In this document: piece by piece, positions 1 to 64,000 of the stretch
How the letters are laid out: the number at the start of each line of letters is the position of its first letter
How positions within the stretch are numbered: the stretch's first letter is position 1
Notes under the pieces: model-generated
The model's input: the letters and a program-made list of their open reading frames with translations, nothing else
What the model was told of the DNA's origin: nothing
Database searches by the model: none
Translations under genes and position numbers: made by a program
Assembly (NCBI GenBank): GCA_032718475.1
Contig: JAUCBJ010007673.1
Location: 5,156-69,155 of the forward strand
DNA from: Nemertoderma westbladi
Taxonomy: Eukaryota > Animalia > Xenacoelomorpha
DNA: 64,000 nucleotides
Direction: 5' to 3'

Positions 1-88
1 CTTTTCACTATTTTTATTTATTTTTGATAATTAATTTCAATGTGTCTCATTGATTCCAGTTGTTAATCTCTCAGATAATAAAACTAAC

Positions 89-364
89 GCCTCATCGGTT
101 ATAGTCAGCTTCACTCCGGAATCATCGGTTAGTCCCGGATTCATACTGAACTCATCGACCTCTGCATAATGGACCTGTATAATTATAGAACCGACCCCGG
201 TGTCTCCGCCGATCGCTAATCCAACATCTTTCGGGAACACAACACCACCTTGGGCGTCCATCGCCCAGTCGTAGACGAAGGTGTGGTTCCTGGAGTCCCG
301 ACAAGCTGAGTCAGTCCGGTCGGGGATTGGTCGAGGGGACGCAGTTCTATCGCCACCGCAATGC
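89..364 (-). CDS. Exon of a PHM/PAM-like copper type II ascorbate-dependent monooxygenase
   Basis: Translation (W)HCGG...VYDWAMDAQGGVVFPKDVGLAIGGDTGVGSIIIQVHYA...DDSGVKL matches the PHM N-terminal catalytic domain, including the QVHY CuH histidine. Acceptor ttttctag at 365-372 and donor gttagt at 83-88 on the minus strand. Confidence 0.85.
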
Positions 365-759
365 CTAGAAAATATTGCCAAGTATTATTTTATGACTGAC
401 AATCTAAGTTGACAATTAAAAAACGGATGATTTATTTGGTAATAAATTGATACCGGTAGTCTAAATTAAAATTTAGAATTATACTATACTATAATGTATC
501 TGTTATGAGATAAATATAAATCAACCATAACATCAATAAAGCACATTTCTAATAGTAGCAATGATCTTTTAGTTTGAAATACATGACAATTTTAACCAAA
601 TATTTTGATATAAATTTTATTTATATTTGTGATAAATTTAATAATAAATTAAGTAACTGAATTTATTTTATATATATTTTTCAATCAGAAATATCGATTC
701 CTCGGATAGTAGATTATTTTACCTGCTCGTACACAATTAACCAAATGAATTTAACTAAC

Positions 760-908
760 CAAACAACTCCATATGCTCTAGCAGGATGTTTACAAGCCCA
801 AACTAATATATGATGCACTCGGTGTGGTTTAAAGACCGGGTCGAACCCAATAATATATTCTGTTTTGTTGGAATTTGTTGGGAATTCGTAACAAACATAT
901 TCGTCATT
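760..908 (-). CDS. Upstream exon of the same PHM/PAM-like gene (not in the ORF track)
   Basis: Reads NDEYVCYEFPTNSNKTEYIIGFDPVFKPHRVHHILVWACKHPARAYGVV(W), with the HH CuH ligands. Acceptor ttttttag, donor gttagt at 754-759. The split codon TG|G joins in frame to exon 89-364. Confidence 0.85.
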
Positions 909-937
909 CTAAAAAATACAGTGCAAATTGAAATTTG

Positions 938-1033
938 TGTGGATATTAGAGCGCAGCGCCTATTACTATTGGTTGGTACTAACTATGTGGATATTAGAGC
1001 GCAGCGCCTATTACTATTGGTTGGTACTAACTA
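938..1033. repeat. Perfect 48-bp tandem duplication
   Basis: tgtggatattagagcgcagcgcctattactattggttggtactaacta at 938-985 and 986-1033. Confidence 0.95.
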
Positions 1034-1045
1034 ATGACATACAGT

Positions 1046-1148
1046 ACTTGTGTGTAAAGTAGCACTTTATAGTGTGGTGATCCGAGTGCTTAATGTTCAA
1101 ATAAAGTCACACGAGGATCAGAACACTGTAAAGTACTTTGCAACAAGT
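1046..1148. repeat. Imperfect inverted repeat (MITE-like remnant)
   Basis: acttgtgtgtaaagtagcactttatagtgtggtgatccgagtg pairs imperfectly with cacgaggatcagaacactgtaaagtactttgcaacaagt. Confidence 0.5.
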
Positions 1149-2106
1149 GTGTATGTAGTTTTATTCCAATATTGTAAAATTACGAAATGATTGTACATAT
1201 ATTATAAGTGATTGTAACTGCACAAATTAAATTACACCATGACCCGTATTATAGTGTCATTTTCTGATGACAAGGGATCCCCCCAAACTTTTCTACAAAT
1301 CTTTATCATATTGCTTGAAATTTGAAACACAACTAGCTCAACTCACCGTGGTTGTTGCCATGAAGCAGGAATTTTCGATTTCGCCTTTAAATTTTTTAAA
1401 TAAGCGTTTTAAAAAAGTGTCTTTTGCGAAATCGCACCATCCGTATCATTGCCATTCTTCACTTTAGTCGTAATTTTTTAGGGGCATACGATTTCCTAAC
1501 AAAGATACATTTTCAGACACGCCGGTCGAATTTAAGGGTGGCGCACGGACAGCGGCGCGCGCCGCAACGGCACATCGGCCCGGCGCGACTAGAAGGAGTG
1601 GGAATTTCGAAAAAGTATGAAAGTAAAAAAAGTCATAAAAAAAAACAAAAAATGTAATTCTAGGGGGTCTACCGGACCGTCGAAGATTTCTGATTGGTCG
1701 ATCGCGTTTTCGTCGATTTCGGCGGGAAGTAAGCGAATAAAGTACAAACATGTACAAGCGATATGGTAGGGAAGGGGGTCCTCTATCCAACGGAAGCGGT
1801 CCCGATGTGGCCTATTAAGTAGTTCTCGAGATATTGATAGAAGTACCGAGTCTACAGAAAAATGCACTAATTAGCAATTAGCGCTAATTAAGAGTTAATT
1901 AAAAATAAATTGGCGAAAGTAACGATGCCAATCGATGTAAATCCATTAGAGGAATACGCCAATTTTTAAAATTTCGAAAAAGACCCAAGAAGAGCAGAGT
2001 TATTCAACTTTTTTTAAAATTGAGGTCTTTGTCGCCAAGGCGTGTCAGGGTCTCGAATGCCCGCCGATCCATTTTTTGCTATTATTGAGAAAAAAAGGGA
2101 ATATGA

Positions 2107-3368
2107 TGTAAAAGCTTCTGTGGGATATAACTGGCCCCTTTGCTTCGCAATCCAGTTTCCCCCCAGGCGCTGGAATACTCTAAAAAGGTTCTCTAACTGT
2201 ATATATATTCCCCTCGCCCGCAAGGTACCGTTATAGGTGTTTTAACGGACATAAAAGTCATTCTGCTATATACGTGTTTTGGCGGACATGGTAAGGCAAA
2301 AAACCTGCAATGCACCAAATACCTTTCACAGCTTAGCCGTGATCATTCATATTACGACATCTAACAGCTGGTTGCTGACATGGAAACAGCCATTGGACGC
2401 ATGGTTCTTTGTTTGGCTTGAGCCAATCAGAGCGATTTTTCCTGTCGACGTGTAGCTTTTCGGCCGATCATAAGGAGAGTGTTCAGTCTTACTGTTTTTA
2501 CTTGATACTTTGTGTTATTGATATCTAGGCCAGGAACAACGGCTCTAGAGTCAATTCGTTTTCATACTTTAGAAGAAACATTAGTAGGCTTAAATTATAG
2601 AGCATATGACTGTTATCGATTCATATCAATGCATAACAATACTTTGTTCACATCTTGTCATATCATATCTTAACTTACCGTCTTAATGCTGTTTACTGTT
2701 GTGTTTTGGTTGAATATTATTTGGAGAACATATATAAAGAACCCAAATTTCCCAATTTTCTTGATACACTACAGGTTAGAGAGGCGGGTTATATATAGCG
2801 ATTGCGACTTATATTGTTGTGGTTTGTAGTGAATTTAATGCTATTTGATAAGCACTACATTGGTCCGTTGCTGTTCTCTTTATATATGATAAAATTCATT
2901 GATGGTCGGCAAATTAGTGTGCAGTATTGTGTGTTACCGGTAGTGTGCATGATTGTGATTGATAACTAAGCATTTCCTAAAGAATGCGCCTCATACATGA
3001 ATCTTAAGCCTTACCGACTTACCATTGTGATTAGTATAAGTCATATCTCGGTTTACTTAGATAGAGCGCCACGTCCTAAAGGAACTGTTAATATTTCCCG
3101 AAAGTAAATAATATTAGTCAGAAATTAATTATTAACGATCAATCGAATAATACAATACAGTAAGCTTCACTGCAATAATAATTTAAGCCCTCAGAATCCA
3201 GTCTCCCGGGATTATCCAGCGGGTGAATGGACGCGCACTAGGCTGGCTTCTGCTAATGTTGTGTTTATTGGTATTAAATATTTGTCATCTTCTAAAGTAT
3301 ATTTATAAACCAAAAGACATATAAATTTTGGCGGGTTAAACTGCTAAAGGTCTTCAAAAGCGCGTACA
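2107..3368 (+). repeat. E1 5' LTR (1262 bp)
   Basis: tgtaaaagcttc...gcgcgtaca. About 8 substitutions and one TA indel versus the 3' LTR, counted by eye. Confidence 0.95.
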
Positions 3369-3379
3369 ATAACAGTCAT
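3369..3379 (+). promoter_or_regulatory. E1 non-tRNA primer-binding site, complementary to its own LTR
   Basis: ataacagtcat abuts the LTR and is the exact reverse complement of atgactgttat at 2606-2616 (and 13335-13345). Followed by the hairpin actttattgc-agtaa-gcaataaagt (3382-3406). Confidence 0.8.
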
Positions 3380-3789
3380 TGACTTTATTGCAGTAAGCAA
3401 TAAAGTTGAAAGTACCGGTCGACCGGTAAACCTGAACCGGTACTTCTGTAGGTCCGTAGGCCCAACTGCCATAACCGGTACTGCTGTAGGTCCGTAGGTC
3501 CAACTGTCAGAACCGGTACTTCTGTAGGCCTGTAGGCCCAACTGTCCTAACCGGTACTTCCAGTATAAGTACATTAGTATTATTCGATTTTGATTATTGT
3601 ATACTGGTAGGTCTTAGTATTTAATCAGGGACTGCAGCCCTGGTTTTTTATTGAGATTTTACTCATTTCTGTCGGTTTTATTTACATGTAAGTTAATATT
3701 GAGCTGAAGACGTGTAAGTCTGCTCAGATTGTTCAGATAATTGTAGGCCGGACTGTTGTTAGATTGTTGTTGAGTTTGGAGAGATTACG

Positions 3790-4290
3790 GCGTGTGTAGA
3801 GTTTGTCCGATAGAGTGCCAGTTAGTAAGTTGGGGCAGCCATAGCTGTAAGGTCAATCCCCTCTTAAAGAATAAGTCGTACTACCGTGTTAGAACGCATA
3901 CTAACTAACAATTTTGGAATCTGCACATACTGTAGTTTATTTAGGCTTGACAGTATTCTGCCAGCGTTTTGGCTTGTGTTTGTTTGTGTGGTCTGTTCAG
4001 ATACCGTAATAGTTATTACTCAGATATTTTGTAGGCTGGATTGTTGTCTAGCTATTATTAGGTCTGAAGAGATTGCTGCTTGTGTAGAGTTTGTCTGATA
4101 AAGTGCCAGTTAGTAAGTTGGGGCAGCAATAGCGGTAAGGTCAATCCCCTCTTAAAGAATAAGTCGTACTACCGTGTTAGAACGCATACTAACTAACCGT
4201 TTTGGAATCTGCACATACAGTAGTTTATTTAGGCTTGGTGGTAGTCTGCCAGCATTTGGTCTGTATTTTGTTTGAGTATTCTGTACGGGT
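3790..4290. repeat. ~288-bp direct duplication in the E1 5' leader
   Basis: tcaatcccctcttaaagaataagtcgtactacc occurs at 3853 and 4141. A homologous duplication lies in E3 around 58420-59000. Confidence 0.85.
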
Positions 4291-5250
4291 AGCGTAATAT
4301 TTATTATTCAGAGTTTATGCGATTATTCGCAACATTCATGTCCCCAAGTTTATTAATACAGTAATTGTGCTTGTTATACATACCGTTATAGTTAAATTAA
4401 CCCCGGTACTACACGGGCTGCTTGGCGTAGGTAAAGACTGGTGACTTTGTGCTTCGGTCACTCCAGCAGATGCCGTGGTTCTTTTAACTGTTCAAGTATA
4501 TTTAACTACTGATTATTTGTTGTACCAGTACTTGTACCTAATTTAGGGTTTAGTCTACAGTGCTTTCCGAAGTAATTAGTGTGTAGGCAGTATATTTGTG
4601 TTGTAAAGTGGTTAATAGGCACGCTGGATCTGGTAGTCCGCGGTAATTAACTTCTAGGTAGGAACACTCCGTGATACATAACGTAGTACCTATAGCGATA
4701 CGGTTATAGGTCGTCAGGCGGTGGTATTTTCCTATCTGGACAGTGCAATATATTTACTACTACTTATTATTTTCAAATACCGTAGTACCCTGTCCGTTGT
4801 AATAACCAGAATTCTAACCCTTTGTTAGGCTGGTTTGTAGACTTCCTGTAAAATTACCCTAAAAATTAGTACGTAATATTTTTGTTGTGTTTAATTAGAG
4901 ATTTAATCTCACCTGTATCGTAAGTAATTTGTAGTATTAAGTAACTTAGGTAAATTAGAATAATCTGTTTTAGTGTCCCATAGGTAGCACTTCACTGAGA
5001 GCGCACAGCTTCTGTGTAGTGACTCCCCCAGAAATAATAACATTTATTTCAAATCTTGACAAAACCCCTTTTAAACGGGTATATATCTATTATAAATCAA
5101 CTCAAACGATTTATAAATAGTAGGCCTGCCATACAATAACTAGGTCTTAATATCAGTTGGACTGCTGCTTAAATAACGGTAATAAAGTAAGTTAAAGTAA
5201 CCAAGTAACCCTAAAATATTCAGAAATTCAATTATTCTAAAATAATTGAC

Positions 5251-5498
5251 ATACCGGTATTTACCATAGGCTTATTATATTTATTTCTATGGATTTGTGC
5301 TGAAATCATACCGGTATTCTGTAATTAATTCTAGTTCATAATTATACTTATATATACTATAAGTGTAAGCTGCATACCGGTATTCACGATAGGCCTATTA
5401 TATATTTATATATATTTGTGCTAAAATTATATACCTGTATTCTGTGACAAATCTAGTCTGTAATAATACTTATATATCTACTATAAGCATACCGGTAT
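5251..5498. repeat. Array of ATACCGGTAT palindromes with ~60-bp spacing upstream of gag
   Basis: Copies at 5251, 5308, 5374 and 5489, plus a degenerate copy at 5431. More copies in E3 at 57100-57470. Confidence 0.85.
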
Positions 5499-5633
5499 TC
5501 TAATATATTATATATATCACGCTACACTGAGTAGCAGTATCGGTAATTAATTATTAGGCTAACAGTGATACTGAATTACTAGACTTGCTTTAGCTGTAAT
5601 CATAGCAGTAGGCATTCAACTGTACAAACAAAC

Positions 5634-8600
5634 ATGTCTGACACAACCCAATCACTGTCGGATAGTCTCTTAGAAAGTGTTAGAATGACTGTTAGACAGT
5701 GTCTTAAAAAGATCAGTGACCCAGATCCAAGTATAGAACATCCTAGATCCAAGTCTAAGTCACCTACTATTGTCAAAAAGGCCATCCCTACAGTAGTAGT
5801 GTCAGACCCTAGGCTAGTAGATCAACGTAGGTCTATCATCGGTACTCGGGCCCAAGTCAAGCGGGATCAAGAAGCAGCTGTCAAACAGCAGCAACATCCT
5901 AGCCTAGAACCTAGCTCCAGTAGTTCGGATACTGCTGAGCGGACGCCCGAACGCGGAGCGAAGATGGTGGATACGGTTTATGATGAACGGCCAACCTATG
6001 AAGAATCAACCGACGCCACTTCTTCTCAAGTGGAAAGCGAAGTGGAAAGCGAATTAACAGCAGAGAAGCCGCGAACTAGAGACGCCATTGACATCTATCT
6101 GTCAGACTATCAGCGATTCCTAGGAGACGAAGAGTTGAGGAGACGACTGTCTGGACTTCGCCCCAATAATGAAGGAACCAAGCTTGTGTTGGACGCAATC
6201 GATGCGGAAATGTTAGCTGCTAACCAAGCAGAATTTGATGAAAAACTCCGCCTCGCTAGAGTCCAAGAAGAAAAAGTAAAGAAAAGACGGATAGAGGAAC
6301 AAAAGGCGGCGGCTACGGCAGAAGCAGAAGCAGAAAGAAAAGCAGCAGCGGCAGAAGCAGAAGCAGAAAGAAAAGCAGCGGCGGCAGAAGTAGAAGCAGA
6401 AAGAATAGCAGCAAAGGCAGCCGCGGCGGAAGCAGAAGCAAAAAGAAAGGCAGCGGCGGCAGAAGCAAAGGCGGAAAGGGCAGTGGCAGAAGCGGAACGG
6501 AGAGCGTCTGAGCAGACTACCCAACTGGAGTTGGAAAATCTGCAAGAGACGCAAGACAACATAAATAAACAGATAACTGCTAGTCAAATGCAGATGATGA
6601 GACGATCTACTCCCAAACGCCAGGGATACACATCATCGGAGGAAAGCAAAACCACCGATCCTGAAGGCGGAGGAAATAGATCTCGTCTAAGCAGGCGTAG
6701 AAAAACAGCTCACCGTCACAAATTGCCTGATTTGCCCCCAGCTGTTAGAAGACAGTTAGCTAGCGCAGACTTAGGTAGTACGGAATCCACATACCAACCT
6801 ATTCAGGTCAAAAGACTCCCTACAATAGTTGATGAGCCTGAAATAATTAGGCCTGTCGTTCCAAAAGTCACACCTGTGCTAGAGACCCCTGTACTTCCAG
6901 AGCTTAACTCTAAGTTCCCTTTACACAGTACTACACTGCCTGTACCCGGTAGAACAATCCATGAGAATATTCCTGTCCTGGAAGCTGAGAGAGAAATTAA
7001 AGATTTGTCTCCCGTCGTCCCACGTCAGCCCGCTACAATGTTGGCGACTCCCGCTTCGGCGGTCGAGTGGGTAGAGGAGGGACGGCGGGGGATGAATCTC
7101 CTGCTCGGACAGATGCAGGAGACTGTCCACCAGCTTAAGGGAACAGTAAGGGAAAGTAGGGCAGAGTTGCAAGAAGTGCAGCAAAGTATCGCACTGGAAC
7201 GCGACAAGTTAGTCAATATACAAAAGGGCATACCAATACCCCCTGTAACATTGTGTCAACCTGTTAGGTCTGAAGTATTACATGCGCAAGGTGTGGAGCC
7301 TACACGCATCTATACTGCTAGTGAAGTAGAAACTCCTATAGCAAACCCTATTAAGGGTGATTATAGACCTGTTATTAATGATATTCCCTATAGACCTGAT
7401 AATGATCCGAGAAATTTATATACCGATAATTCGATATTAAATAATACGATGGCCCAAGAAAGCTTTACGCGTCAGATGGCTAGAACAGAAGCCCGCCAAG
7501 CGGTCAAAGTGGGAGAGATCGTCAAATTCAATGGAGATGAGATGAAATGGTTACCTTTCAACGAATATTACAAAGACAGCATACAGAACTCTGTACTATC
7601 TAACGGAGAGAAACTTAGGTTCCTCATCAAGTGCTTGGAAGGACCTCCCAAGTTAATGGCGTTAAAGTTTATTGGACATCCAGAAGGATTAAGACAAGTA
7701 TGGGATACATTAAACATCAGGTATGGTAACAAGGATAACATAGCTAAGTATTTGTATGCAAAATTAGTAGCCCCCCGACACTTCCTTAGTAGCGGGATTA
7801 TAGAGTTTTCCGATGAGATTCAAGAGATCTGTAGACAATTGGACTGGTTAGGTAAGTCTCATGAATATCAGAGTTCCATGGTTATTGGAGCCGTAGTCTC
7901 TACTTTACCAAAGGGTGGAGTATGTACACGCTGGGACAAGAAAGTGTTGTACATGAATGAACAACAACGACGAAGCCCTACCATGGCTGATCTCATGTCC
8001 TTCTTAGATGGTGAGGTAAAACTACAACTCATCAAGCAGGCCAGAGAGAAAACATCGGAAAATAAGGTAAGTGAGAAACCCGTTTCTAGGAGAAGGATAA
8101 TACCAGTGTGTTATACTGACGACGGCGAAAGCCAAGCTTCTCAAGAAGAGGACAGCGGGAAAGACACAGCAAAATCTTACTATGACAACAAGACCTATAA
8201 AGACGTAAGTAAATACAAGTCTCGAATCAGTGACAGGAGAGAACAGGTAACAACAACTCCTCCTACGTCTCCTAAGAGAATTCACGGAAGAAAGCCCGAA
8301 GAAAGAACGAGAGTGCATAACGTTACCCAAGGTAAGGTGAGTAACATCAAACCAAAATGTGCGCTGTGCGACGGGCCCCACCGTTTGAGTGCGTGTGCTG
8401 AATTTCTAAAGAAATCCCCTGTAGACAGACGTACAGTCCTGTGGAGTAAGCGGTTATGCTATAATTGCCTCAGATCAGGACACCAACGGCGAACCTGTTA
8501 CTCCGACGTAAAGTGTGCAAAGTGTGGCGCGAAACATCACATCTTGTTACACAGTGAGTTCGAACGAGACAACCCGAGTCAGGTAAGTGAGCCCGAACTA

Positions 8601-9791
8601 CATGTCCAATTCAGTGATGTAAATGACACTGATCAAGAGTCTGAGATGGAAGGATTCTATACTGACGAATTCTCCGACGCCAATGAATCCTGTTACCTAA
8701 TAAATATCTCAGTGTATCGAGCACTTACTTATGAAAAGGACACCGACAATGAGTTCCCCCCAACTACTTTTGCCAGACAACCATCTTGGAAAGCTCCAAC
8801 TTCCAACGTAGGAATCAGAGAATTTCCTGTAGTGCAGGTAAGAGTTCATGGTCCTAACAAAAGTTACATAGTGAACGCCCTCCTTGACTCCGGCAGCACA
8901 GGAACATTCATCGATCAAGAACTAGCCGAAGATATCTTTGCTGGACAACCCAAATTCCGGACTAAATTGAATATGTTAGGAATTATGCAGGTTTGGAAAT
9001 CTACCCTAACGGCAGATTACTATGTAGGTGTGTTGTCCACCCCCCAGGATAAATTAGGAGCACAAGGTATAAGGTCGGTAAAAATGGTGGCTATAAAGAA
9101 CTTCGCTACTACCCAAGCAGACCTTTATAATTGGGACGAGGATGAGAGCATCCAACATCTTAAGATACCTCGATTCCAGACAGATTATCCTGGAGTGCAA
9201 ATACTCATCGGCCAAAACGCGCATGAGGCGCTCGAGACATTGGAGAAACGGCCTGCTCAACCGCAGCCACTACAAACCTATGCGGTAAGAACTAGAGTAG
9301 GTTGGTACTTCACTGGCCCTTCCCGTAGAACTCTCAAAGAGAGATTACCTCAACAACAGGTATACCAAGTAAAGGAATGGGAAGTGGAGAGCAGTGATGT
9401 GGACGATCCAACTGAGGGAACACCATACTCCTCAGATAATGACGATATTAACTCCAATGTAGATCAATGGAGACATTGCCTTGGGACGATTAATCCAGCC
9501 GACATCGCTTCCAGAGGAGCAACTCCTCAAGAACTGATAGATACTCCAGGCTGGTTAGGTGGATCCGACTTCTTAAGTAAAGAAGAAGAAGAATGGCCTC
9601 CTCATTTTACAACGGCGGAGATTAGACAGGCCAAGGGAGCGGAGAAAGTAACACAACAACTCAATCGCCCAGCTAGTCGTTTATGTTTACTGGAAAGAGA
9701 CCGAAAACTGTCCGGAAACTATGGAAGGCAAGATACTCTTCCTACGACCACTTCCCTAATCCGACAAATATCTAGGGACTCTATAACGTAA
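5634..9791 (+). CDS. gag: E1 Gag-protease polyprotein with pol remnants (1385 aa)
   Basis: A/E/R coiled coil, BEL Gag core (VKFNGDEMKWLPF...EKLRFL), three zinc knuckles (CALCDGPHRLSAC, CYNCLRSGHQRRTC, CAKCGAKHHILLH), protease ALLDSGSTGTFI, then a jump to QWRHC...NPADIASRG and the integrase tail RPASRLCLLE. Confidence 0.93.
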   Translation: MSDTTQSLSDSLLESVRMTVRQCLKKISDPDPSIEHPRSKSKSPTIVKKAIPTVVVSDPRLVDQRRSIIGTRAQVKRDQEAAVKQQQHPSLEPSSSSSDTAERTPERGAKMVDTVYDERPTYEESTDATSSQVESEVESELTAEKPRTRDAIDIYLSDYQRFLGDEELRRRLSGLRPNNEGTKLVLDAIDAEMLAANQAEFDEKLRLARVQEEKVKKRRIEEQKAAATAEAEAERKAAAAEAEAERKAAAAEVEAERIAAKAAAAEAEAKRKAAAAEAKAERAVAEAERRASEQTTQLELENLQETQDNINKQITASQMQMMRRSTPKRQGYTSSEESKTTDPEGGGNRSRLSRRRKTAHRHKLPDLPPAVRRQLASADLGSTESTYQPIQVKRLPTIVDEPEIIRPVVPKVTPVLETPVLPELNSKFPLHSTTLPVPGRTIHENIPVLEAEREIKDLSPVVPRQPATMLATPASAVEWVEEGRRGMNLLLGQMQETVHQLKGTVRESRAELQEVQQSIALERDKLVNIQKGIPIPPVTLCQPVRSEVLHAQGVEPTRIYTASEVETPIANPIKGDYRPVINDIPYRPDNDPRNLYTDNSILNNTMAQESFTRQMARTEARQAVKVGEIVKFNGDEMKWLPFNEYYKDSIQNSVLSNGEKLRFLIKCLEGPPKLMALKFIGHPEGLRQVWDTLNIRYGNKDNIAKYLYAKLVAPRHFLSSGIIEFSDEIQEICRQLDWLGKSHEYQSSMVIGAVVSTLPKGGVCTRWDKKVLYMNEQQRRSPTMADLMSFLDGEVKLQLIKQAREKTSENKVSEKPVSRRRIIPVCYTDDGESQASQEEDSGKDTAKSYYDNKTYKDVSKYKSRISDRREQVTTTPPTSPKRIHGRKPEERTRVHNVTQGKVSNIKPKCALCDGPHRLSACAEFLKKSPVDRRTVLWSKRLCYNCLRSGHQRRTCYSDVKCAKCGAKHHILLHSEFERDNPSQVSEPELHVQFSDVNDTDQESEMEGFYTDEFSDANESCYLINISVYRALTYEKDTDNEFPPTTFARQPSWKAPTSNVGIREFPVVQVRVHGPNKSYIVNALLDSGSTGTFIDQELAEDIFAGQPKFRTKLNMLGIMQVWKSTLTADYYVGVLSTPQDKLGAQGIRSVKMVAIKNFATTQADLYNWDEDESIQHLKIPRFQTDYPGVQILIGQNAHEALETLEKRPAQPQPLQTYAVRTRVGWYFTGPSRRTLKERLPQQQVYQVKEWEVESSDVDDPTEGTPYSSDNDDINSNVDQWRHCLGTINPADIASRGATPQELIDTPGWLGGSDFLSKEEEEWPPHFTTAEIRQAKGAEKVTQQLNRPASRLCLLERDRKLSGNYGRQDTLPTTTSLIRQISRDSIT

Positions 9792-11422
9792 TAACATATG
9801 GAGTGGGCGTGTGACTATATCATTTTATATTTGTTTTTATTTTATATTTATGTATGTATTATTATGTAATTTTATTATAATCGTTTTCTTTAATTTTATT
9901 TAGTAGAATGTTATTTTAGTGATTATTTAGTAGATTAGTGCAATATATTAGTGTTTATTACGTACGTAATTACTTATAATATATATTAGTGCGACGGCGA
10001 GAAATAATTATTTTTTCTCTTTCCTTACTGTCCGTATCATATTATAAATACGTGACTACAGTAAGATGAAATGTCCGTACTTATTAAAGTACAATAAAGC
10101 TCCTACTATACTTCAAGTATTATTGGTAGGCAGAGTATTAGGAATGCAAAGTTCAGATCCTCGTGTCTCGGCTAAACCAAGCTCTGGGTAGACCTTGGAA
10201 ACGACTTGCCTCTTCACACTGACATTGCTTCGTGCGATATTGCTCTTCTACCTTATATTAAATAATACATATAGTAGCGTGATGTCCCTCTAACAGTAGC
10301 GTAAAACGCAAATAAATCTGTTAAACCTTTTGACCATCTGTAATTCTAGTCGATTAAGATATCGCGGCACCCACCGATATACTTGAAAGACAAATTCTAG
10401 AATCAGTGGTTAACGTCCCCAGACAAGTTCTGGAATAAATCGGTGCCCATCTTAAATATTAATTAATATTTATTAAAATCTGTAAAATTCGGATACTTTA
10501 AAATTTCTAGTCAATTAAGATATCGCAGCACTTACCGATACTCTTAAAAGACAATTTTATAGAATTAAAGATCCTCAGTCCCCAGACATGCTCTGGAATA
10601 AAATTTGTGTCAATTTTAACATCAAATAATAAAATTCACGGGAATAAATTTAAATTCATATTTTTAAATGAATTTCATAAATTGTCATTTTGTACAATTT
10701 ATAACATTCCCAAAATTCCATTAATTAATAGATCACGGGAGCGGAGATTCATCCTATTGAGTGTATTAGAGTGCGAGAATCTCCAACATATAGTCAATAG
10801 CCGATAAAATTAATAAAATCATACATAGAGAGGATATTGACAATTAAAGAATTATTATTAAATAGCATCCCAGATCTGTATGCATGAGAATTACCCTAAT
10901 TCTACCGCTAGCATTCCATAATGTCACCATAGCAACACCCACGCTAGAATTAGAAGCAAGTTAAGAGAACAATAGAAAGCTTGTCCCATTGCATAGCATA
11001 GAGAATACATAATACACTGTTAGTATCCAAGGATACACAGTAATAACGTGACATTCTGGAATGCACTGACTAACGGACAAATGGCCTGTATGTGTACAAT
11101 TGGTGACAGTTGTGTGGAATTTGTGCGTTTATAGGTGAATGTTACTGCTAAAGTATGTTTACAGTAGCTAGTCGCAATTGTGAAAGTAGCCCAACTCTCC
11201 TATAGAAAGAACCTAAAGTGGATTCAAGCCTTTGGGACGGACAGTGGAGTGACTTGTGCCGGTTATCGTTGTCGTGCTGTTGCTACATGTTAGCGTAAAC
11301 ACCGCGACGACGGTACATCGGCGCTGAGAATCCCACTGTCCGGGGGCGAAGAGAGGTAGGCAGCGACGCCCGCTCGCCTAAACATAAACTCATTACAATA
11401 TTAATAAACTCAGATAGCAGAT

Positions 11423-12755
11423 ATGACGGAGTTGATAGAAGATGATCTTGGTATCAGGGAGCGATATACTCTAACTTTACAAGCATTTGTGGATAGCTTG
11501 ATACGCGGTGAAACCGATCCAACCATTACGGAGGACGATGGTCGTCATATCGAACCGCCGATGTCCCAAGAGCAACTTACGCGTGAATTGGACTATCGAA
11601 AATTCACCGCTCGCTATACGCATCGTAATAATACGTATATGGACCTCCTAACTACCGGCCATCCTATCGATTTACATGATACGGACGATGTAGACACCGA
11701 AAGGGAAATGGTTCTATTTAAATATCATACCCAGCGACAACGATTACATCCTAGAATGGTATCAAGGTCCACAGTGTCTCACTGCGTACAATTATCGCCA
11801 TGCCAACTATGTTTCTCGGCAACGTTGTCGGTTATGCGCATCGAGAGACCATGTTACGCCCATGGACACAAACGTCCGCTGTTCCTATTTCCACGAACAA
11901 CCGGTGATGGAAATTTATTGCGCGTATTGCAGACTCAATAACTTGCACATTTTTGCGGTTTGCCCTCAATTTATGACTCAATGTCACCATTGTCAACTAA
12001 AGGGACACGCCAGTTTCGATTGCCCTTTTAATCACGATTTGGAAAGCGTAGATGAAATGATCACACTACGTTACATCAGAGCTTGGGAAGCGAACGCTGA
12101 TTTACATTGTGATTCGCGCCATCGTTATTATCCTGGACGCGCTTACGAAGGAATTTATGCGTTCCATCCTTATCTATTCGCTTCTGTCGAACAGAAATCA
12201 CGCATATCGAGTTACGAACTACTGAAGCGCGTCGGAGAATGTATTTCAACCAAGTTCGTACGCAAATTTCTCAGGAGTGTTAATCCTAGCGACCTTCATT
12301 CCTATAACTTAATCAATTATATCCGTTAGGATCCGGACTATGGAGACTTATTTGTTAACTCACACCCCGAGTTACAGGAAGTGTATCGACGACCTTACGA
12401 ATACCGAGCCCGCGAACGCGAGTTGGAAAGAACCATTAAACCCAGGAGGTTTCTAACTGCCTATGGTCCACCCACGGCCCTCGTTCAGACCACTCGTAAA
12501 GGACCCGTAAGAGCGGCTGTCTTGAAACGAGCTCTCAAAGCCGTTAGACCCCTCTCCCCTGACGTTGATGTCAATCAACCCGGTACTTCGACTGGCGGAT
12601 ACACCGACCATAATCCTACACCCTCTGATGCAATCATATTGCACCCTTCACCCAGGAGTTATAGCCCTCCTTGTAAAGTGGCTCGCCCCAAAGAGAAAAG
12701 GACTCTGGCTAGCTTTAAAAGACTGCGTAAACGCCGTCCGCGCAAGAAAGACTAA
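11423..12755 (+). pseudogene. E1 extra ORF (ORF3) remnant; exonuclease portion deleted, zinc-knuckle and basic tail kept
   Basis: Pieces 11423-11941, 11862-12329 and 12381-12755 match the N- and C-terminal parts of E3 ORF3. Deletion junction at the CAGCG microhomology (11732-11736). Confidence 0.85.
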
Positions 12756-12825
12756 CTGTTTAGAGTATTTACGTATATTAGAAACTGTGATTTTGTATAT
12801 TTTATAGACTCAAATCCCATTTTCT

Positions 12826-12833
12826 GGGAGCGG
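12826..12833 (+). promoter_or_regulatory. E1 polypurine-tract equivalent gggagcgg
   Basis: Directly precedes the 3' LTR. GGAGCGG occupies the same position in E2 (33199-33205) and E3 (43484-43491, minus). Confidence 0.75.
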
Positions 12834-14097
12834 TGTAAAAGCTTCTGTGGGATATAACTGGCCCCTTTGCTTCGCAATCCAGTTTCCCCCCAGGCGCTGG
12901 AATACTCTAAAAAGGTTCTCTAACTGTATATATATATTCCCCTCGCCCGCAAGGTACCGTTATAGGTGTTTTAACGGACATAAAAGTCATTCTGCTATAT
13001 ACGTGTTTTGGCGGACATGGTAAGGCAAAAAACCTGCAATGCACCAAATACCTTTCACAGCTTAGCCGTGATGATTCATATTACGACATCTAACAGCTGG
13101 TTGCTGACATGGAAACAGCCATTGGACGCATGGTTCTTTGTTTGGCTTGAGCCAATCAGAGCGATTTTTCCTGTCGACGTGTAGCTTTTCGGCCGATCAT
13201 AAGGAGAGTGTTCAGTCTTACTGTTTTTACTTGATACTTTGTGTTATTGCTATCTAGGCCAGGAACAACGGCTCTAGAGTCAATTCGTTTTCATACTTTA
13301 GAAGAAACATTAGTAGGCTTAAATTATAGAGCGTATGACTGTTATCGATTCATATCAATGCATAACAATACTTTGTTCACATCTTGTCATATCATATCTT
13401 AACTTACCGTCTTAATGCTGTTTACTGTTGTGTTTTGGTTGAATATTATTTGGAGAACATATATAAAGAACCCAAATTTCCCAATTTTCTTGATACACTA
13501 CAGGTTAGAGAGGCGGGTTATATATAGCGATTGCGACTTATATTGTTGTGGTTTGTAGTGAATTTAATGCTATTTGATAAGCACTACATTGGTCCGTTGC
13601 TGTTCTCTTTATATATGATAAAATTCATTGACGGTCGGCAAATTAGTGTGCAGTATTGTGTGTTACCGGTAGTGTGCATGATTGTGACTGATAACTAAGC
13701 ATTTCCTAAAGAATGCGCCTCATACGTGAATCTTAAGCCTTACCGACTTACCGTTGTGATTAGTATAAGTCATATCTCGGTTTACTTAGATAGAGCGCCA
13801 CGTCCTAAAGGAACTGTTAATATTTCCCGAAAGTAAATAATATTAGTCAGAAATTAATTATTAACGATCAATCGAATAATACAATACAGTAAGCTTCACT
13901 GCAATAATAATTTAAGCCCTCAGAATCCAGTCTCCCGGGATTATCCAGCGGGTGAATGGACGCGCACTAGGCTGGCTTCTGCTAATGTTGTGTTTATTGG
14001 TAATAAATATTTGTCATCTTCTAAAGTATATTTATAAACCAAAAGACATATAAATTTTGGCGGGTTAAACTGCTAAAGGTCTTCAAAAGCGCGTACA
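12834..14097 (+). repeat. E1 3' LTR (1264 bp)
   Basis: Copy of 2107-3368 followed by the TSD tatga. Confidence 0.95.
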
Positions 14098-14898
14098 TAT
14101 GAGGTATATTGATAAAATTATTTGCGACCTAGAGCGCTGCGTACAAGTAATGTTATATGAAATATAGTTATTTTTAATCCATTTAGGGTCTATTCTCTAT
14201 TCTATGTTATCCTAATGACCTGAGTAAATGTAACATACTTAGTGAAAGCGTCCCGATGTTAAATACAGTATTTTTAGAACTAAACCTTGATTCTTTTTAT
14301 AAATGCTATAAACTCGGACAGTTGAAAACTGTTGTTCACCCAGGCACGGAGCGAGTGGCTGGGTGAACAACCAAACATTTATATTCGGAGCGCTTCCCCC
14401 CCCCCCCCCCCCCCCCCCCCTCGAAAAATTGCGGGGGGAGGGGGGGGGGGGGGTATTAGTGACAACAACAAACATCTTTGTTTTATAACTTGCGATATTC
14501 AAAAGTTATATTCGATTATCGTATATAATAATTAATAATTCGAATTAAGCGATAATAAATTAATACATCTCCTTATACTGAGATTTACTTCGAGACTGTT
14601 CCCAATTCTCTCTCTCATCTTCATATTTTTTTCAAGTCAAAACTTAAATATTATCGTACGTGTAAAAATAGCGTCTCTTCCCTCCTCGTATCTTCTCTTC
14701 GATTTGTCACCCGCTCTCTTTATCATCTTATTTACTCTTCTCTTCTATGCGTTTCTTTTCTTATCTCTTCTCTACTATTGTTATTTCTCTCATCTTCTAA
14801 AACTTCTAAAATTTTTAGTATGTGGGGCGAGCCACGAAGTTGGCGGAGCCTTAGCGAATTGACACTGTTAGGGGGTGGGTCAATTTATGCAAATAGTT

Positions 14899-14930
<32 letters not shown>

Positions 14931-15320
14931 CGTCGTCGTCGTCGTTACGATTTTGACATGCTAATAACTTTGTCGGATTTAAAGCTGCCAAGTTGAAAAT
15001 TTGTAGGTATCAATATGAGCAAAAGTTGAGATTTTTGAGAGACTTTCAGACACCATCAGTGCAATGGTCTCCCGCTAGAGGGCCACATGTCTAAACATTA
15101 AATGCCCTCCCATTTCTTTGCTTTTAATCCGTTTAAGCTGAAACTTGGCAGATATGTATTAGACCATTAGCTGTGACTTTCAAAGGAGGCGAATCCATCT
15201 GCAGTTCTCCAGTCTGCCGCTAGAGGGCCAAAGGTCTGAAAGTGAAATCGTTGTCGTCGTTACGATTTTGACATGCTAATAACTTTGTCGGATTTAAAGC
15301 TGCCAAGTTGAAAATTTGTA

Positions 15321-17246
15321 TATAGAATTATATTCCCTAAATGCCGTGGATTTTCAAAATTTTATTTTATTCGAATTAACTTTGTAAAGATTGCTTTGAG
15401 TTCTCATTAGTATTGGTTCTATCTATTGTGTATCTATCGGTCAAGTGGTTCAGTAGCTCAGTTGGTAGAGCGTTGGAAATTATATGTGTAGTAGGTATCG
15501 AGTTCGAATCCTAATAAGTGCGAATTATTTTTTGTGCAGAATTTCAACTCATTTAAATTAACCGCTACAAATTAATTGCATTTGTCTGTACCAATGAGAC
15601 CGTAGTTATTTGATTGTAACCAATGTTGTGTAAGTTATATATTAGCTGGACCAATAAGCTATCTTTAAAACCTTGTTAGAACCTATAGAACAATCGAGAA
15701 TTTTCTCGATTGATTGCGGCACAAATTTGGTATAAAAAGGTGCGATTTCGTTCATTAATAAAATCTACTTTAGTTCACTTACTACTACTTTAGTATACAT
15801 TATCTTATCAATATTCTGTCGTGCTTAGTTTATTCTCAGATTACATTGTATTATAATTGTATCTTCTGTAATAAAGTCAGAATATTCTCTCAGCTTTTCT
15901 GTTTTACTATGGTTTCACTACGGTGAACAAACTCGGGGACAGGATGGCCAGCTAGAGATCGGGCCGCAGCAATGAACGGGAACATCACGGGAATGTAGAC
16001 GAGAGACAACCCGCAATACCATTTAGAGTTATTCGCCCATCGCCTGAAAGGTTAGACAGCGTTCGATCCTTGCTACCTAAGTGTAAGACCAAAAGATCAA
16101 AGGTAGACGTAGTGACACGCTGTAAGCCTAAAATTACATCATAGGGACTGTACTGTCTTGATTCAGGAAAAAACCGCAGTAGACCTTCATATTCCTACGG
16201 GAGGAGAGAGAGCAGATACTAGTACGCAGATAGGACGTAGGCACACCGGTACAAGGCATACACATTGGTTAGGGTGCAGCAAACTGTACGCTTAACTCTT
16301 GCTAAGTACAGGTGTGTGTGCGACTATTTGCAGTACGACCGTGTCTATTACATCAGAACTTGTAGGCTAGGGGGTTGCTGTGTTTTCACCTGAATTGGGA
16401 TTGTACCGTTCAGGCGGTAGGGCAGTTTACGCTAGGCGCAAATAAATTGAGGCTATCAGGGATATACTAACATCTACCGTGTCCCCGCCAACGCCCTAAT
16501 AGGAAGTTACCCGGACTACCTGGGTGACTAAAATTCTGGATAGGAGCCAGGATAGCTATTAGTACCCGTACGCCTACAGTAGTAAACTAACACATCTCTT
16601 CTTAGTATCAGGGACCTGGTACCTAAAATTGCCGAATTCTGGGCGTAGTATTAACCTTATGCCTGAATTTGAGTCCTGGAAATACGCAAGAGGGGAAGGA
16701 ACCTTATCATTCGTGAGTATTAGACCTACAAGTTATAAAATTAGAATATTCGTAAAATGCACACCGTACCCAGTAATTATATATGTGAAGGAGCAAAACT
16801 GCTTTGACCGTTCAGAATTAACACGCGCGCGTTAGAAATTATTTACACCTCAAAATATATAAAATTAACTTTCGTCCTTACTGCACTTTGCTCGCTAGTT
16901 AGACATCTCCAAATATCTGCCTCTGTACCTAGCTAGCGTCTCTTTGCCCAACCATATAAATCACACCGCGGCAAAGTATACGAGCCCCTTAGTCCGTCAG
17001 TGAGTCAGCCTGATTTTAGGATTCGCTGCGCGGGATTTTGTTTTATCGAAGTTTGTCTGCTCGTAGACTGTTTTCTGCCTCACCGGTTAAAAGAGATCGA
17101 TACTGCAATATATTCGCTTACTTAGGGTTTACTGTTTTGGTGAGAAGGTCGGATTTATGATTTGATTTACAAACTTTACAGTAGGATATTGCAGGTATTG
17201 TTACCGTCTCTTCCGATAGTAGGAATAGGCGTATCTCTCCAATTTA
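15321..17246 (+). repeat. E2 5' LTR (1926 bp, TA...TA termini)
   Basis: tatagaattatattccc...ctctccaattta. TATA box ggtataaaaagg near 15730 and AATAAA near 15757 and 15870. Confidence 0.93.
15447..15520 (+). other. tRNA-derived Pol III A/B-box segment inside the E2 LTR (also 33332-33405)
   Basis: ggttcagTAGCTCAGTTGGtagagcg ... gaGTTCGAATCC followed by a T-run. The anticodon and acceptor arms do not pair well. Confidence 0.7.
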
Positions 17247-17257
17247 GTAGGAATATG
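17247..17257 (+). promoter_or_regulatory. E2 non-tRNA primer-binding site, complementary to its own LTR
   Basis: gtaggaatatg is the reverse complement of catattcctac at 16188-16198. Followed by the hairpin ttttactgaac-TACG-gttcggtagga (17258-17283). Confidence 0.8.
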
Positions 17258-17465
17258 TTTTACTGAACTACGGTTCGGTAGGACTAAAGTTATTTGAAAA
17301 TTCTGTATTTTGAGGTAAAAATTTGTATTTGATTAGCTAAGTGCTAATTTTTTGAAATAAAATTTGATTTGAACCGCGTGTAAAATATTTTTGGAATTGA
17401 ATACCGGTGTTTAAAAAAGGGTTTAAATACCATATTGTACCGGTACAAAATTTTCGTAAAGTAAA

Positions 17466-17488
17466 ACCTAACTCTTTTGTTTTTTCAG
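17466..17488 (+). promoter_or_regulatory. Putative splice acceptor in the E2 leader
   Basis: Branch-like ctaac, polypyrimidine tract tcttttgttttttcag|G. Confidence 0.55.
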
Positions 17489-18056
17489 GATTCAGAACTC
17501 ATTTCTAGGCTGTAACGGGAGCAAGACCGTGTTTAGCAAGTTTGGGAGATAGATAACTCAACAACTTTGGTTGGGAAAATCGCGTTTCGTCCGCAACGTT
17601 AAAAACGGAAAGGTTCACGTCCGGTTTGTATCTGGGAATCTGTTTTTCTGGAGAATTATTGGAGTGGGTGAGTTTGAAAAGTTGCATAAATAAGTTAGGC
17701 ATTACCGTATTAGTTAAAATTATTGTGGGTTCCACTGTCTCAAGTATTTATGCATTCCGTACGATTTCTTTGTTCATTGCTGAATTAGTCCGTATTATTG
17801 TATTTAATTTACCTTTTGATAACGCATATCGTTATCCGATTTATTTGTTGTAAAATTGGCCGCTAGGCTAATTTTATTATATACTTATTCCGTGACATTT
17901 ATTTGCTGTAAAATTGGCCGTTTAGGCTAATTTTATCCATCTGCTATAAAATCGGCCGGTAGGCTAATTTTATATGACTGTAATTAGTACCGTTTTATAC
18001 AAATACGGTAAACTCGATACTTTGACACTCACTTCACTTGACTTACAACTACCGAA

Positions 18057-21000
18057 ATGAGTGACAAACAAGACTATACGAAGAATACACAAACCGACTA
18101 TGACTCATGTGACGGAGATAAGTCAGCAGCGGAAGAACAACAGGGGAAGACTCGCGAGCCTACCGAACCTACACCGTGTGCGTCACCAGTACATCCAACG
18201 GGAGTACCGGATGCCGTAGTACGAGGCGACGGCAGGACCGAGGACTTTCTAACTGTTCCGCAACCTAGATATAGGGAAACGGAAATGGTAAGTTCAGCAG
18301 GAAGCACAGAAAGTGTGGTTAGAAGCGTCGGTGGATACATGGCGCATATAACCAGGAGTATTGGAGAAGGCCAACGCATATTAGATGGGTTGACCGCTCC
18401 GATGTCTCGATTCGAGTTCTACACCCTCCAGGTTAGAGTACAGAGTAAAGTATATAAGTCCGTAGATAATCTAGTTGGCCTACAAGATCTAGCTAGACAG
18501 AGACAGGACATGGATACTCAACTTAGAATCCTCGAGAAACTAATGATCACTAGAGAGAAACTAATTCAGTTTAAGTCGACGATTAGACAGATACAACAGG
18601 AACAAGCGGACCAGTTGTTAGGTGAGTCAGTTTCGGACGAATTATTACAACCCGAGGAAGAACAGGAACTGTACCGACTGGATGGACAATTGGAACACCT
18701 GACGGACCACTTACGCATGTGCGGCGAAGACGTCGGCGATTTGGAAACCGTGCCGGAATACACGAGGGAAACTTCATTTGCACAAATCGAATCGGCACCG
18801 GGAATACTAAATCAATCATTGGTAAGTATTCGTAGCGAAATATGCGAAGGAAGTATAGTCACGTCAGAAGTTGCTCGACAACAGCAGCAGTTCTACAGAC
18901 AGCAACACGAGATGGAAGAACAAACTCAACTGCTAATGATACAAACAGCAGTAGAGGAAGAGAAAATACGTGTTGCGAATGTAGCGAGAATCTCTCATCT
19001 GCAGGAACAAGCCGAACTCGAAGCGGCCGAAATGGAAAGGTTAGAGTTGGACATTGCCCAACAAGCGGCAGCGACCGAGTTAGCGCAACGAACGGCAACA
19101 GCCGAGTTAGAGCGACAAACGGCAGCGGCAGCGGCAGAGTTAGAGCGACAAACGGCTGCGGCAGAGTTAGAGCGACAAACGGCTGCGGCAGAGTTAGAGC
19201 GACAAAGATTAGTTTCGGAAGCCAGAGTCGAGATGAAGACACGGCAAATAAAAGCCCAACAAGCGATACGACAAGCAGAGTTCGAGGCGCAACAACAACA
19301 AACGGAACAACGAGAAAAGGAAGTTAAACTTCGTTTCGAACTTGAAAAAAGGGCGAGAGAATTAGCCGAAACCAAGGAAAATCTGGATCTTCTAGCCCGC
19401 GACCGATCGATGAGATCTCGTGACGGACATGATTTGGACCAGTTAGAGGTAAGACATCGCCAAATTCAGGAACGGAAGAAGGAAGGAAGCGTAGGAGCAC
19501 CCAGACGGGAACGACAATTAATAAAAGACGTGTGTCAACGATTCCCACAGGTAACTCATATGTTTGCACCGGTTACGACTAAGGAACCTGTTTCGATTGC
19601 GGGTAGTAGTGATATTTCTCCTATCCATGGTGCGACGGAACACAGGTTTGTTATTCCGGACGAGTTTATACCGCCAAGAGCAGCGTCGTCGCCTATTCCG
19701 AGAGTCAAGGTAAGTAACCCACCGATTACAGATCGTAGTAGTTTATTGACCGGACCTGCGCTACTGACGACAAAACAGGTGAGTCCACCTTTGACACCTA
19801 AACCCGTTACACATTACGCTTACCCAATGACGTTTCGACCTACAAGGCCAGCGGTTTCAAATGCTGTCATCCGACCACCGGTCCAGTTTACATCGCAATC
19901 TACGACTTCGAGGAAGACTTGTGAGCCTACCGAACAACGGAGAACAGTGGATACGCGACCGTTTAACCAGTTCACATCGCAATCTACGACTTCGAGGAAG
20001 ACTTGTGAGCCTACCGAACAACGGAGAACAGTGGATACGCGACCGTTTAACCAGTTCACATCGCAATCTACGACTTCGAGGAAGACTTGTGAGCCTACCG
20101 AACAACGGAGATCAGTGGACGATGTTCCGAAACGAGCCGTTAGAATTCGAACGACGCAACGGACGCGAGCACGTCGACCACCATATCCAGATGATAGTAG
20201 TACTTCGAGCGAATCGGATTACCCGAAACGCGAGGTATTTAGAACAGGGGCGGCCGATGAATATAAACGCGAGCGTTCAGACAACTCCTTTGCAGACAAT
20301 CCTCCACAGAATACACCAACACAGAAGGCGTTACAACCAACGGACGCAATTAGTACACAACAGTTCGCCGACATTCTGCGACCAGTTGTCAACAAGTTGG
20401 CTCAGATCGAGGAGCGTCTGGAGGAAGTTCAAACCGATAGTTCGAGGAACACCGAATTCGAACACAATAGACACCCGAAGGCACCACAAAGACCGGTACC
20501 TTCAAACCCCACATCGTATCAGGGAAAAGCGCCCAGAAGGGAGAACATCAACCAGGTTACCAACCAAGGACGCGAAACTCTGAACGTTGCCGAGGAGATA
20601 GCGAAATTCGCAGCCAGACAAGGATTGCCGGTACAACAACCACCGAAGTTCTCCGGTAGCTCAAAACACTGGCATACCTTCGTAGACTATATCGAATCCC
20701 AGATCGCCGTGTGCGCCTTTACATCACGGGAGAAGTTCAATTACCTGCTCCAAACGTTGTCAGGAGAACCTAAACGTTTGGCGGAGACCTTCGTCGGTGT
20801 ACCGGACGCTTTCGAACTAGCGTACGATCGTTTGACTTCGATATACGGAGGTACAGTGAGTATGGCCAGGTCAGTAATAGAGGAACTCTGTAAGGGAGGG
20901 GCTATCACTAAACCCGTCGACTTACTAAAACTGGCTGACGAGATTAAGAACGCTATCACTACCTTAAGATCAATTGGACAACTTGATTACGGGAATACCC

Positions 21001-22976
21001 CTACAGTTCTATTAAAGATAATAGGACGACTCCACCATCGACTTCGTCGGGAGTGGAGGAAGGTCGAATACCAGCGAGAGGAGCGGGGAGGATTCTTAAA
21101 ATTAGAAGATGTGTACCTTTTAATATCCAGGGAGGCGGTAGTAGAAACTCGATCTAACTATACCGACCAGCACATCGTGGCAGAAGGGATCACACTGCCA
21201 TCCTCCAACCGACAAAAACCCCAGACAACATCCACAAAGACGGCCACTTACGCCACACCGACGGAATCACGACAATTCTCAGACGGTAATAGAGTATCTG
21301 CGCCCATTGGGACGAAACAGACGAGACAGCAACTCAGCGCCGACTTCAACGGCTGCCAATACTGCGAACATCTAGGTAAGCGGTATATTGGTCACAAGTT
21401 ACGAGGTTGTCGACAATTTCGCGAGTTGAACTCGGAAGAACGACGGCTGCAGATACGGCCACTGGACTCTTGTTGGCGGTGTACGCGACACGGACACGTC
21501 CGTAAGGATTGCCCAAATACCGACACTTGTCCATCCTGTGGACGCAACCACGACGGTCTGCTCCTCACAGACAGCCACACGCCGACGAAACGCTTCGCCA
21601 GGGAACACCCGGAAGCAGCAGCGAGATGTGATGCAGCCTACCGAAAACGAGAATCGAAAACGACTCCAACTTTCGTGACCCATATTGAGGATTGCTTCTC
21701 AGAACAATCCGGATCGTCGGACGAAGAATCAGAAAACGACGACGAATATTCTAATGGAAACGAACAACCGTCAATCGCGCTCCTGACCACTGACCAACTG
21801 AAGGGATTCAGTGTAATCCCGATTAAGGTTACTGGCACAAAGGGGAGTAAGAGGATTTACGCGATTCTAGATTCAGCCTCATCTCACAGTTACGTGGATG
21901 AAAAGATAGCTGACGTCGTAACGGATCTCAGACAAGGTAAACACGTCAGTTATACAGTAAGTAGTATGCATGGCCAGCGTGCAATACCAGTGACACGAGT
22001 TAAGTTGGACTTAGACTCTCTTCTTCCAAAATCGCAACACAGCGAGAGGGAGAGATCTTTGTTACCCTTTAGAGATCTAACCTTTGCGGCCACGAAGGAC
22101 TTTAGTAACCTACTAGGTCCAGTGCCGGAACAATCTCTGGAGGACCGTAAGTATTTCAGACACCTTGGTGTACCCGAATGTCCTGTCAATTATAGATCGG
22201 TAGCAATGCTGATCGGGACGGACCAATTCAACCTACATCAGGTGTGGGAAACCAGACCGTCGGCAGTTGTAGCAGGAAACGCATACGCCTGCAGAACGCC
22301 GATAGGGTGGTATACTCGAGCGCCTGTGCGCACACTAGACGTAAGTGACGAGGAAGACGATGTACAGAGTACATGTAGTTTATTAACTACAAATTCAATT
22401 CATTCCTTTTCACACGACATGGACCATACTACACTACAGTCGACAAAACATGACAGACGTGTAACTAGTATGATAAGTCACAAGGAGCAGCTAACCCACA
22501 AGGTGAGTTTAGAACTTGGGGAGAAGACGAATCAGCTAGAGATTCCATCGACGACAGATGATAGGCTTGCGAGTCTACCTACCCCAATAACCTCAACAGT
22601 GCCCGTCGATATCGATGATGACGCGTTGAGAAATCATCAGTTGGAACAAGCCGCCTTGGACAAAGAATTAACGGAGAAGACTATCAGGTGGTTAGAACAA
22701 GATACAGCTGAACCTGGTAGCTACGAACCTTGCATGTCGGAACAGGAGAAACAATCTCTAAAGATCATGGAAGATACTATCCGACAGACGGAGGACGGAC
22801 ATTACGAGGTGGGGATGTTATGGCGTAGCCAAAGTCCTAAACTTATAAATAACTACCCACTGGCTTTAAGACGTCTACACTCAATACGACAACGTCTATT
22901 AAAGGACGAGAAAGCCCATCTGCAGTACAACACTCAGATGGAGACGTATTTGACTGAAGGATACGCTATCCGAATG
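18057..22976 (+). CDS. gag: E2 gag-pol 5' part (Gag, zinc knuckles, aspartic protease, pre-RT region)
   Basis: PKFSGSSKHWHTF Gag core, CWRCTRHGHVRKDC knuckle, protease AILDSASSHSYV, GHYEVGMLW and NNYPLALRRL BEL motifs. Interrupted after GYAIRM by a 1205-bp insertion. Confidence 0.92.
19883..20120 (+). repeat. 84-bp tandem repeat x3 in E2 gag
   Basis: QFTSQSTTSRKTCEPTEQRR repeated. The motif starts at 19912, 19996 and 20080. Confidence 0.95.
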
Positions 22977-24181
22977 ACTAACCCGGAGCGAGTACCTAAA
23001 GAGGTGAGGTCTCTATAGGGGTGCTCGGAAAAGGCGGCGGCGGACTCGTGAGGGTCTGGGGGCACGTTAAATCTGGGTTTATAGTGCTAGGGAGATACTT
23101 AAGGCCCTCGTGTCTAACGAACCATGAATTGCCATGGTGCCGTGGTTCCGTCTAGTCGGCCTGTTGCCGTACTGCCAGTCCTGTACACAGTAGGGGTGGT
23201 GGCATGGCGTGATTTGTGGCTCATGTGGCGTGAACTATGTTTTGTATGTGGGCGATCAGTGGCAGTTTGCTTGGGGCTTGGATGGTTCCATTGACCGTCA
23301 GCTGTTCCGTTTTTTTGATACTATATGTTATTGTCTCCATGTTCAGCTGATTGGTCTTTGGTGGCATTGGAAAAACCGTCGGGTCTTGAGCTTTCTGTTG
23401 CTGTGGGTACGTGAGTACACGTGATTGTATGTGTGGCCACTGCGAGTGGGTATGGGAACCCTTGCCAGTTGGACAAGACGCCGCTGGTATTAGTAGGACC
23501 ATACTCTACTGCACCCCAGCATACTTTGTGCACACAAAGTTATTTTACCCTGTCGGTAAAATAAGGTACTCTCGACTCTTTTCGAGTTTCAGTCGATACA
23601 ATTTTGTCCCTTCCGATTTTGTCTTTCCCGATTTTGACCTCGATTTTGTCTTACCCGATTATGTCCTCTGTGTGTGCATGGTATGTGTCAGATTTTGTGT
23701 TTACCGTAGTGTACTTGATTTCGTGAACATCTGTTGAGTACACGTGTACAGGACGGGTAAGTGGTTACTTGTTCCTAGCTTTCGAGTTAGTCAGTATTGT
23801 TGAGGAACGGTGTCCCCTCAATACTGCCGGCGAGGCAGGTGAAAACGTGTCAATATTCCATGTTGGGTAGCGCAAGCCCGCTTGGGACAAGACCGTCGGT
23901 TAGGCCCAAGGGCGACCTTGGTGCTCGATCGCTATCGACTGGTCCACCTGCCGGTTGACTCTTTGTTATACTTTGAGTTGGCTCAATGTACAGTCAGGCC
24001 ACAGTAAGTTGACAGTAGCCGCTCATCTGGCTACACGTTCGACGAGCTGTGCCGGTGTGATCGGGGGACCGAAAACAGAACCCGGGAAGCATCGGGCCAC
24101 CCTGCGGCCTGGTTTGGTTTGTCACCGGCCCCCAGGGTGGTGGAAAGGTGTCCGCCTCGTGGGTGCGCCTCGGGGAGGAGC
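22977..24181. mobile_element. 1205-bp GC-rich structured insertion of unknown class in E2 pol, no TSD
   Basis: Removing it gives GYAIRM-PEGHKWTDQTYYLPHHYV, which aligns without gaps to E3 GYAERVPEETPITERTYYLTNHYV. Hairpins lie near both ends. Boundaries are uncertain by a few nt. Confidence 0.75.
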
Positions 24182-27100
24182 CCAGAAGGACACAAGTGGA
24201 CCGACCAGACATACTACCTGCCACATCACTATGTGAGACATCCCGACAAACCAGATAAAGTACGCGTAGTCAATGACTGTGCGGCTCTGTTTGAGGGAAT
24301 GTCCCTCAATAGTGAGTTGATGGATGGACCGAACATGAATAATTATCTTATGGGGGTGATTATGCGCTTCCGTCAGCGTCAAGTAGCCTTTACTTGCGAC
24401 GTTGAAGCGATGTTTCACCAAGTAAAAGCGTTAGAGCGAGACAGAGACAGTTTGCGGTTTCTCTGGTATCCGGAAGGGGACTTAAGTCTACCACCAGCGA
24501 CTTACCAAATGCAAGTTCGCGTTTTCGGTGCCAGAGACAGCCCAAATTGTACGATGTACGCCTTGAAGCAAGCCGCTAGAGATCAGAAACATCTGTATGA
24601 CCCAGAGATAATTAGAATTGTAGAACGTGACTTTTACGTTGATGACGGTTTACAAAGTTGCGACACAGTAGAACGTGCTACAATAGTAGCACATCAATTA
24701 CGGGACTGCTTGGCGGGCGGAGGTTTTAACCTCACCAAATTCGCCTCAAACAGTGCCGAATTAGTTGACTCATTCGGAACTACTGAGCGTGGAGGAGGTG
24801 ATATAGACCTAGAGTTCGAACCACTACCGACGACTAAGGTGTTGGGGCTCTTTTGGGACCCAAACACAGACAACTTTCGAGTGAAGGTGAGACTGGACAG
24901 TCAAGGGAACACGCTGACCAAGAGATCATGCTTGTCAAAATTGAGCCGATTGTTCGATCCGTTAGGATTCATCAGTCCAGTGATACTGCAAGCCCGCATT
25001 TATATGCGCAGTATATGGAAGGATGGACTAACATGGGACGAGCCGATCTCATCAGACCAAGTGGACTTATGGAAGACCTGGGAGGCGGAATTGTCTTCGC
25101 TAGAGGATTATTTCATACCCAGGGTTTACTTTCCATTACAGAGTACATTTCCTGACAACTTGGAACTACACTGTTTTTCTGACGCCAGTGACAACGGTTT
25201 TGGTGTGGCAGCGTATTTGCGCAGACAAGTAGAATCAGACGAGTTCGATGTTTCGCTCATTACTTCTAAGGCTAAGACCATGCCTACTAAGTATATGACG
25301 ACACCACGAGCCGAGCTACAAGCCGCAACCCTGTCAACCACCATCGTGAACCTCATACAGACAGAACTACAGTCGAGTTTACAGATATTTTATTGGACTG
25401 ACGCGACGTTAGTTTTATTTTACATAAACAACGACACTCTCGAATTCAAGACATTCGTAGCTAACCGTCGCGCGGAAATTCTAGACCGTTCAATAAAAGA
25501 GGATTGGCGACATTGCCCCGGACCACAAAACCCAGCTGATATTGCGTCGCGAGGAATGATGCCTGAGGAATTCTGTAAACCGGAGAACAAAGAGTTTTGG
25601 CAACACGGACCCCAGTTCTTGCAGAAATCGACACAAGATTGGCCTCCGTTATACGACAACAAGTCCAACACTATTCCCAAGGACGCCGAAATCAAAAAAC
25701 CAAAAAGGGGGAAGACAAAGAAAAAGACAACGGCGGCAAAACTCAAGAAAAAACCGAAGGCGAAATGGAAGGATATAACTTCAAAGGTCAAGAGAGGAAG
25801 ACTTGCGAGCCTTTCTACACCAGACATATCGCCAGACGGTCAACCAGACACGTTACCAGACGGTCAACCAGACATGTTACTAGACAGCCAACCAGACATT
25901 TTGCCAGACATATCACAAAATGTTCCACCAGACGCTAGTAACACACTGACATACAGTAAAGCCGCAGTTTCCCTATTGGAGCGGCCTTCTATTGACAAAC
26001 AACCAGATACGTTACCAGACGTATCGCCAGACACATTACTAGACAGTCGACTAGACATTAGTAATGTATCGACTAACAATAAAGCCGCAGTTTCCCTATT
26101 GGAGCGGCCTTGTATTGACAAACTACCAATTTTGACACACTTGAGCAACCATAAGCATGGTGAAACCTCATGTATTACAGATGTGGGTAGTACCTACGCT
26201 AATGTAAATACAGGTGTTACTTTGCGCTCAAGAGACATACCGAACTTACAACCTACGGTGAGACCTGGGATTAATGTCGGCAGGAAAATAAGTTTACCGA
26301 AACCTGCTGACCCCATAGAGTTCAAACCACCATTAACGATCGACTTACAAAGTACCGACAATCAAGGTAAGAAGACAAAGAAGGACAAATTACTTGTAGA
26401 CCCGGACGGATCAACAGTCAACAAGGGAATACTTACCGGCGGACCCGTGGGCCCTTCTAGTAATTCAAAACCTTCCAAATTCTCCATTGACTTACCTGAT
26501 GACGTCACAAATACTCATGTCGACCGTATTGTAAACCTAACAGATTCTTGGTCAAACGCTTGCCGAAAATTAGCGTGGATTGTACGTTTTGTACAATACG
26601 TTAAAGGCAAACGTGACTTTACACGTCGACTTACATTGGCTGAGATTGACAGGTGTGAGATTAAATTAATTCGCCATTACCAACTGCGATATTTCGCGCG
26701 CGAATTCACATCTATACATCAAGGTCAACCAATCAAGTCGTCACCGATACTGAGTTGGAGTCCGATTATTTACAATGGCTTAATTTGTCATAAATCTCGG
26801 CTTCAAAACATTGACTTTAACACAAACTTTAGGTACCCAATAATAATACCGCAACACCACGAACTACAACGTGCAATGATACTGGACGCACATCTACATC
26901 TGAAACACGCTGGAAGACACCACTGTCTTTCCTACTTACGTACTAGATTTGTATTAATTAGACCCAGTAAAGCATTAAGTTCCGTGACACGTACGTGTAT
27001 TATTTGTAAAAAGGTACATTCTAGAATAGGTACCCAAGAAATGAGTGAACTACCACAAGCACGACTTCAAGCATTCAGACCACCTTTTACAGAGACTGGA

Positions 27101-28027
27101 ATTGATTGCTTTGGTCCCATACATACGAAACGTGGACGTATACTAGTAAAACGCTGGGGACTGATTTTCACATGTATGTCCAGTAGGGCAGTTCACATTG
27201 AACGTGTGATGGATCTTTCCACCAACGCGTTTATACTAGCACTGCGGCGATTTATCGCTAGACGCGGACTAGTAAAATGCTTGTACTCAGACCAAGGGAC
27301 AAACTTTGTTGGTGCTCGGAATGAGATTGCTAGAGCCTTTAAGAAATTAGATCATGATCAAATCTCGAACGAACTGCAACCTCACAAGATTGTTTGGAAG
27401 TTCAATCCTCCAGATAGTCCTTGGAGAGGCGGAGTCTGGGAGAGATTGATTAGATCTATCAAAACGGCCATGGCAAAGGTCATTCCAGTAAACCACATAT
27501 TAACAGACGACCAACTGACAACATTGTTTGTTGAAATCGAGGCAATACTAAATACTAGACCAATAGTATTAGTACCCGATGACAAACAATCTCAGTTCGC
27601 TTTAACACCAGCACACCTGCTTATGCAGGCACCGACCACATTGACGCCGATTTCCATTCCAATGGAAAGCGATAGCTACGGTAGAAAAGCGTGGAAAATC
27701 ACGCAACTACTGGCTAACAAATTCTGGGAAATATGGCAAAACCATTATTTGCCCTCTATTTCTGCCAGAACAAACTGGTACAATAACACCCGCGCATTAA
27801 AGCCGGGAGATCACGTGCTGTTGGCAGAAGTGAATCTAAAAAGACGCTTCTGGATAACAGGTGTCATTTTAGCCACACATCCATCTATGGATGGAGTGAC
27901 AAGAACTGTGACGGTACGGACAATTGACGGTCGTACAGTAGACAGACCGACTCAACGTCTCGTACTTCTTGAAGAGACTCGTAACGAGTCTGGAGATTAC
28001 AAATCTCCACCTAATACTAGTAAATAA
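24182..28027 (+). CDS. pol: E2 pol 3' part: RT, RNase H, integrase
   Basis: RT: VAFTCDVEAMFHQV and DFYVDDGL. Pao RNase H: LHCFSDAS, TPRAELQAA, YWTDA, NPADIASRG. Integrase: HHCC zinc finger and DDE (GIDCFGP, YSDQGTNF, WERLIRS). Confidence 0.95.
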   Translation, partial: PEGHKWTDQTYYLPHHYVRHPDKPDKVRVVNDCAALFEGMSLNSELMDGPNMNNYLMGVIMRFRQRQVAFTCDVEAMFHQVKALERDRDSLRFLWYPEGDLSLPPATYQMQVRVFGARDSPNCTMYALKQAARDQKHLYDPEIIRIVERDFYVDDGLQSCDTVERATIVAHQLRDCLAGGGFNLTKFASNSAELVDSFGTTERGGGDIDLEFEPLPTTKVLGLFWDPNTDNFRVKVRLDSQGNTLTKRSCLSKLSRLFDPLGFISPVILQARIYMRSIWKDGLTWDEPISSDQVDLWKTWEAELSSLEDYFIPRVYFPLQSTFPDNLELHCFSDASDNGFGVAAYLRRQVESDEFDVSLITSKAKTMPTKYMTTPRAELQAATLSTTIVNLIQTELQSSLQIFYWTDATLVLFYINNDTLEFKTFVANRRAEILDRSIKEDWRHCPGPQNPADIASRGMMPEEFCKPENKEFWQHGPQFLQKSTQDWPPLYDNKSNTIPKDAEIKKPKRGKTKKKTTAAKLKKKPKAKWKDITSKVKRGRLASLSTPDISPDGQPDTLPDGQPDMLLDSQPDILPDISQNVPPDASNTLTYSKAAVSLLERPSIDKQPDTLPDVSPDTLLDSRLDISNVSTNNKAAVSLLERPCIDKLPILTHLSNHKHGETSCITDVGSTYANVNTGVTLRSRDIPNLQPTVRPGINVGRKISLPKPADPIEFKPPLTIDLQSTDNQGKKTKKDKLLVDPDGSTVNKGILTGGPVGPSSNSKPSKFSIDLPDDVTNTHVDRIVNLTDSWSNACRKLAWIVRFVQYVKGKRDFTRRLTLAEIDRCEIKLIRHYQLRYFAREFTSIHQGQPIKSSPILSWSPIIYNGLICHKSRLQNIDFNTNFRYPIIIPQHHELQRAMILDAHLHLKHAGRHHCLSYLRTRFVLIRPSKALSSVTRTCIICKKVHSRIGTQEMSELPQARLQAFRPPFTETGIDCFGPIHTKRGRILVKRWGLIFTCMSSRAVHIERVMDLSTNAFILALRRFIARRGLVKCLYSDQGTNFVGARNEIARAFKKLDHDQISNELQPHKIVWKFNPPDSPWRGGVWERLIRSIKTAMAKVIPVNHILTDDQLTTLFVEIEAILNTRPIVLVPDDKQSQFALTPAHLLMQAPTTLTPISIPMESDSYGRKAWKITQLLANKFWEIWQNHYLPSISARTNWYNNTRALKPGDHVLLAEVNLKRRFWITGVILATHPSMDGVTRTVTVRTIDGRTVDRPTQRLVLLEETRNESGDYKSPPNTSK

Positions 28028-28686
28028 TTAGGAGTTTAAAAATAGATTTCCACGTACCTGTACACCGTAGTAAGGACAGCGGTAGAATTCCATTGTCTTT
28101 ATATGTGAACATTGAGGGTAGTACCCTTATGTGTCACATAGGAGCGGGATTTGTAGGTATAAGAAATGGAATTCTACTTGGAACTCACAATATTGAGACA
28201 TTTTCGAAATTTTAGACAATCCATTTGGATTTGAAAAATTTTTAAAATTTTCTCCAGTGAATAGATTTCAGGGTACAGTCGGGTGGAACTTAAAATTAGA
28301 GAAACAAGAGAGGAAGACTTGCGAGCCTTTCTTAAAATTTTAATTAAATTTTACACGGTCTTGTTTCAATAAGTTACGTCAAAATAGACTCCCCTATATT
28401 TATTACTAATTCTTGACTGCTTATTTTCTGATAATAGTTTGGGATCAAAAAGTGAGTATTTTAGACTCACAGCCAGTTTAGCCCAAAATTCGTTTTTATT
28501 TCGGCAAAAAATTTTAGATAAGAAGCAGCGTGTCATTAAAGAAACCCTAGATCTTAGGCTATGGGTAGGAGGTTAGAGCGTTGTCGAGCCCAAAGGGCAG
28601 ACGAAACTCTCACGTCTCCTCACAACTAACTACAAACTCTGTTGTATTCCCTCTAGTAGTAATGATTATGTAACTACACCCTAATT

Positions 28687-31600
28687 ATGGAGAAAGGGAT
28701 ACAAGGAGAGCCGAGATGGGGATATGATATCCAAGAGGAGGCAGCAGCGCCATTCGAAAGATTTGGAGCCAAGGATTACACTATATTTGGTATAAAAGAA
28801 TTATCGGAAAGTACAGCGAAACTCGCGAGAACTAAATATGACTCGAATGTATTAAAGAGAAGGCAAAACGCATTGAACGAAAGAATCGAAAGTTTGCGCC
28901 AAACCTTCAATGAACTTTACCCGTACGATGCTTTGTGTGACACGGGAGACATTAGCGAAGACCCCGATACTGAAATTAGTCGTTTGTATCATACCATGCA
29001 ATACCTAAAGGCGCATGAACCTATGCCCGCGGTACGCGATGAATTCGATGGAATGCATCTTTACAGACGAACTCGAGGGGACGATAGAGAAACCAAGGAA
29101 GCATTTTCAGTTTATAAACTTTATTATCAATGCGGTTCTTGTATGCGCGAACAACGAAATGCGATTCCGATGCGTTTGAATAAGGAAAATCCCGAACCGA
29201 TATTGGCGAGGTGTTCGAATCATCAACAACTACGCTACCAGGAAGGAGGGTATCCTTTATCGAATCCATATCATTCATTTGCTATGACCGGACCAAAGGC
29301 GGGAGAAACTGTCATTTACCCACCTAAGGTTGTTGAACCCGATGTATTTGAACTTACGCTGGACGAGGCGAATCAGTCAACCCGCGAAAAGAAAGAAGCT
29401 CTTAGCCTATACAGAGCCTACAAGGCTTTCGAGAAAGGTGAGATGGAAGAATGGGGTGGAAGACTCGCGAGCCTACCTTGCCATTGGACGTCACACGATC
29501 AAACTTCAGCTAAGGAGATGACACCGGAAGTTTTCGAGAGCATAAACTTTGCTCAAAACGTTATTCAGAGACTACAGATTGCATCCCCGGAGAGGCCAAG
29601 AGAAATGCAACCGTATAGTACTTCAACTACGAAACCATTGAGTACGACACTCAATTTCCCTATTAGTATACCAGTCCGACAGGATACGACGTACGAAATA
29701 CCCATCGTGGATCATCCAGAAATCATTTCAAACTTGGAGTTTCTTCCTGCAGTTGTTTTCAGCGATATGAGTAAGATATATGATTTACGTAGACATATTA
29801 CTCAAAAGGTCGTGAACAACGTTCCACCTCATATCCAAGATTTTAAGGAACTGGATAGAGCTGGTGCCGACATAGCTCCGAGTAATCTGAAAGGATATCT
29901 AACCAAGACGATTCGTTTATGGATTGGAACCGGAACCTTCGAGTCGGATACGGATATTGCCGCAGATTGGCGAGGTAAGGTTATTCGTTTCGATGAGGAT
30001 AAGGATATAGAGAAGATTTGGCAACCTTCGGAAGAATTGTTGGATGAATGGACTAGGACGTTTAGATCGTTTCAGGAAAACGGTTATATGTTTTACGATA
30101 ACGAGGGCGGCAGTCATCAGCAGAGTTTGACTTCTAAGACTATACAGATTAGAGCGGCGGACGGAGTCCTGCACGTTTTCAGTAGACAGAGGAGCGACAA
30201 ACGAATGCCGATACCTCCAGCGAATACAAAGCGACACCATCTTATCACCGATATAGTAAAGAAGATGGACCAAGCTTGTAATATTGACGCTAGAATGCTA
30301 CCGAAGATGGTAAGAAACATGATTTTAGATAAAACTGTTGTAAAGGTTGGATCAGGAGTAAGGGAGGATCTAATTAGCGACTTCGCCGGCATGACGGACA
30401 GCGATGACCGACTACCGACACCATACGTCGACACTCGACCTCTTATTCTGTGGTCTATAGAACAGGGATATTTTCGTGAGTATAATACTCAGAAGACTGG
30501 CACTGGATACATTTCCTACCTGTTATTCAATTGGGATTATAAGGAAGGTAAAAGGAACAAGTATATTGAAACTTATGGAGAAGGTGATACTCCAGATATG
30601 AGTGAGTTTGAATCACAGCTTAAATGGAGAGGATGCGTGTATTGGGCTATTACGTCACCTCCAAGAGCGGTCTTACAATATTATTTAGCGATAGAGTCGT
30701 CAGTGAATGTTTGCCTAATCGCCGACATTGTGTCTCGGACTCTCAAAAGACATCCACTTTGTCTCGGAGAAGATCATACGTTCTACATGGAAGGGAGAAT
30801 TCGTACCGACGTGTTTAGACGATTCCTTGAACCCTTCTACAACTCCGACGCTCAGTGTAATGCCTTTACTCGAGCAGGATTTAGTATATTTCGAGACGTG
30901 TATCTTCGCTGTGCGGGATCTCTTATCGAAAGACCATCTATGTTTACATTGTTACCCTATGAAGGAGAACGTATCGTGGAGATTATGGATGAATCACGGC
31001 AGACGCGCGCGCCTATCGGTCACCTTGGTGATGAATTCGAAGTAACTACTACGATCGCCGACGATCCTTTAGAGGAACTTCTTGAGATTGAAAGGAACCT
31101 CCCGAAGAAATCTCAGACGGAGATTCGACAACTTGAAGCAACAGATGCTATAGTTTGCCTACAACCTTCAGAAACCTACCAACCCATAGACCCAGATGAT
31201 TACGATTATAGTATGGGAGGAAGCGCTCGACCGATTGGAGATCTTATATACGAACGAGTGTGGTACCCTGCCAATACGATGTGTAATAAATGTGGCGTCG
31301 CTGGACATCATATGGCAAAGTGCAGTGGAAAGCACATTACTACGACTCAGCTAATCTGTGGATGGTGTGGGGATCAAGGGTCTCATACCTTTTATACTTG
31401 CTGGAGATTTATGGCTCAATGTACTTACTGCAATATAAAGGGACATCGAGCATCTGAATGCCAACTGAGAGACATACCTTATGAACACGAATCTGTAAAA
31501 CTCGTGAGGAAGTTATTTGATGAGTGGGAAGATTTGGCCGACGAACATGTATCGGCACAAAGAAGACGGTTTCCGATGAGAGCGCATCTCGGATTTTGGG

Positions 31601-32412
31601 CGGTAAATCCTCAAACGATGATGTCGGAAGGATATATCTCCGCTATGCCCCAATATGACGAACTTATCGAGGTTGTCGATATTTTGCCCCACTACAGCGG
31701 ATTCCGAGTGGTGCGCGAGTATCTGTTACAAATTCACCCGGATAACAAAAACACGTGGAATTTTCAGAAAGTCGTTAATCGGATTACGTATGGTGAATTC
31801 GATCGTTTCCGAACTGAAAAGCGGAACAAAGGAGCTTGGTTAACCGTCGCATGGGCGTACCGAGCCGCGTTTTACCACAAACGTATACGAGCGAGCGTAT
31901 TCGAGGAAGAAGAGGTCCTAGAGGCGACAAATATACCAGCCACTCCGGTTGCGCCGTCTGCACGTCACCCTCGAGAGGACGGACAGGGTAGGATCATACG
32001 GGTCCAGAAAGTGGGCCAACAATTGAAGAAAATTATTAATGTAGAAGAACGCAAGGGAGTTGAGCCGACTATTCGAGTTACTCGGGATACGGTATCACTT
32101 CCAAGAGAACCGGTAGGAGGATCGGGACATACACCAGCTGATCAACAGGGGGCGCAAGCTACTCTTGGGTCTGCGTCGTCCACTCCTCGCGCGTTCCCAG
32201 ACGTTCTACCAACTGTAGCGACAACTGATCGGTCACGAGGAATTGGTCGAGGTTTTGGGATGCCAAATAGACGAATTTGCGAGGAAATAGTTGCACCGTC
32301 TCTCAACGTCCCAAGTAAACCAGTGACTCGCCCCATTAGTCCCATATCGCGAGCAAAGTCACCTGTGCGCAGTTTTCGAGGACGCGGCAGGGCTCGATCT
32401 ACTAAGCGATAA
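28687..32412 (+). CDS. E2 ORF3: DEDDy 3'-5' exonuclease (WRN/EXD/Mut-7-like) with CCHC zinc knuckles, 1241 aa
   Basis: ExoI MFYDNEG, then IQIRAADGVLHVF, LPKMVRNMILDKTVVKVGSGVREDL (ExoII), PYVDTRPL and YYLAIES (ExoIII-like). Knuckles CNKCGVAGHHMAKC, CGWCGDQGSHTFYTC and CTYCNIKGHRASEC. Preceded by an acceptor-like actaac...ccctctag ending at 28656. Confidence 0.8.
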   Translation: MEKGIQGEPRWGYDIQEEAAAPFERFGAKDYTIFGIKELSESTAKLARTKYDSNVLKRRQNALNERIESLRQTFNELYPYDALCDTGDISEDPDTEISRLYHTMQYLKAHEPMPAVRDEFDGMHLYRRTRGDDRETKEAFSVYKLYYQCGSCMREQRNAIPMRLNKENPEPILARCSNHQQLRYQEGGYPLSNPYHSFAMTGPKAGETVIYPPKVVEPDVFELTLDEANQSTREKKEALSLYRAYKAFEKGEMEEWGGRLASLPCHWTSHDQTSAKEMTPEVFESINFAQNVIQRLQIASPERPREMQPYSTSTTKPLSTTLNFPISIPVRQDTTYEIPIVDHPEIISNLEFLPAVVFSDMSKIYDLRRHITQKVVNNVPPHIQDFKELDRAGADIAPSNLKGYLTKTIRLWIGTGTFESDTDIAADWRGKVIRFDEDKDIEKIWQPSEELLDEWTRTFRSFQENGYMFYDNEGGSHQQSLTSKTIQIRAADGVLHVFSRQRSDKRMPIPPANTKRHHLITDIVKKMDQACNIDARMLPKMVRNMILDKTVVKVGSGVREDLISDFAGMTDSDDRLPTPYVDTRPLILWSIEQGYFREYNTQKTGTGYISYLLFNWDYKEGKRNKYIETYGEGDTPDMSEFESQLKWRGCVYWAITSPPRAVLQYYLAIESSVNVCLIADIVSRTLKRHPLCLGEDHTFYMEGRIRTDVFRRFLEPFYNSDAQCNAFTRAGFSIFRDVYLRCAGSLIERPSMFTLLPYEGERIVEIMDESRQTRAPIGHLGDEFEVTTTIADDPLEELLEIERNLPKKSQTEIRQLEATDAIVCLQPSETYQPIDPDDYDYSMGGSARPIGDLIYERVWYPANTMCNKCGVAGHHMAKCSGKHITTTQLICGWCGDQGSHTFYTCWRFMAQCTYCNIKGHRASECQLRDIPYEHESVKLVRKLFDEWEDLADEHVSAQRRRFPMRAHLGFWAVNPQTMMSEGYISAMPQYDELIEVVDILPHYSGFRVVREYLLQIHPDNKNTWNFQKVVNRITYGEFDRFRTEKRNKGAWLTVAWAYRAAFYHKRIRASVFEEEEVLEATNIPATPVAPSARHPREDGQGRIIRVQKVGQQLKKIINVEERKGVEPTIRVTRDTVSLPREPVGGSGHTPADQQGAQATLGSASSTPRAFPDVLPTVATTDRSRGIGRGFGMPNRRICEEIVAPSLNVPSKPVTRPISPISRAKSPVRSFRGRGRARSTKR

Positions 32413-33205
32413 AAGGGAGGGCAAGGGTGGACGGAAGACTCGTGGGCCTTTCTTATGATTTGTGATTTATTTTGAATTATATGTTTTATATTTAGAAAAT
32501 TTAGTAAACTTATATTTTATATTTGTGCTTATTTCGAACTTATGCAATTTGTATTGTTCCGAATTTATGAAATTTAGAAATAAGAACTCATATTTAGTAA
32601 ACTTATATTTAGTAAGAATTTATATTTTATATTTACGTGATTATTTCGAACTTATGCAATTTATATTATTCTGAACTTATGCAATTTATATTGTTCCGAA
32701 TATTATGCAATTTATATCTTATAAGCAGTATTTGTATTTACAGTGAAATAGAAAGTTTTATAGATAGAAAATTTGTGCCCAGAAAGACTCATATTTGTAA
32801 TTATTCCAAACTTATGCAATCTACATTTAGGTACGAAAGTATTTGTAATTACTTGAATTTATGCAATATTTGAGATGCAATAGTAGATGGAAGACTCGCG
32901 AGCCTTTCTTATTGTTTTCATTTATTTGTATTTGTAATTGTTTGAATTTATGCAATATCTGAGATGCAATAGATTTATATTGGTGAATTTAATTTAGATT
33001 TATATTGTACTTACTTCGTAAAGCCTTAACTACGTAAAGTTTGAATTTGTAATTATTTTTGTATCGAATCATTACGTAAAAGGGAAGTATTGTTTGAAAC
33101 TTAATTGTAAATATGTAAGTACGCCCTAAGTATTTTATAGTTTGATTGATTATTGGTGAAAACCGTATATTTTATGCACGATAATATCCTGTTTTCATGG
33201 AGCGG

Positions 33206-36200
33206 TATAGAATTATATTCCCTAAATGCCGTGGATTTTCAAAATTTTATTTTATTCGAATTAACTTTGTAAAGATTGCTTTGAGTTCTCATTAGTATTG
33301 GTTCTATCTATTGTGTATCTATCGGTCAAGTGGTTCAGTAGCTCAGTTGGTAGAGCGTTGGAAATTATATGTGTAGTAGGTATCGAGTTCGAATCCTAAT
33401 AAGTGCGAATTATTTTTTGTGCAGAATTTCAACTCATTTAAATTAACCGCTACAAATTAATTGCATTTGTCTGTACCAATGAGACCGTAGTTATTTGATT
33501 GTAACCAATGTTGTGTAAGTTATATATTAGCTGGACCAATAAGCTATCTTTAAAACCTTGTTAGAACCTATAGAACAATCGAGAATTTTCTCGATTGATT
33601 GCGGCACAAATTTGGTATAAAAAGGTGCGATTTCGTTCATTAATAAAATCTACTTTAGTTCACTTACTACTACTTTAGTATACATTATCTTATCAATATT
33701 CTGTCGTGCTTAGTTTATTCTCAGATTACATTGTATTATAATTGTATCTTCTGTAATAAAGTCAGAATATTCTCTCAGCTTTTCTGTTTTACTATGGTTT
33801 CACTACGGTGAACAAACTCGGGGACAGGATGGCCAGCTAGAGATCGGGCCGCAGCAATGAACGGGAACATCACGGGAATGTAGACGAGAGACAACCCGCA
33901 ATACCATTTAGAGTTATTCGCCCATCGCCTGAAAGGTTAGACAGCGTTCGATCCTTGCTACCTAAGTGTAAGACCAAAAGATCAAAGGTAGACGTAGTGA
34001 CACGCTGCAAGCCTAAAATTACATCATAGGGACTGTGGGGCGAGCCACGAAGTGAGTGAGCCTTAGCGTAGTGGTACCATTAATCAACCTGTCGTTCTGT
34101 CGTTCTGTCGTTCTGTCGTTCTGTCGTTCTGTCGTGTTCAATTTTAAACGTTAATAACTCAGCCAATCTTTGATGAAATCTATCCAAACTTGGTACACAT
34201 GTTGTTTGGCAAAAGTTTAGAAATTTTCCAAGTAGAATTTCCGTGTGGCCTTCGAGAAGCTAAGATAATAGCAGTTAATTAGTTAATTAAGTTGATTACG
34301 GTGAAAACACAATTTTCAACCTGCCTTTTAAAGGAAATTAATTGTTTTACAGTATAAGATTTAAATAATTATAATTAAAAATTATACAGATGTAATCCAC
34401 ATACGCCATTCTATTATAGTTTTTAATTAGTTCAAGTGATTTGCTTTAATAATTGTGTCTTTAATTGATCTAAAGTAATTAAAACGGCATAAAAAATGGA
34501 TTCTCATTAAATACTGATCATTTATTGGCCAACTTGCAAGTTGGCTGGTACATAGATGGGGGATGTGTGTGTAAGGGAGCCAGTTGCTGGGAATGCCAGT
34601 GGAGGGGGGTTGTATGTAACTAGCCACACGGCTGCCAGCTAGACCTAACGAGATTGAAACCTGCATTCCCTACCTCCTATTACACTATAGAGTCTGTGTT
34701 CTTTAGTCTCAGGTAATAGACAGATCTCATTTAATGATTGTCAGTCAATAAGATTACCACTGCAGAAGGCTTATATCCAAAATTGTTTATTTCTCAAAAT
34801 ATTATGCTTATTATTTTTTGATGGGATTTCTGTGTATTTTAATTGTCTAAGTTTTCAGAGGCATTAACAGTATATTAAATAAATTATTTGAATATCATTC
34901 ATTACTGCATCGACTGTATTTAGTACTGCGTAGATTATATTCCTATAAACCACCTGGCTTCGCATATTGAACGTGCGATTGGAAATAAGTTCGTGCTACC
35001 TTCCGTGGGTGGTAGATGTCGCGGTTATGTATTGGTGGGTGGGAAGGGTGGGGGGGGGGGGGGGGTGGGGTGGGGTGGGGTGGGGTGGGGGTGCAGATTT
35101 AAAGGGCTGAACACGTACTGTCCCTCTTTTTTTGATTGATTGGCGGTGTGGTTAAATTTCTAAATTTTACTAATTTATAAAGTTAAATACTGATTTTGTG
35201 ATACAGTCGCTCGATATTAATTTGTATCTCATAACTGGGCCTCGTGTTGCGCGAAGGCCCCACGAACGTGTACTGTCTTGATTCAGGAAAACCCACAGTA
35301 GACCTTCACATTCCTACGGGAGGGAGAGAGAGCAGATACTAGTACGCAGATAGGACGTAGGCACACCGGTACAAGGCATACACATTGGTTAGGGTGCAGC
35401 AAACTGTACGCTTAACTCTTGCTAAGTACAGGTGTGTGTGCGACTATTTGCAGTACGACCGTGTCTATTACATCAGAACTTGTAGGCTAGGGGGGTTGCT
35501 GTGTTTTCACCTGAATTGGGATTGTACCGTTCAGGCGGTAGGGCAGTTTACGCTAGGCGCAAATAAATTGAGGCTATCAGGGATATACTAACATCTACCG
35601 TGTCCCCGCCAACGCCCTAATAGGAAGTTACCCGGACTACCTGGGTGACTAAAATTCTGGATAGGAGCCAGGATAGCTATTAGTACCCGTACGCCTACAG
35701 TAGTAAACTAACACATCTCTTCTTAGTATCAGGGACCTGGTACCTAAAATTGCCGAATTCTGGGCGTAGTATTAACCTTATGCCTGAATTTGAGTCCTGG
35801 AAATACGCAAGAGGGGAAGGAACCTTATCATTCGTGAGTATTAGACCTACAAGTTATAAAATTAGAATATTCGTAAAATGCACACCGTACCCAGTAATTA
35901 TATATGTGAAGGAGCAAAACTGCTTTGACCGTTCAGAATTAACACGCGCGCGTTAGAAATTATTTACACCTCAAAATATATAAAATTAACTTTCGTCCTT
36001 ACTGCACTTTGCTCGCTAGTTAGACATCTCCAAATATCTGCCTCTGTACCTAGCTAGCGTCTCTTTGCCCAACCATATAAATCACACCGCGGCAAAGTAT
36101 ACGAGCCCCTTAGTCCGTCAGTGAGTCAGCCTGATTTTAGGATTCGCTGCGCGGGATTTTGTTTTATCGAAGTTTGTCTGCTCGTAGACTGTTTTCTGCC

Positions 36201-36367
36201 TCACCGGTTAAAAGAGATCGATACTGCAATATATTCGCTTACTTAGGGTTTACTGTTTTGGTGAGAAGGTCGGATTTATGATTTGATTTACAAACTTTAC
36301 AGTAGGATATTGCAGGTATTGTTACCGTCTCTTCCGATAGTAGGAATAGGCGTATCTCTCCAATTTA
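33206..36367 (+). repeat. E2 3' LTR, interrupted by the 34037-35268 insertion
   Basis: Matches the 5' LTR on both sides of the insertion. Preceded by ggagcgg and followed by the TSD ttgta. Confidence 0.93.
34037..35268. mobile_element. HINE/Helentron-like non-autonomous element inserted at TGT in the E2 3' LTR
   Basis: The empty site in the 5' LTR reads gggactgtactgtc; here tgt flanks both sides. Sub-terminal inverted repeat gagccttagcg / cgcgaaggccc, (CTGTCGTT)n microsatellite, terminal hairpin gggcctcgtg-ttg-cgcgaaggccc. Confidence 0.75.
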
Positions 36368-37926
36368 TTGTAGGTATCAATATGAGCAAAAGATGAGATT
36401 TTTGAGAGACTTTCAGACACCATCAGTGCAATGGTCTCCCGCTAGAGGGCCACATGTCTAAACATTAAATGCCCTCCCATTTCTTTGCTTTTAATCCGTT
36501 TAAGCTGAAACTTGGCAGATATGTATTAGACCATTAGCTGTGACTTTCAAAGGAGGCGAATCCATCTGCAGTTCTCCAGTCTGCCGCTAGAGGGCCAAAT
36601 GTCTGAAAGTGAAATCGTTGTCGTCGTTATGATATTGACATGCTTATAACTTTGTCGAATTTAAAGCTGCCAAGTTGAAAATTTGTTTTGTTGAAAATCA
36701 GTTCAACAGTCACCCGCTATAGGACTACTTTATGCCTGAAAGTGAATAGATTCTCCCGTCTCATTGATTTTAATCAGTTTAAGCTGAATCTTGCCATATA
36801 TTCTGGACCACATGCTGCGTCTTTGTGGGGGGGGGGGGGGGGGGGGGGAGATTTAATCGGTCTGCCGCTATACGACGAAATTTCTGAAAGTGAGATCCGT
36901 CTCTCATTTCGTTATCCGTTATTCAAGATTAAACTTGGCCGATGTACGTATGTACTATTCATCCATAGGCTGTGTCTTTGTGGGGCTGGAGACCCTAATC
37001 CATCTTCAGTTCTCACTATACCGCTAGAGTCAGAAATGTCTGAATAGAAATGAAAGAGGTAAAAAGTGATTAGGCGAAATCTGCTTAAAATTTGCTAATA
37101 CAGTAATACTTTCGAATTAGTACTTAAATTAAATTTAAGTCACGTGCTGCGCGAAGGCCCAACTTCGTGTAAACTCTAGATTATGTTTGATGGTACAAAC
37201 ACAACGTCATACTTACGTATGTTGGATGATACATCGGTAATGTTACATCCTGTTTATATACAACCGCAGAAGCTCGCAAAATGGCATGGCTGGCCACAAC
37301 TAGTACCAATAATATATTCATTTATAATATGTTCAGACTTTATCTATATAATATCACTATATAAACTACATAATAACTATATAACTACATATTTAACTAA
37401 CTTCATTAACTGTATATTGTATAATAAGACAATAGTTAGGATTAATTAATTAGTTAATAAATTAATCAGAATTACAATAATATGACACTAAATGTTACTA
37501 GCTCACGTGTATATTGTATAGTATAAATCATGCATTATCATATCAAATTATTCTAAACTATTTTCATAAAAGTCTACAACACATGTTGTTATAAAATTAT
37601 TTGCGTATAACATGTAAAACATTTATGCATTGGATATATGCGTAAATGGTAATTAATAATTCACAATATATTTTATGCTGACATTAGCCAAGTTTAGGCA
37701 GTAACGTGGATCTATATGTGCAATGATTATTATATAAGGGTTTATACATTTAGGTACTCCTGTTGCCAACACTCAAGATAAACATTGCAGTTGGAAAACT
37801 ATTCGCCAGGTCAGTCAGTGCCAGACGAGACGTATGTAGATCGGTATGCAAAAGATGGCCTATATTGCTATTCGACCAACTGCTTCTCACAACTTATATC
37901 TTACCCTAAATGACTTGGGTGGAGTC

Positions 37927-38172
37927 GGGTGTAAATGCTACGCCGACAACCGACAGCCGACAGCCGACAACTACTGCCGACAACAGACAACATCAAAATA
38001 TGAAAATGTAACCTGAGATCGTGACTCTCGTTTATTGTTTTGGTTAGAATAACCTTCAACTGTAACCTGTTCATTTCCCTCAATTAATGAATAACATTAA
38101 TTAGCTTTAATAGTGGTTGTTGGCGTTGGCGTTGGTTGTCGGTAGTCGGGTGTCAGCATAGCATTTACACCC
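37927..38172. mobile_element. MULE-like MITE
   Basis: TIRs gggtgtaaatgcta / tagcatttacaccc, internal ccgaca repeats, 9-bp TSD ggtggagtc (37918-37926 and 38173-38181). Confidence 0.85.
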
Positions 38173-40387
38173 GGTGGAGTCCTGGCTTCAGGCCTTCCAA
38201 GAGGCAGACATAATATCTGCAAGCCCTATATTATTTTATGTACAAAAATTGTTGCTGTCACAAGTTAGACCTGAAATTAATCTGCGTTGATTGGGTGACT
38301 GAATTGTTGCGATACCGAGTCGTGTGGTTGCCGCGCTGTATCGTAAACGTGAGCTTGTGGACTACGCGGCCAGCCAGGTATGGATGGTTCATACAGTTAG
38401 TAAAAAGGTCTGATGTTTCGGTAGACTATGATATGTATATTGTTCGTTGGTTATAATAGACTGTGTCAGCTGATTAATGTACAGCTACCAAACCTGGCCT
38501 TCTCTATAGTTACATGGGTATGTTATACATTATAACACTGTATTGTCCATCCTCTCTCCAATAAGCTTTTCGAGAACCAATATGCATTCCCTTTATATTT
38601 ATTGGTGATATCTACTTAACAACGAAATCTTAGGCCCATAATATTATTGTGCTATTATATTTGCTCTGATTAGAGGTAGCCATAGCTTTGGTTCCGGCGC
38701 TTAACAAACTCGATAATTAATAGCCGAGCCAATAGCAGGGGTTTATACTTAGATTAATGTTACATTTCATACAACAGGTTGACCTCTGTACAGAGTAGCT
38801 CCCTATAAGTATAGTACACTCTATTTCTCATGTGTCATTAATTCACATTGTCAGTATGTAGGTAGCTAGCTTGTCGGTTTGTGCTGTCATCTATTTAGCA
38901 GTGCAGTACATCAGTCTTGGCCATCTAAGGCCTACAGTTATAGCGGTCACTTAATTTTGGTTACCACACGCGCTCACGCATGCACTCACACACGCGCTCA
39001 CGCATGCACTCACGCACGCACACACGAATTATATTCAAATGCAGTTCTGTTGTTCGATGGTGCTATTGTCTCTTTGTCAGCGTGAGCAGTTTGGAGAATC
39101 AAATCAATTACAAACTTTGGAAGCCGTGTCTCTCTGGTCTGTTAGTTCGTGCTGGTTTTTCATTGTGCAGATTATTCAATGCCAGTAAGTCACCTTTTCT
39201 GTTATTTCCAATACTTGTTATGTTTGTAAATGTAAATGTGGGACATTAGTTTCTAGGCTTATTGACAGCGATTGATTATATTATAGATACATTTTTTATA
39301 CAATGAACCACTCTGCAATTTTCACATCCTCAGCCCCATAGCCAGATCCCTAGCAGCCCGCTGTAAGAGTTTGAACAAAACACCCCCCCAGATATCACTG
39401 CATCAGCAACCCTCGGCCAGACAGTCAAACCCCATGGACTACTCCATCCTCACAATTCGTGCGTGTGAACCAGTGATGCTGCGCTGACTGATGCTGCTGC
39501 TACTGCAGCTGCACTGCACATCGGGCTGGAGATCCAACTATCAGTGGGCTGCTACTCGCCTGGTGTATTATCTACGGGGAGGTATATTCGCCACGTACTC
39601 ACAATCTTATTCATATGACCCATAGCGGTCACTAACCCCAACAACACTATATTGCACCTAAGTTTCCCATATGGTTTAATGGTGAGATTGTTCCCCTTAA
39701 TTGATTCGGTGCCAACCGAATCTACCATTATTGTTATTGGGTTGCAAATATCTGGATTGGTTTCCCTCCGAGGACGCTTTGTAATCGATTTTTCGCACCT
39801 CTGTAGGCAAACATACACTCTGTCATGATTCTGATTTAAAAATGCAATAATCACTACACAATTATTACCTATTTCCACCTCTCCCACCATAATATTTCAT
39901 TCCGTTAATATCAAATATTACAACATATTTCCATCCCAAACATCCTTAACCACCCTCACCCACAATTCCAACCAATATTGCTGGCTACTCCCCTACAAAT
40001 CATTGCTATCCAATGAAGGAGATTGCTACACAACCTCCCTCCTTTCTATCATTGGCCTCTTAGTACGCCAACCTTCACCCACCTATTAGTCTCACCCAGT
40101 TATTAATAAAGGAATAATTGATAACCAGCAAACTCTATTGCCATTCATCATCAGTAATCGGTTATTGGTCAGTCTAACAACCACGTATTAATTATATTTT
40201 ACATGGGTTGAATGTAAAATCACTGCACAAGAAAGACAAACTGTGTTTAGGTGATAATTAGGGGTCAACTTCTTATTGACCCCACACTGGGTTTAAAAGG
40301 GGCCACATTTGGATGAAAAAATGAGTCCAAAAACCAGCCTTCATAGTTGGCCACCTCGACAGCTAAACTAGGCTTTGCTCTAATTGG

Positions 40388-40600
40388 ACTTCTTTCTTCC
40401 CAGGCCAGCCTTAGCGGGTTCGTGGTTGCTGGGAAGGTAAGACGTTACCACCAAGGACTGAGTTTGGCTGACTAGCCTTGAAGTGAGCTCTGCTCCATGG
40501 TATTGCACTTCTTTCTTCCCAGGCCGGCCTTAGTGGGTTTGCGGTTGCTGGGAAGGTAAGACGTTACTGCCTTGGACTGAGATAGATCTCTGGCTAACTA
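40388..40600. repeat. ~120-bp tandem duplication, probably the tail of the fossil ORF3
   Basis: cttctttcttcccaggcc...gctgggaaggtaagacgttac occurs twice. Confidence 0.7.
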
Positions 40601-40689
40601 GCCCCAGAGTGCTTGCACACGCTGTCCACTGGCTACTTAGTTCGTCTCAGGACCGACATTTAGTTTTGGGTGCAGAATAGCAGTGTGAA

Positions 40690-41980
40690 AGTCTCAAATA
40701 TTTTCGGACGTATTTGGTGGAAATACACTCACAAACGCATATATTAATTCGTAGCTGGGAATACGAGTTTTTTTGTTCGACCTGGGGAAAGAGATAGGGG
40801 TGAAATACATACACTCCTTCGTAAGTGCGTCCTGTATAATACCAATGGCGCGACTTGCAGTGAAGATCTGCGCTAGCTTCCCAAGCTCATATGTATCGAA
40901 GTACAATCAACTCGTCTACACTTTCAATGTCTTGGCTAAAAGGGCAATCCCAACTAGCGTGTCCTTTTAGTTGACAGTAATAACGGTATTGCGTCATAAA
41001 TTAGGGGCAAACCGCAAACATATGCTTGTTGTTGATCAGGCAATAAGCACAGTAAATCTCCATAGCTGGTTGATCCTCAAAATAAGACAAAAGCTCTTCT
41101 GATTCTGGTGAAGTAGAATCTCGGTATGCTTCTCCACTACCTGATTCCTTTCGTCACATTGACATCACTTTTCTTCTAAGAAATCAGATAGGGAGTATAC
41201 ATATCTCGAATCGATATCTTTCTCTAGGTTCTCGATTTGAATTTCCATTACTGAGTATCCCGAGGGTATCTTGGGTTGGGTCGCTACAGGACGGAGGAAT
41301 GCGGGTTCTAGGTGCAAACATCTTTAAAGATGGCAAACCCAGTGCTAACCAGTTTCTCAGCAGCGGCATCCTGGAGGCTGAGTTTGATCCACACGTGATC
41401 TTTGAACTGACTATCAACGTTCCGAAACGGAGTCAGAAAGTGCCTAAAACATTCATATCGAATGAACTTATTATGTTTGTATTACGCTCGTATTTTAGGA
41501 AGTTAACCTGGGATGAAGGGGTGAGAACGCATTCTTCGGCTGCACACATCAGCTAACCATCCAGAAAGTGCGGTGTTCTCAAATATGGCGTAGATGGCCA
41601 AGGAAGTACGGAGGAGAACACTCGTGAAACTATAAACTGCGCCAATCGCGATATGCTTCTCCTCGAGCTGATTCTCTCTTCTGGTCGTCTGAGTGTTTCC
41701 CTAAAAACTCATGGTAGAAAATACACGCATTCGAGGTTGATGTCATGATCGATTCGTGGTTTATCGCGACATTACGTTGTCTTTGCGCATGGAATCGAAA
41801 TAAAACCATCTCAGTTTATATGTCTAGATCATCTGTATCTCATAGATCAATAGGGTTTCCCATAGTTAGGAAATCCATATACGTATAATTTCGATGAATG
41901 TAACGCAAGGTGAATTTTCGATATATAAATTCATGCTGGAGTTGTACTTTGGTCATCGGTGACTCGATGTAGGGTCCATC
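40690..41980 (-). pseudogene. Decayed ORF3 (exonuclease/zinc-knuckle ORF) of an older E3-like BEL element
   Basis: 41380-41470 resembles 44825-44915, 41750-41945 resembles 47445-47640, and 40694-40906 resembles the ORF3 C-terminus (KTRIPSYEL). Its start lies at 60446-60590 (MDLIEEDLDINERYT). Confidence 0.8.
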
Positions 41981-41984
41981 ATCC

Positions 41985-42270
41985 GCTGCAGTTTCCACCT
42001 TGGTGTAGTGGTTGCATTGAATTCACATCTCCTGTAGGTCGTGGGTTCGATCCTCACATGGACCAGGGCAGTTTTCGTTTCGGCACGAATGCTTTAAAGG
42101 GACCAGCCAGGGCGCATCTCTGCCTTGCATCCTTAAGTGGTAGTGAAATGAGTACTGGTGTTTCCTCTGGGGAGTAAAGTTCTGGGGGGACCGCACTGGA
42201 AATAAGTTGTCAGACTTTGAGCGTAATCCCTGGCATAGTGGCTGAAGAAAATTTACTTTTATTTTACTTT
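41985..42270 (+). mobile_element. tRNA-derived SINE
   Basis: A box tggtgtagtgg, B box ggttcgatcc, a Nin/Deu-like core gccttgcatccttaagtggtagtgaaatgagtactgg and a tttactttt tail. Confidence 0.65.
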
Positions 42271-42307
42271 GCAGTCTATTTACTAATATCACCGCTTAAT
42301 AGACTAT

Positions 42308-43483
42308 TGTTCGCGCTTTCAGACCTTTAGCAGTTTAACCTGCCAAATTGGGATGTCTTCTAGATAATAGATAGTCTTTAGCCTATGACGAGTATTTGAT
42401 ACACTACATTAGCCGAAGCCAGTCTATGCGCGATCATTCACCCGCTGGATATACCCGGGAGACTGGATTCGGAAGCCTAACCGTATTGCGGTGTAGGCCT
42501 ACTGTATTATTCGACTGATCGTAATATATAATCTCTGACAAATATTATTCACTTTCGGGAAATATTAACAGTTCCTTTAGGACGTGGCGCTCTAAATATG
42601 TAAACAGAGTTATGACTTAAACTAGACACAACGGGATGGCTATAGATTCACGTATATGGCGCATTCTTTAGGAGATGCTTTGTTATCAGTCACAATCATA
42701 CACAATACTGCACAATGCTGCACACTGATCTGCCGACCTTCACTAATTTTAGTCACATATAAAGAGAACAACAGACAATACATGTAGTGCCTATGAAATA
42801 GCATTAGATTCACTTCAAAACCACTTTAATGTAAGTCGCAATCGTTATATGTAACCGGTCTCTCTAACCTTCAGTATATCAAGAAGATCGAGGGTTTGTA
42901 ATTATTTATCGGTATTCCCAATATAATAATATTCCATCAACAGATATAATGAATAACCGACAGTAAATAGCAGTACAAATGTTAAGGTATGAATTGATAT
43001 GATATGTGAGTTATGATTGTAAACATGCGATAACAGATATACGTTCTATAATTAAGCCTACTAATGTTGGGCTAAAGACTGAAAACACAGAGATTCCAAA
43101 AGCCGGTCTTCTGGGCTCAGGACAAAATGTAAACATTGACCCATAATGCATTGCGCGATTTCTCGGAGGTTTCTGTACAAAAAGCAGGAGAATCGCTCTG
43201 ATTGGTTGACCGAACAAAGAAACATCAGAGAACAAGGAAAAAGCTATACGTGTACAGCTCAGCTGTTAGCTGTCGTCATAGTAACTACACTGTTTCAAGA
43301 GGATCTAGCGCATTGCGTCACAGAATTGCTAATTATGTCCGCTAAAGTACACATACAGAAGAAATAGCTTTTATGTCCCCTAAAACACCAGTACAGTAAG
43401 GATACGGCCTTTTATGCCTGTTAAACCAACTACAGAGTACTTTATGGGGAAAATAACCGGTTAATTCCGCAAAAGCTTTTACA
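42308..43483 (-). repeat. E3 3' LTR
   Basis: Copy of 59265-60440. The PPT-like gggagcgg is adjacent at 43484-43491. Confidence 0.95.
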
Positions 43484-43561
43484 CCGCTCCCAGAAAATGG
43501 GATTTAAGTCTATAAAATATAACAAATCACAGTTTCTAAAATATAAAAATACTCTAAACAG

Positions 43562-46500
43562 TTAGTCTTTCTTACGCGGACGGCGTTTACGCAGTTTTTT
43601 GAGGCTAGCAAGAGTCCTTTTCTCTTTGGGGCGAGCCACTTTACTAGGAGGGCTGTAACTCCTGGGTGAAGGGTGCAATACAATTGCATCAGAAGGTTTA
43701 GGATTACGATCGGTGTATCCGCCGGTCGAGGTACCTGGTTGATCGATATCAACTTCAGTGGAGCGAGGTCTAACAGCCTTTAGGGCGCGTCTTAGGACAG
43801 CAGCTCCTACGGGTCCTTGACGGGTCGTTTGGACAATGGCGGTAGGTGGACCGTGAGTGGTGAGAAACTTCCTCGGTTTAATGGTTCTTTCCAGCTCGCG
43901 TTCTCGGGCTCGATATTCGTAGGGCCGTCGAGATACTTCCTGTAACTCAGGGTGCGAGTTGATAAATAAATCTCCATACTCAGGGTCTTGACGGATGAAA
44001 TTGATCAAATGGTATGAAGTAATATCGTTAGGATTGACGTTCCTGAGATATTTTCGAATTTGGTGGAAATACACTCACCAACACGCTTCATTAGTTCGTA
44101 ACTCGGTGTGCGTGTTTTTTGTTCAACAGATGCGAATAAATAAGGATGGAACGCGTAAACTCCCTCGTAAGAGCGTCCAGGGTAATAGCGATGGCGGGAC
44201 TCACAATGTAAATCCGCGTTCGCTTCCCAAGCTCGAATGTAGCGCAGGGTAATCATCTCATCTACGCTTTCTAAATCGCGGTTAAAGGGGCAATTATAAC
44301 TGGCATGTCCTTTAAGTTGACAGTGGTGGCATTGAGTCATAAATTGGGGGCAGACTGCAAAAATGTGCGAGTTATTAAGTCTGCAATACGCACAACAGAT
44401 CTCCATCATCGGTTGTTCGTGGAAATAGGAGCAGGGTACGTCTGAGTCCATAGGGGTGAAATGGTCTCTCGATGCGCATAATCGACAACGTTTTCGAGAA
44501 ACATAGTTGGCGTGTCGATAATCGTATGCGGTGAGACATTGTGGACCTTGATACCACTCTAAGACGTAGTCGTTATCGCTGCTCCGGGGCGCTGTAGGCT
44601 GAATCGCCTCAGATTCTAAGCATATTGGTTCGTCTTCCAATTGCATAGCTGAGGTAGGTGCGGCTGTCTCTGCAAGCGGACCCACTGTCTGAACTTCCAC
44701 GACAGAATAACCCGTGGGTATTCGGGGTCTTTGTATAACAGATGAATGTAAGTTCTGTATACAAACGTCCTGAAAAAGGGCAAATCCCGCGCTGTTTAGC
44801 TTCTCCGCAGCTGAGTCTCTTAGGCTGAGTTTGGTCAGAGCGCGGTCCTTGAACTGACTATCAACGTTACGGAACGGAGTCAGAAAGCGCCTGAAACATT
44901 CGAAGCGGATGAATTTATTGTGTTCATCTAACTTGGCGAGTTTGGTTCCAAGTATTAAGGGATGGGCGCGTATGGTACGACTGCACACATCGGCTAGCCA
45001 ACCGGCAAGTGCTGCGTTTTCAAAGATCGTGTATATAGCTAAGGAGGGACGAAGTGGAACACTCATAAAGCTATACACGGCGCCAGGTGCGGACAATGGT
45101 CCATCAAAGTATAAACGAGAATAATGATCTCCATATACTTGTTGGTAATTGATAGGATTTCCAACCTTGAAATTCCATCCGTATTCTTGAAAGGCGAGAT
45201 GTCCGATGGAGGTTCGTTGTACTTTAGTAATGCCGCTGGGTGTATTGGCATACATAGTGCGGAAGAAACCTCGGCCTTCTGCCCAGGGAGCAATCAGCTG
45301 AGTATCAATGAAAGGGTATGGAATGTTCTCCATATTCCGAAAGTCGTTTTGTAGATCTCCATAAACAGCTGAGCCGATTTTAAGGATTCTTTCGTTAAAC
45401 AACATCTCGAGCACGGGCTGGGGTAACATCGATCCATCGATACCCATGGCCGGTTTGCGCTCGGTGTCGGTGACGTAACGCTGCGCGAGTTCAAATTGTC
45501 CATGTCGGAGTTTCTTTTGTGTCTCAGTAAGAGTTTCAAAAGAATAATCAATCACATCGGAACACGCTCGAGTAAATACGTGGGTAGAACCAGCGAGTCC
45601 TCGTATGTGTATCATCCGCGTAGTTCCCAGTTCTCCAACCGGAACGCTACCTTCGTTATCGTAAGTGACAACTCCATACATATCGATAACGTTAAGAGTC
45701 TCGTTCCACTCTTTAGTGGCGTTCTCGAGGGTCATTCCCACTGGGTGCCACAAGGTAGCACATTCGCTAGCATTAGGTAGATCTCTATACTTTAAGTATT
45801 GTGTAGTACATGTTTCCACATCTCCATATCGTTGTATTCTTTCCTCCTCGAATAACACGTCAAGATTCCAGTGTACTAATCGAGTTTTGATGAATCCATC
45901 AAGATTATGCGGAGGTATTGTTTCTTTCTCTATTCTGGAAACATTATATGGTTTTCGAAATGAGTTTATTTTAACTAACTGATCCAGATGTTTCTGCAGT
46001 TGTTCGAGTTCGACAAGATCGAGAGGATTTATTAGTGGTAGAAACCTCAGACTATGTGTAGGATCTTCCGGTTTTACCATGTAATATTGTGTTAGATTGA
46101 CGTAATAAGGGTGATCTTTGATCCCATAAAACGAGTCCGGTAAAGGTCTAGCGCGTATGTTAACATTGTGTACCATGCGATGGACAAGATCCGCTCTATT
46201 GTCCGGAGGTTCAATGAGTATACCATCGACACGAGCGGCTTCGATGGGCGGATGTTGCAACATGGGAGCGTCAGCAATAAGATCTCGAGATCTTAGGTTG
46301 ATATCAACCGGTTGGGGTTGTACCGTCGCAAAGAGTTTGTCTCCGAAATGGGGAACCATCGAGGGATGAAGGATGGTTTTAGAGTAGAGATCCGTCATAA
46401 GGATTTGAGCTTCGGGTTGGGCTAAAGCTGCTTCTTCTCTCTCATCTAGTTCTATATGTCTCTCCTCGAGCTGATTTTCCTCCGCTTGTTGTTGTAGACG

Positions 46501-47786
46501 CTCATCTAGGAACTCTTGTAAAGAGTAGGTTCGTCCACGTTTGATGTCCTCCTCGAGATTTTGTATTTCTCTATCGAACTGGGGTAAAGCTAATTCCTTC
46601 ACCGCTTGTACTTGTTGCTGCAATTTACGTTTCTCCAAACAATCGTAAGTTCCCTTTCCGATTTTCTGCCGAATAGCGTCTAACGCGTTTCGTACGACGC
46701 TCTCTTCGACTTCCGTAACGGGTTGTATTGGGGTGAAGCCGGGACGGTTGTACGGGTTAAACGGCGATATTATATGACCGCGTCCTAATCCGGCTAGGTA
46801 GGGTTGGCGAATATCTAGCGAGCCTACTACCGGAGTGCCACCGATCAACTGTTCGGGTAACACTAGATCTTTGAACAGTGAGTACAGTTCGGGAGGATCA
46901 GTGATACTATTAGGATCAAGAGTCTGAGGTCTAACTGAGGAATGAGGAGGTCTGACCGAGTATTCCGGAACTCTGATCATTGGTTTATTCAAGGATCGTT
47001 TGAGTCGAGCGACCGTAGGTGATACGTCGAACAGGTTTCGCTCGAAACTCCCATAAGTATATCATGTAAAACTGTGTTTAGCGCAACGTCTCCGCGGATG
47101 TTTATGTCTTTCCGTTTGCTGATTGGGTCTAGGGCATTCGTCGCAGTAATACCAAAGACGCACGTCCTGCAGGGGAAACGCGGGTGATTGTTCTCCAGTT
47201 TTACAATATTCCTCCATCTGTTCGAAGCTATCTGGGATGACAGGTAGCGGTCGATCGGCGGTAAGATACATCATAGTGAAATAGAGTCGTTTGAGTTCTA
47301 TCATAGGATCATGATGTATACCTTGAGGATATCGAGTTTCGAGATTTTTTTGGCTAGCAATTCCAGATAATCGTTGAAGTCGCTGCGTTTATCCGGTTCT
47401 TCAACGTCTTCCCTTGCGAGTCTGTTTCGAATAGAGTTCTCGTGTTTTATTCTCGGTTTATCATTCCGACTCCGCTGGGTATGATATTTAAATAAAACCA
47501 TTTCCCTTTCGGTGTCTACGTCGTCCGTATCGTGTAAATCGATAGGATGGCCAGTAGTTAAGAAGTCCATATACGTACCATTACGATGCGTATAGCGAGC
47601 GGTGAACTTTCTATAATCCAATTCATGCGTAAGTTGCTCCGGGGACATTGGCGGTTCAATATAACGACCATCATCCTCCGTAGTAGTGGAACCAGCGTCG
47701 CCGGGTATCAAGCTATCGACAAACGCTTGCAAAGGTAGAGTATATCTCTCCCTGATACCAAGATCATCTTCTATCAACTCAGTCAT
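43562..47786 (-). pseudogene. E3 ORF3: DEDDy 3'-5' exonuclease with CCHC knuckles, broken into four frames
   Basis: Fragments 47301-47786, 47062-47304, 44005-46992 and 43562-44074. Motifs VVTYDNEG, IHIRGLAGSTHVF, LPQPVLEMLFNERILKIGSAVYGDL, PFIDTQL, CAYCRLNNSHIFAVC and CHHCQLKGHASYNC. Confidence 0.85.
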
Positions 47787-49506
47787 ATCTGCTATATGAG
47801 TTTATCAATATTATAATGAGTTTATATATTAGGCTAGCGGGCGTCACTGCCTACCCCTCTTTTGCCCCCAGACAGTGCAAGATCCTCAGCGCTGATGTAC
47901 CGTCGTCGCTGTGCTTTCGCCAACGATGTAGCTACACAATGACAACGATAACCGGCACAAGTCACTCCACTGTCCGTCCCAAAGGCTTAGATGTACTTCA
48001 GGTTCTTTCTGGAGAGTTAGGGCTACTTTCACAATTGCGACTCGCTACTGTAAACACACTTTAGCAGTAACATTCACCTATAAACGCACAAATTCAACAC
48101 AACTGTCACAAACTGTACACATTCGGGCCATTTGTCCGTTAGTCAGTGCCTTCCAGAATGTCACTTTATTTATTATGTATCCTTGGATACTAGCAGTGCG
48201 CTATTTATTCCCTATGCTATTCAATGGGGCAAGCTTTCTATTGTTCTTTTAACTCACTTCTAATTCTAGCGTGGTTGTTGCCATGGTGACATTATGGAAA
48301 GCTAGCGGTAGAATTAGGGTAATTCTCATGCATACAGATCTGGGATGCTATTTAATAGTAATTCTTTAATGGTCAATATCCTCTCTATACATGATTTTAT
48401 GAATTTTATCGGCTATTGACTATATATTGGAGATTCTCGTACACTAATATACTTAATAGAGTGAATCTCCGCTCCCATGATCTATTAATTTATGGAATTT
48501 TGGGAATGTTATAAATTGTATAAAATGACAATTTATCAAATTCATTAAAATATGAATTCAAATTTATTCCCGTAAATTTTATTATTTAATATTAAATAGA
48601 CACAATTTATTCCAGAACATGTCTGGGGACTGGGATCCTTGATTCTAGGAAATTTGTCTTTTTAAGAGTATCAGTAAGTGCTACGATATCTTAATAGACT
48701 AGAATTTTAAAGGATCTAAAATTTGACAGATTTTGTAAATATTAATAATTAATATTTAGGATGGGCACCAGTTTATTCCAGAACTTGTCTGGGGATGTTA
48801 ACCACTGATTCTAGAATTTTGTCTTTCAAGTATATCGGTGGGTGCCGTGATATCTTAATCGACTAGAATTGCAGATGGTCAAAGGGTTTAACAGATTTAT
48901 TTTGCGTTATACGCTACTGTTAAAGGGACATCACGCTACTATATGTATTATTTAATATACGGTATGAGAGCAATATCGCACGAAGCAATGTCAGTGAGAA
49001 GAGGCAAGTCGTTTCCAAGGTCTACCCAGAGCTTGGTTTAGCCGAGACACGAGGATCTGAATTTTGCATTCCTAATACTCTACTTTACCAATAATACTTG
49101 AATATAGTAGGAGCTTTATTGTACTTTAATAAGTACGGACATTTCATCTTACTGTAGTTACGTATTTGTAATGTAATACGGGCAGTAAGGAAAGAGAAAA
49201 AGAATTATTTCTCGCCGTCGCACTAAATATATAATATACGTAATATAACGTATATAACGTATAACGTATATATATACGTAATATACGTACGGACAGTAAG
49301 GAAGGAGAAAAATAATTATTTCTCACCATCGCACTAAATATATAATATATAAGTAATTAAGCAATAAACGCAAATATATATTGCACTAATCTACTAAATA
49401 ATCGCTAAAATAACATTCTACTAAATAAAATTAAAGAAAACGATTATAATAAAATTACATAATAATACATACATAAATATAAAATAATAAGAATAAAATA
49501 ATATGG

Positions 49507-52500
49507 TCACACACCCACTCCAGCTGGGGAGTCCCTAGATGTTTGTTGGATTAGGGAGGTGGTCGTGGGAAGAGTATCTTGTCTTCCATAGTTTCCGGAG
49601 AGTTCTCTGTCTCTTTCCAGTAAACATAAGCGACCAACTGGGCGATTGAGCTGCTGTGTCTCGAAGACAATTCCCGGTTTCTTGAAGTTACGTCGCATGA
49701 CGACGAGTTCTACCGATCGCACCAAACCGTCATCCGAGATGTGAGTCTCAATGATACGACCTGTCTGACCACTTAGTTCGAAGTTGTAGCGTGGGCAGAT
49801 AATGTTTTTCGAAATGGTCAGCGAAACGACGGGATAACAACTGCATGAGTTGCCAAGTTTGCCGGCAGTATTCGTCTCTGTCTGTGATTTCCGATTGTGG
49901 GAGCATGGCTACAGGTTTCTTCAGTAGGAAGTGCGCGGGTGTTAGCGCTTCCAGGGAATCGGGACTCGATGAGACTGGCATAAGCGGTCTCTCGTTGAGA
50001 TAGGCGGCGATTTCCTCCATTAATGTCCGCAAAAGTTCGTCGGTGAGATACGTGCGGCACGGCACTATAAAGTGAAATGCGGTCTTCACACTTCTTATTA
50101 ATCTCTCCCAACTTCCTCCCCACCAAGGGGCGTCGGCGGCGTTGAAGGTCCAGCTAGACGCTGTTACTCGTAGGTGATCGTCCATCTGTCTTTGGTTCCA
50201 ATCTTTGACGTAAGCTTTGATTTCATTGTTGGCACCAATGAAGTTTGTTCCCTTATCAGATCTCATCGTGTTACTAGTTCCAAAGCGAGCGATCTGTCGT
50301 CGTAAGCTTAATAGGAAGCTGTTGGTAGATAAATCGTTCACCATATCGAGATGGATAGCTCTACAAGTCATACAAACAAAGATGACACACCATCTCTTGA
50401 CTATAGTCCTAGCACGATATACTTCAATAGGGCCAAATAAATCTACACCGGTATTAGTAAAGGATGGTTCATAGAAGCTTACTCGTTCCCTAGGTAATTC
50501 TGCCTCTCGCTGTGTTAAAGGCCTACTGAATGCTTTCCTACAGGGTATGCAGTTCCTAAGAACTTGGTTCAGAGCTCTACGGGGTTTATAAAAATAATAG
50601 CGAGTTCGAATTTCGCTAAGAACTCGTTCTCTACCAGCATGATAAAGTTTGCTGTGAACATCTACAATCATCTTGACTTGTATCTCAAGATTTCTAATGA
50701 GTATGGGAAACTTAGTGTCAAAGGATAATGGAGCATTCGTTAATCTTCCTCCAACACGTATCAACCCATCTATCATTGTACTAGAGAAACGATCCCTTAA
50801 ACGCATCTGTGGATTTCTCAACAACAGAAAATACTTATCGGAATCCTCATAGCATTGCAGGAGTCTCAGCATCTGCTTGTTGGTTTCTTCATGCTCCTGA
50901 TAACTGATCTTCTCCTTCAGAAACCTGTCGGATATCTTATATTTGGGAAGATCTTTAACAACATGGACCTGCACCGATGTTAGTGGAGCGGTATCACTTT
51001 TGGTCTTCATCCCGGAGTAGTGATGGTGAAAACATCTTTTTAAATATGTAACGGCCTTACAGAGCCGATTCCAGGAACTGTAGTGATGTATCGCTCTCTG
51101 CAGGAGAGGTGAGAGTCCTTGCGAGACGTCTGGTATTCCAGATTTCCAATCCTTCTCACGGATTTCCACAACAAACTTATTTGTGGCTGTGGGTTTCTGA
51201 TCCAAAGCGTCGTCTCCGGAAGTATGTAGTACAGACAGATCTACCATAGGTTTGAATAACTTCGATTTACTCGCCCGAGTTTTAGGTTTGACTTTCTCCG
51301 CTCCCTTGGCCTGTCTAATCTCTGCTGTAGTAAGATGAGGAGGCCATTCTTCTTCTTCTTTGTAGAGGAAGTCGGGTCCACCTAACCAGTCTGGAGTATC
51401 TACCAGTTCTTGTGGAGTAGCTCCCCTGGAGGCGATGTCTGCTGGATTGATCGTTCCGGGGCAATGTCTCCATTGATCCATCGTCGTGCGACTGAGTATA
51501 ATAGCTACTCTGTTGGTAACGAAGACGCTGAACTGACAGACTTCATTGGTTATATACTCCTACACGAGCAAAGCGTCGGTCCAATAGACAGTTTTCTCCA
51601 GTGGATAGTCGATCTGTTCTGTTACATTCCGGCCGATGGCTGTAGCGTATAGAGCCGCTTTTAACTCCGCTCGAGGAACTTTCAACTTGTTGTTATTGAT
51701 TCCGTCCGGAGTTTCCACCCTTAGGTAGGCTACTATACCTATTCCCATATCGCTGGCGTCTCCAAATACATGGAGTTGATAGGAATACGTAGGGAGAACA
51801 TGACCAAAATATGAACAGGAAATTATAAAGTTCTTGATGGCTGGTAGAGAATCTTCCCATTTCATCCACTTCTTTAATAATTCTCCCTTAAGTGGATCGT
51901 CCCATGAGTGGTTTTCAAGCCACATTTGTTGTACTAAACTCCAAGCAATCAATATAACTGGGCTAATAAATCCCAATGGATCGAAATAAGTGCTCAGGAT
52001 ACTTAAACAAATCCGTTTTGTCCGAACTGGATTATCTCGCTGTTTTAGCTGGAAAAACAGGATATCTCTCTCTGTGTCCCATTTCAAACCAAGTGTCTTG
52101 GTTTCTGGAAGATCATCTTTGATTAGATCTAGGTCTTTCGCTCCTCGATCTTCTACCGGGATTGACTCCAGAAACTCACGGGAGTTGCTGCTGAATTTAG
52201 TTAATCGAAATCCACCTCTTTTTAAGCACTCTACCGTTCCTTTAGCGACATCAATGGCTTCTTCGACTGATGGAAGGGACTTTAGATTGTCGTCCATGTA
52301 TATATCCCGTTTGATGTTGTCTATCACCTCTTTAGAGAAGGCTTCCCGGTTGTCATCTGCAGTGGTGCGCACCACTGAACAGGCGTTTGAAGGGCTTGAG
52401 ATTATCCCAAAAGCCTGGATGGTCATCCAGTACTCCACTGGTTTCTGGTTGAGGTCTCCTTCAGGCCACCGCAGAAATCGTAGGCTATCTCGATCCCTAT

Positions 52501-55500
52501 CCAGCGCCTTGACTTGTAAGAACATGCCTTCTATATCTGAGGCGAAAGCGATTGAATATTGTCTTAATCTTAAGAGTATTCCCAACAAGGATTGGAGTAA
52601 GTTGGGTCCGGGTAACAATTCGGAATTAAGGGATTGGCCCATATAGAGGGCAGAGCCGTCAAACACCACTCGTACCTCATGGGGTTTACCGGGTTTGGGA
52701 ACGTAATGGTTAGTTAAATAATACGTTCTCTCAGTTATAGGTGTTTCTTCCGGTACTCGCTCCGCATATCCCTTGCTAATAAATTTCTTCAACTGCGTTT
52801 GATACATTTCTTTAGCTGAAGAATTTGCCGTAAGGCGTCGATGTAGTTGAGCAATTCTTTTCTCCGCCAAGGGTCTGTTGTTTATGAACTTTGGTTCTCG
52901 CTTTCGGAAAGGTAGACCGATCTCATATCTACCTTGATCTTTAAGAAAACGTGTAGTTGTCTCTTGGATCTGCTTGGCTCTTTCTTCCTCTACCGATAGG
53001 GCATTATCGTAGGAATTGGGCTCTACAGCCTCTTGAGTAAAGAATCGTACGGCGTGTTCATCCCGAGTCTTGGCATTATAACGTTCAATGACGTCATTAA
53101 GTTCGTCATTATAGTCATCTCGTTCTGATGGACGGAGTAGCTGACATAAGTTCACTTGGTTTTGCCAAGTCTCGTTTTCCTTAAGGAGATCAATGGTATT
53201 CTCCTCATCGAAGAGTTGGTGGACATCGTCATTATCTGAGGAGTATGGTGTTCCCTCAGTTGGATCGTCTAACTCACTGCTCTCAACTTCCCATTCTCTT
53301 ACCTGATATACCTGATCTTTCGGTAATCTTTCCATGAGAGTTCTACGGGAAGGGCCAGTAAAGTACCAACCCACTCTAGTTTTTCCCGCATAAGCTTGTA
53401 GTGGTTGCGGTTGAGCAGGCCGTTTCTCCAATGTCTCGAGCGCTTCATGCGCGTTTTGACAGATAAGTATTTGCACTCCAGGGTAATCGGTGTTGAATCT
53501 AGGTATTTCGAGCTGCTGGGTGAAATCGTCCTCATCCTAGTTATAAGGTTCCACTTGGCTGGTAGCGAAGTTCTTTATCGCCACCATTTTTACTGACCTT
53601 ATACTATGTTCTCCTAGTTCATCCTGGGGGGTGGACAACGCACCTACATAATAATCTGCGATTACTGTAGATTTCCAAACCTGCATAATTCCTGACATAT
53701 TTAGTTTAGTTCGGAACTTGGGTTGTCCAGCAAAGATGTCTTCGGCTAGTTCTTTGTCGATGAATGTTCCTGTGCTACCGGAGTCAAGGAGGGCGTTCAC
53801 TATATAACTCCTTTTAGGTCCGTGGACCCTTAACTGTACTACAGGAAATTCTCGGATTCCTACATTGGAAGTTGGCGCTTTCCAAGATGGTTGTCGATCA
53901 GAAGTAGTTAGGGTGAGGTCGCTGTCTGTGTCTTTTTCATACGTAAGTGCTCGATACACTGCGGTATTTATCATGTAACAGGATTCATCTTCGTCGGAGA
54001 ATTCATCCGTATAGAATCCTTCCATCTCAGAACTTTGGTCAGTGTCGTTCACATCACTGAATTGGACATGTAGTTCGGAACTCCAATAACCATAGAACTC
54101 TGATATTCATGAGACTTACCTAACCAATCTAATTGTCTACAGATCTCTTGAATCTCATCGGAACTCTATTATCCCGCTGCTAATGAACTTTCGGGGCGCT
54201 ACTAATTTTGCATACAAATATTTAGCTATGTTATTCCTATTACCATACCTGATGTTTAGTGTATCCCAAACTTGTCTTAATCCATCTGGATGTCCAATAA
54301 ACTTTAACGCCATTAACTTGGGAGATCCTTCCAAGCACTCGATGAGGAATCTAAGTTTCTCTCCATTAGATAGTACAGAGTTCTGTATGTTATCTTTGTA
54401 ATATTCATTAAAAGGTAACCATTTCATCTCATCTCCATTGAACTTGACTATCTCTCCCACCTTTACCGCTTGACGGGCTTCGGTTCTAGCCATTTGACGC
54501 GTAAAACTTTCTTGGGCCATCGTGTTATTTAATATCGAGTTATCGGTATATAAATTTCTCGGATTATGATCAAGTCTATAGGGAATATCATTGTCAACAG
54601 GTTTATAATTACCCTTAATAGGGTTCACTATAGGAGTTTCTACTTCGCTAGCAGTATAGATGCGTGTAGGCTCCACACCTTGCGCATGAGATACTTCAGA
54701 CCTAACAGGTTGACACATTGTTACCGGGGGTGGTGGTATACCCTTTTGTGTATTTACTAATTTATCACGTTCTAATGCGATACTTTGCTGCACTTCTTGC
54801 AACTCTAACCTACTTTCCCTTACTGTGCCCTTGAACTGCTTAACAGTCTCCTGCATCTGCCCGAGCAGGAGATCCATCCCCCGCCGTCTCTCATCCACCC
54901 ACTCGACCGCCGAAGCGGGAGCCGCCAACGTTGTAGCGGGCAGACGAGGGACAACGGGCGACAAATCATTAATATTTCGCTCGGAGTCCAGAACATGAAC
55001 TGTCTCCTGGGCTGTTCTGCTGGGCACAGGTAGCTTAGTGCTATGCAAAGGGAATCTAGAGGTAGGTTCTGGGAGTACAGGTGTCTCTATCACCGAAGGG
55101 GTGGATTCGAGAACAGGCCCAATTATTTCAGGCTCATCTACTATAGTAGGGAGTCTGTCTATTTTAATAATTTGGTCTGTGGGTTCTGTACTACCTAAGT
55201 CTGTGCTAACTAGTTGTTTTAGAACAGCTGGGGGCAAATCAGGAATTTCTGATGGTGGGACATTCTTCTACGTCTGCTGAGACGAGATCGATTTCCTCCA
55301 CCTTCAGGATCTGTTGTATCGCCCTCATCTGATGATGTAAAACCCTGTCTCTTGGGAGTAGATCGACTCATCATCTGCATTTGACTAGCTGTTAACTGTT
55401 TATTTATGCAGTCCCAACTCTCCTGAATATCCTCCAACTCCAGGTGGGTGGTCTCTTCAGCTGCTCTTCGTTCTGCTTCTGCCAATGCTCGCTTTCTTTC

Positions 55501-56965
55501 TGCTTCTACTGCTGCCACTGCCGCTTTTCTATCTGATTCTGCCCGCTGCAGCTTTTGCCTCTGCCGCACTTCTTTCCGCTTCTACTGCTGCCACTGCCGC
55601 TTTTCTATCTGATTCTGCTGCTGCAGTTTTTGCCTCTGCCGCTCTTCTTTCCGCTTCTACTGATGCCACTGCCGCTTTTCTATCTGATTCTGCCGCTGCA
55701 GCTTTTGCCGCTGCCGCTCTTCTTTCCACTTCTGCCGCTTTTCTTTCTGCTTCTGCCTCTGCTGCTGCCGCTGCTGCTATCTTTCTGTCTTCTATACGTT
55801 TTTTCTTTACTTGTTCTTCTTGGACTCTAGTGATGCGGAGGCGTTCATCAAATTTAGCTTGGTTCGCAGCTCTCATATCCACATCGATTGCATCCAACAC
55901 AAGCTTGGCTCCTTCACTATTAGGGCTAAGCCCCTCCAGCCTTCTCCTCAACTCTTCATCTCCTACAAAACGTTGATAGTCCGACAGATAGATGTCAATA
56001 GCATCCCTCTGATGCGGTTTCTCCACCGTCGCTTCACTTGAGAAACTTTCCACTTGAGAAAATGTAGCGTCTGTGGATTCTCCATGGGTTGAGCGCTCAG
56101 CTACCTGAGATTTCCACGGGGCAGTTCTTTGAACTTGGAGACTCACCCGCTGTAACCAAGTTTTTACGGCAACTTGCAACGACGTGTCCTGTTTTCTTTT
56201 CGAAGCCTCCTCAAAGGCCGATAGGATTAGTCTGATTCTTAGAATTCTTTCTCGAACTTGATAAAGCAGCTCTCCCTGCTCTTGAGGTCCTTGTGATTGT
56301 CTAAACAATTGTTCTTCTAATCGCTCCATGGAGCTGAAGAATCTCTGTACGTATCCGGCTGCGGACCTCTTCCACACAGCTGGTTCGATGGTTTCCTTGG
56401 TTACTCCCATCCTGTGTATGTCTTCCCAGGCAGCTTCCGATAAATCAAACGGGAGTCCGGGTCCGGGGAAGTTCCATTGCGACTCGACCATAGGCTTCAG
56501 TTCTTCCCTTGTGTATCCCGCATAACTATCCTTAGTCGATCGCTTATTTCTCGCCCAATCAATCTGGTGTTCCTCCACCGCAATCAATAACCTAGTGAGT
56601 ACGGCTGCAGGAAGGATGAGAAGGGGATCCGAATAAACCGCATCTGTCATCTTTGCTCCGTGCTCGGGTGTCAGCTCTACAGTATCCGCACTGCTGGAGC
56701 TGTCGGGCTGCTGAGAAATAAGTTCTCGGCTCGCGGGTAGTTGCTGTTCTGCTGCTTCTTGGTCCCGCTTGACCTGAGCTCGAGTGCCTATGATAGACCT
56801 ACGATGTTGGACTAGCCTAGGGTCTGATATTACTACTAGAGGGATGATCTTTCTTACAGTAGGAGGTGAGTTGAACTTCGGTCCCACACGTTCCACACTC
56901 CTGTCTGGGTCACATATGGTTGTATCTAGGAGACTGTCTGACAGGTTTTGCTTTGTGTCAGACAT
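49507..56965 (-). pseudogene. pol: E3 gag-pol, fragmented
   Basis: Gag fragments 55529-56965, 55219-55569 and 54155-55237; protease ALLDSGSTG (53537-54052); RT DIYMDDNL and RNase H LHVFGDAS (51560-53476); integrase GVDLFGP, RSDKGTNF, WERLIRS (49748-51481). About 700 bp containing the Gag knuckles is deleted at 54080. Confidence 0.92.
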
Positions 56966-59252
56966 GTTGGTTTGTACAGTTGCATGCCTACTGCTATATT
57001 ACAGTTTAAGCAAGTCTAGTAATTCAGTATCACTGTTAGCCTAGTAATTAATTACCGATACTGCTACTCGGTGTAGCGTGATATATATATAATATATTAG
57101 AATACCGGTATGCTTATAGTATATATAAGTATTATTACAGACTAAGTTTGTCACAGAATACCGGTAGGTAATTTCAGCACGAATATATATAAATATATAA
57201 TAGGCCTATCGTGAATACCGGTATACAGCTTACACTTATAGTATATATAAGTATAATTATGAACTAGAATTAATTACAGAATACCGGTATAATTTCAGCC
57301 TAAATTTATAGATATATAATAGGCCTATCGTGAATACCGGTATACAGCTTACACTTATAGTATATATATAAGTATAATTACAGACTAGAATTGATTACAG
57401 AATACCGGTATGATTTCAGCCTAAATTTATAGAAATAAATATAATAAGCCTATGGTGAATACCGGTATGTCAATTATTTTATAATAATTGACTTTCTGAA
57501 TTTTAGGGTTACTTGGTTACTTTAACTTACTTTATTACCGTTATTTAAGCAGTAGTCCAACTGATATTTAGACCTAATTGTTGTATGGCAGGCCTACTAT
57601 TTATAAATCGTTTGAGTTGATTTATAATATATATACCCGTTAAAATGGGTCTTTGTCAATATTTGAAATAAATGTTATTATTTCCGGGGGGAGTCACTAC
57701 ACAGCGGTGCGCTCTCAGTGAAGTGCTACTTGTTGGACACTAAAACAAATAATTCTAATTTACCTAAGTTACTTAATACTACAAATTACGTACAATTCGG
57801 GGTGAGATTACAATCTCTAAATAAACACAAAAATTTACAAGTACGAATTTTTAGGGTAATTTTACAAGAAGTCTACTAACCAGCCTAACAAAGGGTTAGA
57901 ATATCTGGTTATTACAACGGACAGGGTACTATGGTATTTTGAAAATAATAAGTAGTAGTAAATATACTGCATTGTCCAGATAGGAAAATACCACCGTCTG
58001 ACGACTTATAGCCGTATCGCTATAAGTACTACGTTATGTATCACGGAGTGTTCCTACCTAGAAGTTAATTACCGCGGTCTACCAGAACCAACGTGCCTAT
58101 TAACCACTTTACAACACAAATATACTGCCTACACACTAATTGCTTTCGGAAAGCACTGTACACTAAACCCTAAATTAGGTACAAGTACTTATACAACAAA
58201 TAATCAGTAGTTAGAAATACTTGTACAGCCAAAAGAACCACGGTATCTGCTGGAGTGACCGGGGCACAAAATCACCAGTCTTTACCTACGCCAAGCAGCC
58301 CTGATGTAGTACCGGGGTTAATTTAACTATAACGGTATATATAACAAGCACAATTACTGTAGGAATAAACTTGGGGATATGAATGTTGCGAATAATCGCA
58401 TAAACTCTGAATAATAAATATTACGCTACGCGTACAGACTACTCAAACAAAATGCAGACCAAATACTGACAGACTACTATCAAGCCTAAACAAACTACGG
58501 TATATGCAGACTCCAAAATGGTTAGTTAGTATGCGTTCTAACCCAGTAGTACGACTTATTCTTTCGAGGGGGTTTACCTCACAGCTCTGGAAGCCCCTAC
58601 ATTCCCAACTGGCACTTTATCGGACATACACTCTACACACACCGAAATCTCTTCAGACCTAACAACAGCCAGACAAAATCCAGCCTACAAATTATCTAAA
58701 TAAGAAATATTACGCTACCCGTACAGACTACACAAACAGAGTACAGACTAAACGCTGGCAGACTACTATCAAGCCTAAATACACTACAGTATATGCAGAC
58801 TCCGAAATGGTTAGTTAGTATGCGTTCTAACCGAGTAGTACAACTTATTCTTTCGAGGGGGTTTACCTCACAGCACTGGAAGCCCCTACTTTCCTAACTA
58901 GTACTTTTTCGGACATACGCTCTACACACACTATAGTCTCTTCAGACTTAACAACAGTCAGACAACAGTCCAGCCTACAAATTATCCATATAATCTGAGC
59001 AGGCTTACACACCTTCTTCTCAATATTGGCCTACAAATAAATAAAACTGACAGAAATAAGTAAGCTCCAAAAGAAACAAGGGGTGTACAGTCCCTAATCT
59101 CTTAAACAGCCTACCGGTATACAATTTCACAATCGAATAATACTGCTGTACCTGTACTGCTGTAGGTACCGGTCCGGGTGGTTAGGTAGTCAGGCCTACT
59201 AGGTACCGGTTGTCCAGTACTTCAGCGTTATTGCCTACTGCAATACAGAAGC

Positions 59253-59264
59253 TATATCTGTTAT
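59253..59264 (-). promoter_or_regulatory. E3 non-tRNA primer-binding site, complementary to its own LTR
   Basis: Element-sense ataacagatata is complementary to element-sense tatatctgttat at 59987-59998 (and 43030-43041). The hairpin tattgc-agtag-gcaata follows (59229-59245). Confidence 0.8.
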
Positions 59265-60440
59265 TGTTCGCGCTTTCAGACCTTTAGCAGTTTAACCTGC
59301 CAAATTGGGATGTCTTCTAGATAATAGATAGTCTTTAGCCTATGACGAGTATTTGATACACTACATTAGCCGAAGCCAGTCTATGCGCAATCATTCACCC
59401 GCTGGATATACCCGGGAGACTGGATTCGGAAGCCTAACCGTATTGCGGTATAGGCCTACTGTATTATTCGACTGATCGTAATATATAATCTCTGACAAAT
59501 ATTATTCACTTTCGGGAAATATTAACAGTTCCTTTAGGACATGGCGCTCTAAATATGTAAACAGAGTTATGACTTAAACTAGACACAACGGGATGGCTAT
59601 AGATTCACGTATATGGCGCATTCTTTAGGAGATGCTTTGTTATCAGTCACAATCATACACAATACTGCACAATGCTGCACACTGATCTGCCGACCTTCAC
59701 TAATTTTAGTCACATATAAAGAGAACAACAGACAATACATGTAGTGCCTATGAAATAGCATTAGATTCACTTCAAAACCACTTTAATGTAAGTCGCAATC
59801 GTTATATGTAACCGGTCTCTCTAACCTTCAGTATATCAAGAAGATCGAGGGTTTGTAATTATTTATCGGTATTCCCAATATAATAATATTCCATCAACAG
59901 ATATAATGAATAACCGACAGTAAATAGCAGTACAAATGTTAAGGTATGAATTGATATGATATGTGAGTTATGATTGTAAACATGCGATAACAGATATACG
60001 TTCTATAATTAAGCCTACTAATGTTGGGCTAGAGACTGAAAACACAGAGATTCCAAAAGCCGGTCTTCTGGGCTCAGGACAAAATGTAAACATTGACCCA
60101 TAATGCATTGCGCGATTTCTCGGAGGTTTCTGTACAAAAAGCAGGAGAATCGCTCTGATTGGTTGACCGAACAAAGAAACATCAGAGAACAAGGAAAAAG
60201 CTATACGTGTACAGCTCAGCTGTTAGCTGTCGTCATAGTAACTACACTGTTTCAAGAGGATCTAGCGCATTGCGTCACAGAATTGCTAATTATGTCCGCT
60301 AAAGTACACATACAGAAGAAATAGCTTTTATGTCCCCTAAAACACCAGTACAGTAAGGATACGGCCTTTTATGCCTGTTAAACCAACTACAGAGTACTTT
60401 ACGGGGAAAATAACCGGTTAATTCCGCAAAAGCTTTTACA
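59265..60440 (-). repeat. E3 5' LTR
   Basis: Element sense tgtaaaagcttttgcgg...gcgcgaaca. Confidence 0.95.
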
Positions 60441-60810
60441 ACTATCGAGTAACGCTTAATAGAATGTATAGGTTGAGTATATCTCTCATTAATATCAAGA
60501 TCCTCTTCTATCAAGTCCATTATCATATATCCATGAGAGTTTATCAATAATAGAGTTATAATAAGAAGGCCAGCGGACGTCACTGCCTTGTTACATGCTA
60601 ACTTGTATGCATTGCTTACAGGCGGGATTGTTCAGCACTATCGCTATCGACAAAGTGATAACCCATTGTTATAGTAACTGAGTAAACTAAGGAAACTTGT
60701 ACAACAAGTGGTCCTTAGGTTACTTAATAGGGAAATATTAACTTTATTAAGTAATTAAATAGGACTAAGGATGATCCAACTCATAGCACATGGAGTGGAA
60801 AAAATGAATT

Positions 60811-60882
60811 CGCCACCAGCGGGGATCGAACCCGCATCTCCTGATAAACGTTCAGGTATGCTAACCACTATACCGCGGAGGC
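60811..60882 (-). other. tRNA-like sequence (pseudo-tRNA or repeat-associated Pol III head)
   Basis: gcctccgcggtatagtggttagcatacctgaacgtttatcaggagatgcgggttcgatccccgctggtggcg folds as a cloverleaf with a GTT loop, but lacks U8 and U33 and has an acceptor-stem mismatch. A T-run follows. Confidence 0.55.
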
Positions 60883-61099
60883 TCCTGCATCTTACCGATT
60901 GATTTGCTATAGGTGGTAAGCTACCTTACGGTTGCTATTGAATACAGTCCTCCTTACGAATAGATTTAATCTGTTATCTGATCCTGTACCTGATCTTTTG
61001 CTGATCAAATACCGGTAGGTGACTTTGCCGATATGTAGTAACATTTTACGGTACAATTTGATGCGAAAATGTTTTGGCCAGTACTCTGAACCTTTCATT

Positions 61100-61760
61100 G
61101 GGATCCCAGGTCACGTGCATACCGTGGTCACTGTATCTGGCACCTGATTGGCTGAAATATTCAAACGCTGAAAACTTACCTAGGCCTTGACAATTTGTGA
61201 TAAGATTTTATGCGAATATGTTTTGGATGGTGTTCTGAATCTCGCGTTGAGGTCCCAAGTCACCCCCATACCGTGGTCATCAGATACGGTGCCTGATTGG
61301 CTAATTCTTTGAACGACGATAACTCAAGTTTGCTTCACTTTGGGATGAAGTTTGAAGGCTAGGAATATTCTCTGGAGGATGCCCTAACTCACTGATGATA
61401 TATATTGGGTCAGGTCACTCATGTACCGTGGTCACTGTATCTAGCACCTGATTGGCTGAAATTTTCAACCGCTGAAAATGTACCTAGGCCTTGATAATTT
61501 GTGGTAAGATTTTATGCGAATATGTTTTGGACGGTGTTCTCAATCTCGCGTTGAGGTCCCAAGTCACCCCCATACCGTGGTTATCAGATACGGCGCCTGA
61601 TAGGCTAATTCTTTGAACGACGATAACTCGAGTTTGCTTCACTTTGGGATGAAGTTTGAAGGCTAGGAATATTCTCTGGAGTATGCCCTAGCTCACTGAC
61701 GATGTTTTATAGCTGTTGGATTGTCGGGTTTTGCTCCGTGGTCTATGATTGGTTAATTTT
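61100..61760. repeat. Tandem repeat, 304-bp unit of two ~152-bp subunits
   Basis: ccgtggtcactgtatct at 61122 and 61426. The ccgtggt...ctgattggct motif recurs about every 150 bp. Confidence 0.85.
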
Positions 61761-62444
61761 TTGAAAGGCTATTTCTCAAGAAGTATTCACTTTGGAATGA
61801 TGAAGTTTATTTTTAAATGTTCTCTAGAGTGTTTCCGATCCCATTAAAGACATCCAATTGCTGTATGACTACCGGTTTCACGCTTTTGATTGTTTGAATA
61901 TGCATGAAAATTTTGCATATAATATATCAAGAATAATTAATTTTTGCATAAGGAAATAATACTTACAATGCTCTCTGACATTTCTGGTGTATTTTAAAAT
62001 CACTGGGGTTGAACAATTGTAATTGGAATACACCTTCATGGGTTTTCTTTGTAATTTTAGAGCTTTAAAAGTTCAATATTAAATTTTTTATTAAATAATT
62101 ATTTTTGTGTTATTTGTTAATATGAGTATATTTCTGTATTTGCTGGTATTGTATTTTGAGTGTTTTCTTTTGTTATTAATTTTAATATTAATTATTTTTT
62201 ATTAATCCAGGGAATATCCTTATTAACTCTGGGTCGTCACTCGTTAATTCAGGGACCACCCTCGATAGCTCTGGGTCCACCCTCGTTAATTCAGAACCAC
62301 CTCAAAAAATTCGAATAATTTTTTTTTATTATAAGGTATTCTAAGGTGCTGAATTAATTGATTGGAAAATGGTTTTAAATGGCCTGCTTTTATTGTAATT
62401 CCATTTCGTGTGTGATGTGTTTCGTATGGTGGCCCTGAGCGGCC

Positions 62445-62865
62445 AAAAGTTTGTTTTTTGTAATCTTTTTTTTTGTTCACCCGACTTTTGTAAACTCGTT
62501 CGAACGACTATACAAAACTCGGGAAAACAAATCTAATTGGCTGGAGTGGTTTCTATACCAACAAACATCCAATCAAGTTTGTTTCCCCGACTTTTGCAAA
62601 CTCGTTCGAACGACTTTACAAAACTCAGGAAAACAAAAGTTTGTTTTTTGTAATCTTTTTTTTTTGTTCACCCGACTTTTGTAAACTCGTTCGAACGACT
62701 TTACAAAACTCTGGAAAACAAAAGTTTGTTTTTTGTAATCTTTTTTTTGTTCTCCCGATTTTTGCAAACTCGTTCGAACGACTTTACAAAACTCAGGGAA
62801 ACAAATCTAATTGGCTGGAGTGGTTTCTCTACCAACAAACATCAAATCAAGTTTGTTTCTATAAA
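62445..62865. repeat. Subterminal ~76-bp tandem repeats with a palindromic core
   Basis: ttttgtaaactcgttcgaacgactttacaaaa-like core occurs four times. Confidence 0.85.
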
Positions 62866-63052
62866 TAAGCCAATCAGACTGAAGCTGCAGTATCCTTGAT
62901 CACCTTTTTTTATCGAATCGGTAAACAGTACCTGTGAATTAATATTAATGTGGGCAATTTAAAAAAGATTCGATGTGGTAGCCAGGCCGATTACAGTTTT
63001 GAGTTGAACATATTCTGCATTTGAATTGTCTCATTATTAGAATTTACTTAAA

Positions 63053-64000
63053 ATGTCTCAAAATAATTATCTTCCTTTTACATTTTCTGAAGGCTGTAAC
63101 AGATTTTCTGTAAATGATTTGATAACTGTCTATTTCTATTTCCAATTCACCGCTAAGGAGACAGCCTCTATGTTAAACTCGGTTCATAATATTGCTCTAT
63201 CCGAAAGATCAGTACGAAGATATAAAGCCAATATGAATCTCCACAGTAGAGATTACGATACTTCGTTTGAGGAAATATTATCCGGAATATTGGTGGAAAT
63301 TTTTGAGTACGGTGGTATAAATTGTGGATACCGATCAATTTGTAAAAGATTATGGTCCAGATCGTTTATTAATGTCTCTAAGGAAACTGTTAGACTTATT
63401 TTGAAATATGTAGATCCTGAAGGCGTAAAATCTCGCTTACGAAAAACACTTCATCGACGTACGCGATACCATTCTAAAGGTTCTAATCACACGGTTCATA
63501 TTGATGGATATGATAAGTTAAAGCCCTACGGCTTTCCAATTCATGGGGCAATAGACGGGTTCTCAAGGAGAGTACTCTGGTTAAATGTCTTGCCGAGTAA
63601 CAACGATCCTAAAATTGTTGTTGGTGCTTATTTTAATTTTCTTAAAGAATGCGGCCGGCTCCCTTACTTAATTAGAGTTGATGCCGGAACCGAAAATGTT
63701 ATTATTAAACGCCTCCACAAAGAACTGCGGTCGAGTTGTAACGATTCAAGGCGAAATAATTCTATAATAACAGGAAGTTCCGTATACAATACTAGAATTG
63801 AGCGATTCTGGCGCGATTTGCGATCTAATGTGGTTCAGTTTCTGATAGACCTATTCCAAAGTATGGTTAATAGTGGGTTTTATAATACAACCAATCCTAT
63901 CCACATTCAAACAGCAAGATATTGTTTTTTTGAACTAATACAAACACAGCTAAACTTTTTTATGCAGACATGGAACACACACAGAATGCGACGTAACCGC
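63053..64000 (+). CDS. IS3EU DDE transposase, running off the window (absent from the ORF track because it has no stop)
   Basis: Open frame from ATG at 63053: ...SERSVRRY...GYRSICKRL...VDPEGV...HIDGYDKLKPYGFPIHGAIDGFSRR...RVDAGTEN...NTRIERFWRDL...WNTHRMR. Confidence 0.88.
   Translation, partial: MSQNNYLPFTFSEGCNRFSVNDLITVYFYFQFTAKETASMLNSVHNIALSERSVRRYKANMNLHSRDYDTSFEEILSGILVEIFEYGGINCGYRSICKRLWSRSFINVSKETVRLILKYVDPEGVKSRLRKTLHRRTRYHSKGSNHTVHIDGYDKLKPYGFPIHGAIDGFSRRVLWLNVLPSNNDPKIVVGAYFNFLKECGRLPYLIRVDAGTENVIIKRLHKELRSSCNDSRRNNSIITGSSVYNTRIERFWRDLRSNVVQFLIDLFQSMVNSGFYNTTNPIHIQTARYCFFELIQTQLNFFMQTWNTHRMRRNR

What the first reader, a model, noticed from the sequence alone, without database searches (positions are those of the whole stretch)
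2606..59998. tRNA-independent self-priming signature shared by all three BEL/Pao elements
Seen: no element has a TGG-type PBS. In each, the nucleotides directly abutting the 5' LTR are the exact reverse complement of a site inside the LTR. E1: ataacagtcat (3369-3379) vs atgactgttat (2606-2616). E2: gtaggaatatg (17247-17257) vs catattcctac (16188-16198). E3: ataacagatata (59253-59264, minus) vs tatatctgttat (59987-59998, minus). E1 and E3 differ in both partners in a compensatory way (TCAT/ATGA vs ATATA/TATAT), and E2 uses an unrelated sequence with the same geometry. Pairing stops exactly at the LTR edge. Rough chance per element is about 1,900/4^11 (~5e-4), somewhat higher in AT-rich DNA. Established: 11-nt self-priming is known from fission-yeast Tf1 and related Tf1/sushi Ty3/Gypsy elements, while BEL/Pao elements are normally tRNA-primed. 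Inference: this lineage primes minus-strand synthesis with its own RNA. The site lies 440-870 nt into the LTR, and in E2 about 450 nt downstream of the best TATA box, so it may not be the 5' end of the RNA as it is in Tf1.
Basis: partly seen in the sequence, partly recalled or inferred. Interest (0 to 1): 0.93.

Follow-up and report, generated by a model that had tools for sequence, protein, structure and literature searches.

The report
BEL/Pao retrotransposons that prime themselves
Three young jumping genes of the BEL/Pao group lack the usual tRNA landing site and carry instead 11-12 letters that pair exactly with their own terminal repeat, so they likely start DNA copying with a piece of their own RNA, and two of them also carry an extra gene predicted to encode an RNA-trimming enzyme.

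Summary
Observation confirmed. In all three elements the 11-12 nt abutting the 5' LTR (edges fixed by target-site duplications) are the exact complement of one LTR site; shuffle P is about 0.001 each. E1 and E3 differ by two compensatory pairs; E2 is a distant family (RT 45% identical to E3). No TGG occurs in the first 40 leader bases.

Distant BEL/Pao relatives agree: 0 of 17 testable loci start with TGG. In 14 the site pairs with a splice junction inside the LTR, and in 1-2 with a contiguous site. The scan noted this signature before on other genomes.

New here: E2 and E3 form a long-branched lineage with very long LTRs, intron-less sites and a third ORF that is not env but an RNase D/EXD2-like exonuclease with zinc knuckles.

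Best reading: Tf1-like self-priming by a longer 5' RNA fragment, probably cut by RNase H. Self-priming about 0.8, this exact route about 0.5. The rival is trimming by the element's exonuclease. Start site, cut and host tRNAs are untested. Not found in print in my searches.

The parts
2107..3368 (+). E1 5' LTR (1262 bp, TG..CA); TSD TATGA at 2102-2106 and 14098-14102
2606..2616 (+). E1 putative self-primer 3' end (LTR position 500-510)
3369..3379 (+). E1 PBS, abutting the LTR, exact complement of 2606-2616
5583..9791 (+). E1 gag-like ORF (DUF1759). E1 lacks most of RT/integrase and the exonuclease part of ORF3, so it is non-autonomous
12834..14097 (+). E1 3' LTR (99.2% to the 5' LTR), site copy at 13335-13345, purine tract just upstream
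15321..17246 (+). E2 5' LTR (1926 bp, TA..TA termini, TSD TTGTA); three CCAAT boxes at LTR 271-331, TATA at LTR 411, AATAAA at LTR 437, 550, 1121
16188..16198 (+). E2 putative self-primer 3' end (LTR position 868-878)
17247..17257 (+). E2 PBS, abutting the LTR, exact complement of 16188-16198
18042..23018 (+). E2 gag-protease ORF (DUF1759, CCHC); followed by an interruption of about 1.15 kb at the start of RT
24008..28027 (+). E2 RT-RNase H-integrase ORF (P0001); YVDD and the RNase H and integrase acidic motifs are present
28666..32412 (+). E2 ORF3 (P0002): predicted DEDDy/RNase D-like 3'-5' exonuclease (D478, E480, D568, Y673..E677) plus multi-Cys zinc cluster; no envelope match
33206..36367 (+). 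E2 3' LTR with an insert of about 1.23 kb (34037-35268); site copy at 35307-35317 has one mismatch to the PBS
42308..43483 (-). E3 3' LTR (99.6% to the 5' LTR), site copy at 43030-43041
44005..47061 (-). E3 ORF3 (P0004): exonuclease plus zinc cluster, about 30% identical to E2 ORF3 (D468, E470, D569, Y677..E681)
49748..56998 (-). E3 gag-pol, broken into several frames by stops and frameshifts
59253..59264 (-). E3 PBS, abutting the LTR, exact complement of 59987-59998
59265..60440 (-). E3 5' LTR (1176 bp, TG..CA, TSD ATAGT)
59986..60025 (-). 40-nt block conserved across the E1/E3 family; it ends 1-2 nt past the putative primer end (site 59987-59998) and begins near an Inr-like or acceptor-like TTAG

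Best explanation
These are young BEL/Pao retrotransposons whose primer-binding position pairs with a site in their own LTR, and they likely prime minus-strand DNA synthesis with their own RNA rather than a host tRNA. Shown: the pairing, its position at the exact LTR edge, the compensatory changes, the absence of TGG, and the same logic in distant relatives. Inferred steps: (1) transcription starts upstream of the site, so the site lies in R. (2) The RNA folds back so that the site pairs with the PBS, probably helped by the Gag nucleocapsid. (3) The RNA is cut at the 3' edge of the site, most likely by the element's RNase H as in Tf1; this leaves a capped 5' fragment of about 30 nt to several hundred nt as primer, longer than Tf1's 11-mer. 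(4) RT copies U5 up to the cut, then jumps to the 3' LTR just past the site. In most relatives the site is assembled by splicing an LTR intron. This lineage has the contiguous form, likely through intron loss or as an unspliced alternative. Self-priming of any kind: about 0.8. This particular route (cis, RNase H cut): about 0.5.
For: Edge-anchored 11/11/12-nt matches, P about 0.001 each, in two families only 45% identical in RT. Two compensatory pairs between E1 and E3. No TGG in leader 1-40. Relatives: of 80 metagenome loci, 13 had a 5' LTR end defined by a repeat (11 families). 0 of 13 start with TGG; 11 pair 10-15 nt across an LTR splice junction (at most 3 of 400 shuffles, all with strong GTAAG or GTACG donors that the test did not demand); L070 pairs 11 nt contiguously (0 of 400) and L063 10 nt (8 of 400). 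Held-out set with the rule fixed: 4 of 19 loci testable, 0 of 4 with TGG, 3 of 4 with 11-nt junction matches (2, 6 and 2 of 300). In 10 of the 13 relatives an A(A/T)TAAA lies downstream of the site and in 5 a TATA lies upstream of it, as needed if the site is in R. In four public runs, contig depth over the E1/E3 family falls at least 30-fold 1-2 nt past the site, and the sequences that follow disagree with each other, so constraint ends at the predicted primer end. RNase H acidic motifs are present in E2. A T(C/T)AG lies 33-34 nt before the site end in all three (weak). Precedent: Tf1 and Tj1 (passages of 10.1101/2022.12.06.519325, and PMC4600332). The RNase H cut in Tf1 rests on the title of Levin 1996 in that reference list and on recall.
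Against: No start site, cut or primer-DNA junction was observed. In minimum-energy folds of 816-1142 nt the helix is absent for E1 and E3 and present (10 of 11 pairs) for E2. Forcing it costs only 1.1-2.1 kcal/mol, and 6 of 10 relatives keep it unforced. In E1 and E3 the site has a conserved alternative partner at about LTR 854-860. Tf1's three-duplex 'pretzel' is only partly matched: a U5-side arm in E2 only. Extension of the helix on the 5' side is not significant per element (5-14% of control windows do as well) and competes with a leader hairpin in E1. E2's best promoter (CCAAT and TATA) is about 460 nt upstream with two AATAAA before the site, and E1 has a TATA-like box downstream of its site, so the U3/R geometry is unresolved. 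E2's 3' LTR site has a mismatch. The conservation boundary is one of several in this LTR and could reflect selection alone. The offset and splice rule was chosen after viewing; one held-out locus (L083) failed (26 of 300).
Confidence: 0.52

Rival explanations
1. Self-priming by trimming. The primer is the 3' end of an element RNA (a short LTR-only transcript, or the 3' LTR end of the genomic RNA). It anneals to the PBS and is trimmed 3'-5' by the element's own ORF3 exonuclease until the duplex stops it.
For: E2 and E3 both keep an ORF3 whose family profile matches EXD2 (E 1e-10), T. brucei RNase D (exonuclease and CCHC parts), Egalitarian and WRN; the folded model matches the same nucleases. 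Acidic motifs are conserved at about 30% identity. A perfect helix ending at the LTR edge is what a duplex-stopped exonuclease would leave. Both LTRs carry the site. PMC5408684 suggests 3'-end processing of element RNA for such ORFs.
Against: None of 99 related BEL loci gave an ORF3 hit (window positive control found; many contigs are too short to hold it), yet most testable ones show the self-pairing, so the nuclease is not generally needed. The last catalytic position is Glu rather than Asp in both copies; activity is untested. The model is modest (mean pLDDT 52, domain segments mostly 60-87). Rotifer gypsy-like elements carry a similar ORF with no reported link to priming. The gene may act in defence or RNA turnover instead.
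Confidence: 0.22
2. The pairing is structural: it circularises the genome or acts as a switch that aids strand transfer, packaging or translation, while some other primer, probably a tRNA, is used.
For: If transcription starts downstream of the site (E1 has TATA-like boxes at LTR 625-627), the site exists only in the 3' U3, and 5'-3' contacts near the PBS are known for Ty3 (passages of PMC5371799). The site has an alternative conserved partner in E1 and E3.
Against: The helix covers the very bases where a primer must sit. There is no TGG within 40 nt. Relatives build the partner by splicing downstream of a TATA box, which places it in the 5' transcript.
Confidence: 0.12
3. A host tRNA fragment or other small host RNA primes, and the LTR site is a decoy, a captured copy, or a by-product of how these elements copy their ends.
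For: Half-tRNA priming exists in copia and Ty5 (passages of PMC5371799; PMC6317226). Host tRNAs could not be searched. A copying step that writes the site into the PBS would by itself keep the two matched.
Against: PBS sequences differ between E1, E3, E2 and at least 11 related families, and each matches its own LTR or its own splice junction. The two tRNA-like units in the window match the PBS for at most 4 nt.
Confidence: 0.1
4. Chance complementarity in AT-rich DNA.
For: 11-13 nt matches to the LTR also occur at other leader offsets (for example 13 nt at E1 leader +209).
Against: Edge-anchored P about 0.001 in each of two independent families, compensatory changes, and the pattern in relatives.
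Confidence: 0.01

Closest known systems
Tf1/Tf2/Tj1 and the Tf1/sushi group (Ty3/gypsy chromoviruses); self-priming also predicted for plant Tcn1 and the copia TAR lineage
   Same: No tRNA site; PBS abutting the 5' LTR complementary to about 11 nt of the element's own LTR (passages).
   Different: Different superfamily (BEL/Pao). The site lies 440-870 nt into a 1.2-1.9 kb LTR and is probably not the RNA's first 11 nt. The three-duplex pretzel is only partly matched. Relatives build the site by splicing. An exonuclease ORF3 is present.
Belpaoviridae / BEL-Pao LTR retrotransposons (nearest hits are marine invertebrate and fish elements, about 45% RT identity)
   Same: DUF1759 gag, Peptidase_A17, DUF5641, order PR-RT-RH-IN, YVDD, LTRs, purine tract, 5-bp TSD.
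   Different: The ICTV profile (PMC8742986, whole text) gives an 18-nt PBS for tRNA-Arg or tRNA-Gly, genomes of 4.2-10 kb, LTRs of 0.2-1.2 kb and an optional env. Here there is no tRNA PBS, elements are 12-21 kb, LTRs 1.2-1.9 kb, ORF3 is an exonuclease, and E2 has TA..TA termini.
DEDDy (RNase D-like) ORF3 of bdelloid rotifer Juno and Vesta LTR elements and Athena retroelements (Rodriguez et al. 2017, PMC5408684)
   Same: A third ORF after pol encoding an RNase D-like 3'-5' exonuclease, some with Cys/His motifs; altered acidic motif (passages and part 3 of the text).
   Different: Those are not BEL/Pao, and the words PBS and self-priming do not occur in that text. Direct homology to the rotifer ORFs was not tested. 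Here the ORF has a larger C-terminal zinc cluster and Glu at the last catalytic position.
Cellular EXD2, T. brucei RNase D, Nibbler, NrnC, WRN exonuclease
   Same: Fold and Exo I/II motifs; T. brucei RNase D shares the exonuclease plus CCHC architecture.
   Different: Sequence identity 10-16%; element-borne; activity untested.

Membership tests
BEL/Pao (Belpaoviridae) | BEL/Pao-type gag and pol domains in the order PR-RT-RH-IN | tested here: met
   DUF1759, Peptidase_A17, Integrase_H2C2, DUF5641; nearest proteins have the same architecture
BEL/Pao (Belpaoviridae) | LTRs, purine tract, target-site duplication | tested here: met
   E2 termini are TA..TA rather than TG..CA
BEL/Pao (Belpaoviridae) | 18-nt PBS complementary to the 3' end of tRNA-Arg or tRNA-Gly (a descriptive feature in the ICTV profile; membership rests on pol) | tested here: not met
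   no TGG in leader 1-40 of any element; profile text
BEL/Pao (Belpaoviridae) | Placement in a named clade (Suzu, Sinbad/Sailor, Tas, BEL, Pao, Dan, Flow) | not testable with these tools
   no named reference sequences on hand; E2 and E3 form a long-branched pair (support 0.99) beside the marine relatives in a midpoint-rooted tree of 90 sequences
Tf1/sushi self-priming group | Ty3/gypsy chromovirus pol | tested here: not met
   pol is BEL/Pao
Tf1/sushi self-priming group | PBS complementary to the element's own LTR, no tRNA site | tested here: met
Tf1/sushi self-priming group | Self-primer is the 5' terminus of the mRNA | not testable with these tools
   only contigs, no RNA holder on record; promoter motifs ambiguous
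Tf1/sushi self-priming group | Three-duplex pretzel around the PBS | tested here: inconclusive
   U5-side arm in E2 (2 of 1860), none in E1 or E3; a 10-bp leader-side arm is possible in E1 but competes with a hairpin
Tf1/sushi self-priming group | Primer released by RNase H cleavage | not testable with these tools
   needs biochemistry; RNase H motifs present in E2
Splice-junction self-primer BEL/Pao (seen in relatives and in earlier scan notes) | PBS complementary to an exon-exon junction inside the LTR | tested here: not met
   E1-E3 best spliced matches 8, 9 and 7 nt with weak sites, against contiguous 11-12 nt; met in 14 of 17 testable relatives
DEDDy 3'-5' exonucleases (ORF3) | Fold and Exo I, II, III acidic motifs | tested here: inconclusive
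   profile and fold match; Exo I and II present; Exo III has Glu for Asp; no direct Pfam exonuclease hit for E2 or E3 ORF3, one relative hits PF01612 at E 6e-5

The most novel reading that the evidence does not exclude
This lineage encodes a complete tRNA-free priming kit: a primer RNA written in its LTR and its own RNase D-like exonuclease that trims that RNA to the edge of the PBS duplex. It is one branch of a large part of BEL/Pao that has replaced tRNA priming with self-made primers, built by splicing in most families and by nuclease trimming here.
Probability: 0.2. Interest if true: 0.92.

Novelty: new variant of a known kind. Interest (0 to 1): 0.74.

Why it matters
The current family profile says BEL/Pao elements are primed by host tRNA-Arg or tRNA-Gly and calls their replication poorly understood. 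If this reading holds, a large marine branch of the family is tRNA-independent, and self-priming arose in a third LTR superfamily. It would come in at least two forms: a splice-built site in most relatives and a contiguous site here. It predicts exact, mappable RNA ends, so the open question of how BEL/Pao elements start reverse transcription becomes testable by sequencing. It implies that annotation tools requiring a tRNA PBS would miss or mis-score such elements. It also gives a concrete hypothesis for the unexplained exonuclease ORF3s of retroelements.

Tried and rejected
No host genome is held, so no tRNA search and no census of full copies. ARAGORN found no tRNA in the window. Rfam gave one tRNA-like hit at 60811-60882; neither it nor the tRNA-like unit in E2's U3 matches a PBS beyond 4 nt.

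No RNA holder listed. One run is only guessed to be RNA; its contigs showed no canonical splice joint among the joints listed and cannot show starts or ends.

An out-of-sample covariation test was inconclusive. One run showed a different PBS at a loose end, but the letters of its contig over the site were not displayed. Two single-contig site variants had no visible PBS partner.

No close relatives were found: an exact 33-nt LTR pattern gave 0 hits in metagenomes; viral contigs gave none for ORF3 or RT; word-indexed searches for ORF3 gave none. The ORF3 alignment was too diverse for a locus search, so ORF3 relatives have no genomic context.

A spliced primer for E1-E3 was rejected. A second 7-bp pairing between LTR about 145 and leader +12-18 did not appear among shared stems and was dropped. 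The 5' extension helix is not significant per element. No CTGA.GA hammerhead core occurs in the 5' LTRs. A poly(A)-junction primer for relatives whose leaders begin TT was replaced by the splice-junction fit. ORF3 as env was rejected.

The first structure prediction failed (pLDDT 30). The protein atlas gave no answer. The first folding script timed out. The bacterial promoter scan was uninformative.

Rows left out: 67 of 80 loci and 15 of 19 had no usable repeat-defined LTR end. Six loci, including L009 and L045, were dropped from the tree for short alignments. LTR lengths for L056 and L063 were set by eye.

Full report
VERDICT. How the primer's 3' end is made is open: I favour a Tf1-like RNase H cut (about 0.5) over trimming by an element-encoded exonuclease (about 0.2). 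It works like Tf1 self-priming but is not a Tf1/sushi member.

OBSERVATION. All six strings are at the stated coordinates. LTR ends are fixed by comparing the two LTRs and by 5-bp target-site duplications, so the matches begin at the first base after the LTR. Lengths are 11, 11 and 12 nt, at LTR positions 500, 868 and 443; in 20,000 shuffles P is 0.0011, 0.00055 and 0.0008. The LTR pairs are 99.2-99.6% identical, so the insertions are young. E1 is an internally deleted relative of E3. E2 is a separate family with an unrelated LTR and 45% RT identity to E3. There are therefore two independent cases. Among 54 stems shared by aligned E1 and E3, the PBS helix is the longest in Watson-Crick pairs and has two compensatory pairs. 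No TGG occurs in leader 1-40. E2's 3' LTR site carries one mismatch.

ANATOMY. The elements are BEL/Pao by domains, with nearest RTs at about 45% from marine invertebrates and a fish. They are large: 12, 21 and 18 kb, with LTRs of 1.2-1.9 kb. The ICTV profile gives 4.2-10 kb, LTRs of 0.2-1.2 kb and an 18-nt tRNA-Arg or tRNA-Gly PBS (PMC8742986, whole text). E1 lacks most of pol. E2's gag-pol is interrupted by about 1.15 kb. E3's gag-pol has stops and frameshifts.

THE THIRD ORF. E2 and E3 carry a third ORF that is not env. Pfam sees only weak zinc knuckles. A two-sequence profile found 15 unnamed relatives among 1.84 billion representatives. Their alignment shows Exo I and II motifs and a Cys/His cluster; one relative has the cluster fused to a BEL gag-protease. 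The 14-sequence profile hits EXD2 (E 1e-10), a CCHC protein titled T. brucei RNase D, Egalitarian and WRN. A partly confident model (mean pLDDT 52) matches NrnC, EXD2, RNase D, Nibbler and WRN. The last catalytic position is Glu in both copies. Activity is untested.

RELATIVES. An RT search of metagenomes gave 80 loci. Thirteen (11 families) had a 5' LTR end defined by a repeat. A first test with no offset found 4 significant matches. Prompted by two earlier scan notes and by inspection, I allowed a 0-4 nt offset and a GT..AG intron. None of 13 starts with TGG; 11 pair 10-15 nt across an LTR splice junction (at most 3 of 400 shuffles); L070 pairs 11 nt contiguously (0 of 400) and L063 10 nt (8 of 400). 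That rule was set after looking, so I applied it unchanged to 19 new loci. Four were testable, none had TGG, three gave 11-nt junction matches (2, 6 and 2 of 300), and L083 failed (26 of 300). In L070 the 5' copy has an acceptor where the 3' copy (88% identical, perhaps another copy or subfamily) is contiguous, so intron-bearing and intron-less forms coexist. E1-E3 are contiguous and have no good spliced form. In a midpoint-rooted tree they form a long-branched pair (0.99) outside the other loci; the root is uncertain and six loci were dropped. None of the 99 loci gave an ORF3 hit, though many are too short to hold one.

FAMILY VARIATION. Public contigs show the E1/E3 family is very abundant (9,994 contigs laid in one run). 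In all four runs depth collapses between 59986 and 59985, 1-2 nt past the site: 113,865 to 3,468; 89,703 to 936; 7,096 to 16; 12 to 0. The sequences that follow disagree (agreement 0.57-0.64). The site thus ends a 40-nt conserved block; E1 against E3 shows the same (83% then 40%). This fits a primer end and strand-transfer point, but also selection alone, and the LTR has other such edges. A direct covariation test across runs was inconclusive.

MECHANISM. Shown: pairing, edge position, compensation, no TGG, and the same logic in relatives. Inferred: the site lies in R; it folds onto the PBS; it is cut at its 3' edge; the 5' fragment primes; strong-stop DNA jumps to the 3' LTR just past the site. 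In relatives, TATA upstream (5 of 13) and a poly(A) signal downstream (10 of 13) fit this. In the window the promoter is ambiguous. E2 has CCAAT and TATA about 460 nt upstream with two AATAAA before the site; E1 has a TATA-like box downstream. A T(C/T)AG sits 33-34 nt before the site end in all three; it could be an initiator or an acceptor, and is weak evidence. Against: the helix is not in the minimum-energy fold of E1 or E3, though forcing it costs only 1.5-2.1 kcal/mol, and 6 of 10 relatives keep theirs unforced. The 5' extension is not significant; only E2 shows a pretzel-like U5 arm. The trimming rival is attractive because ORF3 is kept in both families, but relatives self-pair without a detectable ORF3.

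LITERATURE. Tf1-type priming and the pretzel: passages of 10.1101/2022.12.06.519325 and PMC4600332. Predicted self-priming in plant Tcn1 and TAR: passages of PMC6317226. Hairpin priming as a possibly ancestral state: passages of PMC3601003. Ty3 bipartite PBS and half-tRNA priming: passages of PMC5371799. Rotifer exonuclease ORF3: passages and part 3 of 5 of PMC5408684. Term searches in four BEL/Pao papers (PMC554778, PMC3118150, PMC6238403, PMC8556966) found no 'PBS' or 'tRNA'; PMC8220671 and PMC11662393 gave only generic passages. Ten searches listed no paper on self-priming or an exonuclease ORF in BEL/Pao; I saw most hits only as listings. Levin's primary papers and Bowen and McDonald 1999 were not held; Frame et al. 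2001 was seen only as a reference. Repbase, GyDB and the full ICTV report were out of reach, and I read no supplements; those of PMC3118150 hold element sequences and could bear on clade placement. From recall only, unverified: C. elegans Cer7 was proposed to encode its own tRNA-like primer, and some Cer elements an RNase D-like domain. If so, parts of this have precedent.

EARLIER SCAN NOTES. Seven notes on other genomes report the same signature, two of them the splice-junction form. Two notes report exonuclease ORF3s in gypsy elements. None joins exonuclease and priming, and none concerns this genome or similar proteins. They are leads, not support; my tests used different DNA.

SCORES. New variant of a known kind; interest 0.74.

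Noticed in passing
window 28666-32412 (+) and 44005-47061 (-): ORF3 is an RNase D/EXD2-like exonuclease with a zinc cluster, from an unnamed family of at least 15 distant proteins; not found described for BEL/Pao in my searches.
   Followed up: yes
L009, L018, L020, L028, L029, L031, L032, L038, L045, L054, L056, L084, L087, L091 (LTR and leader): The PBS pairs 10-15 nt with an exon-exon junction inside the LTR, with strong splice signals in most: a splice-built primer in distant BEL/Pao families.
   Followed up: yes
L070: 1-326 and 6694-7103: The 5' copy has a splice acceptor where the 3' copy (88% identical) has the joined, intron-less sequence; likely intron loss by reverse transcription.
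   Followed up: partly
window 15439-15530 (+), repeated in the 3' LTR near 33325-33415: tRNA-like unit with A-box, B-box and a T-run terminator inside E2's U3; its tail resembles that of the tRNA-like element at 60811-60882. Possible captured SINE or Pol III promoter.
   Followed up: partly
window 15321-15322, 17245-17246, 36366-36367: E2 LTRs begin and end with TA instead of TG..CA, with a clean 5-bp TSD.
   Followed up: no
window 16168-16202 against 35288-35322: Five of seven differences between E2's two LTRs fall within 35 nt around the primer site (1 of 200,000 random trials), next to the insert in the 3' LTR; cause unknown (conversion, insertion repair or the priming step).
   Followed up: partly
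window 34037-35268: Insert of about 1.23 kb in E2's 3' LTR with a short duplication; its start resembles the repeat at about 14820. Likely a non-autonomous DNA element.
   Followed up: no
window 23005-24190: Non-coding stretch of about 1.15 kb interrupting E2's gag-pol at the start of RT; it begins with a donor-like GTGAGG. Insertion or intron not resolved.
   Followed up: partly
window 3435-5490 and 57100-59200: E1 and E3 leaders are over 2 kb with tandem units of 38, about 288 and 121 bp, and a conserved hairpin just after the PBS.
   Followed up: no
window 40700-41990 (-): LTR-less fragment of another E3-family copy carrying pieces of ORF3.
   Followed up: partly
window 63041-64000 (+): Open-ended ORF with an rva_4 integrase core (PF24764), a different mobile element.
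   Followed up: no
L081-L099: BEL/Pao retrotransposon contigs sit inside bacterial and archaeal MAG records, most likely host contamination.
   Followed up: no
window 14933-15320 and 36368-36690: E2 inserted into a repeat unit of about 315 bp.
   Followed up: no

Follow-up and report, generated by a model that had tools for sequence, protein, structure and literature searches.

E2, a young BEL/Pao LTR retrotransposon in the stretch of 64,000 nucleotides analyzed here (the window), carries twelve copies of a 20-nt imperfect palindrome within about 14.8 kb (18145-32908), and these copies are constrained at the level of the nucleic acid. All copies lie in this element. We propose, with a probability of about 0.45, that the twelve palindromes are a family-specific self-pairing recognition tag on the E2 sense RNA, with dimerisation or zinc-knuckle binding distributed over the copies.

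Copies of the palindromic motif

Ten starts had been listed in the preliminary description, and all ten carry the motif at the given positions. The pattern given there is matched exactly by eight of the ten; the copy at 32433 has one mismatch, and the copy at 22560 has two, on the minus strand. The latter can be read either as inverted (two differences) or as forward with swapped arms, and the sense strand shows YGYG either way. When the entire window was scanned with a matrix, two degenerate copies were added, at 30998 (20.5 bits, with 0.005 expected in 16 kb) and at 26438 (11.4 bits). The copy at 26438 is less secure, because 0.145 matches are expected by chance. Furthermore, control loci totalling 196 kb, most of them GC-rich, gave 14 additional sites of at least 11 bits, so that this copy could be a chance match. 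A search allowing three mismatches gave 14 matches at 11 places, as against 0.03 expected and 0/100 shuffles.

The copies at 19912, 19996 and 20080 form one tandem triplication with a unit of 84 nt. Therefore, the ten listed copies represent eight independent ones, or ten when 30998 and 26438 are included. The gaps between the ten independent sites range from 0.46 to 3.2 kb; these are dispersed sites with a common motif. The identity of 28 nt reported for the copies at 25796 and 28312 was confirmed (7 nt to the left, the 20-mer and 1 nt to the right).

The motif had been described as not seen in the LTRs or in E1 and E3. This was correct: no copy was detected in either E2 LTR or in the related neighbouring elements E1 and E3. 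The E2 leader (17247-18057) was also scanned and has no copy. As for unrelated DNA, an exact-match search of viral contigs gave none, and in a metagenome collection there were 26 single matches, none of them in a retroelement. The features are summarized in Table 1.

Table 1. Features of E2 and positions of the motif copies in the window
Feature	Positions	Strand	Remarks
E2 5' LTR	15321..17246	+	TA...TA ends; 0 motif copies
Likely intron of spliced ORF3 RNA	17668..28656	+	GT..AG; joint 17666>28656 in 1 contig of run X2
gag-protease-start of RT ORF	18042..23018	+	CCHC knuckles; DUF1759 E 3.6e-11
Copy 1	18145..18164	+	centre CGCG; gag N-terminus, phase 1 (KTREPT)
Copies 2-4	19912..20099	+	centre TGTG; gag, tandem triplication (KTCEPT)
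Copy 5	22560..22579	+	arms swapped or inverted; sense centre TGCG; G.U at 6/15 (RLASL)
Extra sequence (~1.2 kb) splitting RT of present E2 copy	22989..24198	.	without motif
pol ORF: remaining RT, RNase H, integrase	24008..28027	+	Peptidase_A17, DUF5641, Integrase_H2C2
Copy 6	25796..25815	+	centre TGCG; enlarged pol linker (RLASL)
Copy 7	26438..26457	+	new, degenerate, least secure; centre CGTG; double changes 4/17 and 8/13
Copy 8	28312..28331	+	spacer between pol and ORF3, non-coding; family contigs have T or C at position 9
ORF3: likely DEDDy-type 3'-5' exonuclease-like domain and three CCHC-type knuckles	28666..32412	+	Atlas score 0.92
Copy 9	29458..29477	+	centre CGCG; N-terminal part of ORF3 (RLASL)
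Copy 10	30998..31017	+	new; centre CGCG; double transversion at pair 8/13
Copy 11	32433..32452	+	20 nt past ORF3 stop; centre CGTG; U.G at 8/13
Copy 12	32889..32908	+	3' UTR; centre CGCG
E2 3' LTR	33206..36367	+	1.2-kb foreign insert 34037-35268; 0 motif copies

The E2 element and its ORF3

E2 possesses the domains expected of a BEL/Pao element, namely a DUF1759 gag, a Pao RT/RNase H region, an integrase and DUF5641, and it has 685 relatives, with a top identity of 44%. The two LTRs are 99.5-99.9% alike, and the 5-bp target duplication TTGTA flanks the element on either side. In a profile search, the zf-CCHC match of the gag ORF (E 0.003) was under the cut-off; the Gag knuckles lie at about 21340-21590. 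The linker between RNase H and integrase is enlarged, spanning 633 aa as compared with a median of 383 among relatives (106 of the 120 listed). A tRNA gene search at default settings detected none, and DNA relatives of E2 were not found among viral and metagenome contigs.

For ORF3, 24 of the 30 Atlas matches fall in the PF01612 set, and the profile search gave zf-CCHC with E 0.003, the knuckles being located at about 31240-31500. E3 possesses a homologous ORF3 (27% identity), also with knuckles. YDNEG, D and YxxxE are retained in both proteins; we take these to be the Exo I-III acidic residues of a DnaQ-like domain. The putative exonuclease domain had no match in Pfam or PDB, protein searches with ORF3 at near and shorter lengths gave no relatives, and the structure model was unusable (pLDDT 31.8). 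The likely intron in front of ORF3 carries a donor, a pyrimidine tract and a branch-like CTAAC. Its removal, which one contig indicates, would eliminate 8/12 motif copies and leave 4/12 in the ORF3 RNA.

Level and sharpness of the constraint

Nine of the twelve copies are located in coding linkers, where they are read in two phases, and three are non-coding. Therefore, the constraint is on the nucleic acid, and a constraint on the protein is rejected. Within the 20-mer, the mean pairwise identity is 0.44-1.0 with eight invariant columns, whereas outside it is mostly 0.2-0.35; copies have only 0-7 nt of flank in common, and the identity stops sharply at the boundary. Among the 120 pol relatives listed, RLASL occurs once and KT[RC]EP never, counts that say little at identities of 35-44%.

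The constraint is specific to E2. When an analogous dispersed 16-20-mer was sought in E1 and E3, the best had 3-4 clusters versus 8-9 in E2. The LTR pairs of E1 and E3 are near-identical, and both elements lack the motif. Thus, the earlier claim of a nucleic-acid constraint particular to E2 is upheld by the two phases, the non-coding copies, the sharp boundary and the lack of an equivalent in E1 and E3.

Family contigs were also analyzed. In 141 nt around copy 8, the sole listed substitution at a frequency of at least 1% was a T>C change at position 9 of the motif (in X1 11 contigs, in X4 3); the flanks are as invariant as the motif itself, so that these contigs do not separate the two, and some of the contigs derive from the 3' UTR copy. 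None of the 40 variant places listed, out of 960, falls within the motif, which is uninformative because only about 0.6 would be expected. In contigs from two studies, a family variant appears to add a 36-nt piece carrying copy 12.

Sense-strand centre, pairing and folding

On the sense strand, the centre is YGYG in all twelve copies, including the arm-swapped copy at 22560. Among the ten independent copies, the changes at the centre are C>T in 7/7 cases and never G>A, although at a transition share of 73% seven transitions are by themselves unremarkable. CpG decay as the sole cause of YGYG is not favoured, since E2 has no CpG depletion (o/e 1.15) and G>A is absent.

Pair 8/13 was observed as U-A, U.G, C-G and G-C, and pair 4/17 as A-U and G-C. 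Three symmetric double changes preserve the pairing, two at 8/13 (to different bases) and one at 4/17. The covariation score was 0.268 versus 0.170 +/- 0.042 (reached in 14/500 shuffles) and exceeded all slid controls; this support is modest and nominal, as it depends on two degenerate copies picked post hoc, and related rows can beat shuffles. For these degenerate copies, self-pairing gave -19 and -22, compared with -9 to -15 for pairing with canonical forward copies. At pair 6/15, A.C and G.U alternate; C.A+ is reported to be isosteric with G.U (PMC5769748).

The central eight positions are paired in the sense homoduplex of all twelve copies and broken on the antisense strand in eight. The predicted homoduplex of the sense strand has -15 to -24 kcal/mol in 9/12 copies and -8 in the tandem three, whereas the predicted sense hairpin is marginal (-0.4 to -4.2 kcal/mol). 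In a context of 320 nt, the sense hairpin reached P >= 0.5 in only 3/12 copies, with an energy model that has no A+.C pairs. None of eight 50-nt windows folded better than its own shuffles (z -1.15 to +0.84). Moreover, the antisense strand has the lower energy as an isolated hairpin in 11/12 copies and as a homoduplex in 8/12, and its pairing is 84% versus 81% for the sense strand.

A proposed self-pairing tag on the sense RNA

In the mechanism that we propose, the E2 sense RNA would pair with itself, either in a weak hairpin or with a second genome copy in an in-register duplex, and the zinc-knuckle proteins of the element would read the tag. Short-patch duplication may have carried the copies into linkers that tolerate them, with selection afterwards retaining just the 20-mer. 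The A.C opposition at 6/15 would keep the hairpin marginal. By analogy with retroviral pseudo-palindromes, two copies could then form a duplex, and knuckles of Gag or ORF3 might bind the G-x-G centre. The E2 RNA would thereby be dimerised, condensed or sorted from sister families.

Judged from the sequence, self-pairing or dimerisation of the RNA receives modest support from the sense YGYG, the variants that keep the pairs, and the central pairing, which holds on the sense strand in 12/12 copies and is broken on the antisense strand in 8/12. Against it stand the hairpin in only 3/12 copies, the better folding of the antisense strand, the leader without copies, the 4/12 copies in the likely spliced RNA, and E1 and E3 without the motif. 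Among the functions offered earlier, the RNA or dimer reading thus gains modestly, from the variants, whereas two others lose ground. A strict packaging signal is weakened because the leader has no copies and four of the twelve would sit in the likely spliced RNA, and the lack of the motif in E3, which does have a homologous knuckle ORF3, weakens the idea of an ORF3 ligand.

Alternative explanations

The close rival of the RNA tag is an operator in double-stranded DNA, which we regard as quite possible: a 20-bp dyad about every 1.5 kb, recognized by a dimeric protein of the host or of the element, would keep the provirus open or mark its chromatin, on the model of VANC target motifs or of BEN or zinc-finger sites. 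The two arms are symmetric in their invariant positions (G1, G5, C7 with G14, C16, C20), the copy at 22560 is most simply an inversion, which fits DNA, and folding lends the sense hairpin no support. Zinc-finger arginines are described as accepting (5mC/T)pG on one strand, and CGCG or CGTG/CACG as the sites that BEN proteins bind (PMC11514455); VANC motifs are described as family-specific and spread by duplication (PMC5735166). However, symmetric double changes at 8/13, twice with different bases, and at 4/17 are unexpected for an operator. Eleven of the twelve copies have the same orientation; in the remaining one, YGYG stays on the sense strand and does not follow the arms. The 1.9-kb LTRs contain no copy, although this is not significant (about one expected), and no DNA-binding domain was identified in ORF3.

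It is improbable that the motif is a functionless by-product of a hot spot where reverse transcription pauses or switches template and which copied itself in short patches. Such an origin would account for the traces of duplication (the 84-nt triplication, the 28-nt identity and the apparent extra 3' UTR piece), for the expanded, tolerant linkers that the copies occupy, and for the common orientation, which template switching predicts. However, neutral patches should decay evenly, whereas the identity falls off at the 20-mer and so little flank is in common; in addition, none of the 15 deletion joints listed, out of 71, ends in the motif. Least probable is that every sense transcript carries the motif as a site at which a host RNA-binding protein acts in export, stability or localisation, recognizing mainly the sequence, so that the palindrome would be secondary: this reading would suit the sense-strand YGYG and the copies in both unspliced and likely spliced RNA, two of them in the 3' UTR, but it leaves 20 constrained dyad-symmetric positions unexplained, and Rfam covariance models over 21.7 kb gave one match, at E 0.93 and far under its gathering score.

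Comparison with known systems

The loop of RSV SL-C has the sequence UGCG. As for the retroviral dimer sites and NC ligands (MoMuLV DIS-1/DIS-2, HIV-1 DIS, SL2, RSV SL-C), these are described as imperfect palindromes that can be a hairpin or an intermolecular duplex, as is predicted for the E2 motif; extended duplexes between molecules are formed by the pseudo-palindromes of MoMuLV, and in HIV-1 the two exposed Gs of a GGUG loop are bound by the knuckles (PMC7599994). The G-x-G centre of E2 resembles such knuckle-bound tetraloops, and E2 encodes CCHC knuckles. The sense RNA of E2 is self-complementary in the same manner (homoduplex -8 to -24 kcal/mol). In contrast, the retroviral sites covered in that source are one or a few distinct elements of the 5' leader (PMC7599994), whereas E2 has one motif twelve times and none in the leader.

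The dispersed packaging signals described for MS2, parechovirus and HBV are likewise many sites sharing a motif, coding regions included, but they are degenerate stem-loops with short motifs (PMC6281560), whereas the E2 copies are near-identical 20-mers. Moreover, the sense hairpin of E2 is predicted in 3/12 copies, and four copies would sit in spliced RNA. The VANDAL/VANC system, described for DNA transposons of Arabidopsis, also combines a family-specific multiplied motif with an accessory protein (PMC5735166), and the motif of E2 is family-specific in that E1 and E3 lack it. However, VANC sites are described as DNA motifs of 8-9 bp that are not palindromic and stand in tandem arrays outside coding regions (PMC5735166), whereas E2, an LTR retrotransposon, has 20-nt dyads mostly in coding linkers (9/12 in ORFs, the sole tandem array in gag), and its ORF3 shows no link to VANC.

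An accessory protein from spliced RNA, like that likely for E2 ORF3 (one contig), is described for the Cer1 CERV of C. elegans (PMC10309623), and a DEDDy-like ORF3 after pol, as in E2, for the rotifer LTR elements Juno and Vesta (PMC5408684). In contrast to E2, no repeated cis motif is described for these elements in the parts of the reports considered here.

Biological significance

Our literature search listed no paper describing how BEL/Pao elements use cis signals to select, dimerise or protect their RNA, nor any on the role of an exonuclease-like ORF3 in these elements. One unlikely extension of the RNA tag is a kin-recognition code, in which the exonuclease-like, three-knuckle ORF3 from spliced RNA would bind the twelve tags, protect, export or co-package the E2 RNA and exclude its sisters. 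If true, a BEL/Pao retrotransposon would possess a counterpart of the plant VANC system that works at the level of RNA. The twelvefold 20-nt motif, with its natural variants and a motif-free sister family, is a ready probe for distinguishing RNA from DNA, and Gag from ORF3 and from the host. Whether the outcome is RNA or DNA, E2 would be an LTR retrotransposon that writes a self-recognition tag into its coding linkers.

Distribution of the motif

The BEL/Pao retrotransposon E2 carries an imperfect palindrome of about 20 nt, dispersed along the element. All ten copies claimed in the preliminary description were present, and a window scan with a matrix from eight independent copies added 30998 (20.5 bits) and 26438 (11.4 bits); under a Markov null, 0.005 and 0.145 matches of these score levels are expected per 16 kb. 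A search allowing three mismatches gave 14 matches at 11 places (0.03 expected), and a pairing descriptor detected 12 sites on the E2 sense strand (0.31 in shuffles). Since three copies lie within one 84-nt triplication, the independent sites number 10, spaced 0.46-3.2 kb apart. The same description had placed no copy in the LTRs or in the neighbouring elements E1 and E3, and zero copies were detected in any of these. The motif was the top dispersed repeat of E2 in a de novo repeat search (8-9 clusters), which gave nothing beyond 3-4 clusters in E1 or E3. The exact pattern had 0 matches in viral contigs and occurred at 26 loci of a metagenome collection, once at each; element-protein matches were found at none of these loci. 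We conclude that the cis motif is real, specific to the family and not random, and that it has two copies beyond those first counted.

E2 and the neighbouring elements

The window possesses three BEL/Pao LTR retrotransposons. E1 and E3 are about 85-90% similar, and E2 is distant from both (pol about 44%). DUF1759, Peptidase_A17, Integrase_H2C2 and DUF5641 domains were found in the E2 ORFs. The LTR ends of E2 are TA...TA, not TG...CA, and no TGG-type primer-binding site was found beside the 5' LTR in E2, E1 or E3 (17247-17290, 3369-3400, 59230-59261). Given the similarity of the flanking direct repeats, E2 lies within a unit, of the host or mobile, that is repeated in tandem. A tRNA-like stretch in the LTR contains A-box- and B-box-like motifs; ARAGORN did not call it at default settings, and called it only with a lowered threshold, amid many chance calls. 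The foreign insert of the 3' LTR has ends similar to stretches close to 14400 and 14825, which suggests another mobile element. The extra sequence in the RT contains no long ORF and matches nothing else in the window. Its coverage is close to that of the rest of the element in the sequencing runs X1 and X4, and contigs lacking it occur in all four runs compared; a common sublineage of non-autonomous elements may be marked by it.

Features of E2 and its neighbours (window coordinates)
Feature	Position	Strand	Remarks
E2	15321-36367	+	LTRs 99.5-99.9% alike; 5-bp target duplication
Direct repeats flanking E2	15001-15320; 36368-36686		319 nt, 98% alike
tRNA-like stretch	15450-15512		E2 LTR; also in same stretch of 3' LTR
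Motif copies (starts)	18145, 19912, 19996, 20080, 22560, 25796, 26438, 28312, 29458, 30998, 32433, 32889		
Extra sequence	22989-24198		interrupts RT of E2; about 1.2 kb
ORF3 of E2	28666-32412	+	27% identity to E3 ORF3 over 714 columns
Foreign insert	34037-35268		1.2 kb; 3' LTR of E2 only
E1, lacking most of pol	5583-9791		gag ORF continues into RNase H- and integrase-end matches, both short
ORF3-like remnant	40698-41650		degraded, fourth; before 3' LTR of E3
5' leaders	3369-5600; 17247-18057; 57001-59261		TAGGCY copies 12, 4, 15; shuffles 1.3, 0.1, 1.4

ORF3 and its likely spliced RNA

By language-model features, the central part of E2 ORF3 resembles a 3'-5' exonuclease domain (0.92; PF01612 set in 24 of 30 matches); Pfam, PDB and folding gave no confirmation of this identity. 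Three CCHC-type knuckles follow (Pfam E 0.003, under the cut-off). DEDDy ORF3s are known in rotifer LTR elements, according to an extract of PMC5408684.

In one contig of the run X2, position 17666 is joined to 28656 with GT..AG ends (boundaries 17667/17668 and 28656/28657). The sequence at the joint matches a canonical donor, acceptor, pyrimidine tract and branch-like site. The joint of the leader to a point just before ORF3 is likely a spliced ORF3 RNA, which would lose eight motif copies and retain four. In this it resembles CERV of Cer1, which PMC10309623 describes as made from spliced RNA. The X2 depth climbs towards the 3' end, as expected of poly(A) RNA, but the DNA label of this run is a guess, and expression level is not readable from contigs.

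Variation within the E2 family

The E2 stretch was found, whole or in part, in five of nine listed runs from four studies, none of whose records is registered as RNA. Contigs compared from four runs numbered 20,268, 748, 8,843 and 64, figures from which copy number is not derivable. The E2 family is large and varied. Contigs of X2 and X4, from two studies, link 32756 to 32882 and then 32917 back to 32749; we read these joints as an extra, motif-centred 36-nt piece in some 3' UTRs. In the 141 nt around copy 8 (28312), the sole substitution listed at 1% or more was T>C at motif position 9. Across the element, positions variable at a level of at least 10% number 4.2-4.8 per 100 nt (666 in X1, 767 in X4), and by comparison the pol-ORF3 spacer is quiet throughout. 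Variants are lost near the edges of this short stretch, and the motif of copy 8 is indistinguishable from its flanks.

Anatomy of the motif

Nine copies lie within ORFs in two phases and three are non-coding, which bears out the earlier claim of different reading frames. One phase gives KTREPT, KTCEPT or QTRAPI, and the other RLASL or GPVGPS. The RNase H-integrase linker holds two copies; it spans 633 aa, where 106 of 120 relatives have a median of 383. Eight columns are invariant (G1, G5, C7, G10, G12, G14, C16 and C20). The YGYG centre is on the sense strand in 12/12 copies, and its changes are C>T only (7/7). Pair 6/15 is A.C in 11 copies and G.U in one; pair 8/13 varies among U-A, U.G, C-G and G-C, and pair 4/17 between A-U and G-C. 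Covariation was 0.268 on the sense strand, against 0.170 +/- 0.042 (14/500 shuffles), and 0.228 on the antisense strand (65/500); the tool itself warns against reading such shuffle counts as probabilities, and the signal depends on two degenerate copies.

Just past the 5' LTR, 11 bases (17272-17282) are complementary to 18159-18169, the 3' end and flank of copy 1 (18145), and ten bases are complementary to copies 2-4, possibly a long-range contact and possibly chance. In each of the three 5' leaders the sense strand is enriched in the hexamer TAGGCY, due in part to tandem repeats; this hexamer may be a leader signal common to the lineage. The 3' arm of some motif copies is complementary to it.

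Possible roles of the motif

Tentatively, at a probability of about 0.45, we favour the motif as a self-pairing tag on E2 sense RNA; we infer both the level at which it acts (RNA or DNA) and its binding partner. A single rule, sense-strand self-complementarity with G.U tolerated, would account for a centre that changes only from C to T, for U.G at 8/13, for the double changes and for the T/C site of the family. Predicted energies make isolated sense hairpins marginal and give homoduplexes of -15 to -24 kcal/mol in 9/12 copies. Such homoduplexes resemble the extended duplexes formed by MoMuLV pseudo-palindromes, and the G-x-G centre resembles the loop bound by HIV-1 knuckles, as PMC7599994 describes them. 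C.A+ is reported to be isosteric with G.U (an excerpt of PMC5769748). However, the evidence against an RNA tag is substantial: a sense hairpin was predicted in context for only 3/12 copies, the E2 leader is free of copies, and the motif is dispensable to E1 and E3, though E3 has a homologous ORF3. None of eight tested windows folded better than shuffles, and predicted energy was lower on the antisense strand for the hairpin in 11/12 copies and for the duplex in 8/12.

A duplex-DNA operator is a close rival, somewhat less probable than the RNA tag. It would suit the symmetry of the invariant arm positions and 22560, readable as an inverted copy; zinc-finger and BEN proteins read (5mC/T)pG, CGCG and CGTG (a section of PMC11514455), and VANC motifs are likewise family-specific and multiplied by duplication (part of PMC5735166). 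However, it leaves the symmetric double changes unexplained. Sequence identity among copies falls to background a few bases beyond the motif on both sides, and leftover shared flanks (7 nt or less) point to short-patch duplication; neutral self-copying of the motif is improbable and leaves the sharp boundary unexplained. A binding site for a host RNA-binding protein, which would not explain the dyad, is likewise improbable.

The leader DIS/psi class was ruled out by position, and the VANC class because the copies do not form a non-coding array. The motif belongs to no Rfam family, and a full-text literature search, with most subscription papers outside its scope, listed no report of a repeated motif of this sort in a BEL/Pao element. 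In its proposed mode of action, the E2 motif comes closest to the dimer and NC sites of retroviruses, or to the packaging signals that lie dispersed in RNA viruses (PMC6281560).

Follow-up and report, generated by a model that had tools for sequence, protein, structure and literature searches.

A BEL/Pao retrotransposon of Nemertoderma westbladi with a conserved third ORF predicted to encode a DEDDy exonuclease and zinc knuckles

What use could a retrotransposon have for a nuclease gene in the envelope-gene position? The question is raised by an intact ORF, ORF3, in a 64,000-nucleotide stretch of Nemertoderma westbladi DNA (contig JAUCBJ010007673.1, positions 5,156 to 69,155), the whole of which was analysed and is called the window here. 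RNA-end processing, primer making and defeating small-RNA silencing are all candidate uses, and the question is open to direct test, since the gene is intact, its catalytic signature is clear and the structure of an analogue, trypanosome RNase D (TbRND), has been solved. The carrier, E2, is a BEL/Pao LTR retrotransposon: it has a DUF1759 gag, Peptidase_A17, DUF5641, the order PR-RT-RH-IN, and LTRs with a 5-bp target duplication.

15321..17246, + strand: E2 5′ LTR, ends TA...TA, 5-bp target duplication TTGTA
18042..23018, + strand: E2 Gag (DUF1759; PF03564, E 3.6e-11), knuckles, protease-like motif and start of RT
24008..28027, + strand: remaining E2 RT, RNase H region and integrase of BEL/Pao type (PF05380, E 4e-42; PF18701, E 9e-21; PF17921, E 1e-4)
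28687..32412, + strand: E2 ORF3, intact, 1241 aa, by stop-free translation
33206..36367, + strand: E2 3′ LTR, containing a 1.23-kb insertion at about 34037-35268

The 5′ and 3′ LTRs are 99.5-99.9% identical. The frame at 18042..23018 closes with a terminal stop, followed by ~1.1 kb without homology to the pol of E3, another element in the window. A 319-bp duplication flanking E2 was only apparent, being a host repeat unit (~315 bp) split by the insertion.

A first-pass annotation, made from the sequence alone, had described ORF3 as an intact 1241-aa frame after integrase that is not Env. Both points hold: the frame is stop-free and starts 660 nt past the end of the integrase-containing frame (28027), and hydropathy, the test used here, revealed neither a signal peptide nor a TM anchor over the whole 1241 aa (19-residue maximum 1.38; N-terminus not hydrophobic, 11-residue maximum 0.56). 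A branch-point/acceptor-like sequence 30-60 nt upstream of the E2 ORF3 ATG was set aside, as it is absent before the ORF3s of E1 and E3 and there are 33 such sites in the window. The protein divides into the following parts.

28951..29223, + strand: N-terminal block, residues 89-179, kept in E3 (by homology), ending in CxxC...CxxH; predicted zinc site
29959..30786, + strand: DnaQ/DEDDy-type exonuclease domain, residues 425-700, with D471, E473, D561, Y666 and E670, from conservation, profile and predicted fold
30982..31266, + strand: acidic linker, poorly conserved, 21 D/E per 95 residues, by composition
31282..31461, + strand: three CCHC zinc knuckles, residues 866-925, from motif and profile matches
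31504..31690, + strand: post-knuckle motif E-x2-AD...R...G...P...Y, invariant in 6/6 aligned sequences
31927..32409, + strand: basic low-complexity tail, 29 R/K, 18 P and 14 S in 161 residues, by composition

The motifs were found where they had first been placed, with YDNEG at 470-474, KVGSGVREDL at 553-562, YVDTR at 580-584 and Y666-x3-E670, as were the N-terminal C149-x2-C152...C176-x2-H179 and the knuckles at 866-879 (CX2CX4HX4C), 891-905 (CX2CX5HX4C) and 912-925 (CX2CX4HX4C). Profile matches of the knuckles were Air2 (E 2e-7), Lin28, HIV NC and TbRND (E 0.003). The N-terminal block gave no family matches, its L33 matches (E 0.3) being taken as chance, and the post-knuckle motif gave none in Pfam.

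The case for an exonuclease domain is built on conservation and fold, not on the loose motif pattern, which is weak alone, since 1,087 of 5,000 shuffled versions of the domain matched it too; a tuned pattern (8 of 20,000 shuffles) was not counted, having been written post hoc from the sequence. Five homologs, just 21-34% identical, all carry D471, E473, D561 and Y666, and D582 is invariant as well. Of the 20 acidic query residues whose columns have no gap, only five are acidic in all five homologs, including all four signature positions. Position 670 is E in E2 ORF3, E3 and P0005 and D in P0003 and P0006, so that the E2 tetrad reads DEDE, with E670 rather than D as the final acidic residue.

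Residues ~425-700 are predicted to adopt a DnaQ/DEDDy exonuclease fold, the absence of which the first-pass annotation had named beforehand as refuting its claim. A template-free, mid-confidence model built from five family members (pLDDT 61; residues 208-236 below 50) matches DEDDy exonucleases and places the ExoI D-x-E, D471/E473, on the first strand of the core (model 43-50, pLDDT 80); a single-sequence AlphaFold model was discarded (pLDDT 30). In structural comparison, the best 50 of 48,161 aligned chains were all DnaQ-like (top Z 11.5; rmsd 3.5-3.9 over 163-178 residues), among them Nibbler EXO (Z 11.3, rmsd 3.7, 178 residues). Other matches listed include Exd1 (Z 9.7), RRP6 (9.7), TbRND (9.6) and Pol I proofreading domains (10-11), and the top Z values lie no more than about 1.5 apart across NrnC, Nibbler, RNase D, WRN and Pol I. 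The top Foldseek rows with the model were EXD2, NrnC and TbRND (E 0.002-0.003), none reaching E 0.001, and a BFVD search gave nothing below that value; 24 of 30 Atlas matches fell in PF01612 clusters.

By sequence profile, EXD2 and WRN were the best PDB matches, EXD2 on top with E 0.005; phmmer with the entire ORF3 returned no PDB matches, and a Pfam exonuclease match is absent for every family member. Rows for HIV RT p51 (E 0.2-0.35) comprise one short stretch and were taken as chance. The profile aligns D561 with catalytic D171 of EXD2 (numbering shifted by 75, as deduced from a construct covering 76-295) and places Y666/E670 on Y242/D246 in a stretch scoring below significance. With the EXD2/WRN-exo/Nibbler(Mut-7)/Egalitarian/NrnC group (PF01612), ORF3 shares the predicted fold and the order of catalytic motifs, and its K-x-G-x5-D second motif aligns with EXD2 and WRN; it differs in its 9-17% identity, the lack of a Pfam match and larger insertions, with 195 residues from D471 to Y666 versus 134 in EXD2. 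A Pfam search for the HRDC domain of the Rrp6/RNase D subgroup in the region after the exonuclease (residues 681-865) gave no match at E 10, and RRP6 scored below Nibbler (Z 9.7 vs 11.3).

Two distant BEL/Pao families carry a conserved ORF3 in the envelope-gene position, as the E2 and E3 families keep it at the same place with RT regions just 44% identical. Three further copies lie in the window.

43562..47786, − strand: E3 ORF3 homolog, in four pieces (element E3, 42308-60440)
11408..12329, + strand: E1 ORF3 remnant (element E1, 2107-14097), with the 5′ part and knuckle module kept and the exonuclease part deleted
40698..41992, − strand: older, degenerate remnant of ORF3 with 70-73% identity to E3, Y-x3-E kept

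The very divergent E3 ORF3 keeps all motifs, as first claimed (27% identity over 714 columns, E 2e-59), but is not intact, being interrupted by one stop and two frame changes. The old remnant is the copy at 40698-41992, whereas E1 is a young deletion derivative with LTRs 99.2% alike. Three metagenomic proteins (P0003, P0005 and P0006) have the architecture of ORF3, which therefore represents a family; P0002 (a plant protein) and P0004 (a copia-type polyprotein) were dropped as knuckle-only matches. Word-index protein searches, a weak test in that one missed the alignment's own members, gave no further relatives, and locus scans of metagenome contigs, viral contigs and plasmids for the family gave nothing. 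Judging from its sequence variants, ORF3 is under purifying selection: the proposed dN/dS check among copies gave 0.06 for the knuckle block, and in the exonuclease domain 31 of the 40 variants listed are synonymous (21-30% expected), with no stops and no indels at ≥2%.

There is precedent for such a gene. DEDDy ORF3s are published for the bdelloid rotifer LTR elements Juno and Vesta, as the first-pass annotation had suggested, and DEDDy ORFs also occur in rotifer Athena/Terminons (PMC5408684); the nematode precedent suggested alongside was not found, a search of that paper's main text for "nematode" giving 0 occurrences. As described there, Juno/Vesta share with E2 a separate post-pol ORF with a DEDDy-type exonuclease, no TM segment and one D-to-E change in the tetrad, which is DEED in the rotifers and DEDE in E2. 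E2 ORF3 differs in its BEL/Pao carrier, its length of 1241 aa, three knuckles, the post-knuckle motif and the N-terminal CxxC/CxxH block, whereas just a Cys-His-Cys motif is described for the rotifer ORFs. A literature search found no DEDDy ORF3 in BEL/Pao, knuckle-fused or otherwise, although Repbase entries may describe such ORFs; as far as our searches reach, exonuclease ORF3s are in print only for rotifer retroelements and have never been assayed. What appears to be new is a second LTR superfamily in which the exonuclease-ORF3 slot is occupied, here by a family that is distinct, old and under selection and has a knuckle module.

The closest working model, by analogy, is TbRND (PDB 7c42), in which tandem CCHC knuckles likewise come after a DEDD exonuclease. 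It is a cellular mitochondrial enzyme with four knuckles, a short linker and 12% identity to ORF3, and the shared architecture is likely convergent. According to the published account (PMC7797062), TbRND depends on its knuckles both to bind RNA and to trim it efficiently. The first Atlas match of P0003 is a Euglenozoa exonuclease+CCHC cluster (0.87), a lead only.

A candidate substrate is suggested by the primer region.

16188..16198, + strand: candidate self-primer, 11 nt within the E2 LTR and complementary to the 11 nt that directly follow the LTR; chance expectation 0.0006
17247..17257, + strand: E2 primer-binding position, without a TGG/tRNA-type site

All three elements (E1, E2 and E3) lack a tRNA primer site and have an 11-12-nt self-match instead (chance 0.0004-0.0009 per element), and appear to self-prime. 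The related E1 and E3 differ by compensatory changes in the match, a second helix is predicted past the primer duplex, and the copy of the site in the E2 3′ LTR differs by one base. Perfect pairing of 11-12 nt just past the 5′ LTR with one LTR site is shared with Tf1/sushi-type self-priming. Tf1 is a Ty3/gypsy element whose primer is made by RNase H, and we know of no exonuclease ORF in elements of this type. The first-pass annotation was silent on the BEL/Pao class, the DEDE tetrad and the apparent self-priming.

On this evidence we tentatively favor, at a probability of roughly 0.35, a selected non-membrane accessory protein, a predicted DEDDy 3′-5′ exonuclease with three knuckles, that would trim single-stranded 3′ ends of element RNA. 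Catalysis would use two metals with Glu at the last position, the knuckles would grip the RNA a few bases short of the 3′ end in the manner of TbRND and feed the active site, and a duplex or a bound protein would bring trimming to a halt. The substrate is the most speculative part; it could be the overhang beside the 11-12-bp self-primer duplex or host-added 3′ tails of genomic RNA. The resemblance of the knuckles to the RNA binders Air2, Lin28, NC and TbRND counts for RNA trimming; against it stands the Glu in place of the last catalytic Asp in three of five homologs, E2 ORF3 included, and against TbRND-like action the long, acidic linker between domain and knuckles. In a narrower version, which we consider improbable, a lineage of self-priming BEL/Pao elements has its own exoribonuclease dedicated to primer maturation, with the knuckles holding the RNA while the DEDDy domain trims to the duplex by the LTR, making the 3′-OH that starts reverse transcription. 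If true, an env-slot gene would supply an enzymatic step new to retroelement replication. A 3′ exonuclease alone cannot excise a primer from a continuous transcript, and this point and the predicted second helix also count against the favored reading.

Passive carriage of a captured host gene is very hard to sustain: the domain is lost in E1 and the copy broken in E3, but the synonymous excess largely refutes it, and the same position is kept in two families as far apart as 44% RT identity. The same active, knuckle-tethered RNase could instead be aimed at the host, shortening or destroying piRNAs, siRNAs or their precursors to counter silencing, a possible reading that we doubt. Nibbler (Z 11.3) and Exd1 (Z 9.7), which rank among its best structural matches, both belong to piRNA pathways, and there are many variant copies in the host species; however, the tied top Z values do not single out Nibbler, and 2′-O-methylated small-RNA ends resist such exonucleases. 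In published reports, TbRND overexpression depletes one small-RNA class, and PMC5408684 links EXD1 to the piRNA pathway and describes DEDDy ORF3s recurring in unrelated elements, which favors a general benefit, although its section 3.5 records no clear copy-number gain for DEDDy-bearing rotifer families.

Catalysis may also be dispensable, the fold being kept as a 3′-end- or structure-specific RNA-binding module, as in Egalitarian, Exd1 and Exu, that localizes, exports or packages element RNA; we regard this as rather doubtful. Egalitarian keeps the five residues yet needs none of them for RNA binding or oogenesis, so that conservation is no proof that catalysis matters. The Asp-to-Glu change at the last site, the richness of ORF3 in RNA-binding parts and its basic tail point the same way, as does CERV, an LTR element reported to encode a non-Env RNA-export factor (PMC10309623). 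The invariant acidic residues nevertheless coincide almost exactly with the catalytic set at 21-34% identity, two homologs have the canonical DEDD-Y, and D-to-E is tolerated in the described rotifer ORFs (DEED) too. RNA trimming remains our preferred reading over a DNA exonuclease acting on cDNA 3′ ends, to trim or proofread them ahead of integration, which is unlikely: the best profile matches, EXD2 and WRN, act on DNA in vitro, and Pol I proofreading domains reach Z 10-11, but ORF3 is separate and unfused to RT, and its knuckles match RNA binders. The E2 LTR pair is neutral on cDNA proofreading.

E2, one of three LTR retrotransposons in the window, carries in the env position after its integrase an uninterrupted third ORF (ORF3; 28687-32412, forward strand, 1241 aa) that begins 660 nt past pol. 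The first-pass annotation had read it as a DEDDy-type exonuclease with CCHC zinc knuckles. This reading is correct: the fold is a prediction, the ORF is real and under selection, every motif named is present, and the asserted lack of a transmembrane segment agrees with a maximum hydropathy of 1.38 over any 19-residue window. The loose exonuclease motif pattern was matched by 1,087 of 5,000 shuffles and is by itself weak proof. Pfam did not detect HRDC in E2 ORF3 (residues 681-865). The homolog proposed for E3 does lie at the same position, with 27% identity over 714 columns, but is split into four pieces.

Modeled template-free from a five-sequence alignment, the domain reached pLDDT 61 and pTM 0.67, with pLDDT values of 80-86 around catalytic motifs one and two and 64-70 around motif three. 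Comparison with 48,161 chains bore out the expected fold: each of the best 50 is, judging by its title, either a DnaQ-like exonuclease or a polymerase containing such a domain. Among these 50, Z scores for diDNase (11.5), Nibbler (11.3), RNase D (10.5), WRN (10.4), and Egalitarian (10.1) are nearly tied and thus pick out no one exonuclease subfamily. Foldseek ranked EXD2, NrnC, and Trypanosoma brucei RNase D (TbRND) highest, none below E 0.001, and 24 of 30 Atlas matches fell within PF01612 clusters; Pfam did not find the exonuclease domain in any ORF3 family member. On the predicted model, the DnaQ-type fold is almost certainly real.

The best PDB match of the family profile was EXD2 (E 0.005), whose catalytic residues include D171, Y242, and D246 (PMC6648332). 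With an inferred residue offset of 75, E2 D561 would align with D171, and Y666/E670 with Y242/D246 in a second stretch that scores below threshold. Across 177 ungapped columns, five of the 20 acidic query residues keep an acidic side chain in every one of the five homologs (D471, E473, D561, D582, and E670), and the tetrad reads DEDE in three homologs and DEDD in two. The exonuclease is probably catalytically active.

Searching E2 ORF3 residues 372-1078 against 1.84 billion representatives gave five matches, two of which were discarded as family members, their similarity being confined to the knuckles. In three unnamed ENA proteins of 558-715 aa (P0003, P0005, and P0006), the exonuclease-like region recurs together with an acidic linker, three knuckles, and the post-knuckle motif of ORF3. 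A profile from these three alone, run against the six-frame window, recovered the ORF3s of E2 (E 5e-30) and E3 (E 7e-18), of which only the E3 match is search-independent because the proteins were found with E2. Over 29460-30640, contigs from sequencing runs X1, X3, and X4 align to ORF3 at ~82% identity, almost or entirely ungapped, and show a further ORF3 subfamily in the species of these runs.

Selection was assessed with contigs covering ORF3 from four sequencing runs per comparison (three or four studies); the results describe common variants, because the best-supported places were kept and neighbors are unphased. Among 40 listed of 256 variant places in the whole compared stretch, 29 lie within ORF3, 20 of them synonymous, and no indel in ORF3 occurs among 12 listed of 31. 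In the exonuclease domain, among 40 listed of 94 variants, 31 are synonymous versus 21-30% expected, none is a stop or indel, and the listed changes in signature codons (473 and 561) are all silent. In the comparison of E1 with E3, dN/dS is lowest in the knuckle block (0.06), followed by the 5' part of ORF3 (0.15) and gag (0.22). The knuckle block (11732-12258 vs 44055-44581) has a synonymous divergence of 0.88, as against 0.34-0.38 for gag and for the 5' part of ORF3, an excess that suggests module exchange between subfamilies.

In none of the three elements does a TGG (tRNA-type primer site) occur within 25 nt downstream of the 5' LTR. Instead, the first 11, 11, and 12 nt (E1, E2, and E3) pair perfectly with one LTR site:

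3369-3379 with 2606-2616, self-pairing site of E1
17247-17257 with 16188-16198, self-pairing site of E2
59253-59264 with 59987-59998, reverse strand, self-pairing site of E3

Chance expectation is 0.0004-0.0009 per element, and 7 of 9,453, 16 of 15,946, and 1 of 15,768 internal positions, respectively, pair equally well. The E1 and E3 sites differ in a compensatory manner, and a second helix with the LTR end is predicted. Such LTR complementarity of the first 11-12 nt is the signature of Tf1 self-priming.

TbRND joins the same two parts, exonuclease and knuckles; there, the knuckles bind RNA at a distance of five to nine bases from its 3' end, and efficient trimming depends on them (PMC7797062). 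By analogy, the ORF3 knuckles would bind RNA near its 3' end and aid trimming, and ORF3 may trim the element's own RNA ends (probability roughly 0.35), with the self-pairing region as a candidate substrate. RNA is likely the substrate in preference to DNA, and a DNA exonuclease is quite improbable. We rank the element's own RNA slightly above host small RNA as the target; a counter-silencing enzyme directed at the latter is doubtful. A non-catalytic adaptor seems unlikely, even with the example of Egalitarian, which keeps all five residues without needing them (10.1101/2025.08.03.668247).

Exonuclease capture by an LTR element has a precedent. The rotifer case named in the first-pass annotation is indeed reported in PMC5408684, where the DEDDy ORF3s of Juno, Vesta, and Athena have a DEED tetrad and unassayed activity; for the nematode counterpart, the accessible text of that paper holds no mention. 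In their accessible portions, PMC5718144, PMC6431247, and PMC6338049 treat the same rotifer case only, PMC13524379 and PMC2774666 add nothing further on exonucleases, and PMC10309623 describes a non-Env accessory protein in CERV. No exonuclease ORF in BEL/Pao was found in the literature searched, with subscription journals, Repbase, and supplements outside the scope. Neither the BEL/Pao carrier, nor the architecture of the family, nor its joint occurrence with self-priming appears to have been described so far.

In all, three LTR elements and one remnant were identified in the window:

2107-14097, forward strand, E1
15321-36367, forward strand, E2
42308-60440, reverse strand, E3

By their Pfam domains (DUF1759, Peptidase_A17, integrase zinc finger, DUF5641), E2 and E3 belong to BEL/Pao; the two are distant (44% identity in the RT region, 21-28% in gag), and E1 is a deletion derivative from the E3 family. 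All three insertions are young, since their LTR pairs are 99.2-99.9% alike. The E2 LTRs (15321-17246 and 33206-36367) are 1.9 kb long with TA...TA instead of TG...CA termini; their differences are few, several clustering just before and inside the candidate primer site. E2 gag-pol is broken at ~23019-24160 by a stop and ~1.1 kb of probably inserted sequence, which differs in strand composition and matches nothing else in the window. The E2 3' LTR contains a 1.23-kb non-coding insertion (34037-35268). A short inverted repeat lies close to the ends of this insertion, which also includes an array of 8-mers and a G-run and whose start resembles 14821-14856. E3 has 99.6% identical LTRs, yet many stops and frame changes, and is either a non-autonomous, still recently mobile copy or sequence with assembly errors. 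The long 5' leaders of E1 and E3 contain 288- and 121-bp tandem repeats (3733-4312, 58406-58993, and 57113-57468).
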